A stretch of 57,730 nt of DNA from positions 1 through 57,730 of IMG/VR virus record IMGVR_UViG_3300047457_000359. One strand, written 5' to 3'. The position numbers and the translations under genes were made by a program. How positions within the stretch are numbered: position 1 is the stretch's first letter; each line of letters begins with the position of its first letter. The notes beneath the pieces are model-generated. The model was not told the DNA's origin, did not search any database, and saw only the letters and a program-made list of their open reading frames with translations. Origin of the DNA: a virus (taxonomy: Duplodnaviria; Caudoviricetes). Below, one piece after another: positions 1 through 57,730 of this stretch.

Positions 1-1
1 G

Positions 2-1000
2 TCTGGGATCTCCAAGTCTGCTACGCATCTGTTGATGATTACCAAAGATGCAGCAGACAGAGCAGGAGTGTTGAAGCACCCTGGTCATGCCGACCAGTCA
101 GTCCACGGAAATGGTGGAAAGAACAGCAGGGCTGGAGCAGCAAGTCTTGCTGGCAGAGCATCAGGAGAAGGCAGCAGAACAAGCGTTGGTGTAATGGATG
201 CTGATGGACGACCAGCACTTGTCAATGCCACTAGTACGCCTGTTCTCGGAGCAAACTTGCAGGTGGGTGACATGATTGACGGCATTGGCGGAACCACCGA
301 AATAGTTGGTTTTGGTGTCGGAGGTCCGTTCGGCAACAGCAAGACCATGACGACACGGCCTGTTCACATGAATGCAAGCAGCACAAAAGGGACTGGTCGT
401 GGTGAAACAAGAACCGACAGTGTGTCGCTAGATCACAACTACCGAGTGATCACAGACTTCGCCCCGTTCGGTGTGGAAAAGGCTGGGGATCCTGTCGTCA
501 AGCACCCAGGTCACGCAGATCAGTCGGTTCACGGCAATGGCGGAAAGAACAGTCGTTCGGGATCCGCAGGGGGTTCGGCTGGTGGTGGAGAAGGGGCAGC
601 CGCCAACAAAGAACTTGATCAAGCAGATTTGGCTGTTTCTGAACTGAAGTCGGAGATCAGGGGTCTGGTAGTTGCTGGCGATAGTCTCGGTGAATACGGT
701 GCCGTCAGGTCAATGGAGCGTGAGATCGTCTCGGCAACAGATCACCTTGGTAATGCACGGTCGGTGAACAACAGGACTGCAGCAGATGGGTTCACTCGGG
801 GTCACAACAAGGGTGTGCGCAACGACTACGCCGACAAAGCACTTGCAGATCTCCAAGGCATAGAAGACAGCCTGATGAGCGTCGTTCGGGGCACTGGTCG
901 TTTGCCGCAACAGGCGTCAACTATGAGCAGTGTCGCAAGGTCAAGGGCGTTGATTGACATGGCACGAACTGCCCTCAACGGAGTCAAAGGAGCACCGTGA
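2..1000 (+). CDS. 5'-truncated two-module protein with two KHPGHADQSVHGNGGKNS tags (putative head cargo polyprotein)
   Basis: The frame is open from position 2. Tags at 74-127 and 500-553 are each followed by a Gly/Ser linker and a different domain. Confidence 0.75.
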   Translation, partial: SGISKSATHLLMITKDAADRAGVLKHPGHADQSVHGNGGKNSRAGAASLAGRASGEGSRTSVGVMDADGRPALVNATSTPVLGANLQVGDMIDGIGGTTEIVGFGVGGPFGNSKTMTTRPVHMNASSTKGTGRGETRTDSVSLDHNYRVITDFAPFGVEKAGDPVVKHPGHADQSVHGNGGKNSRSGSAGGSAGGGEGAAANKELDQADLAVSELKSEIRGLVVAGDSLGEYGAVRSMEREIVSATDHLGNARSVNNRTAADGFTRGHNKGVRNDYADKALADLQGIEDSLMSVVRGTGRLPQQASTMSSVARSRALIDMARTALNGVKGAP

Positions 1001-1587
1001 AACTTTCAGACCAGATCATGCTCGCCAGGTTGCGCAAGTACACCAGGCTCACGGAAAGCCAGTGGTTAGCGTTGGAGGCAGAAGTCGTCAAAGCAGGCGG
1101 GATCCTCAAAGCAACAGGTACGGCACACGCAGAGTTGATGTATTGCGCTGGGGTTGCCAGGGCCGAAGTGTTGAAGCATCCAGGACACCCCGATCAGTCC
1201 GTTCATGGTAACGGCGGGAAGAACAGCAACCCCAAAGGAACCCCCGCAGGTGGCGGTGGTGGTGGTTTGACCCCAGAAGATGAAGAAATGTTCAGTCAGG
1301 CTGAAGCAGATCTTGCTGCTGACAGGCAAGCGATCAAGGACGACATTGCTTCAGGGGATCTTGACAAAGAAGACGCTGGTGAGTACTTGCAGGCAAACAA
1401 AGATGCTGCGCAGGCCGTAGCAGATCACAAGAAAGCCGTTAGCGAGTATCGCAAGAACCCATCGGAAGACAACGCCGACAAGGTCATGGAGATCGGTGAT
1501 TACACTGTCATTGACGGGGATCTCTATGGTGGTAGTAGCGTGATCCAAGACCTGTATCACGCAGCAGAAGACATGATTGGTGTGTAA
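997..1587 (+). CDS. Leader domain + KHPGH tag + acidic helical domain
   Basis: GTG start overlaps the upstream stop; GGAG RBS; tag begins at residue 60. Confidence 0.8.
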   Translation: MKLSDQIMLARLRKYTRLTESQWLALEAEVVKAGGILKATGTAHAELMYCAGVARAEVLKHPGHPDQSVHGNGGKNSNPKGTPAGGGGGGLTPEDEEMFSQAEADLAADRQAIKDDIASGDLDKEDAGEYLQANKDAAQAVADHKKAVSEYRKNPSEDNADKVMEIGDYTVIDGDLYGGSSVIQDLYHAAEDMIGV

Positions 1588-1787
1588 TGACGATCAGTAT
1601 TGAAGATCAGGAAGCCCTGTTTCTGTTGAAGCAGTTCACCAAGTTGTCGCCGTTGCAGTGGCAGATGGTTGAGATTGCTGTTGCCAAGGCGGGCGGGATC
1701 ACAAATGTCAAAGGTCATGTTCTGCAGGAGTTGCACTTCTGCGCTGAACGAGCAAGAAGCGACGCAAAGAAAGGTTTGCTTCGGTAA
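1587..1787 (+). CDS. Stand-alone leader-domain protein, paralog of the N-terminus of 997-1587
   Basis: DQ..L..L...T.L...QW...E..V.KAGGI....G....EL..CA..AR aligns without gaps; TAATG coupling on both sides. Confidence 0.8.
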   Translation: MTISIEDQEALFLLKQFTKLSPLQWQMVEIAVAKAGGITNVKGHVLQELHFCAERARSDAKKGLLR

Positions 1788-2185
1788 TGGAAGAATGGCT
1801 TCGGCAGCCCGTGTTCAAGCACCCAGGGCATGCTGATCAAAGTGTGCATGGAAACGGCGGTAAGAACTCGCCTCGTTTGACTGGCGGTAAGCCGAACCCT
1901 GACCACAAGCCACTGGGTGGGGATCTGAAGACACGGATCACGCCCAGCAAGGAGAACGAATCCCACCGCACGAGGATGACCTCGTACATGGAGGGGTTCC
2001 ACAAGAACTTGAAGAACCCAGCCGAGCGTGATTACGCAGCAGCCAGGGCAAAGCAGATGATCAACGGAGAGCGTCGTCCGTCTGGAATGTCCGCCCAGTT
2101 CGGGGTTGATAAAGGTAGGGTTAGGGCGTTGGAGATCGTGTTGTACAAGGTGTTCAAGGCAGGAAGGGCGAAGATCGGTGTCTAG
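1787..2185 (+). CDS. KHPGH tag + basic domain protein
   Basis: TAATG-coupled start; tag follows VFK. Confidence 0.8.
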   Translation: MEEWLRQPVFKHPGHADQSVHGNGGKNSPRLTGGKPNPDHKPLGGDLKTRITPSKENESHRTRMTSYMEGFHKNLKNPAERDYAAARAKQMINGERRPSGMSAQFGVDKGRVRALEIVLYKVFKAGRAKIGV

Positions 2186-2321
2186 TGAACCTGAAGTCCC
2201 AGATCTGACAGATGTTGAGTTGCGACAACTGCAGACAGAAGTAGATACGCAGTTCAAGCGGTTCGGGATCCCAAGTGATGATGAGTTGATGGCGGAGATT
2301 GATCGCCTCAACGCCGACTGA
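2178..2321 (+). CDS. Small acidic hypothetical protein
   Basis: GTG start overlapping the upstream gene; 47 aa, D/E-rich. Confidence 0.5.
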   Translation: MSSEPEVPDLTDVELRQLQTEVDTQFKRFGIPSDDELMAEIDRLNAD

Positions 2322-2326
2322 CGCAG

Positions 2327-2380
2327 TGTGACAAACTTCACATAACCCCACATTGACTTTCGCCGCAGGCTGATTACGGT
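2327..2380 (+). promoter_or_regulatory. CRP-like box + housekeeping-sigma promoter (copy 1)
   Basis: TGTGA-CAAACT-TCACA, TAACCCC, TTGACT-N16-TACGGT; downstream GGAAAGGAG RBS. Confidence 0.8.
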
Positions 2381-2424
2381 CGTTTCCGCTGGAAGCACCA
2401 GCGATCTCGGGAAAGGAGATAGAA

Positions 2425-2913
2425 GTGGAAGTATCGGCACAGGTGGAGGCACTGGAAGCCAGTGCAGCCGCCCACGAGGCGGAGCGGGAGGCGTCGTTCC
2501 AGCGTTGCGACACCGACGGCTTCATGTCGCAGTGGGCAAGCGGGCTTTGCGCTCAGAAGGATCGGGCGGAAGCCAGGCTCCTGGAAGCAGAAGGACTGGC
2601 GGAGTTCCCAGCACTCTTTGACCTCCAAGGGCAGTGGGTGCCCGCCCGTCTCATTGACGGAAAGTTCGGTCCCTGCTGGATGGTCCTTGACCACAAGGGC
2701 GAGTTCAAGGGCGAGTTCGTCGGAGCGTTCCCCAAGCAGGAGGCGACACTCGCAAAGAAGGGCTACTGCGAGGGTGTGGTCATGCGACCCGCCAGGGTGG
2801 ACTTCGTCGGGTCCAGCGCAGTGAATGTGCGGGTGGCGTACCTGGCGGTGGATGAGCCGTGGGAACAGCCTGCCGTGATCATCAGCAGCAATCGCTGGAA
2901 GGAGGACCAGTAA
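2425..2913 (+). CDS. Hypothetical protein, first gene of accessory island
   Basis: Strong RBS, 162-aa ORF. Confidence 0.7.
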   Translation: MEVSAQVEALEASAAAHEAEREASFQRCDTDGFMSQWASGLCAQKDRAEARLLEAEGLAEFPALFDLQGQWVPARLIDGKFGPCWMVLDHKGEFKGEFVGAFPKQEATLAKKGYCEGVVMRPARVDFVGSSAVNVRVAYLAVDEPWEQPAVIISSNRWKEDQ

Positions 2914-3071
2914 TGGAAGAGATGGAGTGTTGTGAGGAAGCAAACCCCTGGGCAAGCATCTGCGACGGATCGGTGAAAGTCCGCTACAAGAAGGGCTGGT
3001 ACAAGAGCGGCGCAGAGTACTGCGACCAGCACTGGGAGGAAGTGGAGTACATGTTGGAGGGAGTGCTGTGA
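2913..3071 (+). CDS. Small Cys-containing hypothetical protein
   Basis: TAATG coupling and GGAGG RBS. Confidence 0.55.
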   Translation: MEEMECCEEANPWASICDGSVKVRYKKGWYKSGAEYCDQHWEEVEYMLEGVL

Positions 3072-3475
3072 GCAGTCGGTTCATAGTTGTCCTGCACCCA
3101 TCGGAGGTGTCGGGCATGGTGGAGATGCAAGTTCACAAGCAGGAAGGTCCGATCGGCCTGGGGATCCTGCAAGAAGCAGTCGGCGGGTTCATTGAATGCG
3201 TGTTCTCGGGCGAGGTGACGCTGTTCTGCAACGAGGAAGGCAAGTTGCGGGGCTTGCTGCCGAATCATGTGGCGACAGACCTGTGGGATCAGTTGCTGGA
3301 GGAAGCAGAGATCACGGCACCGCTGGATGTCCTCGTCGGGTCGGTCGTTGTGACTGGGGATGTTGACGAGGAAGGCGAACAGTGGGGCATGGACCTCGCA
3401 GGGATCAAGAAGTTCGCCAGCATGGTGCTCGGCAACGCAGACGAGTTTGTCGGTCATTTGGAGGAAATGGCGTAG
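3068..3475 (+). CDS. DUF3846-like protein
   Basis: LQEAVGGFIE...CNEEGKLRGL.PN..AT...LVGSVVVTG pattern. Confidence 0.7.
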   Translation: MSSRFIVVLHPSEVSGMVEMQVHKQEGPIGLGILQEAVGGFIECVFSGEVTLFCNEEGKLRGLLPNHVATDLWDQLLEEAEITAPLDVLVGSVVVTGDVDEEGEQWGMDLAGIKKFASMVLGNADEFVGHLEEMA

Positions 3476-3724
3476 ATGAGTGACGGACCCAAAGACAGGT
3501 TCAAGAAAACCCAGCACAAGAACGCAGAACAGCGTCGTCAAGATCAAGAAGAGCAGAAAGCAATCGCCAGGGCCGACGAGGGCAAGGAGTTCGTCTGCAG
3601 GAACTGCCGTAGGTGGTTGCCCAGGTCGTACTTTGAGTACGAGTTTGACGGAGAAGTCAAGTTGGCGACACGGTGCGACAGTTGTCGTGAGGAGAATCGT
3701 CAGCGGTATCGCAGGCGAGGGTGA
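3476..3724 (+). CDS. Small zinc-finger protein
   Basis: CRNC...CDSC. Confidence 0.55.
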   Translation: MSDGPKDRFKKTQHKNAEQRRQDQEEQKAIARADEGKEFVCRNCRRWLPRSYFEYEFDGEVKLATRCDSCREENRQRYRRRG

Positions 3725-4236
3725 CACCTGTCACTACACCGCAGTATCGGAGGAAAGGTACGGTACGGATCGTGAGAAGTAAGAAAGCAACTGGTTTCGC
3801 CGTGTATGGCACTTTGCGGGAGGGCGAACCGAACGAAGGAAGGTGGCGGGATCTAGGCAACGCCCGCCCAGGACGGTTCCATGTTGAGAGCCACTGTTTG
3901 TTGCGTCCAGTTGGATGGCCGTTTCCGTATGCCGTCCCGACCGCAGAAGATGGGGATCACATAGTTGTTGACTTCGTCCAGCCGTCGTCCAGACGGGCGT
4001 TCGCCAAGATGCTCCAAGCGTTTGATTGGTTGGAGGGCTATCCGACCCACTATGACCGCAGGGTCGTAGCGATCAAGGACACGGAGACAGGCTCTATCGC
4101 AGGCTATGGCTGGATCTACATCGCAGCCAAGCCGTGGGCGTTGGGCGAATGTGAGATCGTGCCACACGGCGACTGGAAGTCGGTGTGGGACAGATGGGAT
4201 TGGCTGATGAACCAAGGAAAGGAAGGTAGCCGATGA
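3721..4236 (+). CDS. Gamma-glutamylcyclotransferase (AIG2-like) family protein
   Basis: FAVYGTLREGEPN, DWLEGYPTHYDR, WIY and GDW motifs. Confidence 0.8.
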   Translation: MTPVTTPQYRRKGTVRIVRSKKATGFAVYGTLREGEPNEGRWRDLGNARPGRFHVESHCLLRPVGWPFPYAVPTAEDGDHIVVDFVQPSSRRAFAKMLQAFDWLEGYPTHYDRRVVAIKDTETGSIAGYGWIYIAAKPWALGECEIVPHGDWKSVWDRWDWLMNQGKEGSR

Positions 4237-4754
4237 CCAGATTGCTTCTGGTGACCAAGCCCTGCATGGTGCAGGGAACCGCTGTGTACGACGAGGACGG
4301 GGGTGTTGACTGTTACGACACCCGAACGAGCGGAGGCTGCCCCTACTGGGATCATGTTTCCAAGGTGGAGGTGTTGAGATTGAGAACAGGCGGGCAGCGT
4401 CTCGTGCAGACGGTGTGCAGTATTGACCCAGACCAAGCACACGCAGCCACTGTTGGCATAGTGCCGTCTCTCCGATACGGTCTGAACTGGTACGGAGTTG
4501 ACTCGGATGTGGAGTACAGGGATCCCAACGACCATGACGATTGCGAGTGTTGTGTGTTTCACTTTGATGGTTGCACTAGCCAGCATGCCAGACTCCAGGG
4601 CAGAGCCTTGCGGGGAGCCGTTCCCCGATTAGAGCGAGTGATGAATGCTGGGCTAATGGACAAAGAAGCCAAAGCCGAGATCGGTGCTCAATGGCTGTTC
4701 TTGCAATGGTGGTTGGGACTTGCAGCCACGCACGACGGCTATGTGGTGAACTAA
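4233..4754 (+). CDS. Hypothetical protein
   Basis: ATGA overlap with upstream gene; AAGGAAGG RBS. Confidence 0.6.
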   Translation: MTRLLLVTKPCMVQGTAVYDEDGGVDCYDTRTSGGCPYWDHVSKVEVLRLRTGGQRLVQTVCSIDPDQAHAATVGIVPSLRYGLNWYGVDSDVEYRDPNDHDDCECCVFHFDGCTSQHARLQGRALRGAVPRLERVMNAGLMDKEAKAEIGAQWLFLQWWLGLAATHDGYVVN

Positions 4755-4823
4755 GGTTTAGTCCCGATACAGATACGCTGTAGATCTGGTTCCGAGGGTT
4801 CCTTTCCCCCCTTGTTGAGCCAG

Positions 4824-4860
4824 CGAACGGGGGAGTCAGCAACCACTGCTCCCCCGTTCG
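4824..4860 (+). terminator. GC-rich hairpin, probable terminator closing the accessory island
   Basis: Perfect 12-bp stem CGAACGGGGGAG / CTCCCCCGTTCG with a 13-nt loop. Confidence 0.65.
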
Positions 4861-4879
4861 TCATGTTATGGTGGGGATC

Positions 4880-5029
4880 ATGTTGGAAGGCTTCAGCGAT
4901 CTTGAACAGAGTGCGATCGCTATGCACGAATGGTTTGTCACCTTGGTGCAGAGTGGTTTCTCGGAGGACCAGGCGTTGAGGTTGATTGCCATGTCAATAA
5001 GCAACCTCGGTAAAGACGAAGACGGTTGA
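4880..5029 (+). CDS. Small hypothetical protein
   Basis: 49-aa ORF read by hand (MLEGFSDLEQSAIAMHEWFVTLVQSGFSEDQALRLIAM...); not in the ORF track. Confidence 0.55.
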   Translation: MLEGFSDLEQSAIAMHEWFVTLVQSGFSEDQALRLIAMSISNLGKDEDG

Positions 5030-5051
5030 GTAGTGCATGTAGGATCGGCGT

Positions 5052-5342
5052 GTGAAGCGGTCAGACAGCACCCCAGGTAAGTTGACCAAGGTTGAGTACG
5101 AGCAGGGACAGATGCTTGTCGTGACCTGGTTGGACGCACACAACTTGGAGTGCGGTTGGCAAGACATGAAGGAAGTGAAGTTCTCCAAAGCCGAAGTGCA
5201 GACGGTCGGACACTTTGTTGCGGTAGCCCAAGAGCAACTGTGGCTAGCAGCAGATTGGTGCGAAGAAGACGACATGGTGAACACGGTCGTCGGGATCCCA
5301 CTAGGAATGGTTGTAACTGTGAGAGAGATTGACAATGGCTGA
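5052..5342 (+). CDS. Hypothetical phage protein
   Basis: VTWLDAH...TVGH...IPLGMV pattern; overlaps the portal start. Confidence 0.6.
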   Translation: MKRSDSTPGKLTKVEYEQGQMLVVTWLDAHNLECGWQDMKEVKFSKAEVQTVGHFVAVAQEQLWLAADWCEEDDMVNTVVGIPLGMVVTVREIDNG

Positions 5343-6831
5343 AGACAAGATCAAGTATGACGACTTTGCTGAGATCGGCACAGGCGGCCTGCGGCGCACG
5401 GGCGGCTTCATTATTGAGGAGTTCCTCACTGGTCTGCGATCACTGCAGGGAGCCAAGGCGTACAAGGAGATGTCCACCAACGATCCCGTTGTTGGTGCTT
5501 TGCTGTTCGCCATAGAGCAACTGATCCGCAACATTGATTGGAGAGTGGATCCGTTCACGGGATCCGAAGAAGAAGAGCAGACGCAGGCTGACAAGGATTT
5601 GGCTGAGTTCGTTGAGCAGTGTCGTCACGACATGTCGTCGTCTTGGGACACGATGATCTCGGACATTCTGTCCATGTTGGTGTACGGGTATGCGTTCTGT
5701 GAGATCGTGTACAAGAAGCGCATGGGCAACGACCAAGACGATCCGTCCAGGCGGTCGCAGTTCCGTGACAACAAGATCGGTTGGCGCAAGATCACGCTGA
5801 GAGCGCAAGAGACAACCTGGATGTGGATGCTTGACGAAAAGGGCGGGATCCAGGGAATGGTGCAAGTGGATCCGTCAACTGGCGGCAGGGGGGCGGTAGA
5901 GATCCCCATTGAAAAGGCGTTGTTGTTCCGCACAAGCAGTAGCCGAAATAACCCAGAAGGTCGCAGTTTGCTTCGCAATGCTTACCGACCCTGGAGGTTC
6001 AAGAAGACGATTGAAGAGATTGAAGCCGTCGGTATTGAACGGGATCTCGCAGGTCTGCCAGTGGCGTATGTGCCACCGCAGTTGCTGTCGGGCAACGCCA
6101 ACGAAGCAATGGTTGGTGCTCGTGATGCGATCCAGGAACTGGTGCGTGGGATCAAGCGCAACGAGAACGAGGGGATCCTGTTCCCGCTGTCGTATGACGA
6201 GAACGGGCGAGAGATGTACAAGTTGACCCTGTTGACCACTGGCGGCCAGCGTCAGTTTGACACTGACAAGGTTGTTTCACGGTACGACCAGCGGATTGCG
6301 ATGACCGTGTTGGCTGACTTCATTCTGTTGGGTCACGAGAATGTCGGTTCGTTTGCCCTCGGAGCATCCAAGATTGACCTGTTCACGACGGCGATCAGCC
6401 AGATCGCAAGAGAGATCTGCGAGGTGTTCAACTCGTATGCGATCCCAAGATTGTTGAAGTTGAACGGGATCAAGACAGACCGTATGCCCAAGTTGGCGTT
6501 CGGCCAGTTGACGCATGTTGACCTCGCACTGCTCGGCAACTTCATTCAGCAGGTTGCAGGTGCAGGTGCTCTTGTGGTGGACGCAGGGCTTGACGAGTAC
6601 CTTAGAACCACGGCAGGTTTGCCGCCCCGTGAGGAAGACGACGGGATCATGCCAGTGGGTGACAACCAGGCGAAGGTTGGTTCGGGAGACGATACGGGCG
6701 ACAAAGAGGACGGAGACGCTGCTCCTAAGAAGCCGCAGGCCGACAACAAGGAGACTGCCTCACCTACACCCAAGGACAAGAAGATAGAAGAAGCGATCAA
6801 GTCGCTGATGGAGAAATACGGCGATCAGTAG
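5335..6831 (+). CDS. Portal protein (DUF935/Mu gp29-like)
   Basis: About 500 aa; NNPEGRSLLRNAY.PW..KK...E..GIERDLAGLP; position before MuF and the protease. Confidence 0.85.
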   Translation: MAEDKIKYDDFAEIGTGGLRRTGGFIIEEFLTGLRSLQGAKAYKEMSTNDPVVGALLFAIEQLIRNIDWRVDPFTGSEEEEQTQADKDLAEFVEQCRHDMSSSWDTMISDILSMLVYGYAFCEIVYKKRMGNDQDDPSRRSQFRDNKIGWRKITLRAQETTWMWMLDEKGGIQGMVQVDPSTGGRGAVEIPIEKALLFRTSSSRNNPEGRSLLRNAYRPWRFKKTIEEIEAVGIERDLAGLPVAYVPPQLLSGNANEAMVGARDAIQELVRGIKRNENEGILFPLSYDENGREMYKLTLLTTGGQRQFDTDKVVSRYDQRIAMTVLADFILLGHENVGSFALGASKIDLFTTAISQIAREICEVFNSYAIPRLLKLNGIKTDRMPKLAFGQLTHVDLALLGNFIQQVAGAGALVVDAGLDEYLRTTAGLPPREEDDGIMPVGDNQAKVGSGDDTGDKEDGDAAPKKPQADNKETASPTPKDKKIEEAIKSLMEKYGDQ

Positions 6832-6833
6832 CC

Positions 6834-8372
6834 ATGCCGTTCCTGTCCAAAGCACGGAATCGCCCGCCAGTACAGTTGACCCAGCGAGAGCGTGAAGTTG
6901 TCAATAGTTTCCTGGACGCAGTAAGGGCGTTGGGTCAGCAACTGGACCTGTCGGCTGTCCAGGCGATGATCCGCAATGGAGTTCCAGGAACGCTGAATGT
7001 GTCTGACTTCATCAGCCAGTTGGGGGGGTTTGTTGATGCAGTTCGGGGCGAAGTAGGTGCTTCGGGACTGTCTGCGATCCGTGAGTCTCTGCCGACTGGT
7101 TACAAGTCTGTCGTCGGTTTTGATCGGCTGGATCCTCGTGCCGTTGCCTGGGCAGAAGAACGGGCTGGTGTGTTGATCGCCCAGATCTCGGACGAACAGC
7201 GTGAAATGTTGCGGCGGACCATCGCCCAGGGGATCACTGATCAGGTGACCGCTGAAGAACTGGGTATGCGCATTAGGAGTCAGATCGGCCTGCACAGTCA
7301 GTGGGGTCAAGCAGTTGAACGGGCAACCAGCAAAGAGTTGAAGCGTTTGATGGCGAATGGACTCAGCATGGAGAAGGCTCTGGAAAGGGCAGAGAAGTTC
7401 CGCCAGCGGTATCACGACAAGTTGCTTCGCACCAGGGCGAGAAACATCGCTAGGACCGAGATCATGACTGCCCAGAACCAGGGCCGTCTTCTGGGATGGC
7501 TTGAAATGGCGAACCAGGGGATCTTGGCACCGAACGCACTGAAGACCTGGAAGGTTGGTCCTTCGGGCTGGAAGGGCAAAGTTGTGTGTGATGTGTGCGC
7601 ACCGCTGGACGGCCAGTCGGTGAAGGTGACCGAGTCGTTCTCCAACGGTGTAGCAATGCCGCCAGCCCACCCCAACTGTAGGTGTACCGCAGTGATCAAG
7701 CCGATCCCGATTGAAGAAGTTCGTCAGTTGATCAGTTACGACGACTCGGATTACGAAGCAGCCGACACGATCTTGTCTGGTGCTCGTGAGAATGAGCCTG
7801 GGATCACGAGGTTGATGACCAGATTGGCGTCTGAATCGGGCGGTCGCATGGAGGGACTGGAGCACAGGCTCAAAGGAAGGGTGTCGTTGGCTCGCAAGAT
7901 CCACGGAGATGTGATTGAAAAGGGCGTTTCGTCAATGGATGCTGCCCGACAGATCAACGACTCGGTGAGGTACACGATGATGTTGCCGCACGGTGACTAC
8001 ACCGATGGGATCATGTTTGTTCGGCGGACGCTTGAATCGGAGGGGTTTGTGATCAGAAATGTCAAGAACTTCTGGGTGCCTGGGAACGACTACAAGGGGG
8101 TTCACTTCATTGTTGCCGACCCCAAAGGCGTGTTGTTTGAGTTGCAGTTCCACACGGATGAGTCAATGCGTGTCAAGAACATTGTTCACGGGATCTACGA
8201 AAAGTGGCGAGTCATGCCAGACGGACCAGACAAGACGAAACTGTTTGAGGAAATGGTGGGGATCTCCAACGAGCAGCCCACGCCCGCCAAGATTGACCTG
8301 ATTGGTAGTCTCGTAGATCGGGTAAAGAAAGCAGCGGAATGGGTCAGGAAGTGGTTCGGTGAACAAAGATAG
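6834..8372 (+). CDS. MuF/SPP1 gp7 minor head protein fused to a C-terminal RelA/SpoT-like nucleotidyltransferase toxin domain
   Basis: RARNIARTE, C.VC and PPAHPNCRC (MuF), then RLK...SL.RKI, DSVRYT, YKGV, FELQFHT.ES and H.IYE (alarmone synthetase-like). Confidence 0.85.
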   Translation: MPFLSKARNRPPVQLTQREREVVNSFLDAVRALGQQLDLSAVQAMIRNGVPGTLNVSDFISQLGGFVDAVRGEVGASGLSAIRESLPTGYKSVVGFDRLDPRAVAWAEERAGVLIAQISDEQREMLRRTIAQGITDQVTAEELGMRIRSQIGLHSQWGQAVERATSKELKRLMANGLSMEKALERAEKFRQRYHDKLLRTRARNIARTEIMTAQNQGRLLGWLEMANQGILAPNALKTWKVGPSGWKGKVVCDVCAPLDGQSVKVTESFSNGVAMPPAHPNCRCTAVIKPIPIEEVRQLISYDDSDYEAADTILSGARENEPGITRLMTRLASESGGRMEGLEHRLKGRVSLARKIHGDVIEKGVSSMDAARQINDSVRYTMMLPHGDYTDGIMFVRRTLESEGFVIRNVKNFWVPGNDYKGVHFIVADPKGVLFELQFHTDESMRVKNIVHGIYEKWRVMPDGPDKTKLFEEMVGISNEQPTPAKIDLIGSLVDRVKKAAEWVRKWFGEQR

Positions 8373-8577
8373 GTTCTGGGTTATGTACGGCCTGAATGAT
8401 CGGCCCGCAGCCCTGTACAGGTTGTCGTACCCCGCACGATCGTTTCAGCGTTGGGATCGTGGTGTGTGGGTTGATGCGAGTGCTCGGTATGAACGAGTCA
8501 CGCAAGATGCAGCCAACGACGAAGTGGATCTTGAAACTGCCGTGACGCTGATGAAGTCCTGGGCGCAACCGCAGTAG
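8359..8577 (+). CDS. Putative immunity protein for the MuF toxin
   Basis: 72-aa aromatic-rich ORF overlapping the toxin 3' end; typical toxin-immunity layout. Confidence 0.55.
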   Translation: MNKDRFWVMYGLNDRPAALYRLSYPARSFQRWDRGVWVDASARYERVTQDAANDEVDLETAVTLMKSWAQPQ

Positions 8578-8628
8578 ACATAACACTGGTGTAGTCGGGA
8601 TCACCGAAGTTCGGCGTAAGATGCTGTA

Positions 8629-9906
8629 ATGCGCAATGAACCAGAAGCCGCAGTCAAGTCCCTGTCGGACGAACAACTGAAGAAAGCCCACGACGGGCTT
8701 CACGAAACGCTTGATGCCCAGGGGATCACGAAGAGCGACCAGATTGCTGCTCACCATTATCTGGCGCAGGAACTGCGTGAGCGTGGTTTAGTCCACCCTG
8801 ATTCGGACTCCGAAGTCCACAAGGCTGTTGTTGAAATGAGCGTTGTCAAGGTTCCCGTTGGGAGTCTCGCCAAGCGACTGTCAGCCAAGGAAGTTGAAGC
8901 CGTTGTGGAGATGGCTGTCAAGAACGGCACCCCGTATGCCAATGTCCACGAAATGTTGACTGCAAACGGTTGGGTGTTGTCTGCTTCCCCAGGTGAAAGC
9001 GAAGAAGGGGAAGAAGACGAGGCGGAGGAATACGGATGGGATCTCACCGAACGCCAGAAAGCCCTGATGGAAGCAACCGACAAAGTCGTAGAAGAGCACG
9101 GCAAGTACGGCCAGTCGGGGAACGCAGACGATGCCCACTACATGGGCGCATCGGAGAATCCGTTTCGCAGCAAAGGTTTGAAGTGTGTGAACTGTGTCGC
9201 CTTTCACGGCGGCAGGGCTTGTGAGTGGGTTGAAGGCGACATTGACCCAGAAGCGTTGTGCAAGTTGTGGATCATTCCGCAGTCGGTGCTTGGAACCTCT
9301 GTATCCACAAAGTCGGTGTCCTTGTCTCTAAGAAGCAACCAGCAGACGGTTATGGCGACCGTGAAGAACGATCCGACCTCCAACGATGTGCATGTTGATG
9401 GAGTGAACTGGAAGACGCCAAAGAAAAAGAAGAAGAACGAGGGGATCCTGGAAGACGAAGAAGACGACAAGGTTGGCAAGTCCCTGGTCGTCAAGTCGGT
9501 GGATGAAATGATGTTCACCCTCGGCCCGTGGTATGTCCCGAACAAGGCAGATGCTCACAACGAATGGACAGACCAGTTGGAACTGCAGAAGTCGCTGTGG
9601 GAGTATGTCAGAAAGGGTGATCGGACGATCCGCTTGCAGCACACGCCAGACACAAAGGCTGGCGAATGGGTTGAAGCGATGACGATGCCGTTTGACATTG
9701 AAGTTCCCATGTTGGAGCCTGACACCAAGTTGGTGTCCAAGAAGGTGTTCCCTGAAGGGACTGTGTTCCTGGGCGTAGTCTGGGAACCGTGGGCTTGGGA
9801 GATGGTCAAGAAGGGCGAGATCAGGGGCTACTCCATTGGGGGATCCGCAGAACGCCACGAGTTGGAGATCCCTGCGATCATGGTTGACCTGGAGGAAGGC
9901 GAATGA
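8629..9906 (+). CDS. Prohead serine protease (XkdF-like) with internal HiPIP-like four-Cys domain
   Basis: C-terminal YVP...DAH, IRLQH, W.MVKKGEIRGYSIGG; middle CVNC-x7-C-x11-CKLW. TAAGAT -10 sits 6 nt before the ATG, suggesting a leaderless transcript. Confidence 0.8.
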   Translation: MRNEPEAAVKSLSDEQLKKAHDGLHETLDAQGITKSDQIAAHHYLAQELRERGLVHPDSDSEVHKAVVEMSVVKVPVGSLAKRLSAKEVEAVVEMAVKNGTPYANVHEMLTANGWVLSASPGESEEGEEDEAEEYGWDLTERQKALMEATDKVVEEHGKYGQSGNADDAHYMGASENPFRSKGLKCVNCVAFHGGRACEWVEGDIDPEALCKLWIIPQSVLGTSVSTKSVSLSLRSNQQTVMATVKNDPTSNDVHVDGVNWKTPKKKKKNEGILEDEEDDKVGKSLVVKSVDEMMFTLGPWYVPNKADAHNEWTDQLELQKSLWEYVRKGDRTIRLQHTPDTKAGEWVEAMTMPFDIEVPMLEPDTKLVSKKVFPEGTVFLGVVWEPWAWEMVKKGEIRGYSIGGSAERHELEIPAIMVDLEEGE

Positions 9907-10334
9907 GTCTTGCCGCTGAGTTGCAGTCGGTGTTATCAGATGTGGTAACGCTGTACTTCAAGGCGCAAGGGTGCCACTGGAATGTTGAAGGTCCAGACTT
10001 CTCGCAGTACCACGACTTGTTCGGAGAGATCTACGCAGATGTGTATGGCAGCATTGATCCGCTGGCAGAGAATGTGCGCAAACTCGGTGCATACTCGCCG
10101 TTTACGCTGGAGGCGTTCTTGCAGTTGCGGACGCTGACAGACAGCGAGATTGACACCACCCCAGTAAAGATGGCTGTGTCACTGTTGTCCGACAACGAGC
10201 ATGTGATCACAAGACTGAACTTGGCGTTCCAGGTTGCTTCCGATGAGAACCAGCAGGGAATCGCAGACTTCATCGCTGGGCGGATTGACATGCACCAGAA
10301 ATGGTCATGGCAACTGAGAGCAAGCACGAAGTAG
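9903..10334 (+). CDS. dps: Dps-family ferritin-like protein
   Basis: HWNVEGPDF...H.LF.E.Y......D.LAE..R.LG and H.K..WQL. Confidence 0.9.
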   Translation: MSLAAELQSVLSDVVTLYFKAQGCHWNVEGPDFSQYHDLFGEIYADVYGSIDPLAENVRKLGAYSPFTLEAFLQLRTLTDSEIDTTPVKMAVSLLSDNEHVITRLNLAFQVASDENQQGIADFIAGRIDMHQKWSWQLRASTK

Positions 10335-10338
10335 CGCA

Positions 10339-10545
10339 GTGGATCCGCACCAGATACAGCAACTCGTTGACGAGTATGTGAGCCACATCGCAGTTTATGA
10401 AGTAGCCGTTAGTAGAGCAAAGGTGACGAAGTCTGATAAGAAGCGTCTCCTTGCAATCACGGATGCCGAGATTGCTTTCAGGGCAGCCCAGGCTGTCAAG
10501 AAGCAACTGAAGGCCGCAGGGGTGGAAATAAAGCGGTCAGTCTAG
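10339..10545 (+). CDS. Small hypothetical protein
   Basis: 68-aa helical ORF in the head module. Confidence 0.5.
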   Translation: MDPHQIQQLVDEYVSHIAVYEVAVSRAKVTKSDKKRLLAITDAEIAFRAAQAVKKQLKAAGVEIKRSV

Positions 10546-10553
10546 GAGGCGTT

Positions 10554-10856
10554 GTGGTAGGTATCTCTGTCGTTTGGGGCAAGAGGATCGGAAACGCCAG
10601 GACTGTACGCAGGACCGACAGCGGTGTGGTGTACGAGTTTGAACACTACGACGACGCTGCTGTTGAGGAAATGGGAAGCCTGAGTGTTGATTGCCCAGAC
10701 TTTGCCGCTGCGATCAAAGAACTGAACGGGATCATTACCGCACGGTCCAGGAAAGCGTGTTTGGTGAAGTTCACCATCGTAGAACCAGGGCGGATTGTCA
10801 CATCTGATGGGTGGACGCACTCGGGTTCGGCTGCAGGTTGTTTGTCCCAACTGTAG
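10554..10856 (+). CDS. Hypothetical protein
   Basis: AGGAGG RBS, 100 aa. Confidence 0.5.
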   Translation: MVGISVVWGKRIGNARTVRRTDSGVVYEFEHYDDAAVEEMGSLSVDCPDFAAAIKELNGIITARSRKACLVKFTIVEPGRIVTSDGWTHSGSAAGCLSQL

Positions 10857-10929
10857 GTGGGTGTAGTTGCGGGGTTGATGATGCAGTGTTTAGATGATCC
10901 CACTTGATTGGAGTCAGGACAGGAACGGC

Positions 10930-11682
10930 ATGACGAAGCAGCGGAAGATGGTGAACCTCGCAGTTGATGAGACAAGCGGCGTTGATCACCCTGCCCACCT
11001 GCACGAAGGCTGGATTGTGTTCAAGAACGCTGACGGCGACGGTGTCGTTGATGCCATTGCCGATCAAGTGGAAGACCCGAACGAAGGAGAGGGAGAGTCC
11101 GTGGACGAACCGAAGGCCGAAATGATTGAGGCAGCAGAGTTTGAGAAGGCTCAGGCTCGCATCGCTGAACTGGAAGCAGCACTGGAGAAGGCAACCGCCC
11201 CCGCTGTTGAGGAGATTGACAGCGAGGAGGCTCTGATCAAGAGTGCCCCTGCCGCTGTTGTGGAGATGCTGGAGAAGGCTCGCAACGAAGCGAACGCAGT
11301 CCGTGAGGAACTCGCCAAGGAAAAGGCAGCCCAGCGTGACCGTGAGTTCATCGCAAAGGCAGCCGAGATGGAGTTCCTGGCTCTTGATCCGCAGGAGTTT
11401 GGTCCTGCGATCCGCAAGATGGCCGACGCCGATGCTGCCCTGGCAGACATGGTGATCAAGGCACTTGCTTCTGCGAACGCACAGGCTGAGTCGGCGGGGA
11501 TCTTTGCCGAACTCGGTCACAGCAAGGGAGCGACTGACAGTGACGCTTACGGCAAGGTTGAGTCGCTTGCCAAGGCCGCTGTCGCAAAGGGCGAGTACAA
11601 GACCGTGGAGCAGGCCGTTGTCGGTCTGATCTCGTCGGATCCCGCCCTGTACGAGCAGTACCGCAACGAGAAGAACGCCTAG
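10930..11682 (+). CDS. Capsid scaffolding protein
   Basis: Acidic, Ala-rich coiled coil directly upstream of the capsid genes; N-terminal NLAVDETSGVDHPAH. Confidence 0.75.
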   Translation: MTKQRKMVNLAVDETSGVDHPAHLHEGWIVFKNADGDGVVDAIADQVEDPNEGEGESVDEPKAEMIEAAEFEKAQARIAELEAALEKATAPAVEEIDSEEALIKSAPAAVVEMLEKARNEANAVREELAKEKAAQRDREFIAKAAEMEFLALDPQEFGPAIRKMADADAALADMVIKALASANAQAESAGIFAELGHSKGATDSDAYGKVESLAKAAVAKGEYKTVEQAVVGLISSDPALYEQYRNEKNA

Positions 11683-11697
11683 GCGAAGGAGAACCAG

Positions 11698-12090
11698 ATG
11701 GCATACCAGATCAGCAACTACTCCGTCAAGGTCAGCCTCGTTGCAGGCGCAGACCTCAGCGGATCTCAGTACAAGTTCGTGAAGTTGAACAGCAGCGGAC
11801 AGGTCGTCGCAGTGGCAGCCGCCACGGACCGTCCGATCGGCGTTCTGCAGAACGATCCCACTTCGGGCAAGATTGCCGAAGTCCTCATCGTGGGTGGCAC
11901 CAAGTTGGTGCTCGGCGGAACTGTCGCAGCAGCGGCGGTTGTCAGCCCGAACGCTTCGGGTGCAGGTGTTGCGATTGTCGCAGGCACCGACACCACCAAG
12001 TACGACTGTGGTTCTGCCCTTACGGGTGGTGCTTCAGGCGAGATCGTCACCGCAGTGATCAACTGCGCCAACCCAGGCCGTGCGGCCTGA
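11698..12090 (+). CDS. Capsid decoration/cement protein (DUF2190-like)
   Basis: AGADLS..QYKFVKL...IGVLQN.P pattern; lies between scaffold and capsid. Confidence 0.7.
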   Translation: MAYQISNYSVKVSLVAGADLSGSQYKFVKLNSSGQVVAVAAATDRPIGVLQNDPTSGKIAEVLIVGGTKLVLGGTVAAAAVVSPNASGAGVAIVAGTDTTKYDCGSALTGGASGEIVTAVINCANPGRAA

Positions 12091-12111
12091 TTCTGAAAGA
12101 GAGACAGAGAC

Positions 12112-13089
12112 ATGGCACAGCCCACCCAGTACGCAGTTCACATTGATGCGATCCTGACGAACATCAGCGTCGCCTACATTCAGCAGACGGAGAACTTCGT
12201 TGCGACGAAGGTGTTCCCGATCGTTCCTGTTGACAAGCAGTCCAACAAGTTCTTCAAGTACACGAAGAACGACTGGTTCCGTGACGAGGCGCAAGTTCGT
12301 GCCGACGCCACTGAGTCGGCTGGTGGCGGCTACAACCTGTCAACCGATACCTACTCCGCACAGGTGTGGGCGTTCCACAAGGACATCGGTGACCAGACCC
12401 GTGCCAACGCAGACACCCCGATCAACCTTGATCGTGAGGCGACTGAGTTCGTGACGATGCGGATCATGCTCCGTCAGGAACTGGATTGGCAGAGCAAGTT
12501 CTTCACCACCTCTGTCTGGGGCAAGGACTACACGGGCGTGGCGGGATCACCGTCCACCGACGAGTTCAAGCAGTGGAGCGACTTTGCCAACAGTGATCCG
12601 CTGGAGGACATTGAAGCCGCCAAGGAACTGATCCTGCAGACGACTGGCTTCATGCCGAACACGCTGGTGCTCGGCTACCAGGTCTTCCGCAAGTTGAAGA
12701 ACCACCCCGATCTCGTTGACCGCATCAAGTACACGACCAGCAATGTCATCACTGAAGACATGATGGCGAAGATGTTCGGTGTGGATCGGGTCATGGTGAC
12801 CAAGTCCGTCAAGGCAACGAACAAGGAAGGCGCAACTGGTGCCTACGACTTCGTTCACGGCAAGGCTGCCCTCTTGTGCTACTCGGCACCGTCCGCTGGC
12901 CTGCTCCAGCCCTCCGCTGGCTACACCTTCGCATGGACTGGTGTGTCCAACGGCCTGGGTCAGACCATCGGCACCAGCCGCTTCCGCATGGAGAGCCTGA
13001 AGTCCGACCGCATTGAGGCCGAAGCCGCTTGGGACAACAAGGTTGTCGCTAGCGATCTTGGTGCGTTCTTCACAGCCGCTGTCGCCTGA
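12112..13089 (+). CDS. Major capsid protein
   Basis: 325 aa; D.ILTNISVAY...F.A.KVFP.VPV.KQS; PNTLVLG..VF..LKNHP; highly biased codons. Confidence 0.9.
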   Translation: MAQPTQYAVHIDAILTNISVAYIQQTENFVATKVFPIVPVDKQSNKFFKYTKNDWFRDEAQVRADATESAGGGYNLSTDTYSAQVWAFHKDIGDQTRANADTPINLDREATEFVTMRIMLRQELDWQSKFFTTSVWGKDYTGVAGSPSTDEFKQWSDFANSDPLEDIEAAKELILQTTGFMPNTLVLGYQVFRKLKNHPDLVDRIKYTTSNVITEDMMAKMFGVDRVMVTKSVKATNKEGATGAYDFVHGKAALLCYSAPSAGLLQPSAGYTFAWTGVSNGLGQTIGTSRFRMESLKSDRIEAEAAWDNKVVASDLGAFFTAAVA

Positions 13090-13283
13090 TGACGGAGTTT
13101 CGCACAGTCCTGCGACCGATCCCTGTTTCCGACCGTGTGTTGGAGGCTGGTGAAGTCGTTGATGTGAGTGGTTGGAAGACCACGAAGCAACTGGTCCGCA
13201 TGGGACGACTGAGCGAAGAGATCACAAAGAAGCCCACAGTCAAGGTGAAGACCGAGACACGAGTGACGACCCCCGAGGAGTAA
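13089..13283 (+). CDS. Small virion-associated protein
   Basis: TGATG coupling to the capsid gene. Confidence 0.6.
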   Translation: MTEFRTVLRPIPVSDRVLEAGEVVDVSGWKTTKQLVRMGRLSEEITKKPTVKVKTETRVTTPEE

Positions 13284-13285
13284 AG

Positions 13286-13648
13286 ATGTCCATCAGTAAC
13301 TACGCAGAACTGAAGTTGCTTGACACGCTCGGCAACACATCGTTCGCCGTTGCGACCTGTTATGTCAAGTTGCACACTGGGGATCCTGGTGAGGACGGCA
13401 CGAACAACGCTGCCACCGAAGCCACCCGCAAGTTGGTTTCCTGGTCGTCGGCGTCGTCGGGATCCAAGGCGTCAAGTGCTGCACTGACCTGGACGAATGT
13501 GTCCACGACGGAGACATACACGCATTGGTCAATGTGGGATGCTTCCTCGTCTGGCAACTGCCTGTGGACGGGTGCTCTGTCGGCTTCTGCGGCTGTCACC
13601 GCTGGTGACACCTTTGAGATCACATCGCTGACGCTGTCGCTTGACTAA
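13286..13648 (+). CDS. Virion structural protein (fibre-associated)
   Basis: MSISNYAE.KLLD...Y.KLHTGDPGE.G pattern; start refined from RBS. Confidence 0.65.
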   Translation: MSISNYAELKLLDTLGNTSFAVATCYVKLHTGDPGEDGTNNAATEATRKLVSWSSASSGSKASSAALTWTNVSTTETYTHWSMWDASSSGNCLWTGALSASAAVTAGDTFEITSLTLSLD

Positions 13649-13662
13649 GTGAGGAGGTCGCT

Positions 13663-14157
13663 GTGGCGACGAACTTTCCAACCTCACTGGACAGTCTTTC
13701 CAACCCGATCTCGTCAGACACGCTGGCGAACCCTGATCACGCTGCTCAACACGCCAATGTCAATGATGCCGTAGAGGCGTTGCAGACAAAGGTGGGGATC
13801 ACCAACTCCGCAGATACCGCAAGCCTGGATTACAAGGTTGCGACGATGAAGTTGGTCGTCAAGAACGCTCAGACTGCTTCGTACACGGCTGTTCTTGCTG
13901 ATGCAGGCAAGATGATTGAAATGGGTGTCGGATCCGCAAACACGCTGACGATCCCCCCGAACTCGTCGGTTGCGTTCCCTGTTGGGACTGTCATAGATGT
14001 CCTGCAAACCAGTTCTGGTCAGGTGACGATCACGCCAGGGGCGGGAGTCACGATCAATGCTGCTATTGGGTTGAAGTTGAGGGCGCAGTGGTCCGCCGCT
14101 TCGGTCATCAAGCGTGACACGAATACCTGGGTGGCCGTTGGGGATCTGAGTTCGTAA
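13663..14157 (+). CDS. Fibre/appendage protein
   Basis: MATNFPTSLD...HA..H...NDAVEALQTKVG N-terminus and LTIPPNSSVAFPVGT C-terminal domain. Confidence 0.65.
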   Translation: MATNFPTSLDSLSNPISSDTLANPDHAAQHANVNDAVEALQTKVGITNSADTASLDYKVATMKLVVKNAQTASYTAVLADAGKMIEMGVGSANTLTIPPNSSVAFPVGTVIDVLQTSSGQVTITPGAGVTINAAIGLKLRAQWSAASVIKRDTNTWVAVGDLSS

Positions 14158-15326
14158 TGTTTGGCGCAGGTGTAACTGCCTCCGCCGTTCTGCCGTTGCC
14201 CATAGTGGCACTGAACAGCAGCACGAACTACAACCAGGAGTTGGCGACCCTGAACGCCACCGTTGACGGCCAGGGACTGTCCACCGCAGTAAGCGTGGAG
14301 TACAGCAGCAACGGAGGTTCGTCCTGGTCGGCGTCGCAGACAATGACGGGATCACCAGTCGTCGCAAGCACGAACTTGTACAAGAATGTGTCAGGTTTGT
14401 CGGTCGGGACGGCGTACATCGTGAGGGTGACAGCCACCAACGCCAAGGGGAGTAGTGTTGTCCAGAACGGCAACGGAAACTTTACGACTTGGTCGTTGCA
14501 GACCTATGTGAAGAGTTCGTCGGGATCCTTCTCTGTTTCCGTTCCGTCCGTGACCCCGACTGGTGGGTCTGCGATCGCTCCGAAGATCTACGAAATGTTG
14601 ATCTATGGCGGCGGTGGATCCGCTGCGTATGGAGGAGGCGGAGGGGGCGGCTACCGTTTGGCAAGCGTCGCTACTTCGTCTGTCGCTGGGACGCAGAATG
14701 TCACGGGATCCATTGGCGCAGGCGGGACGAACCCCAGTACGCAGACACCTGGTCCAGCGGGTGGAAGCAGCACGATTACCCTGGGCGGTACGACATGGAC
14801 CGCTGGCGGAGGTGCTGGTGGTGGTTGGTTGACCAACGCTGCTGGAAGTGTGGGATCAGGTGATAACCCTGGATACGGCGGCGGGTCGGGGTACTACGGG
14901 TACACCTACTTCACGGGTTCGTATGTTCAGGTGGTAGTTGGGTATGTGCAGTATTGCTGCCAGGGAACGGACAAGTTGGGCAACTGTTATGGTACATGCA
15001 ACGACACCAACCAACCGATCTATGGCAACGATTACAACCAGCCGATCTATGCTACCGATTACAACCGTTACGCAGGTGGAGGCGGCGGTGGTACTGATGG
15101 CGGCGGCGGCAATGCTTCGTATCCAGATGTTGGTGGCAACGGCGGTCCAGGTGGCGGTGCATACGGTTTGCGTGGTGGCAACGGCGGTCGTGGTGGTGGA
15201 ACTGCCGCACATGGCTCAGACGGAAGTTTGCCAGGCGGATCGGGTCCAACAGTAGGCAAGGGCGGTTCTGGATGGTGGGGATCTGGAACTGACGGCGGCG
15301 TGACCTTCAAGTACTATGGGCCGTAG
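14157..15326 (+). CDS. FN3-like + glycine-rich fibre/receptor-binding protein
   Basis: VSGLS.GT.Y.VRV.A.N (FN3) followed by a GGGGGG-rich domain. Confidence 0.7.
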   Translation: MFGAGVTASAVLPLPIVALNSSTNYNQELATLNATVDGQGLSTAVSVEYSSNGGSSWSASQTMTGSPVVASTNLYKNVSGLSVGTAYIVRVTATNAKGSSVVQNGNGNFTTWSLQTYVKSSSGSFSVSVPSVTPTGGSAIAPKIYEMLIYGGGGSAAYGGGGGGGYRLASVATSSVAGTQNVTGSIGAGGTNPSTQTPGPAGGSSTITLGGTTWTAGGGAGGGWLTNAAGSVGSGDNPGYGGGSGYYGYTYFTGSYVQVVVGYVQYCCQGTDKLGNCYGTCNDTNQPIYGNDYNQPIYATDYNRYAGGGGGGTDGGGGNASYPDVGGNGGPGGGAYGLRGGNGGRGGGTAAHGSDGSLPGGSGPTVGKGGSGWWGSGTDGGVTFKYYGP

Positions 15327-15328
15327 TT

Positions 15329-16420
15329 ATGTTTGAGCCGTTCAGCCCAGAAGTGATCACCACGCACCGCATGTTCTATTTGTTGCGTGACACGCCTGCC
15401 GATTGCACCCAGTTAGGGATCTACACGCAGACTCCGTCGGGATTGACCCCAGTTGACTTCGTTGATGTGTACGAGGTCGGCGGACGCCTCATGCTTGCGT
15501 GGAAAGAGCCGTTCAAGCACCAGGTGTTGCACAACTTGGTGGTGACCCATGCTGGCGGTCGTGAGATAGCCAACCTGATCCCTGTAGAACGCATGTGGGA
15601 GTTCTACGACAGGCCGCTTGACTCCGACTCGGGTGCGTTCTCGTTTGTCAGTTCACAACCTGGGGATCCAGGGATTGACGAGTGGAGGTGCGACCGTCAC
15701 GGGTACACGGGGCGTGTGTTTGGCTTTACCCAGCCTTTGTTCGCCAGGGCGGAAAGCATCCAGGCTGTTGAGTATGCGCTGTCTGTCAATGGTTTGGGTC
15801 ATGTGATGTATGTGCAAGCCGTGATGTCCAGCGAGTACGAAGATCAGGTCAATGCCGCCGAGGCACCGTTGTCGGCAAGAACATTCCAGGAAATGATGAA
15901 GTTGTTGGATGAATGGTCGCAAGCGACTGAACCGCCGTTTAGCAACCGCCAGGCGTGTGCTGTGGCTGCGTCCCAGTTTCTTGATGAAATGAACCTGACC
16001 AGCGAGGAACTGGCAGAAGTGCGCAGCCAGACTCCGATGCAGGTAGTTCAGTATCTGTCGGGATCCACAGACGCCAGGCGCAGGCCGACAAATGTCAAGC
16101 CGTTGAGTCAGACAATGAAGCGACTGTTGTTCAAGCGGATGGCTTCGTCTTCCGCCAGCGTGGTCTTGTCCCTCGGAGGGGATCATGTCCGTGACTTCCC
16201 TGGTTTGGTTGACATGGAGATGGCCGAACTAAATAACGGGATTAGTCGGTTCCGTCAGTATTACGGGATCCCCGAAAGCGTGGAACTGACGGACATTGAA
16301 CTACTCCTGGCTTCCGTAGCGGGTCACAGAGAGTCGCCTGGTTTGTTTGTTGCCAACCAGGCAAGACAGTTCTCCAACAAGTTGGGGATCTTGGAGGCGG
16401 TGAAGAATGGCGAGATTTAG
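15329..16420 (+). CDS. Hypothetical protein in the fibre block
   Basis: 363-aa ORF in operon context. Confidence 0.65.
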   Translation: MFEPFSPEVITTHRMFYLLRDTPADCTQLGIYTQTPSGLTPVDFVDVYEVGGRLMLAWKEPFKHQVLHNLVVTHAGGREIANLIPVERMWEFYDRPLDSDSGAFSFVSSQPGDPGIDEWRCDRHGYTGRVFGFTQPLFARAESIQAVEYALSVNGLGHVMYVQAVMSSEYEDQVNAAEAPLSARTFQEMMKLLDEWSQATEPPFSNRQACAVAASQFLDEMNLTSEELAEVRSQTPMQVVQYLSGSTDARRRPTNVKPLSQTMKRLLFKRMASSSASVVLSLGGDHVRDFPGLVDMEMAELNNGISRFRQYYGIPESVELTDIELLLASVAGHRESPGLFVANQARQFSNKLGILEAVKNGEI

Positions 16421-18152
16421 TGACTCGGCTGTTGTCTATTCGTCGTCAGATGTCATTTACAACGACATAACCACACGCTGTACGGCGTCTGGGTCGGGCG
16501 TTGGTTCCAGTTCCACGACCCAGTTGGTTGACAGAAAGCGATCCGCTACGGGCAGCGGCGTTGGCTCGGGGCAGGCTGTCAAACTTCACACAAACCTTCG
16601 TTCTGGATCTGGCAATGGTTTGGGTTCGGCGGCAACGGCGATTCGCCACCTGTTGTACAGGAATGCTCAGGGTTCGGGTCAGGCGGCAACCGAAGGGACT
16701 GCTGTTGGTGTCAGAACCTCCGTAAAGACGGCGAGCGGCAGTGGTTTGGGATCTCAAACCGTTGTTGGTGTTCCGAAAAGGTTGAGAAACGCTGACGGAA
16801 ACGGTGTTTCGGACTCGGTCGCCGTTCGGGTTGTCACTCGTGTCCGCAGTGGTACAAGCGTGGCAAGCGGCTCTGCGATTACGCAGTCAACACATGTCAA
16901 GGTAAGGCTTGCGACTGGCAGCGGATCCGCACCAGCGGAACCGTTGACGGAGTTCAGGATTGGTCCAGTTCGTTCGGCTGTCGGCAACGGCCTGGGATCA
17001 TCAGACAGTCAGGAACTGTTGACCAAGTATGCGACCGCTAGTGGATCCGCAGTTGGCTCGTCGTCAGTGGACGATCTTGGTGTGTTCTTTCGCCCAGCAA
17101 CTGGAAGCGGCACAAGCACAGAAAGCACGGCGATTGCCCACCTGGTGTACAGAAATGCCCAGGGCGCAGGGCAGGGATCAACTTCGGGCAGTGTGACTTT
17201 CCTGCACACCGTACCCCGCAGTGCGTCTAGCAGCGGGGTTGCATCAAGCAACGCACAAAGCGTGATCGTCCCGCATCGCACGGCGTCGGGTTCGGGATCA
17301 AGCATTGAAGCAAGCAGCCAGGTTCACTCCAACATCAGGTTGGCAGCCGCTGCGGGTTCATCGTCGGGTGTTGTTGTCGGTCTTCGCACTGCTGTATCGG
17401 TGGTGTATGGAGATGGAGTCGGATCAAGCCAGGCGGTCAAACTCCACACGAACCTTCGTGGTGCTAGCGGCAGCGGCACTGCGTCATCAAGCGTGGTCCA
17501 GGTTAGGACGGGGATCCGTACCGCAAGTGGTTCTGGTCAGGCGACCACGGAAGAAACCGCAGTTGGCTTGCACAAAGCCCCCCGAACGGCCAGCAGCAGC
17601 GGCACGGGATCATCAAGCGTGGTTTATGTCCATCGGGTGTACAAGGATGCGGTTGGGTCTGGGGTCGGTTCGTCGCAGAACTCGGTGTTCCACTTGTTGT
17701 ACAGGAACGCCCAAGGCGCAGGTTCGGCTGTTGGGACTGAAGAAGTTGTCCCCAGAACGACACACCTCAGAAGCGTGAACAATGGCGGTCAAGGATCTGC
17801 ATCCGCCCAGTGTGTGCGTAGTGTGTACAGGTCGTTTGCGGGAACTGGTGTTGGGGGATCCAGTAGTTCCAGGGTCATCAGCCGATACAGGGGTGGAGTT
17901 GGCGTTGGACAAGGTGCGTCGTTCTGTACCAAGAAACGCACTGTTCCGAAGGTTGGTGTAGGGGGTGGAACTGGTGTTGCCGTTGTGGTTGGTCTGCATG
18001 TTGCCCCCCGTTCGGCGGTTGGAAGCGGCACGGGATCACAAATGTCCGAAGGTTTCAAGCGTCTGCGGATCAGTACCCAGACTGGTCAGGTTGTAGCAAC
18101 TGGGGTAGGGGGAGAAGTAACCGTGGTTGGGTCTAGACTGGTTGTGAAGTAG
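16407..18152 (+). CDS. Ser/Gly-rich fibre protein made of about 26 tandem 20/22-aa repeats
   Basis: Repeat R-x-A-x-G-S-G-x-G-S-x9-10 counted in the translation. Confidence 0.75.
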   Translation: MARFSDSAVVYSSSDVIYNDITTRCTASGSGVGSSSTTQLVDRKRSATGSGVGSGQAVKLHTNLRSGSGNGLGSAATAIRHLLYRNAQGSGQAATEGTAVGVRTSVKTASGSGLGSQTVVGVPKRLRNADGNGVSDSVAVRVVTRVRSGTSVASGSAITQSTHVKVRLATGSGSAPAEPLTEFRIGPVRSAVGNGLGSSDSQELLTKYATASGSAVGSSSVDDLGVFFRPATGSGTSTESTAIAHLVYRNAQGAGQGSTSGSVTFLHTVPRSASSSGVASSNAQSVIVPHRTASGSGSSIEASSQVHSNIRLAAAAGSSSGVVVGLRTAVSVVYGDGVGSSQAVKLHTNLRGASGSGTASSSVVQVRTGIRTASGSGQATTEETAVGLHKAPRTASSSGTGSSSVVYVHRVYKDAVGSGVGSSQNSVFHLLYRNAQGAGSAVGTEEVVPRTTHLRSVNNGGQGSASAQCVRSVYRSFAGTGVGGSSSSRVISRYRGGVGVGQGASFCTKKRTVPKVGVGGGTGVAVVVGLHVAPRSAVGSGTGSQMSEGFKRLRISTQTGQVVATGVGGEVTVVGSRLVVK

Positions 18153-18161
18153 GAGAGTCGC

Positions 18162-18872
18162 ATGGCTGAAATAACGATCAAGAAGGGCGACCGTTTGCCG
18201 TTGCTGGCTCGTCAGTTCCTGTTGGACGATACCGCAGTTGATCTGACTGGTTTCACGGTGGTGTTCAACTTGTGGAAAGCGTCGGACGGGACGCAAGTGA
18301 TCACCAATGGTGCTTGTACCCTTGTGAACGCTGGCGAAGGTCGTGTGGAGTACACCTGGACCTCGGCTGATGCGACCCTTGATGCAGGTTCGTATGTCGG
18401 GTCGTTTGCCGCAACTCAGGGGGGCAGGCGGTTGACCGCCCCGAACAACGGTTTGATAACGATCGGGATCCTGGAGTCAACCGAAGCCGTGTGGTCGTAC
18501 ACGGGTGATCCGCAAAGTCGTCAGATTGACCAGGTGAGGTTTCTTGCTGGAGACACAGACGCCGACAACCCAATGGCGAACGACGCAGAGATTGAGTTCT
18601 TGTTGGACAGGTGGAACGGCGACTACTACTACGCCGCCGCCGCAGTTGTTGAACATGCTGCCAACAGGGCTGGTGCAAAGGCCGATTATTCCAAGTCGGT
18701 CGGAGATCTGTCCATTTCCACGCAGTACGCAGCCCTTGCAACTGCTTTGCACACCAGGGCGCATGCGATCCGTGATCAAGCCCAGATGTATGAAGCGTCC
18801 CCGATCCCGACTGCTTCGGCTGATGCGCTGGGCGACTTCAAGTTCAAGATAGACATGGATAAGTGGGTATGA
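18162..18872 (+). CDS. BppU-N-like domain fused to a head-tail adaptor
   Basis: N-half IKKGD.LP.L...VDLTG.TV.F...G.VEY.W; C-half WSYTGDP...ID.VRFL.GDTD...D.EI.FLL. Confidence 0.65.
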   Translation: MAEITIKKGDRLPLLARQFLLDDTAVDLTGFTVVFNLWKASDGTQVITNGACTLVNAGEGRVEYTWTSADATLDAGSYVGSFAATQGGRRLTAPNNGLITIGILESTEAVWSYTGDPQSRQIDQVRFLAGDTDADNPMANDAEIEFLLDRWNGDYYYAAAAVVEHAANRAGAKADYSKSVGDLSISTQYAALATALHTRAHAIRDQAQMYEASPIPTASADALGDFKFKIDMDKWV

Positions 18873-19198
18873 CCATAGAGTCGGCGTTCCTCAGCATGAT
18901 GCCGTCTGTGGTGACGGTGTACAGCAAGTCCAGTCGTGACGCATACGGCAAGGCCAGTTTCAGTGCGTCTGGGACTGAAGTCCGTTGTCGTGTGCAGCAA
19001 GACCGCAATGTCACTTCGGGATCCGACAAGCGTGAGATCATGGAAACTGGGGTTGTGTACTGCTATGGCGTTGTCACCGTTTCGGTAGATGACAAAGTTG
19101 TCCTGCCAGATGGAACTGTCGCCAAGATCACCCAGGTGACGACGAGCAACGATGATGTTGGTGAACACCACACCGCTATCAGGTTTGGACCTGGTTGA
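18869..19198 (+). CDS. Head-closure (stopper) protein
   Basis: DAYGK...D.V.LPDG pattern, size and position. Confidence 0.65.
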   Translation: MTIESAFLSMMPSVVTVYSKSSRDAYGKASFSASGTEVRCRVQQDRNVTSGSDKREIMETGVVYCYGVVTVSVDDKVVLPDGTVAKITQVTTSNDDVGEHHTAIRFGPG

Positions 19199-19199
19199 C

Positions 19200-19595
19200 A
19201 TGGCGGGATCATTTGAGTTTGAGAACATGGAAAGACTCATCGGCCTGTTGGTCAGGGGCGGTAGGCAAGCCCCTACCCTGCTCGGACGGGCGTTGTACGA
19301 TGAAGCGAATGTAATGTTCAACGAGTCGCAGGATCAGGTGCCGATGGACACTGGTGTTCTGCGTTCTTCGGGGAATGTTCACGCCCCAGCGATCTCCCAC
19401 GGCGAAGTGCTTGTTGAGATCTCGTATGGTGGCGCAGCCGCTCCGTATGCTTTGCGTCAGCACGAGAACGAAGAGTACAAGCATGCTCCAGGGCGAAAGG
19501 CAAAGTACCTGTCCGACCCCGTAGAAGACGGTTTGCCAGATTTGGGCAGAAACATCACGGACCGCCTTGAAGCAATGGTGAGAGGGCTGATCTGA
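19200..19595 (+). CDS. Neck protein (HK97 gp10-like)
   Basis: VPMDTGVLRSS, PYA..QHE, KYL.DP. Confidence 0.75.
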   Translation: MAGSFEFENMERLIGLLVRGGRQAPTLLGRALYDEANVMFNESQDQVPMDTGVLRSSGNVHAPAISHGEVLVEISYGGAAAPYALRQHENEEYKHAPGRKAKYLSDPVEDGLPDLGRNITDRLEAMVRGLI

Positions 19596-19993
19596 TGGCT
19601 CTGTTGGATGTGTTGGGATCCTATTTGCAGACCCAGGGGATCGGAACGCTAGGCACAAGTTTGATGCTCGGTCGTTTGCCAGATGACCCCGATGTGTGTG
19701 TCGCCCTGTTTGAAAGTCAGGGACTGTCGCCTTCGCACACGATGGGTTCGGGTGTGTACGGCGTTGATCGCCCCAGGATCCGAGTCGTTGCCAGGGCTGC
19801 CCGAAATGATTACCCAGCCGCAAGGACCAAGGTGGAACAGGCCAGGGCGGCTCTTGGTGCAATGCGTGACACTACGCTGTCGGGGATCAAGATAATGACT
19901 GTTTTGTCCACTTCGGAGGTGTACCCAGTGAGGTTTGACCCCGACGATCGGCCCGTAATGGGATGTGACTTCACCGTATGGATAGCAGAATAA
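19595..19993 (+). CDS. Tail terminator protein
   Basis: PDDPD..V.LFE..G, P.IRVVAR, D..DRP...CDF. Confidence 0.7.
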   Translation: MALLDVLGSYLQTQGIGTLGTSLMLGRLPDDPDVCVALFESQGLSPSHTMGSGVYGVDRPRIRVVARAARNDYPAARTKVEQARAALGAMRDTTLSGIKIMTVLSTSEVYPVRFDPDDRPVMGCDFTVWIAE

Positions 19994-20199
19994 GCACCCG
20001 TCAGCAGTTGGTCCAGATGATGGAACTGTTGCGCAACCTGAGAGATCAGTTGGCCGATGTTGAAGACTCGTTGCGTGATGCAATCAACGGGATCCGAGTG
20101 TGTCACCACCCTGTTGAATACAGGGAGGAACTGGGCAAGTTTGGTGACTTTGCCACCTGGCAGTGCAGAATCTGCAACGAGGTGCGCAGTGGAAGATGA
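19978..20199 (+). CDS. Small hypothetical protein (coiled coil + C/H motif)
   Basis: C.H...C..C; start uncertain. Confidence 0.5.
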   Translation: MDSRISTRQQLVQMMELLRNLRDQLADVEDSLRDAINGIRVCHHPVEYREELGKFGDFATWQCRICNEVRSGR

Positions 20200-20338
20200 A
20201 AAGCCAGACCCATACGGCAGGGGATCCACAGCAGACGAGAAGCCAAGATGCTGGCGTTGCAATCGTTTGTTGGCTGAAATGTTGACTCGCCCCTGGAAGG
20301 TGACATGCACTCGGTGCAAGGCGGTGAACTCGCAGTAG
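20189..20338 (+). CDS. Com-like zinc-ribbon protein
   Basis: RCWRCNRLLAE...CTRCKAVN resembles the Mu Com family. Confidence 0.7.
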   Translation: MEDEKPDPYGRGSTADEKPRCWRCNRLLAEMLTRPWKVTCTRCKAVNSQ

Positions 20339-20393
20339 TGTGACCTACTTCACATAACCCCACTATTGACAACCGTCGGGATCCAGTTACGGT
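20339..20393 (+). promoter_or_regulatory. CRP-like box + promoter (copy 2)
   Basis: TGTGA-CCTACT-TCACA, TAACCCC, TTGACA-N16-TACGGT. Confidence 0.8.
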
Positions 20394-20435
20394 CGTCGTG
20401 TGACACAGCAAAGCAATCTCGGGAAAGGAGAAGCA

Positions 20436-21167
20436 ATGTCGCAAGTGGAAGAAAGGGTGGACTGGGACGCACGGTGGTACCAGTCGTTTCGGGAGAGGTA
20501 TCCCGAAGGTTGGGTAGTTGCCCAGCACGAGCAGAACATGTACCACGATTCGTACTTCTCGGAGACGCTGTTCCTCGCAGACAGCGGTGAGTTCGTGTCG
20601 GTGCAAACGGGGGCAACGGCGTATGGCGGACCCCACACTTCGGGGCTGCCGTTCCTGCGTTCAGCCCCCGAAGAGATCAAGACCAAGGCGGTTGTCGCAG
20701 CAGCGACCAGGGCACGGGATCTCCTGCTGGAACAACTGCCCAGTCAGGTCCAGGCGGTCATTGACCAGCGATCCAGTTTCGCCAACCTGCCGACCGTCGG
20801 AGCAGTCGTTGCAGTGAAGTGGAAGACCAAGGGCTACCCGAAGGGTTCGCAGGGTCAGGTGTTCTGGCAGGGTGTGGATAAGTTCGGTGACGGGGGTGCA
20901 AGGTTCGGGATCCAGATGGAAGACGGTGAGAAGATCTTCGTCAACTGGAAGTCGTTGGTGTTGGTGCAGCACTCGGTGGACTACATTCAGCCGCCGCAGT
21001 ACGAGGTGGACCAGAAGAAGATCCAGGCGTTCGCTCAGGGGATCTGGGATCGTCGCATCGCTGCGGGATACGAAGGCTCGTTCGGAGGACACGGATACGG
21101 GTGGCGGGGCTACTCGGCCAGGGGGTTTGCCGAACAGCAGTGGGAGTCTTTCGTTAGCGAGGTTTAG
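20436..21167 (+). CDS. Hypothetical protein inserted in the tail module
   Basis: Own promoter and GGAAAGGAG RBS; SH3-like PKG..G.VFW.G segment. Confidence 0.7.
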   Translation: MSQVEERVDWDARWYQSFRERYPEGWVVAQHEQNMYHDSYFSETLFLADSGEFVSVQTGATAYGGPHTSGLPFLRSAPEEIKTKAVVAAATRARDLLLEQLPSQVQAVIDQRSSFANLPTVGAVVAVKWKTKGYPKGSQGQVFWQGVDKFGDGGARFGIQMEDGEKIFVNWKSLVLVQHSVDYIQPPQYEVDQKKIQAFAQGIWDRRIAAGYEGSFGGHGYGWRGYSARGFAEQQWESFVSEV

Positions 21168-21294
21168 TCGGGTCGGCCTGGTATCCACACATGGGATCAC
21201 CTAGACTGTTACGACGAAAGTGCCGACTAACAAGTCGGTGCCGCTCTGCGAGCACAAAGGCTGGTACACCAGCCCTAGACCACGGAGGTATGAA

Positions 21295-21870
21295 GTGACA
21301 AGACTTCACGCAGTGCTAGTTGCAGCCGTTCTTACGGTTGCAGCAAGCGGTCAGGCGAACGCCGCAAAGTTCGCCAACCAGGTAGCGACCACCACAACCC
21401 AAGTTGGCGGTGTACGGGCAACCAAGCAGAAACCAGAAGCCCCTCGTCGGGGATCCCCAGCAGTCACGGTTCCGCCCTCGGTGGCGAAGAAGATCCCGAA
21501 GGACAAGAGGTTTCGGTGTCCCAAATGGGAGCCAATGATTCGCCAGGCGGGACTGCCCGTGCAGGCGTTCTCGTACATTGCTTGGCGAGAGTCTCGGTGC
21601 CAACCGAAAGCAATCGGCTGGAACTACAAGGCAGGCAAGTCGCACAGGGACTGCAGGTTGGCTCCAGCAGCAAAGTACAAGAAATGCAGGGCGGTCAAGT
21701 CTTATGATTCGGGACTGTTCCAGATCAACAGCACTTGGACCACCGTCACCGCACAAGCCTGCGGATCACAATGGGGAGACATGTCGGTGCTGCTATCCCC
21801 GACATGCAACATCAAGGTTGCTACGGTCCTTTACGACAACGGAAATGGTTTCAGCAACTGGAGTCTCTGA
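21295..21870 (+). CDS. Secreted lytic transglycosylase (SLT/lysozyme-like)
   Basis: Signal peptide, IAWRESRC, DSGLFQIN, N...A..LY. Confidence 0.8.
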   Translation: MTRLHAVLVAAVLTVAASGQANAAKFANQVATTTTQVGGVRATKQKPEAPRRGSPAVTVPPSVAKKIPKDKRFRCPKWEPMIRQAGLPVQAFSYIAWRESRCQPKAIGWNYKAGKSHRDCRLAPAAKYKKCRAVKSYDSGLFQINSTWTTVTAQACGSQWGDMSVLLSPTCNIKVATVLYDNGNGFSNWSL

Positions 21871-21883
21871 GGAAAGGAAAGAC

Positions 21884-22138
21884 ATGGAGAATCTGCATTT
21901 GAAGGAAAGGCGCAAGGCGGTCCAAGAGCGGGTGTTGATCCGCAAGTTGGAGCGAGGATGGAACCCGTACAGCAAGGGCCGCAAGGTGTTGATGGGGATC
22001 TCGGCAACGATGCTCATGTTGGTGTCGGGAACGGAAACGGTCGGTGGGTTTGTTATCGGTGCGATCTCGGCGTTGACCCTGGTTTCGTTGGTCCAGGGAA
22101 TGGCGGCAGTGGATCGTTTGGCGGAGAATGACGACTAA
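21884..22138 (+). CDS. Small membrane protein
   Basis: Two hydrophobic segments, strong RBS. Confidence 0.55.
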   Translation: MENLHLKERRKAVQERVLIRKLERGWNPYSKGRKVLMGISATMLMLVSGTETVGGFVIGAISALTLVSLVQGMAAVDRLAENDD

Positions 22139-22283
22139 ACGGTGGTTGTGGGTGTGCCCAAAGTGTGGCAACTCGGTGATGATGTTTGTCAAAGTCACGC
22201 AGCCTCCGACTTGCAGCGATCACAAAAGCAAGAAAGTCGTTGAAATGGTTGACACGCCAGTGATCCAACCGAAGAAAGCCTAG
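22128..22283 (+). CDS. Small zinc-ribbon protein
   Basis: WVCPKCGN...PPTCSDH, read by hand. Confidence 0.5.
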   Translation: MTTKRWLWVCPKCGNSVMMFVKVTQPPTCSDHKSKKVVEMVDTPVIQPKKA

Positions 22284-22485
22284 ATCGGGCTACCACCACC
22301 CAACTTAGTTGGCTTTGAAGCCCTAAGTCGCTCCTAGATGACGGTTTAGTCGCTCGCATGACCGTACTGTTGTATTGTGCGCCTTAGATCGTGCGCCAGT
22401 CGCCCTGCTGCCTTCCAACGGCGTACCCTGGTGGTCAGGAAGGACCGTAGGGATCACGCATGTCTCTAGGTCCGAGGAGCAGGTA

Positions 22486-22668
22486 GTGGCAAAGTTCAAG
22501 GCACTGGTAGGGATTGACTACCCGCCGAACAAGCGAGTTGAAGCAGGAGATGTCGTTGACGACCTGCCCGCAGACTCGGTGAAGTGGCTGAAAGATCAGG
22601 GCATGATTGAAGCCGTTGAAGATGCCAAAAAGAAGGCCGCTGCCCCAGTTGTGGAAGAGGCGGAGTAA
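22486..22668 (+). CDS. Small virion protein preceding the tail tube genes
   Basis: GAGGAG RBS; GIDYPP.KRVEAGDVVDDLP..S.KWL..QG.IE. Confidence 0.65.
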   Translation: MAKFKALVGIDYPPNKRVEAGDVVDDLPADSVKWLKDQGMIEAVEDAKKKAAAPVVEEAE

Positions 22669-23390
22669 TGGCGTTCAGACATGGCAAGAACACGAAAGTG
22701 TTGTACGGAGAGCACGACCTGTCGTCGTTCTTCAATGAAGCGTCGGCCAGCAGAACGGTTGAAACTGGGGAGACGACGACTTTCGGGAAGTCAGCAAAGA
22801 CATACATTGTCGGCTTGTCTGATGGAACTGCCAGTTTGAGCGGAATGTTTGATGGGGATCCCAACGCTTCGGATGAGGTGTTGGCGGGATCACTTGGTGT
22901 TGATGGTGGGTATCCCGTGACCGTTGCTGTTGCAAGTTTGGCTCTCGGTTCGCCCGTCCAGGTACTGTCCGCAAAGACCACTTCGTATGAGGTGTCCAGC
23001 CCCGTGTCGGATGTTGTTGCCGTGAGCGCAGAAGTTCAGGCTGACGGCGGTATTGATGCTGGGATCAGTCTCCACGATCTGACAGCAGAAACGGCAACTG
23101 GCAACGGTTCGTCGCACGACGGTGCTGCCTCCTCCGCAAACGGTGGCGTGGCTCAGGTTCATGTCACGGCGAACACTGTCGGCGGCAACACGACGATCAA
23201 GATCCAGCACTCAGCCAACAACTCCGTGTGGGTTGACCTCGTCACCTTTACCGTGGTGTCGTCGGGATCCACCACCGCCGAGCGGGTGGAAGTAGCGGCT
23301 GGGACGACAGTCAACCGATACCTGAGAGTCCAGCACACTCTGGCTGCAGCAGGTTCGGTGACCTACCAAGCAAGTTTCTCACGCAGATAG
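22668..23390 (+). CDS. Tail tube protein paralog 1 with extra C-terminal domain
   Basis: MAFRHGK...VETGETTTFGK.AKTYIVGL.D...EVSSPV.DVV. Confidence 0.75.
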   Translation: MAFRHGKNTKVLYGEHDLSSFFNEASASRTVETGETTTFGKSAKTYIVGLSDGTASLSGMFDGDPNASDEVLAGSLGVDGGYPVTVAVASLALGSPVQVLSAKTTSYEVSSPVSDVVAVSAEVQADGGIDAGISLHDLTAETATGNGSSHDGAASSANGGVAQVHVTANTVGGNTTIKIQHSANNSVWVDLVTFTVVSSGSTTAERVEVAAGTTVNRYLRVQHTLAAAGSVTYQASFSRR

Positions 23391-23405
23391 AAGGAGCAGA
23401 GAAAG

Positions 23406-23834
23406 ATGGCATTCAGACACGGAAAAGGCGCAGCCTTCAAGTTGGACAACTCGTCGGGATCCCTTGTGGATCTCTCGGCGTACATTGACGAAGTGGGTTT
23501 CCCGCAGTCGGTGGAGACGGGCGAGACGACAACCTTCGGCAAGACAGCAAAGACCTACATCGTTGGTCTGACTGACTCCACGCTGTCGGTGAACGGCAAG
23601 TGGGACAGCACCCTTGACGCCCATGTCGCAGCAGTGATCGCCGCTCAGTCGGCTGGGACCGTTGCATCGGTGTCGTTTGAGTACGGCCCCGAAGGAACTG
23701 CCTCGGGTCGGATCAAGTACTCGGGCGAGGCTTTGGTGACCTCGTTTGAGGTGAGCAGCCCCGTTGCAGATGTTGTAACCTTCTCGCTGGAACTGCAGGT
23801 GACTGATTCGGTCACCCGTGGAACCTGGGCGTAA
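23406..23834 (+). CDS. Tail tube protein paralog 2 (major tail protein)
   Basis: Same motifs as paralog 1; directly upstream of the chaperone. Confidence 0.8.
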   Translation: MAFRHGKGAAFKLDNSSGSLVDLSAYIDEVGFPQSVETGETTTFGKTAKTYIVGLTDSTLSVNGKWDSTLDAHVAAVIAAQSAGTVASVSFEYGPEGTASGRIKYSGEALVTSFEVSSPVADVVTFSLELQVTDSVTRGTWA

Positions 23835-23852
23835 GAAGAAGGAGTGACCGTA

Positions 23853-24221
23853 GTGTCCAGTTTGCGTGACAAGATCCTCAGTAGCCAAGACACGACTGCG
23901 CAGTTGGTGGAGATCCCCGAATGGGACTGCACCGTTGAAGTGCGGTCAATGACTGGCGCAGCCAGAGCACGGATCATGGCGTTGGCTATGACCGAAGGCG
24001 GAGAAGCAGACATTTCCAGGGTGTACCCCGAAGTGATCATTGGCTGTTCATTTGACCCCGAAACGGGCGAACCGCTGTTCACCTCGGAGGACAGGGAGAT
24101 GTTGATGAGCAAGAACGCCTCAGCCCTTGACCGTGTGGCGACCGTTGCTTCCGAGTTGTCGGGTTTCACCGAGAAGGCGGTTGACAAGGCGGGAAAAGAC
24201 TCCTTGAAGACGGAGAACTGA
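23853..24221 (+). CDS. Tail assembly chaperone (short form)
   Basis: Position between tail tube and tape measure; IPEW...VEVRSMTG..R. Confidence 0.8.
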   Translation: MSSLRDKILSSQDTTAQLVEIPEWDCTVEVRSMTGAARARIMALAMTEGGEADISRVYPEVIIGCSFDPETGEPLFTSEDREMLMSKNASALDRVATVASELSGFTEKAVDKAGKDSLKTEN

Positions 24222-24382
24222 GGTTCCAGTACGAACTTGCTGAGAAGTTGCGACGCACACGCCACGAACTGCTGTATGGCGGTCCAGGGCATGAGCCGAT
24301 CTCGTCTCAGGAGATGACCTACTGGCAGGCGTTGTGGAAGATCAGACACTGGGAGTTTGAGAGAGCGAGTAAAGGCAGGTGA
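24191..24382 (+). other. Programmed -1 frameshift site and extension of the tail assembly chaperone
   Basis: G GGA AAA at 24191-24197; the -1 frame reads RLLEDGELRFQYELAEKLRRT..ELL...ISSQEMTYWQA to TGA at 24380-24382. Confidence 0.85.
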
Positions 24383-24388
24383 TGAGTA

Positions 24389-27220
24389 GTGGCAAATGTG
24401 ATTGATGTTGTTGCTCGTCTTCGTGCTGATCACTCGGAGTACATGCGCAAGATGGGGGAAGCCACCAAGGCGACCCGTGAACTTGAAGGTTCCGCAAAGA
24501 GTGCAGGTGGCGGGATCCGTAATGGTCTGAAAGTTGCAACTGTCGGTTTCACCGCACTGGGTGGAGCAATGACCGCAGCCGCTGGAATGGTCGGCAAGAT
24601 GGGTCTGGGTGTCGCAATGGCGAACGAACAGGCGGCGATCGGCTTCAAGGTGATGTTGGGATCCGCAGAAAAAGCCGATGCCTTCTTGAAGGAACTGGCT
24701 GACTTCGCAGCAAAGACCCCGTTTGAGTTGCCAGACCTCCGCACCGCTGCTTCACGATTGATGTCAACGGGCGTTGCAGCCGAGCGAGTGATCCCGATTA
24801 TGACCGCACTGGGTGACGCCACGAGTGCCAAGGGTCTTGGTGCCGATGCGATCAACAGAGCCGTTTTCGCCTTGCAGCAGATGCAGACTGCAGGCAAAGC
24901 AACTGGTCAAGACATGATGCAGTTGACTCAGGCTGGTATTCCCGTGTGGGAGTCGTTGGCGTACTCAATGAACAAGACGATCCCTGAGATCAAGAAGATG
25001 GGCGAAGCAGGGCAGTTGTCGGTTGACCAGATCTTTACGGCGATAGAGAACTACGCAGGTCCAGGTCTGCAGCGAGCCAAGGGAATGATGGACGAACAGT
25101 CCAAGACCCTGGTCGGCATGATCTCCACGCTGAAAGACACGATCAGCCAGCAACTCGGTCAGTTCATGCAGCCCGTTGTCGGGGCGATCAAGAACCAGTT
25201 GCCAGCGTTCACCGATGCTATTGGCGGAGCACTGGCAGCGATCTCACCAGCAATCGGTGAGATGATGCAGGGTCTGATCCCTGCCGTATCGGGACTGTTG
25301 CCCGTATTGCAGCCGCTGATCATTGCTTTCGCTGGTTTGTTCACCAGTGTTGTGACCGCAGGTTTGCCGATCCTGAGCAGTTTCGCTGGAGTGTTGACCC
25401 AGATGGCTCCGACGCTGTCCGAACTTGGGCCGATGGTCGGAAACCTGATCTCGGCGTTCACCCCGTTTGTGACCGTTATCGCTGACTTGGCTCTCGTTGC
25501 TCTGCCCCCGTTGATTGCTTCGTTGTCGTTCCTGACAGGTCTGTTGGCTGACAACAAGGGGATCATGGAGGTGCTTGTTCCTGTTGTCGGTGGACTGGCG
25601 GCTGGTTTCGTTGCGTACAAGGTTGCAGTTATGGCGTCCAACGCAGTGACCAAGGCAAAGGGTTTCTTTGACATGGCAAAGGGTATGTACGGTGCTGTGA
25701 CTGCCCTGTTCGCACAGAAAGTCGCAACGGATGCGGCAACCGCATCGCAGGTTGGTTTGAACACCGCTATGACCCTGAACCCGATCGGGATCATTATTGC
25801 CCTGATCGTCGGTTTGATTGCTGCAGTTGTTCTGATGTGGAAGAAGTTTGAGTGGTTCCGACGGGCGATCAAGGGCGTGTGGAACTTCATTGTCACCGCC
25901 GTCCAGAAAGCGATCAATGTCATTCTTGGCTACTGGGAATGGTGGATCAACAAGTTCATTGATGGTGTGAACCTGATCATCAAGGGATGGAACAAGATCC
26001 CGTTCCACAAGGATGTCAAACCGTTGGAGAAAGTCAACCTGCAACTGGACATCATGGGAGCGACGATTGACAACAACGCAGCCAAGGCGGAGAAACTGGC
26101 TGGAAAGTTGGCTTCTGCTGCAGATTGGCGCAAGTTTGAAGGCTGGGGCGGTCCGAAGAAGACCACCACGACCCCGACGCTGACCCCTGGTGGTGCTGGA
26201 GGCGGCGGTGCTGGAGATCAGATCAAGAAAGCCGCAGATGCACTGAAGACTTTCGCTACCGACAAGTTGAAGACCGCACGGGATCTCCTGGATCAACTGA
26301 AGAAGAAAGCCGAGGCGTTTGCGCAGACAGTCAAGGATGCGATCATGGATGCGTACTCGTTCACGACGGCGTTGTCCAAGATGAAAGACAGCCAGGAGGC
26401 GTACAAGACCGCAGTAGACAATGTCGCTGCAGCCGAAAAGGCGGTGACGGACGCTCTGGCTAACCGTGACTCGGAAGGCTACGCCAAGGCAGTCAAGGAT
26501 TACGCAGACGCTGTTGCAATCATGAACAAGGCTTCGGGATCACAGATGACCTTCATGCAAGCCCTGGAGGGTCAAGCAAAGCAGGCGCAGGACTTCTCGG
26601 TGCTGTTGAACCGCCTCCGTACCGCTGGCTTGAACGAGTCTGGTATCTCGCAGATCCTTGCGGCTGGCGCAGAGACGGGATCACAGATCGCAACGGAACT
26701 GTTGAATGGTGGATCGGATGCGATCACCAAGGCGAATGGTTGGTACGACACCCTGGTGGCTACCAGCAACGACACGGCAAAGGCAATGAAGGACCAGTTC
26801 TATGCGACTGGTATCTCCACGGGCGAGCAGTTGGTCAAGGGGATCCAGGATGCAGTCAAGAATCTCAACCTGAAGTTGAAGTCCAAGGGACTGACGGAAA
26901 AGCAGATCGCCCAGTTGAAGAAGAACTTCGGTGTAGAGATCTCGTTTGAAATGGAGTCATTGGCGGGACTGGCGACTCCGATGGCAAAGGGGGGCATCGT
27001 CAAGGCGACAAGCGGCGGAACGCTTGCGTTGCTTGGTGAGGCTGGACGGAACGAGGCAGTTGTTCCGCTTCCGTCAAATGGCATCGGTGGAACTGTCAAC
27101 CAGTACAGCATTACGGTAGAGGCTGGTATCGGGGATCCGCAGGAGATCGGTAGGCAGTTGGTGCAGGTGTTGCAGGCGCACGAGAAGAGGACGGGAAGAC
27201 TCCCGATTAGGACGATCTAA
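24389..27220 (+). CDS. Tape measure protein
   Basis: 943 aa; F.VMLGSAEKA...L.DFAAKTPFE; NPIG.II..I..LIAA repeats. Confidence 0.92.
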   Translation: MANVIDVVARLRADHSEYMRKMGEATKATRELEGSAKSAGGGIRNGLKVATVGFTALGGAMTAAAGMVGKMGLGVAMANEQAAIGFKVMLGSAEKADAFLKELADFAAKTPFELPDLRTAASRLMSTGVAAERVIPIMTALGDATSAKGLGADAINRAVFALQQMQTAGKATGQDMMQLTQAGIPVWESLAYSMNKTIPEIKKMGEAGQLSVDQIFTAIENYAGPGLQRAKGMMDEQSKTLVGMISTLKDTISQQLGQFMQPVVGAIKNQLPAFTDAIGGALAAISPAIGEMMQGLIPAVSGLLPVLQPLIIAFAGLFTSVVTAGLPILSSFAGVLTQMAPTLSELGPMVGNLISAFTPFVTVIADLALVALPPLIASLSFLTGLLADNKGIMEVLVPVVGGLAAGFVAYKVAVMASNAVTKAKGFFDMAKGMYGAVTALFAQKVATDAATASQVGLNTAMTLNPIGIIIALIVGLIAAVVLMWKKFEWFRRAIKGVWNFIVTAVQKAINVILGYWEWWINKFIDGVNLIIKGWNKIPFHKDVKPLEKVNLQLDIMGATIDNNAAKAEKLAGKLASAADWRKFEGWGGPKKTTTTPTLTPGGAGGGGAGDQIKKAADALKTFATDKLKTARDLLDQLKKKAEAFAQTVKDAIMDAYSFTTALSKMKDSQEAYKTAVDNVAAAEKAVTDALANRDSEGYAKAVKDYADAVAIMNKASGSQMTFMQALEGQAKQAQDFSVLLNRLRTAGLNESGISQILAAGAETGSQIATELLNGGSDAITKANGWYDTLVATSNDTAKAMKDQFYATGISTGEQLVKGIQDAVKNLNLKLKSKGLTEKQIAQLKKNFGVEISFEMESLAGLATPMAKGGIVKATSGGTLALLGEAGRNEAVVPLPSNGIGGTVNQYSITVEAGIGDPQEIGRQLVQVLQAHEKRTGRLPIRTI

Positions 27221-30030
27221 TGGCTGCTCCAGAACTGAAGGTGGAGATCGCATTTGACGAAGGTCCGTATGTTGCCAGCCCAACATGGGAAGACATTACG
27301 GAGTATGTGCGTGAAGTCAAGATTCACCGAGGTCGTTCCGACGATTGGGACGACAGTTTCGTTTCCACGGCGACATTAGTCCTGAACAACGATGACAGGT
27401 CGTTTGACCCGTTTGATGTTGGTGGGACATGGTTCAATAAGTTGCGCCCCAGGCGGCAGATTCGGATCCAGGGGATCATAAGCGGCACGGAGTACCCGAT
27501 CTTCCGTGGGTTCGTCAATGGTTTCCCCGTGACCTACCAGGCGGTAGGCAAGGTGACCACGGTTCGTGTTGAGGCGTTTGATGTTCTTGCACTCGTATCG
27601 GCGTCGGAGTTGAAGGGTGACCTCGCTGAGATCTACACGAAGTCGTTGTCGCCAGTCCACTACTACCGTTGCAGTGAGCCGAGCGGTACAACGGTGTTGA
27701 AAGACCTGGGATCCGCCAATGAAAACCTGACGCACAACTCGGCGTTCAGTCGTAAGCCAGTTGCGTATGTCCCGCTGGGACTGGGGCTGTCGGGGACCAG
27801 TGTGAATGTTCCGTATGGATCGTTTGGTAAAGGGCCGACGACGGTGACCTCAACGACTGGTGACATGACGGTGTCTATGTGGTCGTGTGGTACTGGTCAG
27901 GCATCCCGACAGTTGTTCTTGATTGGGGGTTCGGGATCATCGTTCGTCACTGGATGGGTCGGCAGTGGGTACGGATCAGGTGGGACTTACATTCAGATCG
28001 GTTACGGAGACTTCATTACGGCGAACTGGCGTGAGTCAAAGCAGAACGGGTTTGACAGTACGGTGCCGCATCACCTGTTGTTCACCTACAAGAAGTCAAC
28101 TGGTCAAGCAAAGATCTATGTTGACGGCGTTGACCTGACCAACACGACTGGTGGGGATCTCGCTGGTGTGAACATCTTTCCGACCGCCAGTGTGTCGTTC
28201 TGGAACGGCGCATACCAGGAGGTTGCGATCTTTGACAAGGTGTTGACCGCAACCGAAATCACGAACCTGTACCAGTTTGGCGCAGGCAACCAGACGGAGA
28301 ACACCAACGCTCGTTTGACGAGGTTGTTGCAGTTGACTGACATTCCGTCTGCGATGTACTCGGTGTACGCAGCGGGAACCGCCCAGATCGCAGGTGTGCC
28401 AGAGCCGAACTCGCCCGTGATTGAGGCGTTGTTGAAGGCACAGAAGACCGAGGGCGGCTACTTGTTTGTTGACAAGGCTGGTGTTCTCACGGCGACCGAC
28501 AGGTTGTTCTTCCAGGGAAAGGCGTCTGCGATCACCTTTGCAGACGATGGAACTGGTTTTGGATACAGCGGCGACATAGACATGTGGTACGACGGAGACA
28601 ACTTGCGGAATGATGTTGTTGTCAAGTACGGAGGCAACTCGTCGTCACAGGCATCAGGCTTGTTTGACACGGGATCCATAACCGACAACGGCAGGCACAC
28701 GCTGACTGTTGAATCGCAGGCGTCAACCGACACTTCGGCAGACAGTCTCGCCAAGTTTTGGTTGCGGTACGGGATCCAGAACCCGCCGCAGATCAGTCCG
28801 TTTGAGGTTGGTTTGAATGCAAGCACGGCCCAGTGGGTTGATCTACTTGGCTTGGAACTGTTGGATCGTGTGACTTTCAGGCGCACTCCGCCAGCGGGAA
28901 CGCAGTTCCAGAGAGATCTGTTGATCAACAGCATAGAGTTTGATCTGAAGCCCAAGGTGTGGAGCATGAAGTTGTCGGGGTCGTCTCGGTTCACCGTTGC
29001 GATCTATGAGCGGACGGCGACAGGAAGCGGGGCTGCTGGAGCGAGCGTGATAACGCAGCGGATCATTGATGCGCCCGAGATCCGCAATGTTTCTGCTCCT
29101 GCGTACAACCAAGACTCGGCAACTTTCTACGGCGAAGTCAATGCTTTTGGAACTGCTACGAATGTGAGAATCCAGTACAGCACCGACTCGTTGTTTGGCA
29201 CCTACACGGAAGTCACGCCGACTCCGTCTGTTGTAACTGGTAGTTCTTGGACTGGTGTTTCGGCGTATGTGTCGGGATTGTCCAACGGCACGACTTACTA
29301 CTTCCGAGTGAAGGCGTACAACGCTGTCAACACGGTGTATGGCTCGGGCGGCGGGATCACGACATACAGATTGAAGACTGTTCGCCACACCGCAAGTGGA
29401 TCATGGACGGCCCCCACCTGGGGTGGAACTGCGTCCACCGTAGCGTTCTACACCGTGATGATTGCTGGTGGCGGCGGCAGCGGCGGGTGGAACGGCGGTG
29501 GCGGTGGCGGTGGCGGAACCGCCCAGGTGTTGACGAATACTCTTGCAAGCACGATGGTTGCAACTGTTGGTGCATTTGGTGCTGATGGGGCGTCTGGTGG
29601 AGACTCGGGGATCACCAACTTTCCGTACCCGTGTTATGGCGGAGGTAGTGGATCGTCGGGAAGCATCTTTGGCAACCCAGATGGTGGTGCGTCTGGTGTT
29701 GGTTACGGAGGTGGTGCTGGTTTGTATGTGTTCTTTACTGGTGAAGGCATAGGCGGCGGCGGCGGCGGTGCAACGGGCGTCGGCGGAAACTACCAGTCGG
29801 GATCCATAGGCGGAAATGGTGGTGGTGCTGGCTACACCTCGTATGGCAACCATTATTTCGGTGGTGGCGGTGCGGGACACGGCAACGGAGGTTTGGGTAC
29901 GCACGGTGGTGGTACATGGGGCAGGGGCGGTCAGTACGGATCGGGTGGTTCGTCGGGCTTTATTGAGTGGTTGTATTATGGGCCGCCTGGGTCACGAAGC
30001 GGATCTGGTTGGACGGAGGTGAACTACTGA
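27220..30030 (+). CDS. Large tail-tip protein (LamG-like, FN3-like and glycine-rich domains)
   Basis: W.DIT.YVR.V.I.RGR N-terminus; HH..FTY...IYVDG...EVAIFD..L (LamG); FN3; Gly-rich C-terminus. Confidence 0.8.
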   Translation: MAAPELKVEIAFDEGPYVASPTWEDITEYVREVKIHRGRSDDWDDSFVSTATLVLNNDDRSFDPFDVGGTWFNKLRPRRQIRIQGIISGTEYPIFRGFVNGFPVTYQAVGKVTTVRVEAFDVLALVSASELKGDLAEIYTKSLSPVHYYRCSEPSGTTVLKDLGSANENLTHNSAFSRKPVAYVPLGLGLSGTSVNVPYGSFGKGPTTVTSTTGDMTVSMWSCGTGQASRQLFLIGGSGSSFVTGWVGSGYGSGGTYIQIGYGDFITANWRESKQNGFDSTVPHHLLFTYKKSTGQAKIYVDGVDLTNTTGGDLAGVNIFPTASVSFWNGAYQEVAIFDKVLTATEITNLYQFGAGNQTENTNARLTRLLQLTDIPSAMYSVYAAGTAQIAGVPEPNSPVIEALLKAQKTEGGYLFVDKAGVLTATDRLFFQGKASAITFADDGTGFGYSGDIDMWYDGDNLRNDVVVKYGGNSSSQASGLFDTGSITDNGRHTLTVESQASTDTSADSLAKFWLRYGIQNPPQISPFEVGLNASTAQWVDLLGLELLDRVTFRRTPPAGTQFQRDLLINSIEFDLKPKVWSMKLSGSSRFTVAIYERTATGSGAAGASVITQRIIDAPEIRNVSAPAYNQDSATFYGEVNAFGTATNVRIQYSTDSLFGTYTEVTPTPSVVTGSSWTGVSAYVSGLSNGTTYYFRVKAYNAVNTVYGSGGGITTYRLKTVRHTASGSWTAPTWGGTASTVAFYTVMIAGGGGSGGWNGGGGGGGGTAQVLTNTLASTMVATVGAFGADGASGGDSGITNFPYPCYGGGSGSSGSIFGNPDGGASGVGYGGGAGLYVFFTGEGIGGGGGGATGVGGNYQSGSIGGNGGGAGYTSYGNHYFGGGGAGHGNGGLGTHGGGTWGRGGQYGSGGSSGFIEWLYYGPPGSRSGSGWTEVNY

Positions 30031-30356
30031 TGCACAGTTTCTTTGCGAAAGTTGAGGATGGTGTAGTCACGGCCGTCATCGTTGTCCCCGAAGAGGCGGT
30101 GTGGAACGACAGGGGTGTTGAAGAAGAAGTCGTTGGTCGTGAGTATTGCCAGCAGTTTGGGGAGGGTCTGTGGGTGCAGACATGGCCGACTGGTGAGAAG
30201 CGCAAATGGTACGGCGGGGTTGGGTACGCATACCGAGAAGACCTGGATGCTTTCGTTCCCCCTAAGCCGACAGAAGATTGTGTGCTGGACGAAGAGTTGT
30301 GTCATTGGATAGCCCCCGATGGGACTGATCTGAATGTGCCTCCGTTACCAGGGTGA
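30030..30356 (+). CDS. Tail-fibre-associated small protein
   Basis: FAKV..GVV..VIVV...W.QT...RK.Y.G.GY.Y....DAF.PPKP. Confidence 0.6.
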   Translation: MHSFFAKVEDGVVTAVIVVPEEAVWNDRGVEEEVVGREYCQQFGEGLWVQTWPTGEKRKWYGGVGYAYREDLDAFVPPKPTEDCVLDEELCHWIAPDGTDLNVPPLPG

Positions 30357-30406
30357 TGTTGGGGATCTTGTAGGCTAGTCGCAGAAGTGACCTGCGTGTC
30401 CGAGAC

Positions 30407-30643
30407 ATGGAGGTCAAGATGAAGCAGATCGTGTTGCGAGTGTTCGCTGTGTTCGGTTACAGCAGCCTGGCGATGATCGGCGGCGCATCCATGCTCGGCG
30501 TGTCCGTCATCAAGGGTGCAGCCCTCGCAGGCATCGTTGCCGCAAGTCAGGTCATTGAAAAGTTGGCTCGTGCCTACGCCGATGACGGCCAGATCACGAA
30601 GAGCGAACTCAATGAAATCTTCGGTGCTCCAAAGAGTCAGTAG
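30407..30643 (+). CDS. Holin-like membrane protein
   Basis: Two hydrophobic helices and a charged tail (DDGQIT..E.NE.F); start may be 30419. Confidence 0.55.
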   Translation: MEVKMKQIVLRVFAVFGYSSLAMIGGASMLGVSVIKGAALAGIVAASQVIEKLARAYADDGQITKSELNEIFGAPKSQ

Positions 30644-31877
30644 GCGACTGTTCCTAGTTGTCCCGTTTCTGGGACTGATTGCCCCGCTGACAGGAGTCAG
30701 AGCGGAGGGGATCCAAAGCGGGTTGACCGTGGTGGTGTACAACAACTATGGGTACAACGCCAGCCCGCCGTTGCCACCCGACAGGCCGATTGTCGGCACG
30801 ACAACGGTGGACCAGATTGACCAGAACTTTGATCAGCAGCCGTTGTTCAACATGTACGAAGACTTTGTCGTGCGGTATGACGGCTGGATCCAGGCACCAT
30901 GTACCTGTCCTGTGCAGTTGATGGTCCAGGCAGATGATGGCACGAAACTGTACCTAGATGATGTTCTGGTCACAGATGATTGGCGAGACAAGGGTGGTGG
31001 AGGAACTGTTAGTAGTCCAGTTCAGTTCCAGGAGGGGATCCCCAAGCAGATTCGGGTGTGGTTCTATGAAAACGGCGGCGGAGCATGGGTGCGCATGTAC
31101 TGGATGGTCCAGAATGCCTGGGAAGTTGTTCCAGGGTCGGCGTTTACCAATGCCGTAGCCACGACCACGACGGAGTCCACGACAACCACGACTGTCCCCG
31201 AAACGACAACGACGGAGGTCGCAACCACAACCACCCAGGTACTGGTTCCAGAAGCACCTAGTTCAACGGAGCAGACGACTTCTACGACAGAAATGACGAC
31301 CACGACGACAGAACCGCTTGTGATCACAACCAGCAGCGTGGTTTCCAGCACTTCCCCACCCCCAAATAGCGTGGTCGTGAGCAGCACTTTGCCACCCACA
31401 ACCGTGCCTTTGACATCTGTTGTTGCCTCCACCACAACGGTTATGGAGCCTCCTTCGGCGGCCACCACTACCACCAGCGTGGTCCCTGCACTGGACGGCG
31501 GGATCCCCACCCTCAAAGGCTTGGATCCAGAAACGGTGACGGGTGCCCAACTCGTTGATGTCCTGGAGTCCCCGCAGTTGGAGCAACTGTCGGAGGATGA
31601 AGCGGATCAAGTAGTTGACCTGATCGTTGCCGCAGTTGACAACTTGTCAGACCAGGAACTGGTGGTTCTTGCCGAACAGTTGTCGTCTGCTCCCGTTGAG
31701 ATCAAGGAAGGCTTTGAAGCCCAGGTTGATGTGTACGGAGGAAAGTTTGACACCTATGTGCCAGTTGGATCGGTGGTGTCGGTTGGCAAACGGCGAGTGC
31801 TGAACGCCGTCGTTGCCACGGTGATGGTTGTCCCTGCATCCGCTGGGACTGTCAGTTCGTCAAGGAGGCGATTGTGA
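30612..31877 (+). CDS. Exported PA14-domain protein with Thr-rich stalk
   Basis: Signal peptide; F.VRY.G.I, ADDG..LYLD, YENGGGA (PA14); long T/S/P/V linker. Confidence 0.8.
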   Translation: MKSSVLQRVSRRLFLVVPFLGLIAPLTGVRAEGIQSGLTVVVYNNYGYNASPPLPPDRPIVGTTTVDQIDQNFDQQPLFNMYEDFVVRYDGWIQAPCTCPVQLMVQADDGTKLYLDDVLVTDDWRDKGGGGTVSSPVQFQEGIPKQIRVWFYENGGGAWVRMYWMVQNAWEVVPGSAFTNAVATTTTESTTTTTVPETTTTEVATTTTQVLVPEAPSSTEQTTSTTEMTTTTTEPLVITTSSVVSSTSPPPNSVVVSSTLPPTTVPLTSVVASTTTVMEPPSAATTTTSVVPALDGGIPTLKGLDPETVTGAQLVDVLESPQLEQLSEDEADQVVDLIVAAVDNLSDQELVVLAEQLSSAPVEIKEGFEAQVDVYGGKFDTYVPVGSVVSVGKRRVLNAVVATVMVVPASAGTVSSSRRRL

Positions 31878-32035
31878 ACAAGTTCGTGAGTTCGTTGAAC
31901 GGCCTGGTCTGGACCCTGGCTGGTACTGGTTTGGTGTTGATCACGCTGTCGGGTCCGACGAAGCGTCTGGGGTTGATCATTTCGGCGGTTGCTTTGGCGG
32001 TGAACATCGTCGGGATCCTGTTAGAAGACGAATAA
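31874..32035 (+). CDS. Small two-TM membrane protein
   Basis: LVWTLAGTGLVLITLSG.T; GTGA overlap, GGAGG RBS; read by hand. Confidence 0.65.
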   Translation: MNKFVSSLNGLVWTLAGTGLVLITLSGPTKRLGLIISAVALAVNIVGILLEDE

Positions 32036-32091
32036 CCCTGGTGTAGTCTGCAGTACGGTAGTGTGCAGGTGATTGCGACCGAAGGAAAGAC

Positions 32092-32613
32092 ATGGCACGA
32101 AAGTACACTGGCAACACCGATGGAGTTTCCAAGTCGGGCAAGGCTCGGCCAGGAACGGTTCGTCTGTACGAACTCTGCAAGCGCAGGTGGGGCTTCACGA
32201 ACCTCGGAATGTTCGCCAACAGGACGATGAACAACCCGAAAGCCACGAAAGGGGATCCCAAGTGGCTGTCGGTGCATGCAACTGGCAGGGCTGTGGACAT
32301 GGGGTGGTCGGATCGCAAGAAGGCTGTTGAGGCATTTGAGTGGTTCGTTGAAAACGCAGCCGTTCTCGGCATTGAAGAAGTCCACGACTACGCATACGAC
32401 AGCAATGTCAAAGACGGAAAGCCTGGTTGGGGTCGTGGGTACCGTTGTAGCCGTGGTGAGGGCATGAAGGCCGTCAAGATCTATGACGCAAAAGACAATG
32501 CTGGTTCGCAAGGTGGTAAGTGGATCCATGTAGAACTAAACCCCGCTATGGCTGATGACGCAGAGGCGTTTGAAGCCGCATGGCGTTCGTTGCCCAAGCC
32601 TGGTGCAGAGTGA
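32092..32613 (+). CDS. Endolysin-like Zn peptidase (M15-like)
   Basis: R...SVHATGRAVD...WIHVE. Confidence 0.75.
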   Translation: MARKYTGNTDGVSKSGKARPGTVRLYELCKRRWGFTNLGMFANRTMNNPKATKGDPKWLSVHATGRAVDMGWSDRKKAVEAFEWFVENAAVLGIEEVHDYAYDSNVKDGKPGWGRGYRCSRGEGMKAVKIYDAKDNAGSQGGKWIHVELNPAMADDAEAFEAAWRSLPKPGAE

Positions 32614-32614
32614 C

Positions 32615-32914
32615 ATGTCTGAAGCAAGTGTTGTCACGCTGATTGTTGCGATCATTGGTGCGGCTGGAACTGTTGCTGCTTCGGTGTCGTCGGTGTTGGT
32701 TCACCGCACACGCAAGGAGCAGCAGGCGTTCCAGGATGAGAACAGTGAACAGCATGGTCGGTCAATGGAAGCGATCAGGGAGATCGGCCTGGTGACCAGG
32801 GAAACACAGCAAGATGTGCGTGAGTTGAGAGCAGACTTTCGGGATCACCTTGAAGAAGGTCATTCGCCAAAGAAGAAAGCAACTGTTCCCAAGGCGGCTG
32901 CTGTAAAGAAGTAG
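32615..32914 (+). CDS. Membrane-anchored coiled-coil protein (lysis module)
   Basis: N-terminal TM helix, coiled coil, H...H tail. Confidence 0.6.
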   Translation: MSEASVVTLIVAIIGAAGTVAASVSSVLVHRTRKEQQAFQDENSEQHGRSMEAIREIGLVTRETQQDVRELRADFRDHLEEGHSPKKKATVPKAAAVKK

Positions 32915-32917
32915 AGT

Positions 32918-33211
32918 GTGGTTGTGGGAAAGAACCAGTTGTTGAGCGACCTGGCGTCACCCGAAGTGCCGTCAAAGCGGGGCTACCCGTGTGGTGTGGA
33001 CAGGGTCATGTCCTCCTTGCCAGACGACGAAAGAGCCGCCGTTCAGGAAAAGATTGATGAACTGCGCAACGAACGACAGTTGGTGGGATCCAAAGCCCGA
33101 ACCACGATTACGGCGAAATGGTTGGCTGAAGTTTTGACCCGCAATGGTCACCCAGTAAGTAGTTTGGTCATGCAAACGCATGTCAGAAAGTCGTGTGCTT
33201 GTGGGTATTGA
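32918..33211 (+). CDS. Hypothetical protein (C/H motif)
   Basis: C.V...L...GH......H....CAC; coupled to the phosphoesterase gene. Confidence 0.6.
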   Translation: MVVGKNQLLSDLASPEVPSKRGYPCGVDRVMSSLPDDERAAVQEKIDELRNERQLVGSKARTTITAKWLAEVLTRNGHPVSSLVMQTHVRKSCACGY

Positions 33212-34352
33212 AGACGATCTGTCTCAGCCGCCACAGAACACCAGGGCGTTGTTGGGCAAGATTGCCGACCTGCTTGACAGATCGGGGATCAACCCAGACG
33301 AAATCGGGCGTGTGGAGAAGATCCGTGTATGGCAGGGTTTCCACAAAGATGAAGACGGAAACGCCCAGACGGTTGACCTTGCTGGTGTTGTGTTGTCTCC
33401 CGAATGGGCCGAAGGTCCGCAATGGCCTGTAGTCCAGCCCGCTGCGCCGACGGTGATCAAGCCTGTAACAATAAAGGAAGAAAAGCGTGATCATAGAGTC
33501 ACCGTGATCCTGCCAGATCCGCAGATCGGCTTCCGCAGAATGCACGACGGAGAAATGATCGCCTGTCATGATGAGCAGGCAATGAATGTCGCCTTGCAGG
33601 TCACCCGAGCAGCCAAGCCCGACCACATTGTGAACATCGGAGACTTCTTGGACTTGCCTGAATGGTCGTCCAAGTTCCTGGTACTGCCCGAGTTCGTCTT
33701 GACCACCCAGCCGACGATTGACACCGCCCACCAGTTCTTGGCAAAGCAGCGATCCGTAGCCCCAAACGCAGAAATCAGTTTGCTCGCTGGCAACCACGAT
33801 GACCGTTTGGGCAAAGCAATAGCCAAGAACGCTATGGCTGCTCTGCGACTGCGCAGGGCGGACAAGCCTGAAGAATGGCCTGTTCTGTCAGTCCCGTACT
33901 TGTTGAGGCTTGAAGACCTGAATGTGAAGTATGTCGGCGGTTATCCAGCAGGAAGGGTGCAACTGACAAGGGGCGGCAACGGGATCACGGCGTTGTGGGC
34001 GATCCACGGCGAAAAGTTGGATGTTGCAAAGGTCGCCAAGGCAGAGCGTCAGTCGTTTGCACAAGGTCACATTCACCGCATTGCGTTCCACACGCAGACC
34101 TACGAGGTGGCGTCACGGCCAGAAACGGTAGTGGCGTTTAGTCCAGGTTGTTTGTGCAGGGTTGACGGTGTTGTTCCGTCCACCAAGGGCGGAGTTGATG
34201 ACACTGGTCGGCCTGTGCTCAGGTACGAAGATTGGCAGCAAGGAATGGCTGTGATCACGGAGCACGATGACGGCTATTGGTCCGCTGAGATCATTCCGAT
34301 CAACGAAGGCAAGGCTATGTGGCGAGGGAAGGTGTTCGTCGCCACTGCTTGA
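33201..34352 (+). CDS. Calcineurin-like metallophosphoesterase
   Basis: PDPQ, GDFLD, GNHD, HG and GHIHR motifs. Confidence 0.8.
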   Translation: MGIEDDLSQPPQNTRALLGKIADLLDRSGINPDEIGRVEKIRVWQGFHKDEDGNAQTVDLAGVVLSPEWAEGPQWPVVQPAAPTVIKPVTIKEEKRDHRVTVILPDPQIGFRRMHDGEMIACHDEQAMNVALQVTRAAKPDHIVNIGDFLDLPEWSSKFLVLPEFVLTTQPTIDTAHQFLAKQRSVAPNAEISLLAGNHDDRLGKAIAKNAMAALRLRRADKPEEWPVLSVPYLLRLEDLNVKYVGGYPAGRVQLTRGGNGITALWAIHGEKLDVAKVAKAERQSFAQGHIHRIAFHTQTYEVASRPETVVAFSPGCLCRVDGVVPSTKGGVDDTGRPVLRYEDWQQGMAVITEHDDGYWSAEIIPINEGKAMWRGKVFVATA

Positions 34353-34383
34353 CAGCGAGTCTACCGTAGGTTAGTCTGTCGGT

Positions 34384-34602
34384 ATGAATAGCAATGAATG
34401 TCGCCTTTGTTGGGGCACCGAAACGGTGGACTTGCCGATACTGTTCGGTGATGATGGTGGGATCTTTGAGTACGCCTGCCCCATTTGTCGTCCGTGGAAG
34501 TTCGGTTTCCCAGGATTGTTCTACGGTCCAAGGGTTGTGGTGACGCCAGCGGATCCAGGGCAGCCCGCACGGTATGTCTGGAACCTTGACACACCCATTT
34601 GA
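34384..34602 (+). CDS. Small Cys-motif protein
   Basis: CRLC...CPIC; follows a TTGACA-type promoter near 34349. Confidence 0.45.
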   Translation: MNSNECRLCWGTETVDLPILFGDDGGIFEYACPICRPWKFGFPGLFYGPRVVVTPADPGQPARYVWNLDTPI

Positions 34603-34633
34603 TTAGATCTCGTCAGAGAAGAAAGAGGTAGCA

Positions 34634-35581
34634 ATGGAGAAGATTCCAAAGCCAGAACATGGTTCCGACCAATGGTTGCTCAACCGTTGGCGGGACGCAG
34701 ATGGAAAGACAACATTCGGTGCCAGCGAAGCACCTGCCCTGATGGGGGCTTCGCCGTACCAAAGCCGAGCGGGGCTGTATGTCGCAAAGAGTCAGCCGCC
34801 GAAACCGTCAGAAGACAACCCAGTATTCCGTAGGGGGCATGTGCTGGAGCCAGCACTGCTGGGCGAGGCTGGGTACCTGTTGGGGATCACGGTGTTGACC
34901 CCCGAAGTCCAGTACCGCAGAGGTCGGTTCACGATCTCTATGGATGGTGTTGACAACGAAGATCACCCGACCATCGGCATTGAAGCCAAGACGACAACGA
35001 AGTACAGCATTTCGTCGTCTGGGGATCTCCCAGCCGAGTGGCTCTGGCAGGGGTGGGCGCAGCAACTGGTTCTTGGTTGTCCGATCAAGTTCGTCGTGTT
35101 GGATCGGAACATGTCCATCAGTATGGTTGATCTGCCCGACAACCCAGCAGCACTTGCCGAACTGCAAAGTCAGTCGGAGTGGTTCGGCAACCTGATTGAT
35201 GCGCAGGAACTGCCCGAATGGGATCTTGATGAGTTTGATTCGGATGACATTGCTGCGATCTACAAGCACAGCCCCGCCAGTGTGGAACTGCCCTCTACCG
35301 CCGTTGACCTTGTTTGGGTGCTAGAAGACGCTCGTGCCCAGCGACGAGCAGCAGAAAAGGCAGAACAGGCAGCCAAAGACGCTCTGGCGAGGTTGTTGCA
35401 GGGACACGAAATCGGAACAGTTGACGGTCAGCCGATCGTCTCCTGGAAGGAGTACCAGGGACGCCAGTCGCTGGATACGAAAGCGTTGCAAGCGGATCAC
35501 CCCGAGTTGTGCGCTCAATACCAAAAGCAAGGTGCCTCGTACCGAACGATGAAGGCACTCAACCCAAGAAAGGAAGGATGA
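34634..35581 (+). CDS. YqaJ-like viral recombinase exonuclease
   Basis: GASE...MG.SPY, G..LEP, SMDG, EAKT, Q...Q. Confidence 0.85.
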   Translation: MEKIPKPEHGSDQWLLNRWRDADGKTTFGASEAPALMGASPYQSRAGLYVAKSQPPKPSEDNPVFRRGHVLEPALLGEAGYLLGITVLTPEVQYRRGRFTISMDGVDNEDHPTIGIEAKTTTKYSISSSGDLPAEWLWQGWAQQLVLGCPIKFVVLDRNMSISMVDLPDNPAALAELQSQSEWFGNLIDAQELPEWDLDEFDSDDIAAIYKHSPASVELPSTAVDLVWVLEDARAQRRAAEKAEQAAKDALARLLQGHEIGTVDGQPIVSWKEYQGRQSLDTKALQADHPELCAQYQKQGASYRTMKALNPRKEG

Positions 35582-35582
35582 C

Positions 35583-36188
35583 ATGGCGTTCAAGATGGAT
35601 GACTATGTTGATGTAGCCGAGAGGCTGCGGATCCTGAAAGAGAAGCACCCCGATGCGGTGGTCAGGCCGTGGAACCCCGACCAGCCGTACAAGATTGAGG
35701 AGATCGGAGGACAGGTGTTCATCGTGTACACGGCAGCCTGTTTCCGCACCCCCGACGATCCGTTGCCCGCAATCGCTGTTGCATGGGAGGAGTTCCCTGG
35801 AAAGACCCAGTTCACCAGGGGATCCGAGTTGATGAACGCCGAAACATCGGCCTGGGGTCGGTGCATCGTTGCGGCTTTGGTGTCCGACACCAAGAAGATC
35901 GCCTCTTTGCAGGAGGTGCGCAACCGTCAAGCCCCAGCAGTGCCAGTGAGGGAAGTCCCCGATACCACCCCGTTCGGCGGGGCGTCGGCGGAACAGCAGG
36001 AGACGATCCGCAAACTCGCAAAGCAGGCAAGCGTCAAGAACATCGCTGAACTTGCGAGCGGGATGGTCGGGCGCAAAGTCACTTCCGCCAAGGCGTTGAC
36101 AGCCAAAGAAGCAACGGAACTGATCACGCACCTGATAGAGATCCAGGAGTTCGCAGAAACCCCGAACGAACCAGTCCAAGCAGACTAG
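35583..36188 (+). CDS. Single-strand annealing protein (Rad52/Sak-like)
   Basis: DYVDVAERL, NAETSAWGR; adjacent to the exonuclease. Confidence 0.7.
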   Translation: MAFKMDDYVDVAERLRILKEKHPDAVVRPWNPDQPYKIEEIGGQVFIVYTAACFRTPDDPLPAIAVAWEEFPGKTQFTRGSELMNAETSAWGRCIVAALVSDTKKIASLQEVRNRQAPAVPVREVPDTTPFGGASAEQQETIRKLAKQASVKNIAELASGMVGRKVTSAKALTAKEATELITHLIEIQEFAETPNEPVQAD

Positions 36189-36236
36189 GGTCACTCGTTC
36201 CCTAACTGGGTCGTCGGGATCCACCACGACCCGTAC

Positions 36237-36938
36237 ATGAATACGGAGGCAAATGTGAGCATCATTCGGGCACCCAGACCCGAAGGCAACTTCACCGTGA
36301 TCCGCAACTCGGTGTTGCGAGACGACAGGTTGTCGTACAGGGCGAGAGGAATACTCGCTGCGATCCTGTCTCGGCCAGACAACTGGAGGACGGACGCAGA
36401 TTCGTTGGCAAGACAAGGCAAAGAAGGGCGGGACGCCGTAAGGACAGCACTGAAGGAACTGGAGGAAGTCGGTTATCTGACCAGGTTTCGGGAACAGGAC
36501 AAGGCGACTGGTCAATGGCGCACCCATTGTTTCGTTTATGACCAGCCCGATAACGGGAAACCCGTCGTCGGGAAACCGAACGACGGAAACCCAGTCGTCA
36601 TAGAAAAGACCGATACGAACAACCGAGAAGAAAGTGTTTCCCCTGTCGTTCCGACAGTGGCTGTCGGGATCACGGCGAGAGATGTCGCTGGACACTGGGT
36701 GGACACCTTTGTGAGCGTCCACGGGGCGTCGCCCCCACAGGTGTCGGTAAAGCGGATCGCACAGGCAGCCAAGCAACTGTTGGGCGAAGGCTTTGATGGG
36801 GATCATCTGTTGCAGGCGGCAGCCGACGCAGCAAGCGGGGGTCACGCCAACCTCGCCAGTTCGGTGACCTTCTTGACTGCAAAGAGCAACCGCAAGCCCA
36901 AGGGGTTTGCGGGGATCAAGGAGTTCTTGGACCAATGA
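36237..36938 (+). CDS. Replication initiator (HTH)
   Basis: NFTVI.N..LRD.RLS..ARG.L..ILS.PD.W, EG..AVR.ALKELE..GYL. Confidence 0.8.
   Translation: MNTEANVSIIRAPRPEGNFTVIRNSVLRDDRLSYRARGILAAILSRPDNWRTDADSLARQGKEGRDAVRTALKELEEVGYLTRFREQDKATGQWRTHCFVYDQPDNGKPVVGKPNDGNPVVIEKTDTNNREESVSPVVPTVAVGITARDVAGHWVDTFVSVHGASPPQVSVKRIAQAAKQLLGEGFDGDHLLQAAADAASGGHANLASSVTFLTAKSNRKPKGFAGIKEFLDQ
36552..36600 (+). repeat. Three 15-bp imperfect repeats inside the initiator gene (possible iterons)
   Basis: AACGGGAAACCCGTC / GTCGGGAAACCGAAC / GACGGAAACCCAGTC. Confidence 0.5.
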
Positions 36939-37495
36939 TGACCAAGCAAGACACGGCGCAGATCTTGGCAGTGTTGTCGGCTGGTTTCCCCCAGGTGGCG
37001 GTGTCCAAGGAGACTGCCAGGGTGTACCACGAAGTGCTGTTGGACCTTGACCCTGGTACTGTCCAGCAGGCCGTTGCTCGGATCCTGAAAACGGCAGAGT
37101 GGTTTCCCCCAGCGGCATTGATCAGAAGAACCGCTATGGAACTGAACGGCTCGTTGGCTGAGTCAAGTCATTCGGCCTGGGCGCAGGTGTTGGATGCCGT
37201 TCGGGATCACGGGTACACCAGGTTCCCTAGTTTCGGCAGTCCGCTGTTGTCAGAGGCGGTGAGAAGGATCGGGTGGCGCACGATTTGTCATTCGGAAAAG
37301 CCCGAGATCGTCAAAGCACAGTTCGGAAAGGTGTACGATGAACTGCGCCAGGAGCATGACAACGCCGTGCTGACTGGGGATCCATTGAAGGAGTTGTCTA
37401 GTGAAACGGTCAGGTCCGTTGAAGCGAGGAAAGCCGCTGCAGCGCAAGACTCCGTTGTCGGCAAAGACCCAATGGAAGCCCAAGAAGAAGAGTGA
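36935..37495 (+). CDS. Helicase loader/inhibitor-like protein
   Basis: MT....A.ILA.L...FP...L.DL....V..AV......WFP..A.IR, AW..V; follows the initiator. Confidence 0.65.
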   Translation: MMTKQDTAQILAVLSAGFPQVAVSKETARVYHEVLLDLDPGTVQQAVARILKTAEWFPPAALIRRTAMELNGSLAESSHSAWAQVLDAVRDHGYTRFPSFGSPLLSEAVRRIGWRTICHSEKPEIVKAQFGKVYDELRQEHDNAVLTGDPLKELSSETVRSVEARKAAAAQDSVVGKDPMEAQEEE

Positions 37496-37739
37496 TCCCG
37501 AATGGCAGAAAGCCAGAAAAGCAGTGATCCAGAGAAGCGGCGGGAGATGTGAGGCTCGGTGGGAGGATTGCATCGGGTCGGTGCAACATGTACACCACAA
37601 GAAAAGAAGAAGCCAGGGCGGGGGTCACGAAGTCGGCAACTTGCTGGCGTGTTGTTTCGTGTGCCACGAAGCGATCCACAGGAACCCCGCACAGGCGTTT
37701 GATAAGGGACATTTAGTGAGAGACGAAGCAAGTGAATGA
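37401..37739 (+). CDS. HNH endonuclease
   Basis: CE...C....HVHH...RSQGG....NL...C..CH..IH. Confidence 0.85.
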   Translation: MKRSGPLKRGKPLQRKTPLSAKTQWKPKKKSDPEWQKARKAVIQRSGGRCEARWEDCIGSVQHVHHKKRRSQGGGHEVGNLLACCFVCHEAIHRNPAQAFDKGHLVRDEASE

Positions 37740-38205
37740 AGTGATGTTTGACACCATCGTGGAGATGGCGAAGCGTGAAGTCAAAGGGACTGCAAGCCCC
37801 GATGAGATCCTGTACCTCAAAGAGCATGTCGGTTTGACGAGGTGGAGAGAGGCTTTGGCGGCTGCTATTGCCGACATTTCGGAGCAGTTTGCGGACCGCA
37901 AAGACAGGATGGACGGTTTGGCAAAGAAGTTCCAGTTGGGACTGATTAGCAAGGACCAGTTCCACCGTCAGTCCGACGAGATTGAAGAATGGCGTCGCAA
38001 GGCTGGGCGGTACAAGATCGGCCTGGAGAACAGAATGCACGAGATCAACGGCCTGGAACGAGAAAGGAATGTTCGGGCGACGGAGATCAAGTGGCGGTTT
38101 GAGGAACTGGTAAGGGCTGTTGAAACGCACCGAAGTCGCAAGCAGCGACCGTCGGCTGGTGACCGTGAGTTGTGGGAGGCGGCGGAACGCCTCGCAACTA
38201 AATGA
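37732..38205 (+). CDS. Hypothetical coiled-coil protein
   Basis: 157-aa ORF in operon context. Confidence 0.6.
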   Translation: MNEVMFDTIVEMAKREVKGTASPDEILYLKEHVGLTRWREALAAAIADISEQFADRKDRMDGLAKKFQLGLISKDQFHRQSDEIEEWRRKAGRYKIGLENRMHEINGLERERNVRATEIKWRFEELVRAVETHRSRKQRPSAGDRELWEAAERLATK

Positions 38206-38225
38206 CGGTTTGCTACACTGGGATC

Positions 38226-38414
38226 ATGGTGATTACCTCAGAAGACCAGATCGTAAAGGCTGGCAACGACATGGCTGGTGTTCTCTTGGAGATTGATGCG
38301 CTGTTGCGCCACGGGATCCCATTGACGCAGGAACTGTCGTTGTCGGTAATGGAAATGATTGACCTCGCAGTGGATCATTGGAAAGAAGCAGTTGCTCCAC
38401 CCGAAGAAGTGTGA
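38226..38414 (+). CDS. Small hypothetical protein
   Basis: ORF whose stop codon lies within the CRP-like box. Confidence 0.45.
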   Translation: MVITSEDQIVKAGNDMAGVLLEIDALLRHGIPLTQELSLSVMEMIDLAVDHWKEAVAPPEEV

Positions 38415-38463
38415 CCTACTTCACTAAACCCCCTATTGACTGGCGTCGCATGATGGTTACGCT
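38410..38463 (+). promoter_or_regulatory. CRP-like box + promoter (copy 3)
   Basis: TGTGA-CCTACT-TCACT, TTGACT-N16-TACGCT. Confidence 0.75.
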
Positions 38464-38496
38464 CGTCGTCGGCCATTTAGGAAAGGTAGGTTGGTC

Positions 38497-38886
38497 ATGA
38501 AGGATTGGGTTCATTGCGCAGGATGCGGAGGTGGTGGATCCGATGATCGCCCTCCGTATGTCGGCGTGTGTCGTTGGTGCGGGGGGTCGGGGATCCTGAA
38601 ACCGTGGGAGTACGAGGAGATGCTCATCGCAGATCAGTTCCACGACATTCTGCAGAACGCCTACGAGGAGGCGCAGGACTTGTGGATCCAGGCGCAGGAC
38701 GACAAGACGGACATGGCGGAGTGTCTGCACCGTGAGTCGGACTTCATTCAGGAAGTTGTGATCTCCTGGTGGAAGCAGTTGGGTGCCGACGAAGGCTACG
38801 AGTATGCGGTTGATCTGTACAAGAAGCACCAGCCAGCGTCTCTGCAGGAAATGTGGATCCTGGAACACGAGCCAGTTGGTCCTTGA
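38497..38886 (+). CDS. Hypothetical protein with DnaJ-like CxxCxGxG pair
   Basis: CAGCGGGG...CRWCGGSG. Confidence 0.6.
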   Translation: MKDWVHCAGCGGGGSDDRPPYVGVCRWCGGSGILKPWEYEEMLIADQFHDILQNAYEEAQDLWIQAQDDKTDMAECLHRESDFIQEVVISWWKQLGADEGYEYAVDLYKKHQPASLQEMWILEHEPVGP

Positions 38887-39248
38887 TGCGAGATCTTGAT
38901 CAGCCAACCCTCTTTGACGCAGCAGCCGCCGAAGCGGCAAAGATTGCTGCGATCACCAAGGTAGAACGGAACGCAGATCCAGCCTGGAAAGTAGAAATGT
39001 TGGGTGCGGTTGCTGCCGTCGCCCGACGCATGCACAAGTTCACAAGCGATGATGTGTGGGAGGAACTGCACGGTTCTTCTGACGCCGACACGCATGAACC
39101 AAGGGCACTCGGAGCGATCATGAAGAAAGCCGCCACGGCGGGGATCATTGTCGCTACCAGCGAGTATCGTCCCAGTTGCCGAGTTGCCTGTCACGCCCGC
39201 CCAGTGCGAGTATGGCGTAGCCTTGTGTGCGAAGCACAGGGACTGTAG
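38886..39248 (+). CDS. Hypothetical phage protein
   Basis: FTSDDVW...EPRALGA.M..AA..G.I...H.RP..VWRS. Confidence 0.65.
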   Translation: MRDLDQPTLFDAAAAEAAKIAAITKVERNADPAWKVEMLGAVAAVARRMHKFTSDDVWEELHGSSDADTHEPRALGAIMKKAATAGIIVATSEYRPSCRVACHARPVRVWRSLVCEAQGL

Positions 39249-39285
39249 ACTGGGTTAGCAAACCCCGATTGATAAGGAAAGAAAG

Positions 39286-39534
39286 ATGAGCGAAGTGATC
39301 CTGTCGTATCCAGCGGAGGCGGAACTGTCCGAGCAAGAAATGCTGGACAAGGTGTCCATGTTGACCCAGATGATGCGAGAGCACCAGCAAGCAGTTGTGC
39401 GCCTCGGGCGTCAGCGCAGGCGAGTGATCCGTCAGATGCGGGAGAAGAAGATCCCCTACAAGTCCATCGCCTATGCGTGTGGAGTGACTGACCAGGCGGT
39501 GTTTGCAGATCTTCGGAAGCACCCCGAAGACTGA
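39286..39534 (+). CDS. Small HTH protein
   Basis: IPYKSIAYACGVTDQAV. Confidence 0.65.
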   Translation: MSEVILSYPAEAELSEQEMLDKVSMLTQMMREHQQAVVRLGRQRRRVIRQMREKKIPYKSIAYACGVTDQAVFADLRKHPED

Positions 39535-39537
39535 TCC

Positions 39538-40362
39538 ATGTCCAATGTTGAAGTTGACTGGCTGGGCGACCAGTTCCAGGTCAAGTTCAAGTACGACCCG
39601 CTAGTAGTAGCAGCCGTCAAGGAACTGCCTGGAAGACGGTGGGATCCAGACGGCAAAGTGTGGTTCGTCAAGGACAGCCCCCAGTTTCGGTCGTTTGTCG
39701 TTAGCCACGATGCAGTTGTCAGCGTTGATGCTGGTGCTGCAATGGCTACAAGCAAGCAATCGTTGGGATCCGTGCGCCAACATGGACCCAGGTTGATACT
39801 GGACAGCAAGTACGACGCCCGATTGGTAGAAGCGATCCGTACCGTTGAAGGACGGAAGTGGGACAAAGACCACAAACGGTGGCAGTTTCCTCTGTCCTCT
39901 GTGCGGTCAGTCAAGGCAATCGTTGATCAGTTTGATCTTGATTGGTTGGTTGATGATTCAGTCCCCGATGCTGATCCCGTCACCGTCCCGATTGTCAAGG
40001 CAAAGGGCGACCAGTTTCTGGTGTACACGACCTATGACAGAGATGTGCTGGATGCGATCAAGGAGATGCCAGGTGCCGAATGGGACAGATGGGAAACGGC
40101 GTTTCGTGTTCCTGTGGAATGTGTTGTTGAGATTGATGAGTTTGTTCATCGGTTTGCAGGTGTATTGGATGAGACAGCGCAGAAGGTTGTTCAGCAAGCG
40201 GGTGAGGTACTGACCATGTTCAAAGCAAGCAGTGCCACTTCCGCCCAGGTGGAGATCAATGGTTTCGGTGGGGATCTCATGCCGTTTCAGGGCGCAGGCG
40301 TTTTGTACGCACTTTCGGCACTTGGGTACCAGTCGGAGGCCGACGCATTGGTGCGTAAATGA
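39538..40362 (+). CDS. Three HARP-like repeats + helicase Q-motif (N-terminal part of a SNF2 helicase)
   Basis: Three YD......(K/R)...G..WD.....(W/F) repeats; ends LMPFQGAGVLY. Confidence 0.75.
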   Translation: MSNVEVDWLGDQFQVKFKYDPLVVAAVKELPGRRWDPDGKVWFVKDSPQFRSFVVSHDAVVSVDAGAAMATSKQSLGSVRQHGPRLILDSKYDARLVEAIRTVEGRKWDKDHKRWQFPLSSVRSVKAIVDQFDLDWLVDDSVPDADPVTVPIVKAKGDQFLVYTTYDRDVLDAIKEMPGAEWDRWETAFRVPVECVVEIDEFVHRFAGVLDETAQKVVQQAGEVLTMFKASSATSAQVEINGFGGDLMPFQGAGVLYALSALGYQSEADALVRK

Positions 40363-40467
40363 CATGAACACGACCTGCAATCCAAGTACCCCATGTCGCA
40401 GTTGTCAGACGGGCAACAGTCAACGGAGGTTTCGTCCACATGCCGACCACAAGATACGGAGACGCCT

Positions 40468-41790
40468 ATGTCGGGGGTAATGATCGCAGACGAAATGGGA
40501 CTGGGCAAGACCGTCCAGGCGTTAGCCGTGATCAAAGTGATCAACAAGTACCCCGTGTTGGTCGTTTGCACCAGCAGTCTCCGCAAGAACTGGGAACGGG
40601 AGATCAAGAAGTGGTTGCCAAATGTGTCGGTGGAAGTTCTGTATGGTACGACCCCACATGCTGTCAGCAGCCAGGTGCTTGTTGTTGGGTATGATGTGTT
40701 CTATGCCTGGGGTCGGGCATTGCCGACAGTAAATGTGCTGGTGTTTGATGAGTCGCACTTGTTGAAGAACGGCAACGCTCGTCGCACACAGGAAGCGATC
40801 CGATACTCAGACAAGGTCCACAAAGCAGGTGGTTCGGTGCTGTGTTTGACGGGAACGCCAGTGTTGAACCGACCGACCGAGTTGTTGACTCAGTTGAGGA
40901 TCATGAACAGGCTCGGTGAGTTCGGTGGGGTACAGGGGTTCAAGGAGCAGTTTCGGGATCCGAAGAATCTCGTCACCCTGAACAAGCGTTTGCGATCCAC
41001 TTGTTTTGTCCGCAGGAGAAAGTCGGATGTGTTGCAGGAACTGCCCCCCAAACGGTGGGCTGATGTGGTTGTTGACGGAGATCCAACGGTCATGGCTGAG
41101 TACCGCAAAGCCGAGAGAGACATAGTCGGTTTCTTGAAGAAACGCACGGAGGAACTGGCTGCAGCATCGGGCGCAAGCACGGCAGAAGCCAAACGGGCAG
41201 CATGGGAGCAGGCGTTGAGAGCAGAAGCAGCGCAGCACCTTGTGGCGGTGAACACCCTGAAACTGTTGGCAGCCCGTGCCAAGTTGAGCGTTGCGGAGCA
41301 GTGGATCACGGAGTTCGTTGGGACTGGCAGCAAGTTGGTTGTGTTCGGGTGGCACCGAGAGATTGTCGGTGGTATTGCTGAACGATTCGGTCAATCAAGC
41401 AGGGTGCAGGGAGGTATGTCGGACGAAGAAAAGCAATCGGCTGTTGACTCGTTCCAGACGGATGCAGATGTGAAGGTAATCAGTTGTTCGTTGAAGGCCG
41501 CTGGTGTCGGGATCACCCTGACTGCTGCGTCAGATGTGCTGTTCTTGGAGCAGGGATGGACGCCTGCGGATCAAGACCAGGCTGCTGATAGGTGCCACCG
41601 CATCGGTCAGCAAGACAGTGTGACCGCTTGGACTTTCATTTGCCAGGACACGATTGACGAGTACATAGCCGATGTGATCACGGCGAAACGGGCGGTTGTT
41701 GATGCAGCGACTGACGGCGAACGCAACAAGATGGAGCACACGACCAGCGTGTTGGGCGATGTGTTGGTGTGGTTGGCAAACAAGGCGTAG
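40468..41790 (+). CDS. SNF2-family helicase core
   Basis: IADEMGLGKT, DESH, LTGTP, GITLT, QA.DR.HRIGQ; GGAG RBS before ATG 40468. Confidence 0.9.
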   Translation: MSGVMIADEMGLGKTVQALAVIKVINKYPVLVVCTSSLRKNWEREIKKWLPNVSVEVLYGTTPHAVSSQVLVVGYDVFYAWGRALPTVNVLVFDESHLLKNGNARRTQEAIRYSDKVHKAGGSVLCLTGTPVLNRPTELLTQLRIMNRLGEFGGVQGFKEQFRDPKNLVTLNKRLRSTCFVRRRKSDVLQELPPKRWADVVVDGDPTVMAEYRKAERDIVGFLKKRTEELAAASGASTAEAKRAAWEQALRAEAAQHLVAVNTLKLLAARAKLSVAEQWITEFVGTGSKLVVFGWHREIVGGIAERFGQSSRVQGGMSDEEKQSAVDSFQTDADVKVISCSLKAAGVGITLTAASDVLFLEQGWTPADQDQAADRCHRIGQQDSVTAWTFICQDTIDEYIADVITAKRAVVDAATDGERNKMEHTTSVLGDVLVWLANKA

Positions 41791-41846
41791 TGTGACCTAC
41801 TTCACACTTGCCCCTACTTCCCAGGAGAAGCGTGGTTTGTCACGAT
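41791..41846 (+). promoter_or_regulatory. CRP-like box + promoter (copy 4), probably leaderless
   Basis: TGTGA-CCTACT-TCACA; weak -35; CACGAT 7 nt before ATG 41854. Confidence 0.7.
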
Positions 41847-41853
41847 TCGTCCG

Positions 41854-42876
41854 ATGCCAACTACAAGAACCACCATCGGATCGGACGGTCGGACTGTCAT
41901 CATCAGTCTCGGCCCCGAAATAGACCAGCAATGCTGGGAGTACCGTCAGGCTGGCTTCACTTGGGGCATGATTGCAGAGATGGTCGGACTCGGCGGAGCA
42001 TCGTCGGCCCGAACAGCAGCGTCACGCCACGGTCGGAGCCTCGGGATCGTGACGGGGTATGTGCCGCCGTCCAGACGGGCTGTCGGAGTGCGGACATACG
42101 GAGTTGAGATTGAGTTTGTCAACTTGACCCGCCTGGATGCTTGCGTAGCCATTGAACAGGCGTTGGGGATCCCCCATGTCCACTTGATGGACTACCACGG
42201 GCGTGATTGCTACCGCTGTCAGCAGCGGGTTCGTGGCTATCGGGAATGGAAGGTTGAGCGAGACGGATCGGTCAGCAACGGCGATTGGGGCGGTGAGGTC
42301 GTGACCCCGATCCTGCAAGGCGACGATGGCTTTGACGCAATACGCAAGGTCATGGCGGGGCTTCGCCAGGCGGGTGCAGAAGTGGATCAGTCCTGCGGTA
42401 TGCATGTTCACCTGAGCGTTGAGCACATGACCAACGGGCAGCGAGCCGAGTTGGTCCAGCAGTGGTATCAGCACCACGACACCTTTGACCGCTTCGTTGC
42501 CAAGTCCCGAACCGTCAGGGGCAACGGTCGTGGCTACGAGTACTGCCGCCGTGAGGATGACCAAGTTGTGGATCAACAGGTTGACCGAATGAAACGCCAC
42601 GGCAACTTCGGGTACACCGACAAGTATCGCAGCCTCAACCTGACGCCGTTTGCCAAGTACGGAACTTTGGAAGTCCGTATGCACCAAGGCACCCTGAACA
42701 GCCAGAAAGCCAGGAACTGGATCAAGTTGTTGATCGGGTTCTTTGACACAGTTGAGAAGGAAGAACTGTCGCAGTTGTCGCCAGGACTTGCTCTGTTGGG
42801 ATCATTGGCGGACGGCGGAAAGATCAGTCAAGAAACAGCGGCGTATCTGATGCGCCGTGCAGAACAGTTGGCATAG
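41854..42876 (+). CDS. Amidoligase (COOH-NH2 ligase) with N-terminal HTH-like segment
   Basis: TYGVEIEF, W....DGS, EVVTP.L, CGMHVH, KY..LN, TLEVR.H.GT. Confidence 0.85.
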   Translation: MPTTRTTIGSDGRTVIISLGPEIDQQCWEYRQAGFTWGMIAEMVGLGGASSARTAASRHGRSLGIVTGYVPPSRRAVGVRTYGVEIEFVNLTRLDACVAIEQALGIPHVHLMDYHGRDCYRCQQRVRGYREWKVERDGSVSNGDWGGEVVTPILQGDDGFDAIRKVMAGLRQAGAEVDQSCGMHVHLSVEHMTNGQRAELVQQWYQHHDTFDRFVAKSRTVRGNGRGYEYCRREDDQVVDQQVDRMKRHGNFGYTDKYRSLNLTPFAKYGTLEVRMHQGTLNSQKARNWIKLLIGFFDTVEKEELSQLSPGLALLGSLADGGKISQETAAYLMRRAEQLA

Positions 42877-42895
42877 CCAACGGAAAGGAAAGGAA

Positions 42896-43684
42896 ATGTG
42901 CGGAATCGCAGGTTTCAATGTTGCCGACGGAGACTTCGGCAAGATAAACAGCCAGGCGTTGGCACGGGAGTTGATCAAAGCGATTGAGATCCGTGGCACC
43001 GACGCCACTGGCGGTGCATGGACACAGAAGGCAGACAAAGTGACGGAGGTCTGGTACGCAAAGCAGGCGATACGAGCAAGTGCCTGGCAGTCGTACATCA
43101 AGGAGTACATTCCCAAGCGCAGTCGCAATGTGATCCTGCACACCCGATACGCCACGCAGGGCGATCCCAGCGACAACGACAACAACCACCCGATCGTTGT
43201 GCCAGGCATTGTCGGAGTCCACAACGGACACATCAGCAATGACCGTGAGTTGATTCGGGATCTCGGAGTTGAGCGGATCGGCCAGGTGGACTCGGAAGCG
43301 GCGTTCCAGTTGATCAGTCAGCACAGGGACAAGCCCCAGGAGCAACTGGGCGAGATTCGGGGCAGAGCAGCCCTTGCCTGGATGCGCACCGATCGCCCTC
43401 GTGAGTTGCACCTCGCCAGAGTGGAGGGATCACCCCTCGCAATCGGCCAGACCAAGGCGGGGACTGTCGTCTTTGCCTCAACGATGGACCTGTTGAAGAA
43501 GGCTTGCGACAAGGCGGGGATCAAGTTGGACTGGGAGTACCATGTTCCCGAATACCAGTACCTGGTCTTTCGCAACGGGATCATGGATGAGATGGACAGC
43601 GTTGTTCGCAAGCACTGGCCGTCGTACCACCGCACCACGCCGCCGATCTCCAAGGAGAACATGGCTCTGTACCGCCTGTTCTAA
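42896..43684 (+). CDS. Class II (Ntn) glutamine amidotransferase
   Basis: MCGIAG, RG.DA.G, HTR.AT.G, NNHP, HNG.I.N, VDSE. Confidence 0.9.
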   Translation: MCGIAGFNVADGDFGKINSQALARELIKAIEIRGTDATGGAWTQKADKVTEVWYAKQAIRASAWQSYIKEYIPKRSRNVILHTRYATQGDPSDNDNNHPIVVPGIVGVHNGHISNDRELIRDLGVERIGQVDSEAAFQLISQHRDKPQEQLGEIRGRAALAWMRTDRPRELHLARVEGSPLAIGQTKAGTVVFASTMDLLKKACDKAGIKLDWEYHVPEYQYLVFRNGIMDEMDSVVRKHWPSYHRTTPPISKENMALYRLF

Positions 43685-43705
43685 TGGCTGGTATCGTAGG
43701 GATCA

Positions 43706-43987
43706 ATGAAAGTAACGATCTACTGGCCTGACTACACGATGACCAAAGCCGCCAACGCAACCGCTGCTTTGAAGATCATCGCTGAGAAGCAGTGGGAAGA
43801 ACAAGTTTCGGTTGAGCGAATGAAGGAGTTACTCGCTGGTAGGGCTTGGGGTTGGTGCAACGCCGTTGTGGATCCCAGCCTGCCCGATGAGGAGTTCCTG
43901 TCCGCACTTGGTGACACTGGTATGGTGTTCGTGTGGTTCGGGGAAGAAGATCCGTGGCGAGGCGTCGGTGAAGGAGGCTTGGCGTGA
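43706..43987 (+). CDS. Hypothetical protein
   Basis: 93-aa ORF. Confidence 0.55.
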   Translation: MKVTIYWPDYTMTKAANATAALKIIAEKQWEEQVSVERMKELLAGRAWGWCNAVVDPSLPDEEFLSALGDTGMVFVWFGEEDPWRGVGEGGLA

Positions 43988-44462
43988 GCATGCAGCATGT
44001 AAAGGCATGCCCATTCAGTTGTTCTTTGGAACTGACGATGAAGGTCCACGAGATCGGATTGCCCGAGAGTTGCAGGCAAAAGCCGTATGTAAACGGTGCC
44101 CTGTATGGCAAACCTGTTTAGAAGCGGGATCCGAAGATGATTGCTACGGCGTTTGGGGTGGATTGACTATGGTAGAGCGCAGGCGTCGCAAGATGGAACT
44201 GGAGCACCAGGCGTACATGACAAGAAGATTTGGAGAATGGCCGAAGCGGATCCCGACAGTCGTTGCAGAACCGCAAAGCGAGTGGAGGCAGTTGGATCTG
44301 CGCCCAGGTTGGCGGGGGGATCAAGTTGCGATCAAGGTGAGGGACACCGACACGACCGATACTGGGGTTGAATACGGAGTGTTCGTAGATGGAAAGCCGT
44401 CGTTGATGTCGGGCGAAGAAACCGAGGCTTGGTTGTACTTCGCAAGTTTGACGATTACCTGA
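43968..44462 (+). CDS. whiB: WhiB-family transcription factor with C-terminal extension
   Basis: W...AAC, LFF, AKAVC.RCPV...C, GVWGGLT..ERR. Confidence 0.9.
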   Translation: MKEAWREHAACKGMPIQLFFGTDDEGPRDRIARELQAKAVCKRCPVWQTCLEAGSEDDCYGVWGGLTMVERRRRKMELEHQAYMTRRFGEWPKRIPTVVAEPQSEWRQLDLRPGWRGDQVAIKVRDTDTTDTGVEYGVFVDGKPSLMSGEETEAWLYFASLTIT

Positions 44463-44477
44463 AGTACAGTTGATGCA

Positions 44478-45695
44478 GTGAAAGACGACATTCTTGTTCA
44501 GGTGCAGACGGTGGGGATCAACACTGTCAGGGAGCATCCCGCCAATGTGAGGAAGGGGGATGTTGACCTAATCGCAGACAGTCTGGTGAACCACGGTCAA
44601 TACCGCCCGATCGTTGTCCAGCGATCAACGGGCTACATACTCGCTGGCAACCACACATGGAAAGCGGCTCGCAGGCTCGGTTGGAAGCAGATCGGCGTCA
44701 CCTACCTTGATGTTGACAATGAAACCGCAGCCAAGGTGATGTTGGCAGACAACCGCACATCGGACCTGGCGGTGTACAACGATGCACAGTTGTTGGAACT
44801 GTTGCACAGTTTGGAAGATTTGGCTGGCACGGGATTTGACGAGTTGGACCTTGATCGGTTGGAAGGTCTGTTTGATGAAGACGAAACCGAATCGGGATCA
44901 TCAGGTGGAACTGGTGGTGTCGGCAAGACCCAGTATGCCTTTGAGTTTGGACCGCTGCGTTTGGACATGCCAGCCCACATCGCAGACGCCTGGGAACAAA
45001 AGCAGAAGTTGGACAACCCGAAAGGGACACTCGCAGCGATCCGCAATCGCATTGACATGGCGGCACCCCCAAGGGAGATGACGGCACAGCCAGTCATTGA
45101 CGCCGCAGATTTGGCGGAGACGATACCCCTATCCGATCTCACGCTGTATCCGATGAACGCACGGCAGGGAGACATTGGTGCGATCTCGGAGTCGTTGCGA
45201 CTGTTCGGTCAGTATCGCCCGATTGTCGTAAACAGAAGAACGATGCACATTCTGGTCGGGAACCACACCGCTGCTGCCGCAAAGTCGTTGGGGTGGTCAA
45301 AGATTGCCGTCAGTTGGGTTGATGTGCCAGAGGATCAAGAAGCGAAGATCGTGCTGATAGACAACAGAAGCGCAGATGTTGCTATGTATGACGAAGATGG
45401 TCTGGCGACACTGTTGACCTCGTTGGGGAGTCTGATCGGAACGGGGTTTGATGGCGATGATTTGGATCAACTGTTGAGCGATGTCAGGAACGGGTATCGC
45501 AACAAGAAGCCAGCATCGCAAAGCAAGGTGAGGTGCAAGGCGGGATCCTGGGTGTGGAAACTGCCGTCAGCGCAGTTTGTTGACTGGGAAGCAAAGCACG
45601 GGACTGTTGAAAGTCCTGAGGGGATCAAGTTTCTGACCGAAGGGCTTCGTTTGACGGAAGGAACATGGACAGTGGTGGAGGACACCGATGAGTGA
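44478..45695 (+). CDS. Protein with two tandem ParB/Srx-like domains
   Basis: Twice P.N.R.GD...I..SL...GQYRPIVV.....IL.GNHT..AA..LGW...DNR..D. Confidence 0.85.
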   Translation: MKDDILVQVQTVGINTVREHPANVRKGDVDLIADSLVNHGQYRPIVVQRSTGYILAGNHTWKAARRLGWKQIGVTYLDVDNETAAKVMLADNRTSDLAVYNDAQLLELLHSLEDLAGTGFDELDLDRLEGLFDEDETESGSSGGTGGVGKTQYAFEFGPLRLDMPAHIADAWEQKQKLDNPKGTLAAIRNRIDMAAPPREMTAQPVIDAADLAETIPLSDLTLYPMNARQGDIGAISESLRLFGQYRPIVVNRRTMHILVGNHTAAAAKSLGWSKIAVSWVDVPEDQEAKIVLIDNRSADVAMYDEDGLATLLTSLGSLIGTGFDGDDLDQLLSDVRNGYRNKKPASQSKVRCKAGSWVWKLPSAQFVDWEAKHGTVESPEGIKFLTEGLRLTEGTWTVVEDTDE

Positions 45696-46380
45696 AATGC
45701 AAGTGGAAAGCCGCAGGCTTGACGAACTGACGATGGACGACAGAAACCCCCGAAAGGGAAATGTCGCAGCGATCATTGAAAGCCTGAAGGAGTTCGGCCA
45801 GCACAGGCCGATCGTTGTGCAGAAGGGGACGAACAGGATCATCGCTGGAAACCACATGTTCCAGGCGGCGCAGTCGTTGGGCTGGGAGACGATCCAGTGT
45901 GTCATTGTTGACGACGATGACGAGAAAGCGATCCGTCGTGGCATTGCCGACAACGCCACCAGCGACTTGGCTCGTTGGGATGATGACCAGTTGAAGGAAC
46001 TGTTGAACGAAGTCGGAACGGACATCGCAGGTGTGGATGACCAGTTGGTGAAGCGGCTGTTTGCGCAGATTGTCGCAGAGAACGACCCGATCTATCCGCT
46101 GGTTCCAAAGCCAGGCGAGAAGTACGACTATGTCGTTCTGTTTGCCGACAACGAGATTGACCACGGTTTCTTGATGACATTCTTCGGAGAAAAGGTGCTT
46201 GATTGGAAGACGCCAAGTCGCAGGGCGCAGCGATCACGCATCTTGCCAGTGTCGGTGTTGAGGCGGTTGATGCAAGAACACGGCCTGATCCCTGACACCG
46301 AAGCGGATCCACAGGTGGAGGCGGAGGACGCAACACCACCCACCCAGACCCCCAAGCCCAGCAGGGCTAAGAAGAAATAA
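45688..46380 (+). CDS. ParB/Srx-like domain protein
   Basis: NPRKGNV.AI.ESL.EFGQ.RPIVV...IIAGNH...ADN. Confidence 0.85.
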   Translation: MSEMQVESRRLDELTMDDRNPRKGNVAAIIESLKEFGQHRPIVVQKGTNRIIAGNHMFQAAQSLGWETIQCVIVDDDDEKAIRRGIADNATSDLARWDDDQLKELLNEVGTDIAGVDDQLVKRLFAQIVAENDPIYPLVPKPGEKYDYVVLFADNEIDHGFLMTFFGEKVLDWKTPSRRAQRSRILPVSVLRRLMQEHGLIPDTEADPQVEAEDATPPTQTPKPSRAKKK

Positions 46381-46391
46381 GAAGACGCTTT

Positions 46392-47153
46392 ATGGAAGTG
46401 AACATCGTGATCCCGAGTATGGGACGGGCTGGAGCGTTGCAGGCGCACAAGGCTGTGTCGGGCGACAGATTGACGCTGTGCGTCCCAGACGCCGAAGTGG
46501 AGGCGTACCGCAAGGCGCACCCTGACATACAGGTGGTTGGTCACCCCGACAGCGTGGTGGGACTGTCGCAGAAGCGTCAGTGGATCTACGACTATTGGGG
46601 CGATGTGATCATGATTGACGACGACTGTGATGCGATCCTGCACCTGGAACACGGTTTGGGCAACAAGCCCTGCGTGTTGACCCCAGAAGAAGGGGTGGAA
46701 CTGTGCGACCGTCTGGCTGGTGAAGCACGGGACATGAATGTGTACCTGTTCGGCGTTTCGTCCTCGGTGGACATTCGCAACTATGTTGCAGTGATGCCGT
46801 TCCGCACGGTTGGTTGGGTGAACGGTGGTTTCACGGGACTGCTTCGGGGATCCAAGTTGTCCTACCACCCGAAGATCATGTGCTCCGAAGACTTCTGGAT
46901 TTCGGCGTTGAACGCATACCACCACCGCAAGGTGTGGGTTGATACCAGGTACGCATTGCGTGATGCCAACGGTTCGGGAACGATGAAGACTCCTGGTGGA
47001 ATGGCGTTTATCCGCAGCCTGGAGAACGAAAAGCGTGACAACGAAATCCTGGCGCAGCATTTCGGAGACGCAATCAAACCCCGCCCGAAGAAGGCGGCTG
47101 GTAGAGTCAAGGCGATCCACGAGTTTCAGCGTTCGTTGACGATCCCGTGGTAG
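46392..47153 (+). CDS. GT-A fold glycosyltransferase (TET-associated/GREB1-like)
   Basis: IVIPS.GR, E...Y, KRQWI, MIDDD, ED, GG motifs. Confidence 0.7.
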   Translation: MEVNIVIPSMGRAGALQAHKAVSGDRLTLCVPDAEVEAYRKAHPDIQVVGHPDSVVGLSQKRQWIYDYWGDVIMIDDDCDAILHLEHGLGNKPCVLTPEEGVELCDRLAGEARDMNVYLFGVSSSVDIRNYVAVMPFRTVGWVNGGFTGLLRGSKLSYHPKIMCSEDFWISALNAYHHRKVWVDTRYALRDANGSGTMKTPGGMAFIRSLENEKRDNEILAQHFGDAIKPRPKKAAGRVKAIHEFQRSLTIPW

Positions 47154-47161
47154 GAGGAAAG

Positions 47162-47779
47162 ATGACAAACCTTGATGAGTTCTATGCGGAAGCAATCGGG
47201 AAGGCTGTTGAACCGTGGCAGTTGAATGACTACGGATCGGAGCGATCACAGAAGCGGCGGTTCCGAGTGGCGGCTGATGCCCTGGGGATCCGTTCGGGAG
47301 ACACGGTTGTTGATGTCGGGTGCGGAAGCGGCGAGTTGCGTCGGTATCTCTGGGCCGAAGGCATTGATGTGGAGTACATCGGCTATGACGCAGTTCCCGC
47401 AATGGTGGAACTGGCGCAGCGTTACGGCGAAAAGAATGTGATGTTGCTGGACGCACTGGAGAAGGGGATCACTATGTGCGAGCATGTTGTGTGCCTCGGC
47501 GTTCTCGGTGTTATGGAAGGAACTGAAGAAGAGCGCATGGCGAAGTTCAGCAGGTTGTTCAGCAATCTGTGCGACCACGCTCAGGTTGGCGTTGCCGTGA
47601 CGGTGCAGATGTACCGTGAGGGACTGGACAAGTCGGGTCTGCGTTGGTACATGGAGGAAGACCAGGTAGCGCAAGCCTTGATGATGCTTCGTCGGGATCA
47701 CCCCGACTTCGGATGGCAGTTGCGGATGGACTACCACCCTCACGACGCAATGTTCGTCGGCCTGTTCCGATCTTTCTGA
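47162..47779 (+). CDS. Class I SAM-dependent methyltransferase
   Basis: SQ..RF, VVDVGCGSG, YIGYD; no DPPY/NPPY motif. Confidence 0.8.
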   Translation: MTNLDEFYAEAIGKAVEPWQLNDYGSERSQKRRFRVAADALGIRSGDTVVDVGCGSGELRRYLWAEGIDVEYIGYDAVPAMVELAQRYGEKNVMLLDALEKGITMCEHVVCLGVLGVMEGTEEERMAKFSRLFSNLCDHAQVGVAVTVQMYREGLDKSGLRWYMEEDQVAQALMMLRRDHPDFGWQLRMDYHPHDAMFVGLFRSF

Positions 47780-47823
47780 AAACACGCCCAACCCTGGTGT
47801 AGTTGGGTGCTACTGTTTCATGT

Positions 47824-48456
47824 ATGGCAAGCAATAACCCGTGGTACAGCCAGCCAACCGTCAGGGGATACTCCAACCCCGAGGTTGCGTCTGCGCTGCA
47901 AAAAGCAATCAGAAGAGGACAAGTTGACAAGGCTGTGTTCTGGGCAATAGAACTGGACAGGTCGGGCTACGCACAGTATGTGTGGAAGCGTCTGCTAGTG
48001 ATCACAAGCGAGGATGTCGGTCCAGCAGAGCGGCACCTGCCCGCAACCATCTGGGCGTTGTACCAGACCTGGCGTGAGATGAACAGTTGGCGGAACGGGA
48101 ACCACCCCGAGCGGTTGCCCTTTGTTCACGCTGTGATCCTGTTGGCTTCGGCACAGAAGTCCAGGATGTGCGATCACGCAGCCTGTGGCGGCTACAACAC
48201 CAACGAAGCCCTGTTTGAGATCCCAGACGAGGCGTATGACCTCCACACCCTCAAAGGTCGCAGACTCGGCAGGGGTTTGGAGCACTGGTATGCGGAAGCA
48301 GCCAAGTTGGAGAACCCAGCCGATCTCGGGTTTGACCCGTTCGTTGAGTGGAACGCCAAGGCAGACGAGTTCAAGGGCGAGCCGTTGGTCCGCAAGGCGG
48401 GACGGACGGTCGGGGCGGTTGACGAAACTCCCCCAGCCGAACAGTTGTTTGACTAG
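47824..48456 (+). CDS. Stand-alone MgsA/RarA C-terminal-like helical domain protein
   Basis: SALQKAIRRG...A.FWA.EL...WKRL..I.SEDVG, IPD.A.D.HT..G; no Walker A. Confidence 0.65.
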   Translation: MASNNPWYSQPTVRGYSNPEVASALQKAIRRGQVDKAVFWAIELDRSGYAQYVWKRLLVITSEDVGPAERHLPATIWALYQTWREMNSWRNGNHPERLPFVHAVILLASAQKSRMCDHAACGGYNTNEALFEIPDEAYDLHTLKGRRLGRGLEHWYAEAAKLENPADLGFDPFVEWNAKADEFKGEPLVRKAGRTVGAVDETPPAEQLFD

Positions 48457-49151
48457 GTGAACAAGTCCGCCAGCCCCTGCCGACCCAGGTGAGCGTAGGC
48501 GTCCCACCAAGACAAGTTCGGTTGGAACTGTTTGAAGACCTGTTTGTAAGGAGGACAGGTCCAGTTCTGCGGGATCACTTGGATGTCGGCGTCAGCCCAC
48601 TGTTGGGGATCAAGGTAGTCCAGGCTCGGCGCACCGCAGATGTAGGTGTCGGCATCAGCCTCTTGACACAGTTCTAGCATCCAGTCGCCCTTGGTCGCTT
48701 GGGACTGGAAAGATGTGTCCAAGTAGACCTTGTGGTGGCACCCGATCATGTAGGCAGCCATGATGGTTGAAGTGGTGTTGAGATCCCCCAGCGAGTCGGT
48801 GTTGATGAACTCCTTGACCTCGGCAAGCATGTCCTCAAAGTAGGGTGCTTTGGCGTAGGAGTGAGTCAAGGTAGCCAGGAACTGTTGTCGCCAGTCCCCC
48901 TGGGCGAGAAGCGTGTCTTTGATTGGTTGCCTCTTGTTGGCGACAGGAACTGTTAGCCAGTGTGGACCGTTGGGGGATCCGACCAGGGCGTGTTGTTGTC
49001 CAGTCTTCTTGCCTTCGGTGTACCCAGTTGGCTTGTTCTTCGGAGTAAACTGGGCTGTAGTCAGAATGACGATGTGGTCGGCTTGCCGCATGCGATCCAA
49101 AAGGTGTAGTTGGGCAGCGACTGGTGGTTGAAACGCAGTCAGGATCGCCAC
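48453..49151 (-). CDS. WbqC-like family protein
   Basis: A.QP, WLTVPV, Y.KAPYF, C....ADTYI.G....YLD, Y.Q....F.PNLS..D. Confidence 0.8.
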   Translation of the reverse strand: MAILTAFQPPVAAQLHLLDRMRQADHIVILTTAQFTPKNKPTGYTEGKKTGQQHALVGSPNGPHWLTVPVANKRQPIKDTLLAQGDWRQQFLATLTHSYAKAPYFEDMLAEVKEFINTDSLGDLNTTSTIMAAYMIGCHHKVYLDTSFQSQATKGDWMLELCQEADADTYICGAPSLDYLDPQQWADADIQVIPQNWTCPPYKQVFKQFQPNLSWWDAYAHLGRQGLADLFT

Positions 49152-49789
49152 AGACGCACCTCGTAAGCCTCTGCATACTGTGTGCCTGCTTGTGCGCCAC
49201 GCATGGTAGCCAGGCTGTGTAGGGCATGGTACGAGCGTTCTGATGGGGACGGGCGGTCCTGGGACTGGTGAGCCTTCATGGCGGAAGTCTTGTCGGCCAG
49301 CATGTCGCCCGACAGTTCCACAAACCAGTTGACCCTGGGACTGTCGCCAGTAAGCGACCAGTAGTCGGGGATCTCCTCGTAGCAGGCGATTAGGTCGGGA
49401 CGGTGACGACCAGTGGATCCCGATGGGCGTGTAGCCGCAAGTACGGCGTTGGCGGTAGCCCTGTGTTCTTGGTGGAAGGACATGGGACTGGGCATGACGA
49501 GGGCGGTGGGACGGATCTCGTCCAGGATGTTCTCCATCGGCCTGACTAGATCAACAAGGGGGCGGTCGTCTAGCCAGCGGGTTGGGAACTGGGTGAGGAT
49601 CCTGAGATCCGCCCCACCAAGCATGTCAACTGCGGTTGCGAGTTCCGAAGCCCTGGTGTCGTTCGGACAGGTGACGCACACAACGGTGACTTTGCCCCCC
49701 TGTCTGTTGACCTTTGAGATCAGTCCGCCCGCTCCGATGGTTTCGTCGTCTGGGTGGGGGGCGACGACCATCAGGTTGTTGATTAGCAT
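49139..49789 (-). CDS. PIG-L/LmbE family deacetylase
   Basis: VVAPHPDDE.IG.GG, R..E, HQEH, K..AM.AH.SQ, AEAY. Confidence 0.85.
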   Translation of the reverse strand: MLINNLMVVAPHPDDETIGAGGLISKVNRQGGKVTVVCVTCPNDTRASELATAVDMLGGADLRILTQFPTRWLDDRPLVDLVRPMENILDEIRPTALVMPSPMSFHQEHRATANAVLAATRPSGSTGRHRPDLIACYEEIPDYWSLTGDSPRVNWFVELSGDMLADKTSAMKAHQSQDRPSPSERSYHALHSLATMRGAQAGTQYAEAYEVRLWRS

Positions 49790-49968
49790 GATGACAGCAT
49801 ACAACACCGTGAGGTGCATGTTGGTGTGCTAGAACGATCTGTACGCACAACGGAGGTTTAGGTGGACAAGCCTGAATGCAAGCACAGGTTCAACGGTCCT
49901 GCGATCAAGGGCTGGCGGCTGTGTGTCAAGTGTTGTGCGGTCATTGAAGCAAGCAATAGGAGCAAGCA

Positions 49969-50286
49969 ATGAAGGAATGGGAAATAGCAGCCACTTGGTG
50001 TTTCATCGGACTGGCGATCGGGATCATTGTGTGGATGGCGGTCGTTGACTACGAACAGCGCAAGGCGGCAAAGGCTGCCAGGAAGTCTCCGATCTCGGGC
50101 TACATGTTCGGTCGGACACTCAGCGAGTCGCTGGGGCTGGACCCCAGTAAAGTGAAGTCGGTCACAGTGACTGCTGACGCAAGTAGTCTTGCCGAGATCA
50201 CCGTGGTGATGTATGCTGATTGGAACGCAACCGACGGGATCAAGGAACAGATCAAGGAGTTCGTGTTGCAGGAAAGGAAGCAGTGA
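49969..50286 (+). CDS. Membrane-anchored hypothetical protein
   Basis: N-terminal TM helix. Confidence 0.55.
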   Translation: MKEWEIAATWCFIGLAIGIIVWMAVVDYEQRKAAKAARKSPISGYMFGRTLSESLGLDPSKVKSVTVTADASSLAEITVVMYADWNATDGIKEQIKEFVLQERKQ

Positions 50287-50546
50287 GTCTTGCAACGAAA
50301 GAATGGGACTTTGATGATTGGATCAAGTTCGGTTGGGACAGAGGTTGGTGCGGTCCAGTTGTGTGTTATTCGCATGACGGGCTGCCGCTAACGGCTGACG
50401 AAGTAGACGAATGGGGAGAAGGGTTTGACCCGTGTCTGCATGTGATCCGTGTGTACGAAGACCAGGAGCACCGCCTTGCGGTGGAAGCAAACGATTCGCC
50501 TACACGCTGGCGAGCCAGCAACCAGGGGTGGGAACGAAATGAGTGA
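50283..50546 (+). CDS. Hypothetical phage protein
   Basis: FD.W...G...GWCGP.VC..HDGLP...DPC.H..R.Y. Confidence 0.6.
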   Translation: MSLATKEWDFDDWIKFGWDRGWCGPVVCYSHDGLPLTADEVDEWGEGFDPCLHVIRVYEDQEHRLAVEANDSPTRWRASNQGWERNE

Positions 50547-50769
50547 CGGAGGTCACATGGAGCCACAGTTGGAGTTCCCGACCGTTGAAAGGTTGGTAGC
50601 CATGAATGAGCGACTGTCCGAAGCGGCGCACAGAGAACAGTTGCTCGCAGTCAAATGGCAGGGGATCGCCACGGCGTTGTACGAATGCTTGAAGGACATT
50701 GACCAGAAGACGACTTGTCACGGCTGTGCGTTGCAATCGTTTGAACGGGCGATAAGGGGAGAAGAATGA
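50539..50769 (+). CDS. Small hypothetical protein
   Basis: Overlapping operon context. Confidence 0.45.
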   Translation: MSDGGHMEPQLEFPTVERLVAMNERLSEAAHREQLLAVKWQGIATALYECLKDIDQKTTCHGCALQSFERAIRGEE

Positions 50770-50952
50770 ACTGGATCGTGTTTTGGGTGTGGTTCTGCGG
50801 CGGTGTGATCTTGGGACTGCTCCTTGGCTGAGTTCGCCATAGGCGTCGTTTGTGGGTTGATGATCGCCCTGATCATGTTCCTGGGGATCTGGGGCGACTA
50901 AGTCGCTGCACCCTGGTGGTGTACAGTATGCTCAACTGTAAGGAAGGTTGAC

Positions 50953-51399
50953 ATGGGTCGTAGACCGAAACTGACAGCAGATGTACAGAACGCAGTCATA
51001 GAAGCACTCGCAGCGGGGAACTACCTGGAAACAGCAGCCCAGTACGCTGGGATCCACCCTGCCACGCTGTACCGTTGGCTAGACCGTGGTAGAGCAGCAT
51101 TGGAGTCGGAAGATGGGGATCACCCCGACAAGGCTTACGGCGACTTTTGCGAGGCAGTAGAAAAGACGAGAGCGCAGGCGGAAGTCAGGGCCGTTGCTCT
51201 GATCCGCAAAGCAGCAATGGACGGCACCTGGCAAGCAGCCGCATGGTTCCTGGAACGGAGCCACCCAGGCAAGTGGGGGCGTCAAGGCAGGTTGGAAGTC
51301 ACGGGCAAGAACGGCGGGGCTGTTGAAGTAGATGTGTCGGCGTTGGAGGCGAAAGTGTCGCAGATCCTCAAAGACACTGGGGCGTCGGAAGATCTGTGA
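50953..51399 (+). CDS. terS: Terminase small subunit
   Basis: MGR..KLT, HTH (AA.YAGI...TLY.W), WQAAAW.LER..P..WG, EVTG.NGG; upstream of TerL. Confidence 0.8.
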   Translation: MGRRPKLTADVQNAVIEALAAGNYLETAAQYAGIHPATLYRWLDRGRAALESEDGDHPDKAYGDFCEAVEKTRAQAEVRAVALIRKAAMDGTWQAAAWFLERSHPGKWGRQGRLEVTGKNGGAVEVDVSALEAKVSQILKDTGASEDL

Positions 51400-51475
51400 G
51401 ATCGCTTCCTTGTACCCCCAGAACCTCGGTTTAGAAGTTCTAAGAAGCACGGAGCAGACGGTTTGAGACGGGATC

Positions 51476-53080
51476 ATGTCGGCAACGCTGGTTAGGAGCA
51501 TCTTGGCGGCAAGTCAGGAGCAGCGGTTGGCGATCTACGCCCGCATGTCCCCTGAAGAACGGCAGTATGTGGACGGCCTGTTGGCGCAGCAGTTGGACAA
51601 CCCCTGGAGGAAGTACCGCACCGATCCTGTGAGGTTTGTGGAAGAAGGACTGCAGGAGACGCTCTGGTCAAAGCAGCGTGAAATCCTGGCGTCCGTCAGG
51701 GATCACAAACGCACGGTTGTGCCAGCGTGTCACGCCCCAGGCAAATCGCACATCGCAGCCCGAGCGATCGCCTGGTGGGTGTCCAGCCACGAAATCGGCA
51801 CTGCAATGGCGGTGTCCACGGCAAGCACCTTCCGCCAAGTCAGGAACATTCTCTGGCCGCACATTCGCAGAGTCGCTGTACGCCATAACCTGCCTGGAGA
51901 AGTAATGCAGGTGGAATGGCGGATCGGCACCGAACTGGTGTCCTACGGCTTTGCCAGCAACTCCGACGAAGCGGCAGTTCAGGGGATCCACGCACCGAAC
52001 CTGTTGATTGTCGTTGACGAAGCAGGCGGTGTACACGACACGGTTGGTCGTGCCCTGGAAGCCCTGATGACGGGCGGCAACACCCGCATGTTGTTGATCG
52101 GCAACCCGCCGACAGAATCGGAGGACTCCTGGTTTGAGAGGTGCTGTGGGTCGCCCTTGTACAATGTGATCCCGATCTCGGCGTATGACACGCCGAACTT
52201 CACTGGTGAAGAAGCAGGCGAATGCAAGGCTTGCCCACCCGCTGTAGCCCCCCACTCGGTCACGGAGCATTTAGTTGACCAGACTTGGGTTGACGATGTG
52301 ATCTCGGAGTTTGGTGTTGAGTCGCCCTTCGTTGAAGCCCGTGTTCTCGCCAAGTTCCCCCGTTCGGGCGGCAGCCGAGTGATCCCCTTGGGGTGGGTTG
52401 AGTCGGCAATGCAGAACGAAGATCCTGAAGGCGGCGAAACGATCCGTCTCGGAGTAGATGTGGCGTCGGACGGTGGTGATGAGTTCGTGATCGCTTGGGC
52501 GGACGGTTTCAAGGTGTCCATCAAGCACAACTCGTCGGGCGAAAAGAACGAGAACGCCATTGATGTCACCAAGCGACTGTTGGATGTAGTCCTGGAAGCA
52601 GAGTCGGTACACGCTGCCAGGGGGATCGGGGATCCCGTCAGGGTCAAGATTGACGAAATCGGTCTGGGTTGGGCCGTTGTGTCCCTGTTGAAGCGGTGGG
52701 GCGAAGAAGGCAAGCACAAGTCCGTGATCATTGGGGTGAATGTGTCCGAGCGAGCGAGGCAGGGCGACAAGTTCACGAACCAGCGAGCAGAACTTTGGTG
52801 GAATGGGCGTCTAGCCTGCCAGTACGACAGCATGGGTAGACAGCAGGTCAAGTTGAACATTGACCGCAGGACTATGGCGCAGTTGGCAGCCCCGTCCTAC
52901 AAGGCTGACAGCCAGGGTCGGATCATGATTGAAAAGAAGCAAGACATGAAGAAGCGGGGAGTCACCTCGCCAGACAGGGCCGAAGCAGTGCTGTTGGCTT
53001 TGTATGAGCCACCAGGTGCAGGTCCGATTGAGCCAGTCGCTCCGCTTGCGATCACCCAGACCAACCCTTGGAAGTTCTGA
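51476..53080 (+). CDS. terL: Terminase large subunit
   Basis: Q motif, HAPGKS (Walker A), IVVDEA (Walker B), IGNP, LGVDVA, SPDRAEA. Confidence 0.92.
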   Translation: MSATLVRSILAASQEQRLAIYARMSPEERQYVDGLLAQQLDNPWRKYRTDPVRFVEEGLQETLWSKQREILASVRDHKRTVVPACHAPGKSHIAARAIAWWVSSHEIGTAMAVSTASTFRQVRNILWPHIRRVAVRHNLPGEVMQVEWRIGTELVSYGFASNSDEAAVQGIHAPNLLIVVDEAGGVHDTVGRALEALMTGGNTRMLLIGNPPTESEDSWFERCCGSPLYNVIPISAYDTPNFTGEEAGECKACPPAVAPHSVTEHLVDQTWVDDVISEFGVESPFVEARVLAKFPRSGGSRVIPLGWVESAMQNEDPEGGETIRLGVDVASDGGDEFVIAWADGFKVSIKHNSSGEKNENAIDVTKRLLDVVLEAESVHAARGIGDPVRVKIDEIGLGWAVVSLLKRWGEEGKHKSVIIGVNVSERARQGDKFTNQRAELWWNGRLACQYDSMGRQQVKLNIDRRTMAQLAAPSYKADSQGRIMIEKKQDMKKRGVTSPDRAEAVLLALYEPPGAGPIEPVAPLAITQTNPWKF

Positions 53081-53130
53081 TTTGCGTGGTGCAGTCGGTT
53101 CTGCTATCGGACCTTGATTTGCGTGGTGCA
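53078..53130 (+). repeat. 16-bp perfect direct repeat
   Basis: TGATTTGCGTGGTGCA at 53078-53093 and 53115-53130. Confidence 0.9.
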
Positions 53131-53340
53131 ATGGGACATGCTACGCACCAAGACGCTGGTGGAGTAGGCGAACAACTGTTCGTTGTGATCTAGAACGCAC
53201 GGAGCAGAACGGACGAACGGATTGTTTGGGCTACCTGTACCCACATTTGTCAAGTCAGCAGTTCCTAGACGAACGGAGCAAGAAGTTTAGGACGCTAAAC
53301 AAACGGTTTAGGCGTATGCAGCATCGGTGTAGAACGCTAG

Positions 53341-53394
53341 TGTGACTTATTTCACATAACCCCCCTGTACCTGGAGAATGTTGGCAGATACGCT
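53341..53394 (+). promoter_or_regulatory. CRP-like box + promoter (copy 5)
   Basis: TGTGA-CTTATT-TCACA, TAACCCC, TACGCT -10; AAGGAGG RBS. Confidence 0.75.
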
Positions 53395-53417
53395 TTCGGG
53401 GTAGGGAAGGAGGTGAA

Positions 53418-53681
53418 ATGAGCAAGCAGAAGAAATCGGAGGAGCGTCTGGCTTACGAAGCAGCAGTTGCCCTGCTGGAGCCTTGTCCGCAAGCAGTCAA
53501 GTCGGCAAGCGGATGCAAGGTGTCCTGGAGGTGGTACGCCACTATGGAGGAAGCCCAGATCGCAGCCCAGTGGGCGTATCACCAGGCAGTGTGGTACGAC
53601 AGCATGGGCTACGACTTCGGGTACCAGTGCCCAGGGTCGGTCGCCAAGGACGGCGAGTTGTTCAAGGTGACCTTCCCGTAA
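53418..53681 (+). CDS. Hypothetical protein, paralog A
   Basis: SGCKV.W...EA.IAA.WA...GYDFG...PG...VTFP. Confidence 0.7.
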   Translation: MSKQKKSEERLAYEAAVALLEPCPQAVKSASGCKVSWRWYATMEEAQIAAQWAYHQAVWYDSMGYDFGYQCPGSVAKDGELFKVTFP

Positions 53682-53730
53682 GGGGAGGTCGCAGTGATCC
53701 ATCGGAACGCAAGACAGAAAGGAGAAGGTC

Positions 53731-53856
53731 ATGCAACTAGCAGTGTTGTTCCCAGACGGGACGAAGGCACCGATCGCAGAAGATCAGGTGATCAAGTACA
53801 ACCTGACAGTCGGGCAGTTGACACCGTTCAGCCGCCTGCCCATCGTTGAGGCGTAA
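53731..53856 (+). CDS. Very small hypothetical protein
   Basis: GAAAGGAG RBS; 41 aa, read by hand. Confidence 0.5.
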   Translation: MQLAVLFPDGTKAPIAEDQVIKYNLTVGQLTPFSRLPIVEA

Positions 53857-53901
53857 GGGCCGCAGCGATCACGAACAAGCAAGCAAGACCCAGGAAAGGG
53901 G

Positions 53902-54156
53902 GTGAAAGCAGTGACCAAGCAGATGACATACTGGCAGGGCATGAACGAAGGAGTTCCCCAGCCAATCTCGTACATGTCGGGGTGCAAGGTCGCTTGGTAC
54001 ACATTCCGCACCGTCAAGGAGGCGGAGATTGCAGCCAAGTGGGCACGGTCGGAGGCAGCCAGGAAGGAGGCACTCGGCTATGACTTCGGCTGGTGTACGC
54101 CAGGCGAGATCAGCAAGAATCACAAGAAGAGGCGGTACACGGTGACCTTCCCCTAG
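53902..54156 (+). CDS. Hypothetical protein, paralog B
   Basis: Same motifs as 53418-53681. Confidence 0.7.
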   Translation: MKAVTKQMTYWQGMNEGVPQPISYMSGCKVAWYTFRTVKEAEIAAKWARSEAARKEALGYDFGWCTPGEISKNHKKRRYTVTFP

Positions 54157-54177
54157 GTCACAGTCGCCAGCGATCAC

Positions 54178-54206
54178 TTGACCATAGTGATCACAGAAGT
54201 TACGGT
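54178..54206 (+). promoter_or_regulatory. Promoter without upstream CRP-like box
   Basis: TTGACC-N17-TACGGT; the -35 lies inside the inverted repeat GATCACT/AGTGATC. A similar TTGACC-N17-TACGCT is at 54558-54586. Confidence 0.6.
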
Positions 54207-54229
54207 TCGCCGTGAGGAAAGGAAAGGCA

Positions 54230-54544
54230 ATGGAGGAGACAGAGCGGTTGAAGTGTCCGCAGTGCGAGAAGGTGTTCGTTTTCGCAAGCGACGCTGAAGA
54301 AGAGTGGGAGAAGCACTGGGTTCCAGAGGAAGGGCTGTGTGCTTCCTGCTCGGAGTACAACGCAACGCACTGCCGATACTGCGGCAAAGCCCCCAGCGAG
54401 GGCAACGCTCGGTACACGGGAGATGGTTGGTACGCCACCTGGACCGAGTGCAAGGACTGCGGCGACGAAGTTCACGGGGCGGAAGAGATGGATCGTTGGG
54501 TGACCAGGTGGTTGGCGGGGGGTCGCAGTGGCTTCTGGGACTAG
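54230..54544 (+). CDS. Multi-CxxC zinc-finger protein
   Basis: Four CxxC pairs; strong RBS. Confidence 0.65.
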   Translation: MEETERLKCPQCEKVFVFASDAEEEWEKHWVPEEGLCASCSEYNATHCRYCGKAPSEGNARYTGDGWYATWTECKDCGDEVHGAEEMDRWVTRWLAGGRSGFWD

Positions 54545-54605
54545 CAGTGATCTCGGCTTGACCAAGGTGTAGTTGTTGGTTACGCTGAAACGGAGGGAAG
54601 AAACG

Positions 54606-54773
54606 ATGAAGTACCAAGTAGTTGTCAAGGCGCAGATGCAAGACGGAACGATCAAGGACAAGGTGATCGGCCAGTACGACAACATGACAGACGCCGTGGC
54701 GGCAAAGATCAGAGCCTGGGTGATGAGTGAAGATCCGAAAGAAACGATCACCGTCAAGGAGTTGGTCGCATGA
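54606..54773 (+). CDS. Small hypothetical protein
   Basis: Own promoter and GGAGG RBS. Confidence 0.55.
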   Translation: MKYQVVVKAQMQDGTIKDKVIGQYDNMTDAVAAKIRAWVMSEDPKETITVKELVA

Positions 54774-54903
54774 TGGCGTACAGCCACCGCAGGAGTCGGG
54801 GATCACGCTCGGCTACCTGCATACCCGATCTTGCACACAGGTGTGTGCTAGAACCGTCGTATCGCTACGGCGGTCAAGACAAGCAAGACAAGGAGAACCA
54901 GAA

Positions 54904-55179
54904 ATGGGCATGTTGAGAAGGTTCCAGGCGCAGTGCGATCACTGCAAGCGGAAAGACACAGAATCGGGTCCGTGGGCGACAGACCTGCGGGAACGGATCG
55001 GACGCCTCGGATGGACGGTCGGCAACCAGTTGATCTGCCCCGTGTGCAACGGCACCGACGATGCGTACAGCGAGTTTGAGGGCGAGACGGCTTCCGTTGA
55101 TGCGATCCTCACGCTGGACCAGCAGAAGGCAATCGCTCGCAAGGCGTTGGATCGCTACCTGGCGGAGATCGGCAAGTGA
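54904..55179 (+). CDS. Small zinc-finger protein
   Basis: CDHC...GW......CPVC; AAGGAG RBS. Confidence 0.55.
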   Translation: MGMLRRFQAQCDHCKRKDTESGPWATDLRERIGRLGWTVGNQLICPVCNGTDDAYSEFEGETASVDAILTLDQQKAIARKALDRYLAEIGK

Positions 55180-55806
55180 TCCTGACCGTAGCCCAGGCGA
55201 TTGAACAGTTGAAGACCATCGCCCCGACCGACACGCTGTACATCAACTGGATGGAGTGTTGGGAGATCGCAGACGACGAAGAAGTCAGCCAAGATCTGTG
55301 GATCAAGGCGTTGACCCAAGCCGAAGACAACTGCGGTTCGGGCGAAGACATGGCAGCCGAAGCGATCCAAACGGCGTTGTGGGATCTGCAGGGCGGACAC
55401 CAGTGAGCAGCCAAGATCAGCCACGGTTTAGTTCCGTTGTTGTCACCGCCACGAGAACCGTTGCGTACAGTGTGCCCGACATGATCGCCCAGTTGGTGGA
55501 AGACGGCGAAAATGTGACCTGGGAGCAGGTGTTTGACTGGATCCAGGAAAGGGCCGTTGAAGACATGGACGGTCCCTGGAAGGCGGGGATCCCATTGGTG
55601 TTCAGGGACCAAGACGGCGAAGTCCTCGGAACGCTGTACTGATGCCAAAGTACGGAGCCTGGATTGAAGTCACGCAGCACTACTGGCATGTAGTTGAAGC
55701 GGCATCGCCAGAAGAAGCAGAAGAGAAGATCCGCCGCAACGAAAGCAGTTGTGAAGACAGCCAGGAGACTTGGCACTTGACGGATGTTCAGTTGGTTGAT
55801 AAGTAG
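55176..55806 (+). CDS. Three small coupled acidic hypothetical genes (55176-55406, 55403-55642, 55642-55806)
   Basis: GTGA/TGATG overlaps; the third is read by hand (V.EA.S.EEAEEK). Confidence 0.55.
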
Positions 55807-55812
55807 GGGATC

Positions 55813-56043
55813 ATGAAGCGCAGGTTTGAGAGCGACGAAGAGTACGAAGACTACTTGTGGAGCAAGCGTCGCTGTACCTGCAATGTCGGTTGGAACTGGG
55901 AGAACGGACCGTGCGACTATTGCACGGACGATCGGTGCGAAGACTGTCGGCACGAATCGGGATCATGCCCCGACGATTGCTACTGCGGGTGCAACGACAA
56001 TGTTGACCCTGAAGACGAAGATCCCGACAACCAGGAGTGTTGA
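55813..56043 (+). CDS. Cys-rich acidic small protein
   Basis: 11 Cys in 76 aa. Confidence 0.55.
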   Translation: MKRRFESDEEYEDYLWSKRRCTCNVGWNWENGPCDYCTDDRCEDCRHESGSCPDDCYCGCNDNVDPEDEDPDNQEC

Positions 56044-56114
56044 CGCTCGGAGACGCAGTACGGAGAAGGCCGTAGTTGAAACGGTGACAGGTTCGGGTAC
56101 CTGTATCCCAGGGT

Positions 56115-56405
56115 TTAGCCCCCGATGACTAAGACATGCAGAACCGCAGTCGTAGTCTTTGCGATCCCGTAGAACTTGTCCTTCCAGGTGTACTCGCCCG
56201 ACAGAGTGTATGACTCGTCGGCGTCCAAGTGGATCCCGAAGTTGGTGTTTGTCACGCCAGGGCCGCCGATCATCGCCACATCGTTGTTCTGCTTGTCTGT
56301 ATTGAAGATGATGGTCACCCCCCGACGCTGGCTCTCGGTGTCGTTCAGCCCGACCAGTTCCTGAGCAGTAGTGGTGAGGTTGAATGTGTAGTGACGGACA
56401 GCCAT
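56115..56405 (-). CDS. Small beta-rich protein, possibly a virion component
   Basis: Lone minus-strand ORF; IGGPGVT..NFG..L pattern; start refined to 56405. Confidence 0.6.
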   Translation of the reverse strand: MAVRHYTFNLTTTAQELVGLNDTESQRRGVTIIFNTDKQNNDVAMIGGPGVTNTNFGIHLDADESYTLSGEYTWKDKFYGIAKTTTAVLHVLVIGG

Positions 56406-56520
56406 GTACGCAAAGTAGCACACGGGATCATAAGCAGCCATTGACGCAGCACGGAGAAGGCCGCAGGCGTTCATCAAGAAAGGTCGCCTACCTGTACCCC
56501 AGGATCCTGTATTGGTGCAG

Positions 56521-56574
56521 TGTGACCTACTTCACATAACCCCCCCTTGACTTATGTCGCAAGTTGATTACGGT
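56521..56574 (+). promoter_or_regulatory. CRP-like box + promoter (copy 6)
   Basis: TGTGA-CCTACT-TCACA, TAACCCC, TTGACT-N16-TACGGT; GGAAAGGAG RBS. Confidence 0.8.
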
Positions 56575-56605
56575 CGTCTCCGTGATCAAGGGAAAGGAGT
56601 CACAG

Positions 56606-57345
56606 TTGAAGTTGGAAATGGAGGAGTTGTTCCAGCGAGCAGCCCTCGCAGGAGTCCAGGCGGGAGACACCGTTTGCGTGGATGGCAAGGAAGTCGTTGC
56701 CAAGCATGTGCTGTTCTACGGCGATGGAAGCATTGAAGTCGGCTACCTGTCGGAGTCGGGCGAGTTCCACTACGGATGGTTCAAGAAGGGAGAGGAAGTT
56801 GTCGCAGTCTGAGGAGTTGGACCTGGTCAAGAAGGTCCAGACCACATGCCCACTGTGCGGTGAGCGCACCGTCGGTTGGGACTTTGTGATCATTGGCTAC
56901 TGGAGTCCAGAGGAAGTCTGGTACGGAGCCTGTGGATGCAAGATCTACGGGTTTGAGGAAGGACTCGCAGCACTGGGGATCCCCAAGGAGGAATGGTGTC
57001 AGTACTGACGGAGCATTGCGAGGGCATGCAGGGCTTTGAAGGCTGGTACCTGCTGGAAGTCGGATTGACCCCAGTTGTGTACAGCAAGAACAAGCAGTTC
57101 GTGGAAATGATCGCTGCGCACAAGCGTCAGCAGGGAGAGCAAGTGTTGGTCGTGTTCAAGGAGGCGGCGTGAGCAAGATGAAAGAAGCCCTGTACCAAGC
57201 CCAGGAAGACAAGGCGGTGTTGGCACCGTTGTGGGCGGAGATGGCACGGGATCAGTTGGACAAGTTGATGGCGGAAGGTGTGCCAGTCCAGGAAGCAGTC
57301 GGGATCATCAAGTTGTACATCAAGCAGTTGGTGAACCCCGTTTAG
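56606..57345 (+). CDS. Four small overlapping hypothetical genes (56606-56812, 56799-57008, 56993-57172, 57169-57345)
   Basis: RBS and overlap pattern; partly read by hand. Confidence 0.5.
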
Positions 57346-57385
57346 ATCGTTCAGCCACCAGGCTGGAGGAAAGGAAAGAAAGACA

Positions 57386-57730
57386 ATGAAGGCAGTGGAT
57401 TTGGCGGAGGCATTCGTCAAGATGATGGAGGAAGGCACGGAACCGCAGGAAGCGCAGTTGTTCGGACTGTCCCCCGATGGGTTCGTACCGATCGCCAAGA
57501 GCGAGGATGTGTACGGCCTGCTGGACATGACGATCATGGTCAAGTACGAAGGACTCGGCTTGTTGACCACTGGTTGGGCCGCACCGCTTGACGAGAACGG
57601 CGAGGTGGACGGGATCCCCAGCCAGCACCCTGGTCGCAAGCGAGTGATCCTGTTCTCCTGCTACAAGAAGGGCAGCGAGCACCCCGAAGTGCTAGACAAG
57701 GGATCGTGCTTGAAGTTTGGGGATCAGGAG
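57386..57730 (+). CDS. 3'-truncated hypothetical protein
   Basis: Strong RBS; TTGWAAPL...PSQHP.R.RV.L; frame open to the window end. Confidence 0.65.
   Translation, partial: MKAVDLAEAFVKMMEEGTEPQEAQLFGLSPDGFVPIAKSEDVYGLLDMTIMVKYEGLGLLTTGWAAPLDENGEVDGIPSQHPGRKRVILFSCYKKGSEHPEVLDKGSCLKFGDQE

Follow-up and report, generated by a model that had tools for sequence, protein, structure and literature searches.

Short polar words in DNA, such as Chi and KOPS, inform moving enzymes of direction and of DNA ownership. To our knowledge, the polar words described so far are few, and nearly all of them come from cultured model bacteria. The KOPS and SRS words, or 'architecture imparting sequences', are polar, G-rich, strand-skewed 8-mers read by FtsK and SpoIIIE; they are chromosomal, their wrong-way copies are selected against, and their polarity flips at the origin and the terminus. 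In phage T7, all sites of the Type III restriction enzyme EcoP15I lie in one orientation, and cluster K mycobacteriophages carry about a dozen or more copies of start-associated sequences just upstream of start codons. Cyanobacteria harbor HIP1 (GCGATCGC), a highly iterated palindrome (PMC4390886). As regards Chi, it is enriched in certain phages without RecBCD inhibitors or without Rec modules, namely lambdoid LLS, P1 and Pseudomonas MD8 (PMC3784561, PMC12315714), with one site per 1.9 kb, or about 0.5 per kb, in LLS and P1 (PMC12315714; PMC3784561). The Chi-rich lambdoids of Zheng et al. are devoid of Rec modules (PMC12315714), and the over-representation reported by Bobay et al. 2013 concerns phages without RecBCD inhibitors, recombinase-encoding ones included (PMC3784561).

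The DNA analysed here (the window) is the whole 57,730-nt genome of a phage from lake water, and its most over-represented hexamer, GGGATC, resembles each of these systems in part. Like phage Chi, it is a short, asymmetric, G-rich word, the commonest of its length in the genome, codon-independent and host-group-specific, with nearly all copies oriented in the apparent packaging direction. No Gam-type gene was found in the window. It is polar, G-rich and strand-skewed as KOPS and SRS are, although those chromosomal words are far sparser and the window phage shows no FtsK-like gene. With the EcoP15I sites of T7 it shares near-confinement of an asymmetric site to one strand under heavy restriction pressure, but a purge of one orientation leaves the 5- to 8-fold excess of the other, and its regular spacing, unexplained. 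Evasion of Type III or ISP enzymes through site orientation would keep the retained orientation at neutral frequency; it was rejected, since that orientation exceeds expectation 4.8-fold and its copies are evenly spaced. HIP1 is likewise a hyper-abundant GATC-containing word found throughout coding DNA, but it is palindromic and accompanied by orphan methylases, whereas the word of the window is asymmetric and one-stranded, a methylase is absent and the words of its relatives are free of GATC. As in cluster K, a GGGAT-containing word recurs along a genome of actinophage character; of its 173 copies, however, no more than 5 end 1-15 nt ahead of one of the 78 called plus-strand starts, which is not a start-associated or Shine-Dalgarno-like placement and does not sustain an earlier remark that the word stands just before several start codons.

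The plus strand of the window (1..57730) carries 178 copies of GGGATC, against 51 of GATCCC. The number of GGGATC copies expected is 22.1 by base composition, and Markov models predict 17.6 (first-order) and 31.7 (second-order). The word is found at about 3.1 per kb in each 3-kb bin, with an interval of about 300 bases on the one strand, wherever genes permit. The nine copies that the preliminary description had seen by eye near the left end are all present, at 5, 486 (not 487), 559, 1099, 1355, 1517, 1695, 1920 and 2265. Gene calls, made crudely by codon usage, gave 81 genes, 78 of them on the plus strand. Copies within these fall in all three frames (70, 38 and 40), another 25 are intergenic or at gene edges and 5 lie in minus-strand genes, so that enrichment in every frame and in intergenic DNA, as first proposed, holds. 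GGG-ATC encodes 70 of the 95 Gly-Ile pairs, and 53% of the synonymously possible sites are actually used.

It could be argued that the excess is a functionless by-product of codon or dipeptide usage, of the purge of other tetramers, or of a drive that stems from mutation or from repair of the very-short-patch kind. Amino-acid order does make a small contribution, since within-gene synonymous-codon shuffles yield 31.3±4.9 copies (maximum 46; 300 shuffles) and codon-order shuffles 18.5±4.5, and AGCT avoidance is part of the origin of two other enriched words. The observed in-gene number is 152, and it stands against 34.2±4.9 (maximum 45; n=40) when the shuffles also forbid nine palindromic tetramers absent from the genome, a null that holds protein, codon usage and forbidden tetramers. 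In non-coding DNA, 25 copies are observed versus 2.49±1.67 (maximum 9; 500 shuffles), an approximately 10-fold excess. Use of a possible site also depends on its neighbors: 12 of 56 are used at less than 60 bp from another site and 84 of 118 at 150 bp or more (Fisher p=6e-10). Sites repel one another, with an exclusion range of about 60-100 bp, a distance dependence not expected of a drive that treats each site singly. The constrained null, the non-coding excess and the spacing rule contradict the by-product reading, which is left barely credible. Loss of the enrichment under codon and dipeptide control had been named beforehand as its refutation, and the enrichment persisted. Its survival of the codon-aware nulls, together with the non-coding excess, the 53% site use and the distance dependence, supports the DNA-level signal under positive selection that had been proposed; the observation is confirmed and is stronger than first stated.

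The motif can be refined to SGGGATCH, with 139 copies on the top strand and 25 on the bottom strand. Despite the palindromic GATC core, selection acts on the top strand only: top-strand-only sites are enriched 2.71-fold and GGGATC 4.8-fold, whereas bottom-strand GNGATC, with top-strand sites removed, is at 1.29-fold, like background GATC at 1.27-fold. The suspected strand bias is thus real. The same bottom-strand figures, and the lack of a cognate methyltransferase, led to rejection of Dam/GATC or any other palindromic methylase target. The motif strand is the sense strand of the terminase, portal and tail genes, in that order, and the orientation is kept along the whole genome without a flip. 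From the positions of the small terminase gene (HTH; 50953-51399, plus strand) and the large terminase gene (51476-53080, plus strand), packaging would proceed 5'->3' along the motif strand, in agreement with the motif orientation. The longest motif-free stretch, 52635..54798, separates copies at 52629 and 54799 (a spacing of 2170 bp) and lies downstream of the large terminase gene.

A signal at the RNA level, acting in sense transcripts as a site for, e.g., a stabilising or anti-terminating factor of long polycistronic RNAs, would account for a word on the strand that encodes 78 of the 81 called genes, a gene layout that makes DNA and RNA polarity inseparable in this genome alone. Two minus-strand genes at 48453..49819, WbqC-like and PIG-L deacetylase-like, contain four plus-strand copies, much as the preliminary description had stated; they use 4 of 4 possible plus-strand sites and 2 of 3 sense-strand ones, and the three minus genes of the window together use both orientations highly (5/5 and 4/5), as an RNA signal might. 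The word nevertheless appears in every reading frame as well as outside genes and is unrelated to start codons, and reverse genes of related phages keep the word of the DNA strand. These relatives were searched with the portal gene (5329..6831, plus strand) and the major capsid gene (12112..13089, plus strand), the latter with 4518 metagenome homologues. Related freshwater phages carry other polar words, ATGCGA in G001, G002, G003, G008 and many short contigs, and TGCTGAW in G007 and L005-L011; the closest sampled relatives have zero GATC. In G007, TGCTGA occurs 97 times on the top strand and twice on the bottom strand, and its minus genes (one confirmed by a PHROG match) use 6 of 13 possible top-strand sites and 0 of 14 sense-strand ones. 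In G002, all four minus genes tested match PHROG; the corresponding figures are 5/14 and 2/11 in minus genes, and 93/147 and 4/124 in plus genes. Polarity in the relatives tracks the DNA strand and not gene direction or transcription, and the RNA-level explanation is highly improbable. The differing words of the relatives, the codon independence and the one-strand selection indicate a signal that is DNA-level, polar and lineage-specific.

The word could also be the target of a strand-specific DNA modification, either by a cluster encoded in the window or as a host 'self' mark, whereby every few hundred bp would be protected. A putative DNA-modification cluster does lie at 41854..48456 on the plus strand, with genes for an amidoligase, a class-II glutamine amidotransferase, two ParB_N proteins, an MgsA_C-like protein, a small class-I SAM methyltransferase and a TET-associated glycosyltransferase (46392-47153, plus strand); it provides a context for the motif, and its link to it is a candidate one. 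G002, an ATGCGA phage, has counterparts of the amidoligase, the amidotransferase and the ParB proteins of the window (35-42% identity), and selection for coverage would yield even spacing. The phage is moreover under extreme restriction pressure, with nine palindromic tetramers missing, although a protective mark would make their total purge less expected. Other enriched words, CAGTTG and GAACTG, are partly explained by avoidance of AGCT, the GAACTG excess dropping from 2.9-fold to 1.6-fold under the tetramer-constrained null. Dam-type (PF02086), N6/N4 (PF01555) and C5 (PF00145) DNA methylases are absent from the window at E<=0.1, in keeping with the earlier statement that no Dam-type methylase is visible, and Pfam and PHROG scans of 47 ORFs found no evident sequence-specific DNA enzyme. 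None of the five relatives searched, of which two are complete and all bear polar words, has a homologue of the glycosyltransferase; hypermodification by this enzyme was thus rejected as the purpose of the sites. A single strand of a palindromic core is selected, and for known host self-marks (BREX, Type I/III and Dnd/Ssp systems) extra target sites are a liability and not a benefit. The preliminary description had expected the enrichment to track the ParB-glycosyltransferase cluster across relatives, but the GATC-free words and the missing glycosyltransferase show it to be untied to this cluster, and GATC to be incidental. It had offered three meanings, of which a polar recombination or packaging motif fits best, whereas a target of the modification cluster and a host self-mark lose support owing to the GATC-free words, the glycosyltransferase result, the lack of a methylase and the one-strand selection. 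A modification target is, on balance, distinctly improbable.

On another proposal, the word would serve a directional DNA machine or clamp carried by the phage itself, as a polar site of the KOPS type or a dispersed parS or pac, with the terminase or small terminase (loading or orientation on the concatemer) or ParB-like proteins near the terminase genes as candidate readers. The unflipped genome-wide orientation along the probable packaging direction would fit such a machine, and the exclusion zone of about 60-100 bp resembles a protein footprint. Reverse-orientation sites are counter-selected in G007 (1 versus 12.8±3.3) and G001 (2 versus 7.9±2.5), as if they misdirected a motor; this was not seen in G008. 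Homologues of the two ParB_N proteins are found in 6 of the 11 relatives compared, and in Arthrobacter phages Kovu and Laroye several ParB-like genes immediately precede those of the terminase. These two phages, however, have no comparable word in spite of their ParB genes, their best reaching z of about 8-9 against 21 in the window phage, and a new word would call for concerted change in its reader and in over 100 sites. We know of no packaging motor or ParB protein that reads a dispersed 6-8-mer, and a reader of this kind seems rather unlikely.

The explanation we favor, at a probability of roughly 35%, is that SGGGATCH is a Chi-like 'self' signal that tames a helicase-nuclease of the host. 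The proposed model is that the word would be read on the 3'-ending strand by a host enzyme of the RecBCD, AddAB or AdnAB type. This nuclease would enter the concatemer, during replication or packaging, at its free double-strand end and move against the packaging direction. At a correctly oriented site it would stop degrading and adopt a mode that is harmless or promotes recombination. Because each site would afford this protective switch, selection would write the word wherever coding permits, and the words of relatives would differ because their hosts differ, each host enzyme reading its own word. The host nuclease as reader, the packaging direction and the benefit are all three points that we infer. 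The word is short, asymmetric, G-rich and over-represented beyond composition and codons, and it is co-oriented on the strand whose 3' end would face nuclease entry, given the probable packaging direction. Lineage-specific words would be most easily explained by a host-owned reader, as sites can accumulate singly after a host shift, whereas a change in specificity of a phage-borne reader loses all sites at once. The plus strand of the window also encodes a RecE-like exonuclease (34634-35581), a replication initiator with an HTH (36237-36938), an uncharacterised 201-aa protein (within 34634..37495) and a G39P-like helicase loader (36935-37495), and Pfam or PHROG scans of 47 ORFs revealed no polymerase, primase or Gam. 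The presence of initiator and helicase loader, with neither polymerase nor primase among these ORFs, suggests reliance on host DNA machinery. The window, which is complete, has no Gam (PF07352), and neither do four ATGCGA contigs of 59-81% completeness. Gam is present in six relatives, and five of these six have weak polar words only.

Several observations weigh against the Chi-like reading. The density of 3.1 per kb is about 6 times as high as in LLS and P1, themselves Chi-rich, and the sites are evenly spread rather than clustered near one end. Mutual exclusion below about 60-100 bp is predicted only if recognition is near-certain, not if its probability is modest, and the reverse-orientation counter-selection in G007 and G001 is not predicted by Chi biology. 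G007 combines Gam with a strong polar word, and the window has a RecE-like exonuclease, unlike the lambdoids of Zheng et al. The Chi-like model predicts the word to be over-represented and replication-skewed in the host chromosome. In the class to which one Actinomycetota MAG belongs, 401 genomes contain SGGGATCH at about 50-1000 per Mb with the two strands combined, compared with 2400 per Mb on one strand of the phage, and no telling signal was found among them. Its single outlier, G284, is an ordinary TCGA-rich genome of 69% GC. If the host is an actinobacterium reliant on AdnAB, its enzyme may need no Chi: none is known for AdnAB, which those who study it consider perhaps Chi-independent (PMC5314763).

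It is possible, if doubtful, that a whole abundant freshwater phage family bears a 'polar word code' of a kind not described before and extending over the genome. Each lineage would have its own 6-8-mer, placed on one strand, near-saturating and mutually spaced, that is read either by a directional machine of the phage (packaging- or ParB-linked) or by a host helicase-nuclease with an undiscovered control sequence. This uncultured family shows polar words unusually clearly, with more than half of the coding opportunities taken, a spacing rule of about 100 bp and words that differ among close relatives. Selection of opposite sign acts on short words within one genome, nine tetramers being purged to zero while a GATC-containing word is driven towards saturation; unlike the window phage, its closest sampled relatives have purged GATC itself. 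If the reader is a phage machine, the word would be a new kind of packaging or protection signal. If it is a host nuclease, the words would be candidate control sequences for hosts not yet grown, and would bear on whether actinobacterial end-resection enzymes possess Chi (PMC5314763). Should the hosts be Actinobacteria, their phylum would gain its first candidate Chi sequences in SGGGATCH, ATGCGA and TGCTGAW. Whether the reader belongs to phage or host, the control words of uncultured hosts could become readable by comparative phage genomics.

The window, which is the entire virus record of 57,730 bases, has GGGATC as its most over-represented hexamer, with 178 copies on the + strand and 51 on the − strand where composition predicts 22, and GATC as its most over-represented tetramer (678 occurrences, 213 expected). 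The preliminary description had claimed this enrichment, with an apparent strand bias, had listed nine copies, all of which are present, and had named codon and dipeptide usage as the control under which the excess might vanish; it persists. The genes hold 152 copies, compared with 31.3±4.9 in synonymous shuffles within genes (maximum 46 in 300 shuffles) and 18.5±4.5 when codon order is shuffled, the gene set being crude codon-usage calls (81 genes that take up 88% of the DNA; 78 lie on the + strand). The word occupies all reading frames (70/38/40), as had been noticed by eye, and is present at 148 of the 279 positions where the encoded protein permits it; Gly-Ile pairs are encoded GGG-ATC in 70 of 95 cases, where codon usage predicts 11.5. 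Non-coding DNA carries the excess as well (25 copies versus 2.5±1.7). A placement just before start codons, also suggested earlier, does not hold as a pattern: of 173 copies, just 5 have a start codon within the next 15 nt, so GGGATC is not a start-associated element. Shine-Dalgarno/anti-SD pairing is rejected on these positions, and also because GTGATC, which by our own reasoning should pair best, is enriched only 2.0-fold over the synonymous shuffle, against 4.8-fold for GGGATC.

Nine of the 16 palindromic tetramers are wholly missing from the window (AATT, ACGT, AGCT, ATAT, CCGG, CGCG, TATA, TCGA and TTAA), each with an expected count of 131–347; CTAG, GCGC and GGCC are depleted three- to five-fold, and CATG, GTAC and TGCA stay close to expectation. 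For a genome of 57.7 kb, restriction-site avoidance on this scale is extreme. Many hexamers with an expectation of at least 12 are missing too, including GGTCTC/GAGACC, GCACGC/GCGTGC, CTTGAG/CTCAAG, CCATGG, GTGCAC, TGGCCA, GGCGCC, GGGCCC, AGGCCT and AGCGCT, which suggests that further 6-bp and Type IIS-like sites are avoided. Such a purge of tetramers might skew the counts of other words, and genes were therefore also shuffled synonymously by a Markov chain barred from making any forbidden tetramer. This constrained null partly accounts for other enriched words, such as GAACTG, and yields 34.2±4.9 copies of GGGATC in genes against the 152 observed. The three shuffles thus reject a by-product of codons, dipeptides or palindrome avoidance, an origin to which we give almost no credence.

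The word has preferred flanks, with C or G in front and any base but G behind, and is refined as SGGGATCH, of which 139 copies lie on the top (+) strand and 25 on the bottom (−) strand. Relative to the synonymous shuffle, C/GGGGATC reaches 6.5–6.7, AGGGATC only 1.3 and GGGATCG 0.8, and the neighbours GCGATC and GAGATC stand at 2.7 and 1.6. When GATC sites are classed by the strand or strands bearing G at −2, those with it on the top strand only are enriched 2.71-fold, and those with it on the bottom strand only or on neither strand 1.29- and 1.27-fold, which indicates that just one strand is under selection. Most of the excess of GGATCC (94 copies), and of GATC as a whole, follows from the top-strand word. 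The sense strand also has a strong G/purine excess (G 32.2%, C 24.0%), greater than in the closest sampled relatives (G about 26%, C about 27%).

Every 3-kb bin of the window contains copies of GGGATC, and they are spaced more evenly than random (CV 0.81), with gaps below 60 bp making up 4.5% of the total instead of the expected 16.8%. The use of possible sites in the window depends on the distance to the nearest other copy, being 12 of 56 below 60 bp, 19 of 47 at 60–100 bp and 84 of 118 at 150 bp or more (Fisher p = 6e-10 for the first class versus the last). Trivial overlap is ruled out by the 30–60 bp class alone, where 4 of 29 sites are used. Such distance-dependent use argues for selection on coverage and against processes acting independently on each site, such as mutational drive or codon preference.

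The phage encodes portal, MuF/protease-like, major capsid, tape-measure and terminase proteins, together with a replication initiator, a G39P-like helicase loader, a RecE-like exonuclease and a SNF2/HARP helicase; no tRNA genes were found in the window. The head genes flank a ferritin-like gene (9903–10334), and close to the left end there is a gamma-glutamyl cyclotransferase-like gene (3721–4236). Positions 1249–1267 and 14801–15173 are joined in contigs from other lakes, and TGGAACTG / GGAACTG is strongly enriched (23 versus 2.4). This fits Gly-Thr-Gly-type repeats common to two structural genes that recombine or mislead assemblers. Among cultured phages, those of Arthrobacter come nearest (portal identity 51–54%) and lack the GGGATC motif. 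Megablast against 50,697 GenBank phage records returned no near-identical phage. The capsid protein has 4518 metagenome homologues, including P0002 and P0003, which are encoded on Logan contigs and are 92–94% identical to it. DNA near-identical to the window is present in freshwater and lake-water runs from several studies. The phage is thus an uncultured one that occurs naturally and widely in fresh water. Among the 40 listed of the 426 differences between window positions 1–20000 and contigs of four lake runs, none falls in a motif copy, where about 0.8 would be expected, a sample too small to bear on site conservation. Alignment of the capsid protein against 185,579 species genomes matched only three MAG contigs (Actinomycetota, Saccharibacteria and Acidobacteria), which are probably binned-in phage pieces. 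A scan of 401 genomes for the SGGGATCH pattern gave no host candidate; ten of these, flagged as unpublished (G274, G384, G018, G047, G041, G054, G043, G035, G026 and G315), enter in the overall range only.

Relatives were sampled as 20 loci found via the portal protein, 40 via the capsid protein and nine longer contigs taken whole, and none of them shows a GGGATC excess. Palindromic tetramers are purged throughout the family, in sets that vary between lineages, AGCT being missing or nearly so in most capsid-found loci. The closest sampled relatives (loci L023–L030 and L033, capsid 84–86% identical) contain no GATC at all, as in L023, with 0 against 81 expected, compared with 678 in the window. 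Zero GATC is seen across relatives with 71–86% capsid identity (L023–L030, L033, L036–L040, L044, L047, L060 and L061). Many relatives have a polar word of their own. ATGCGA occurs 128 times on the top strand and 10 on the bottom in contig G002, 68 and 2 in G001, 49 and 7 in G003, and 63 and 10 in G008, and is also found in many short contigs; TGCTGA followed by A or T occurs 97 and 2 times in contig G007 and 30 and 0 in locus L011. Synonymous shuffles give 8 ATGCGA in G001 (58 observed) and 18–19 TGCTGA in G007 (80 observed), and the share of possible sites used is 50–64% and 29%, respectively. The relatives' words follow the same spacing rule as the window's, with 0 of 17 and 0 of 11 possible sites used below 60 bp and 66 of 91 and 54 of 68 at 150 bp or more. 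Two palindromic hexamers are also strongly enriched, namely CTCGAG in G007 (L081–L083; 60 versus 14.7) and GCCGGC in L059 (103 versus 22 at zero order, 96 versus 42.7 by shuffle).

Whether the signal resides in the DNA or in the transcript is settled by the relatives rather than by the window, whose three minus genes use 5 of 5 possible top-strand sites and 4 of 5 possible sense-strand sites. The minus genes of G007 use 6 of 13 top-strand and 0 of 14 sense-strand sites, and its plus genes 78 of 273 top-strand and 1 of 224 bottom-strand sites; in G002 the figures are 5 of 14 and 2 of 11 for minus genes, and 93 of 147 and 4 of 124 for plus genes. PHROG matches were obtained for the largest minus gene of G007 and for each of the four G002 minus genes tested. 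The polarity of the words is therefore a property of the DNA strand, and a signal acting at the RNA level is very improbable. The reverse orientation falls below shuffle expectation in G007 (1 versus 12.8±3.3) and G001 (2 versus 7.9±2.5), and is not rarer than the shuffles predict in G008. An 8-kb stretch of G002 (L068; 13050–20900) is poor in ATGCGA, with 6 copies where genome density gives about 21, and holds the contig's reverse-oriented genes, including tRNA-methyltransferase-like and DNA-methyltransferase-like PHROG matches; it may be a recent acquisition.

The absence of a visible Dam-type methylase, remarked on from the sequence alone, was borne out, as D12, N6/N4 and C5 methylases are all missing from the window. 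A role as a Dam-type or other methylation site is rejected because there is no methylase, one strand is selected and the relatives' words lack GATC. A phage primase site is likewise rejected, with no primase or polymerase among the 47 ORFs scanned. The gene content of positions 41854–49819 suggests a pathway for DNA base hypermodification, with an amidoligase, a class-II amidotransferase, two ParB_N proteins, a TET-associated glycosyltransferase, a small SAM methyltransferase and an MgsA_C-like protein, adjoined by divergent WbqC-like and PIG-L-like genes. The proposed link between the motif and this glycosyltransferase cluster failed: the glycosyltransferase is missing from all five relatives searched, and none of the eleven relatives compared carries a homologue of the methyltransferase, MgsA_C, WbqC or PIG-L gene. 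With G002 the window does share its amidoligase, amidotransferase and ParB genes. It is unlikely that the words mark a protective, strand-specific modification distributed so as to cover the genome.

Chi is a polar, one-strand, host-group-specific word that aids incoming or replicating linear DNA. The best candidate explanation of the polar words is that they are Chi-like self signals, read by a putative host helicase-nuclease of the RecBCD, AddAB or AdnAB type. The window's word lies on the strand running 5'→3' from terminase through portal to tail, and by analogy with lambda the 3' end of this strand may be exposed at the packaging-cut free end or on a rolling-circle tail. If the reader were host-borne, a phage could acquire sites singly once it had shifted host; were the reader borne by the phage, it would need to change jointly with more than 100 sites. 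Chi is over-represented in phages without RecBCD inhibitors (PMC3784561). A homologue of the end-protection protein Mu-Gam is missing from the complete window and from the four ATGCGA contigs, and is found in six relatives, among which G004, G005, G009 and G010 have only weaker words around GAGTT; their GAGTTG and TGAGTT persist under the constrained shuffle and are not mere by-products of AGCT avoidance. A clean dichotomy of Gam or motif is broken by G007, which combines Gam with a strong word and counts against the Chi-like reading. So do the RecE-like exonuclease that the phage itself encodes, a density in the window about six-fold above that of known Chi-rich phages, the mutual exclusion of sites, not expected from a leaky Chi, and the counter-selection of the reverse orientation, unexplained under Chi. 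For the AdnAB of actinobacteria no Chi is known, and the enzyme may be Chi-independent (PMC5314763). For these reasons the probability of the Chi-like reading is put at only about 0.35; it predicts that the host genome should be enriched in the word. The exclusion zone and reverse-orientation avoidance better suit a footprint-forming, direction-sensitive phage machine, which could act through terminase loading or a ParB-like protein adjoining the terminase genes; we consider this rival somewhat less likely than the Chi-like reading. The remaining probability goes to something not yet imagined.

Chi enrichment in phages is already known. Keyword searches of the open-access literature, which cannot prove the pattern unpublished, turned up no description of it or of its combination of features: a word density close to saturation, spacing governed over a range of about 100 bp, words that change between close relatives, and the complete purge of nine palindromic tetramers alongside a polar word in an abundant freshwater phage family. 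There is a substantial chance that the pattern is more than a variant of something known.

Follow-up and report, generated by a model that had tools for sequence, protein, structure and literature searches.

The phage record IMGVR_UViG_3300047457_000359 (Duplodnaviria; Caudoviricetes) carries, shortly before its terminase genes, a cluster of genes for ParB-like proteins, a glycosyltransferase (GT), a methyltransferase, a stand-alone MgsA_C protein, and proteins of the WbqC and PIG-L families. The question raised by this locus is what these genes make together and on which acceptor. An earlier note, made from the sequence alone, proposed that a sugar is attached, deacetylated, glycylated and methylated on DNA or on virion proteins. 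Here, the window refers to the whole 57,730-nucleotide stretch of DNA that was analysed, and the source phage record is complete (CheckV 100%, 57.7 kb).

Gene layout of the locus

The earlier note described seven contiguous genes before terS, and ORF calls and Pfam searches confirmed all seven together with the domains named for them. Five lie on the + strand and encode a 405-aa protein with two ParB_N domains (44478-45695; Pfam ParB_N, E 5.8e-12), the 230-aa protein ParB1 (45688-46380; Pfam ParB_N, E 2.5e-8), a 253-aa GT-A glycosyltransferase (46392-47153; PF20691 TAGT, 46.1 bits against a cut-off of 27.5; phrog_842), a 210-aa class I SAM methyltransferase (47147-47779; Methyltransf_23/25/11), and a 217-aa stand-alone MgsA_C protein (47803-48456; MgsA_C, 37.5 bits against a cut-off of 27). 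The other two lie on the - strand and encode a 232-aa WbqC-family protein (48453-49151; Pfam WbqC, E 9.6e-37, 127 bits) and a 226-aa PIG-L/LmbE-family de-N-acetylase (49139-49819; Pfam PIG-L, E 4.3e-20). The end coordinate previously given for the cluster, 49789, corresponds to an internal ATG of the PIG-L ORF, which ends at 49819.

The WbqC/PIG-L pair had been described as converging on the other genes with overlapping stops, and the stop codons of the MgsA_C and WbqC genes do overlap. The PIG-L gene also overlaps the start of the WbqC gene by 13 nt, through which the two are translationally coupled. This pair is the sole reversed cassette of the genome, nearly all other genes being on the + strand. 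The ParB/GT/MgsA_C module lies directly upstream of terS (50953-51399, +) and terL (51476-53080, +), both called as ORFs; in related loci, too, the module is followed by a terL gene of the family present in the source phage.

On the 5' side, Pfam identified an Amidoligase_2 gene (41854-42876, +) and a class II glutamine amidotransferase gene (42857-43684, +). The same pair occurs 5' of ParB in the related loci L003 and L074, while on L073 the sequence stops before the expected position of the GT; it was not found within 4.7 kb upstream in L066. The pair may be linked to the module.

A conserved three-gene core with exchangeable neighbours

For comparison, we surveyed 67 unique IMG/VR contigs gathered with the GT, WbqC or ParB1 as seeds; the counts are biased by this gathering of loci and include close relatives. 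The GT is present in 57 of the 67, a ParB gene adjoins it in 56 of these 57, and MgsA_C is present in 53. In the ParB1-seeded loci, the GT lies immediately 3' of ParB1 in 37 of 38 cases. The ParB1 profile matched 493 representative clusters at E<=1e-30, the GC content of module loci spans 31 to 68%, and many module-bearing records are proviruses. The ParB/GT/MgsA_C gene set is thus widespread, and it is so far unstudied. Since the arrangement turns up again in other phages, it is more than a chance one.

The neighbours of this set vary. N6_Mtase is inserted between the GT and MgsA_C in L016, L020, L022 and L024, and ArdC in L012; UDP-glucose dehydrogenase is swapped in at L003 and L061, an epimerase/dehydratase at L061, and a second GT at L032 and L037; in L077, a weak ATP-grasp-like gene replaces WbqC. 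Such variation in the donor and tailoring genes suggests a single, exchangeable sugar chemistry.

PIG-L and WbqC occur together with the module in 25 contigs, and WbqC is absent from 32 of the 57 GT contigs. Conversely, 30 of the 34 unique IMG/VR contigs having WbqC also have PIG-L. The co-occurrence in other phages on which the earlier proposal depended was observed, since 25 of these 34 have the GT with an adjacent ParB and MgsA_C, in two gene orders, and the module is missing in nine. The reversed cassette is found in the source phage, L004-L009 and L066. In the second order the genes are co-directional and overlapping (PIG-L>WbqC>ParB>GT>MgsA_C>terL), and their WbqC and PIG-L are divergent, sharing about 25-28% identity with those of the source phage; L061 has a third arrangement. 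Methyltransferase orthologues occur in only eight of the 57 GT contigs, all eight of which have WbqC and PIG-L. Together, these comparisons show a conserved three-gene core, ParB1, GT and MgsA_C, the last being its third component, to which tailoring genes are exchangeable, lineage-specific add-ons. The earlier note had treated the seven genes as one pathway; the comparisons show this core and its add-ons instead.

Predicted activities of the encoded proteins

PF20691 is found in all but one of 66 database homologues of the GT (P0106 has no Pfam match), and a DDD motif at residues 76-78 is invariant in the family alignment. Searching the AF2 model (pLDDT 90.8) with Foldseek returned the GT-A enzymes TarP/TarS, ColGalT1 and RmlT at E about 2e-6. 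Against TarP the model reaches TM-scores of just about 0.49, a likeness that reflects the generic GT-A core.

ParB1 has a ParB_N domain at its N-terminus and, at about residues 130-190, a C-terminal domain that is conserved; P137, E144, Y146 and D158 are conserved in the family alignment. Complex prediction docks this C-terminal domain onto the GT, with an ipSAE of 0.64 (runs 0.65, 0.60 and 0.64), compared with 0.00 for the best of three controls. Of 80 solved complexes, 58 attain this ipSAE mark, as do 2 of 110 mismatched pairs; these counts apply only roughly to ParB1-GT, for which own alignments were used. Contacts agreed between runs to at least 66%, and partner pLDDT was at least 67. The modelled interface covers ParB1 residues 132-150 and 171-185, including the conserved P137, E144 and Y146, and on the GT side it includes the conserved P136, L173, A175, R179, R186, F224, G225 and P252.

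O'Toole et al. 2026 (PMC13229309) report ParB proteins that activate phage 5mYOX enzymes, as well as neighbourhoods of ParB, GT and terminase genes. The ParB of the thymine dioxygenases treated there lies directly 5' of the enzyme it serves, as here, and like ParB1 it is short, with a nucleotide-binding N-domain, a C-terminal domain and no HTH. ParB1 appears to act as an adaptor in the way recently demonstrated for the ParB proteins that activate phage DNA thymine dioxygenases, except that the partner here is a GT, that activation is proposed by analogy, and that the interface is a modelled one. A related case is Mycobacterium phage Cooper, where the ParB1 subtype sits beside a Tet_JBP gene: the match of gp1 to the ParB1 profile takes in the N-domain and the linker (E 4.6e-26) and ends at profile position 134, and gp1 overlaps gp2, which matches Tet_JBP (E 4e-8). 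The C-terminal domain of ParB1 is GT-specific and differs from that of gp1. The ParB domains of the source phage lack the arginine-rich GxRR motif and have AGNH instead, as does gp1; the missing GxRR is a point against the reading favoured below.

The 405-aa ParB protein contains two stretches matched by phrog_723/620 and TIGR00180. Its orthologues lie 5' of ParB1 in L002-L009, L066 and L074, and it is limited to an actinophage-like subgroup of the module. The MgsA_C protein resembles the C-terminal part of RarA, is helical and lacks an AAA+ domain; stand-alone viral proteins of this kind form clusters in Atlas.

For the tailoring proteins, the earlier chemistry of attachment, de-N-acetylation, aminoacylation and methylation gains support from the structural comparisons. 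The best Foldseek match of the WbqC model (AF2, pLDDT 89) is BshC (4wbd, probability 0.99), and VIA-align superposed 213 of 232 residues on BshC (Z 14.4, rmsd 2.9), with class I LysRS as the second match (Z 10.9). WbqC is therefore predicted to have a BshC-like, class I aminoacyl-tRNA-synthetase-like (HUP) fold, and we infer that it is an ATP-dependent ligase acylating an amino sugar, glycyl being just one possible acyl group. BshC is a putative cysteine-adding enzyme that acts after the PIG-L-family deacetylase BshB. WbqC had no sequence match in the PDB, and the source phage protein had none in any other GenBank phage. It is a clear member of the O-antigen WbqC family (PF08889), with cellular homologues 25-31% identical, although in the phage clade the N-terminal motif diverges and a loop is inserted. 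In the clade of the source phage, the QNRNR stretch conserved in the family has given way to a longer, low-confidence loop, which is a point against the reading favoured below. The homologue P0108 is fused to sugar nucleotidyltransferase domains. Judged by titles and abstracts, none of the 15 papers found to mention WbqC characterises the family biochemically or structurally.

The solved chains nearest to PIG-L are diacetylchitobiose deacetylase, BshB and MshB, all of which de-N-acetylate GlcNAc glycosides, and its sequence has the motifs PHPDDE and HQEH. The methyltransferase had no match to DNA-methylase families and only sub-threshold matches to NCBIfam small-molecule methyltransferases; having GxGxG but no (D/N)PPY, it is a class I SAM-dependent enzyme of the small-molecule or sugar type.

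Acceptor and proposed pathway

Considering which family the GT belongs to, its pairing with ParB and the genes around it, we infer that the phage's own DNA is the most likely acceptor. T-even phages make hmC with dCMP hydroxymethylase and their own polymerase. Modification there occurs after replication and before packaging, as proposed here, and the GT matches phrog_842, a family annotated as beta-glucosyl-HMC-alpha-glucosyltransferase; hydroxymethylase and polymerase, however, were not found in the source phage. The absence of a TET/JBP dioxygenase, a hydroxymethylase and a DNA polymerase, already remarked on, holds across the whole 100%-complete record, where profile searches did not find Tet_JBP (E<=10; Cooper gp2 was detected as positive control), Thymidylat_synt, C5 DNA_methylase, TGT, N6_N4_Mtase, N6_Mtase, DNA_pol_A or DNA_pol_B. 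Among related records, Tet_JBP was found in none of 31, nine of them at least 90% complete, and Thymidylat_synt in one of 38, weakly (12.9 bits). By its gene content, the phage has no enzyme making 5-hydroxymethyl-pyrimidine, the known acceptor, which tells against DNA. Without a hydroxyl in canonical DNA, its glycosylation would call for a chemistry of which we know no precedent.

The 5mYOX (TET/JBP)/ThyS hypermodification clusters (Burke et al. 2021, PMC8256090; Pyle et al. 2023, bioRxiv 10.1101/2023.12.21.572611), as far as the accessible parts of these papers describe them, share with the locus a TET-associated GT-A, a ParB-like gene, sugar-tailoring genes and terminase adjacency. In contrast to them, the source phage and related records lack the dioxygenase, hydroxymethylase and C5-methylase, with stand-alone MgsA_C as a constant third partner. 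Neither PIG-L nor WbqC occurs in the accessible text of Pyle et al., and such tailoring goes unmentioned there for these clusters. The suggestion that GGGATC is the target finds no support among relatives: the motif is strongly over-represented in the source genome (229 against 29 +/- 5 expected), but the excess does not travel with the module. Of its nearest module-bearing relatives, L002, L003 and L008 have a GATC observed/expected ratio of 0.00, and the others have about 2 and no GGGATC excess.

The missing hydroxymethyl-pyrimidine pathway speaks for a protein acceptor, such as a DNA-bound or packaging protein (ParB, terminase, portal) or virion proteins. Among solved GT folds, the closest have teichoic acid or proteins as their substrates (TarP/TarS, ColGalT1, ppGalNAcT), the structural neighbours include the protein O-glycosyltransferases ColGalT1, ppGalNAcT and POMGnT1, and the module adjoins packaging and structural genes; actinophage GT and methyltransferase genes glycosylate virions, and mycobacteriophage capsids are glycosylated. 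We nevertheless consider protein glycosylation unlikely, as the GT is a TAGT enzyme, not one of a generic GT2 family, and is obligately paired with ParB_N and MgsA_C proteins, both of DNA-associated families, other variants have a DNA methylase or ArdC as neighbours, and the repeat-motif proteins of the source phage, possible acceptors, were absent from all five relatives searched. Two unrelated units, with WbqC/PIG-L and the methyltransferase as an independent moron at a permissive site beside ParB-GT-MgsA_C, would fit the opposite strand of the only reversed cassette, the nine of 34 WbqC contigs without the module and the lack of GenBank phage matches to the source WbqC. This is hardly probable given the divergent pairs linked to the module in other gene orders, including the third in L061, and a methyltransferase confined to contigs with WbqC and PIG-L; shared function is favoured because the pair is repeatedly and independently linked to the module.

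It is also improbable that the GT alters a cell-wall glycopolymer of the host envelope, masking a receptor as TarP does or excluding superinfection, or that the GT, PIG-L and WbqC together make a bacillithiol/mycothiol-like aminoacyl-glucosamine metabolite during infection. TarP, which is prophage-encoded, and TarS are the best Foldseek matches of the GT, many module-bearing records are proviruses, and the order of GT, PIG-L deacetylase and BshC-like ligase is that of bacillithiol and mycothiol synthesis (BshA/B/C, MshA/B/C), in which GlcNAc transfer and PIG-L/LmbE de-N-acetylation are followed by a HUP-fold amino-acid ligase acting on the free amine. However, BshA and MshA are GT-B enzymes, unlike the GT-A TAGT of the phage, and the resemblance to TarP stays at the generic core. 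PIG-L scores 48-62 bits, far under the BshB/MshB equivalog cut-offs of 182-224, WbqC has no BshC sequence match and spans only the core of the 540-residue BshC, and the 32 GT contigs without WbqC imply a GT role independent of WbqC and PIG-L. Such a role would leave the ParB and MgsA_C partners and the pre-terminase, DNA-packaging neighbourhood unexplained, and no integrase was found among the subset of source phage proteins scanned.

We therefore tentatively favour, at somewhat short of even chances, a module that attaches and tailors a sugar, most likely on phage DNA, through a ParB1-held GT. ParB1, the GT and MgsA_C would be expressed just before the terminase genes, with the C-terminal domain of ParB1 holding the GT as an adaptor and its ParB_N domain giving DNA or nucleotide-dependent targeting. 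The GT would transfer a HexNAc, probably GlcNAc from UDP-GlcNAc; PIG-L would take off the N-acetyl group; WbqC, as a BshC-like ligase, would join an amino acid to the freed amine in an ATP-dependent acylation; and the methyltransferase would methylate the product. Alternatively, the PIG-L, WbqC and methyltransferase steps may take place on the nucleotide sugar prior to transfer. The phage DNA would be modified after replication, before or during packaging, and, if this is true, a likely consequence is that it would be shielded from host nucleases.

Genome layout and the cluster genes

The window is rated 100% complete by CheckV (57,730 bp, a whole IMG/VR virus record), and almost all of its genes lie on the plus strand. 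The genes for the portal (5329) and MuF (6834) are followed by a structural block, in which a protease/scaffold gene and then the capsid gene lie between MuF and the tape measure gene (24389). The replication and recombination block encodes a metallophosphoesterase, a RecE-like exonuclease, a DnaD-like protein, a G39P-like loader, a HARP protein and an SNF2 protein; the HARP-domain protein is encoded directly 5' of the SNF2-family helicase (39538-41790), like a split SMARCAL1-type annealing helicase. Genes for an Amidoligase_2 protein and a class II glutamine amidotransferase (GATase; both within 41854-43684) and for WhiB lie between this block and the cluster, and a gamma-glutamyl-cyclotransferase-like gene (phrog_2520) is found at 3721-4236. 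The WhiB gene points to an actinobacterial host.

The cluster itself was described in an earlier note as seven genes upstream of the terminase, and ORF calls together with Pfam and PHROG searches bore out all seven as true ORFs with the domains claimed. Five of them lie on the plus strand: 44478-45695 encodes a protein with a pair of ParB_N domains, 45688-46380 one with a single ParB_N domain that we call ParB1, 46392-47153 a glycosyltransferase (GT) of the TAGT family, 47147-47779 a class I SAM methyltransferase and 47803-48456 an MgsA_C protein that stands alone. On the minus strand, the WbqC gene (48453-49151), whose stop overlaps that of the MgsA_C gene, is accompanied by a PIG-L gene (49139-49819); terS and terL come after the cluster. 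The absences noted earlier also hold across the genome, which has no match to Tet_JBP, Thymidylat_synt, C5 DNA methylases, TGT, N6/N4 methylases or family A/B polymerases. A scan of 43600-51500 gave no promoter-like sites and seven terminator-like sites, against 6.7 expected.

Three consecutive ORFs at the beginning of the window (32-1000, 997-1587 and 1787-2185) have no Pfam or PHROG match and share a near-identical 19-residue motif, which occurs in four copies over the three ORFs and is followed each time by Gly/Ser/Ala-rich low-complexity sequence. These proteins were considered as glycosylation acceptors and rejected, as homologues were found in none of five relatives (in a search run without a positive control). 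Short contigs covering the cluster (41000-53200) and differing by 0-3 letters per 150-670 nt are present in four further lake or freshwater runs from different studies, so that this phage or close strains recur in such waters; the runs listed as carrying such sequences are all represented by assembled contigs, and RNA is not among them.

Conservation of the core and variation around it

Loci were gathered from IMG/VR using three seeds (the GT family, a WbqC alignment and the ParB1 family) and scored with profiles built from the window proteins and their homologues, and loci on the same contig were merged to give 67 unique contigs. For the WbqC scan a smaller alignment (A4) was used, the broad one (A3) being too divergent. 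In the resulting counts, which are skewed by the mode of gathering and include close relatives, the GT is found on 57 of the 67 contigs; ParB lies directly 5' of it in 56 of these 57, mostly overlapping it, and MgsA_C lies 3' in 53. The other genes are less constant: PIG-L occurs in 27 of the 57 GT contigs, WbqC in 25 (each time with PIG-L), the methyltransferase in eight (each time with both WbqC and PIG-L), and an amidoligase in three. Starting from WbqC, the co-occurrence in other phages that the earlier note had predicted is also seen, with PIG-L in 30 and the full ParB-GT-MgsA_C set in 25 of 34 WbqC contigs.

Three observations are robust to the gathering bias. The module loci range in GC content from 31 to 68%, which means that their hosts are very different. 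When ParB1 is used as the seed, the GT follows 3' in 37 of 38 loci, the single exception ending at a contig edge. Finally, WbqC and PIG-L occur in three arrangements relative to the core: reversed, as in the window, L004-L009 and L066; co-directional and overlapping in the order PIG-L, WbqC, ParB, GT, MgsA_C, terL, as in loci of the L013 type, whose proteins are approximately 25-28% identical to those of the window; and scattered, on the 97-kb contig L061, where the methyltransferase, a second WbqC gene and genes for a UDP-sugar dehydrogenase and an NAD-dependent epimerase/dehydratase are also present. ParB1, GT and MgsA_C form the constant part of the system, and sugar-nucleotide or sugar-tailoring genes form its variable part. 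The module is also common, since the ParB1 profile matches 493 representative clusters at E<=1e-30 in a search of 1.84 billion proteins.

The variable part takes several other forms. L032 and L037 have a second GT, and L077 has PIG-L with a weak ATP-grasp-like gene in the place of WbqC (Pfam E 0.0077, under the threshold). The same amidoligase/GATase pair as that of the window adjoins a UDP-glucose dehydrogenase in L003; this pair is likewise located 5' of the module in L074 and 5' of ParB on the cut contig L073, and in L003 it is preceded by a GP88-family gene in addition to the dehydrogenase, which hints at uronic-acid amidation. Between GT and MgsA_C, loci of the prophage type have a gene for an N6 DNA methylase and unknown genes. 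An AbiGi-like gene (L016, 17008-18003, minus strand) and, as a neighbour of the module in L012, an ArdC-like anti-restriction gene (12009-12851) indicate that this position also gathers defence and counter-defence cargo. The two-domain ParB protein is limited to the window's own subgroup of loci.

Among 50,697 GenBank phages, neither near nor distant search modes found DNA similar to the cluster, and tblastn found no match to the window's WbqC. The WbqC proteins P0002-P0004 and P0041-P0042 are 67-89% identical to it; a longest contig of 5,322 nt is given for both P0002 and P0041 and may be one and the same, and viral, genome and metagenome contig collections yielded no contig with a close WbqC relative. 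The GenBank-phage relatives of the GT, at only 24-26% identity, belong to three isolated phages that carry a minimal ParB-GT pair: Streptococcus phage Javan291 and Clostridium phages CS266P2 and CS266P4. In both of the phages examined (Javan291 and CS266P4) the gene 5' of the GT matches the ParB1 profile and a terminase follows, so the idea can be tested on existing material.

Predicted roles of the proteins

The GT scores above the curated Pfam cut-off for TAGT (PF20691; 46.1 against 27.5 bits), its L003 orthologue reaches 72 bits, and 65 of 66 homologues match the same family, the exception (P0106) having no Pfam match. Its AlphaFold2 model (pLDDT 90.8) has a GT-A fold, for which the nearest solved structures in Foldseek are TarP/TarS, ColGalT1, RmlT and ppGalNAcT (E approximately 2e-6, TM approximately 0.4-0.5), and the acidic motif D76, D77, D78 is invariant across 33 aligned sequences.

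In ParB1 proteins, a linker joins the ParB_N domain to a C-terminal domain of about 70 residues with conserved P137, E144, Y146 and D158. The ParB proteins of the window are distinct from chromosome-partition ParB/Spo0J proteins: they score 54.1 and 38.6 bits with TIGR00180, whose cut-off is 58.45, ParB_N is the only domain found and has no HTH domain with it, and AGNH stands in the place of the GxRR CTP motif. Complex prediction for GT and ParB1 gave an ipSAE of 0.64 (0.65, 0.60 and 0.64 in separate runs), and the best of three controls gave 0.00; the mark used is reached in 58 of 80 solved complexes and two of 110 mismatched pairs, rates that are only rough here because we used our own alignments. 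Contacts agree between runs to at least 66%, the partner pLDDT is at least 67, and the modelled interface places the conserved C-terminal domain of ParB1 on a conserved GT surface. No solved ParB-GT complex is known to us from which the prediction could have been memorised. From this model, ParB1 may be an adaptor that binds the GT through its C-terminal domain.

A related pairing occurs in an isolated actinophage, Mycobacterium phage Cooper (L101; DQ398044.1, 1-1753), where gp1, a ParB of the AGNH subtype, overlaps gp2, which matches Tet_JBP at E 4e-8, under Pfam's cut-off. Cooper gp1 matches the ParB1 profile across the N-domain and linker (E 4.6e-26) and shows no match to it in its C-terminal part. 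ParB1 and Cooper gp1 are consistent with a modular ParB that has a shared head and tails specific to the partner. This picture also agrees with PMC13229309, which shows that thymine dioxygenases of phages are activated on double-stranded DNA by short ParB proteins that lack an HTH domain.

The MgsA_C protein (217 aa) consists of MgsA_C alone, without the preceding AAA+ domain of the RarA/MgsA ATPase, and scores 30.6 bits to RarA models, for which the cut-off is 570; the atlas clusters are likewise stand-alone viral MgsA_C proteins. The methyltransferase shows no DNA-methylase signature in sequence motifs, Pfam or NCBIfam, and NCBIfam takes none of the cluster proteins beyond superfamily level. 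PIG-L exceeds its family cut-off (73 against 28.2 bits), falls short of the NCBIfam equivalog cut-offs for BshB and MshB, and contains PHPDDE and HQEH, which we take to be zinc-site motifs. Its nearest solved relatives, diacetylchitobiose deacetylase, BshB and MshB, all de-N-acetylate a GlcNAc glycoside.

WbqC is a clear member of PF08889 (127.4 bits against a cut-off of 21.3); at E<=1 no PDB entry matches its sequence, and NCBIfam has no match to it. The best structural match of its model (pLDDT 89) is Bacillus subtilis BshC (Foldseek probability 0.99), on which 213 of 232 residues are aligned by VIA-align with a Z of 14.4 and an rmsd of 2.9 A. This alignment is far above the next matches (class I LysRS, Z 10.9; Tyr, Gln and Glu-tRNA synthetases, approximately 9; pantoate-beta-alanine ligase, 8.9), which places WbqC among the HUP-fold adenylate-forming ligases. 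WbqC is thus predicted to share the HUP, class I aaRS-like core with BshC-type ligases; however, with 232 aa against 540 aa for the BshC chain, it lacks the full BshC architecture and is not a BshC member at the sequence level.

In the mechanism that we propose, the GT would add a GlcNAc-type sugar, PIG-L would deacetylate it, and WbqC would ligate an amino acid to the resulting amine. Bacillithiol and mycothiol are made by the same succession of steps: GlcNAc transfer, deacetylation and amino-acid ligation to the amine. A WbqC homologue fused to sugar nucleotidyltransferase domains (P0108) indicates that the tailoring might instead act on the nucleotide sugar.

The acceptor and the meaning of the module

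The earlier note had proposed that the decorated polymer is DNA, possibly at GGGATC, or a virion protein. DNA is a plausible acceptor, to which we give slightly less than an even chance. In favour of it are the family to which the GT belongs, its obligate partners (ParB and the RarA-C-like protein), neighbours that encode DNA methylases or anti-restriction proteins, the location ahead of the terminase, and the literature: PMC13229309 and Pyle et al. (bioRxiv 10.1101/2023.12.21.572611) describe DNA hypermodification clusters that combine ParB, GT and terminase, and in the window, as in sugar-hypermodification clusters of the 5hmC/5hmU type, the GT has a ParB-like gene and a terminase nearby. 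Against it, the window contains no source of hydroxymethyl-pyrimidine of the kind found in those clusters (a 5mYOX dioxygenase with or without a C5-methylase, or a ThyS-like hydroxymethylase), and no route to that base. The TET/JBP neighbour that gives the TAGT family its name is missing from the window (Tet_JBP, E<=10) and from all 31 related records, nine of them at least 90% complete, Cooper gp2 serving as the positive control; Thymidylat_synt gave one weak match (12.9 bits) in 38 related records. A hidden dioxygenase was also considered and rejected, both for the unannotated window proteins (32-1000 and 997-1587, the low-complexity repeat proteins) and for the other loci, where ten representatives of recurrent unknown neighbours gave no match to an oxygenase family.

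Pyle et al. describe orphan GT contigs as less obviously DNA-related, which we also counted against DNA. A protein acceptor is rather unlikely in our judgement, and an envelope or metabolite target and the reading of the genes as unrelated morons are less likely than that. A further version of the DNA reading, in which the module glycosylates DNA without hydroxymethyl-pyrimidine, at a canonical base or another position of the polymer, to yield in this lineage an N-aminoacyl, methylated hexosamine, is a tentative idea and rather unlikely.

The co-occurrence and the sugar-tailoring logic of the earlier interpretation stood, and its link to GGGATC did not. Counting both strands, the window has 229 copies of GGGATC (29 +/- 5 expected), 178 on the plus and 51 on the minus strand, spread over the three reading frames (64, 41 and 38), intergenic sequence (35) and every 5-kb bin; the motif is a DNA-level, orientation-biased signal. 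The nearest module-bearing relatives, however, have either no GATC at all or a mild GATC excess without GGGATC enrichment, and GGGATC as the target was accordingly dropped as a module-linked feature. GATC as a whole has 678 matches on both strands of the window (approximately 230 expected). Among the module-bearing loci its usage is strongly bimodal: the observed/expected ratio is 0.00 over 8-20 kb in L002, L003, L008, L012, L018, L025, L054, L065 and others, and there is a 2-3.8-fold excess in the rest. Other over-represented, strongly strand-biased hexamers in the window are TGTTGA, which occurs 93 times where 12 are expected and 12 times as its reverse complement, and CAGTTG, GTTGAC, CTGTTG and TTGAAG.

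Phage glycosyl-hypermodification clusters are the class that suits the system best, in a form that is hydroxymethylase-independent and, by the model, ParB-tethered, with an MgsA_C partner and BshB/BshC-like tailoring. No description of it was found in the literature searched, although such contigs may be listed in supplementary data, among them Dataset S10 in O'Toole et al. and the tables in Pyle et al.; a search combining MgsA, ParB, glycosyltransferase and terminase found none with MgsA among the papers listed, and a search for TAGT glycosyltransferase and ParB in phage found none. Of the phage GT contigs related to DNA glycosyltransferases, approximately 65% lack a neighbouring 5mYOX or ThyS gene according to Pyle et al., who leave their role open. 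The window gives this orphan class a testable form, with a constant triad of ParB, GT and MgsA_C, a modelled interface with named conserved residues, and exchangeable donor and tailoring genes. Whatever the acceptor, the BshC-like fold of the model suggests that the WbqC family, known from O-antigen loci, may be ATP-dependent ligases of amino acids to amino sugars. If the acceptor is DNA, the module would provide a hydroxymethyl-independent path to its decoration with sugars and amino acids, with a bearing on phage escape from restriction and CRISPR, on sequencing artefacts and on enzyme tools; glycosylation of DNA free of hydroxymethyl bases would, if true, constitute a new class of DNA hypermodification, made in connection with packaging by an enzyme that a ParB clamp tethers to the DNA.
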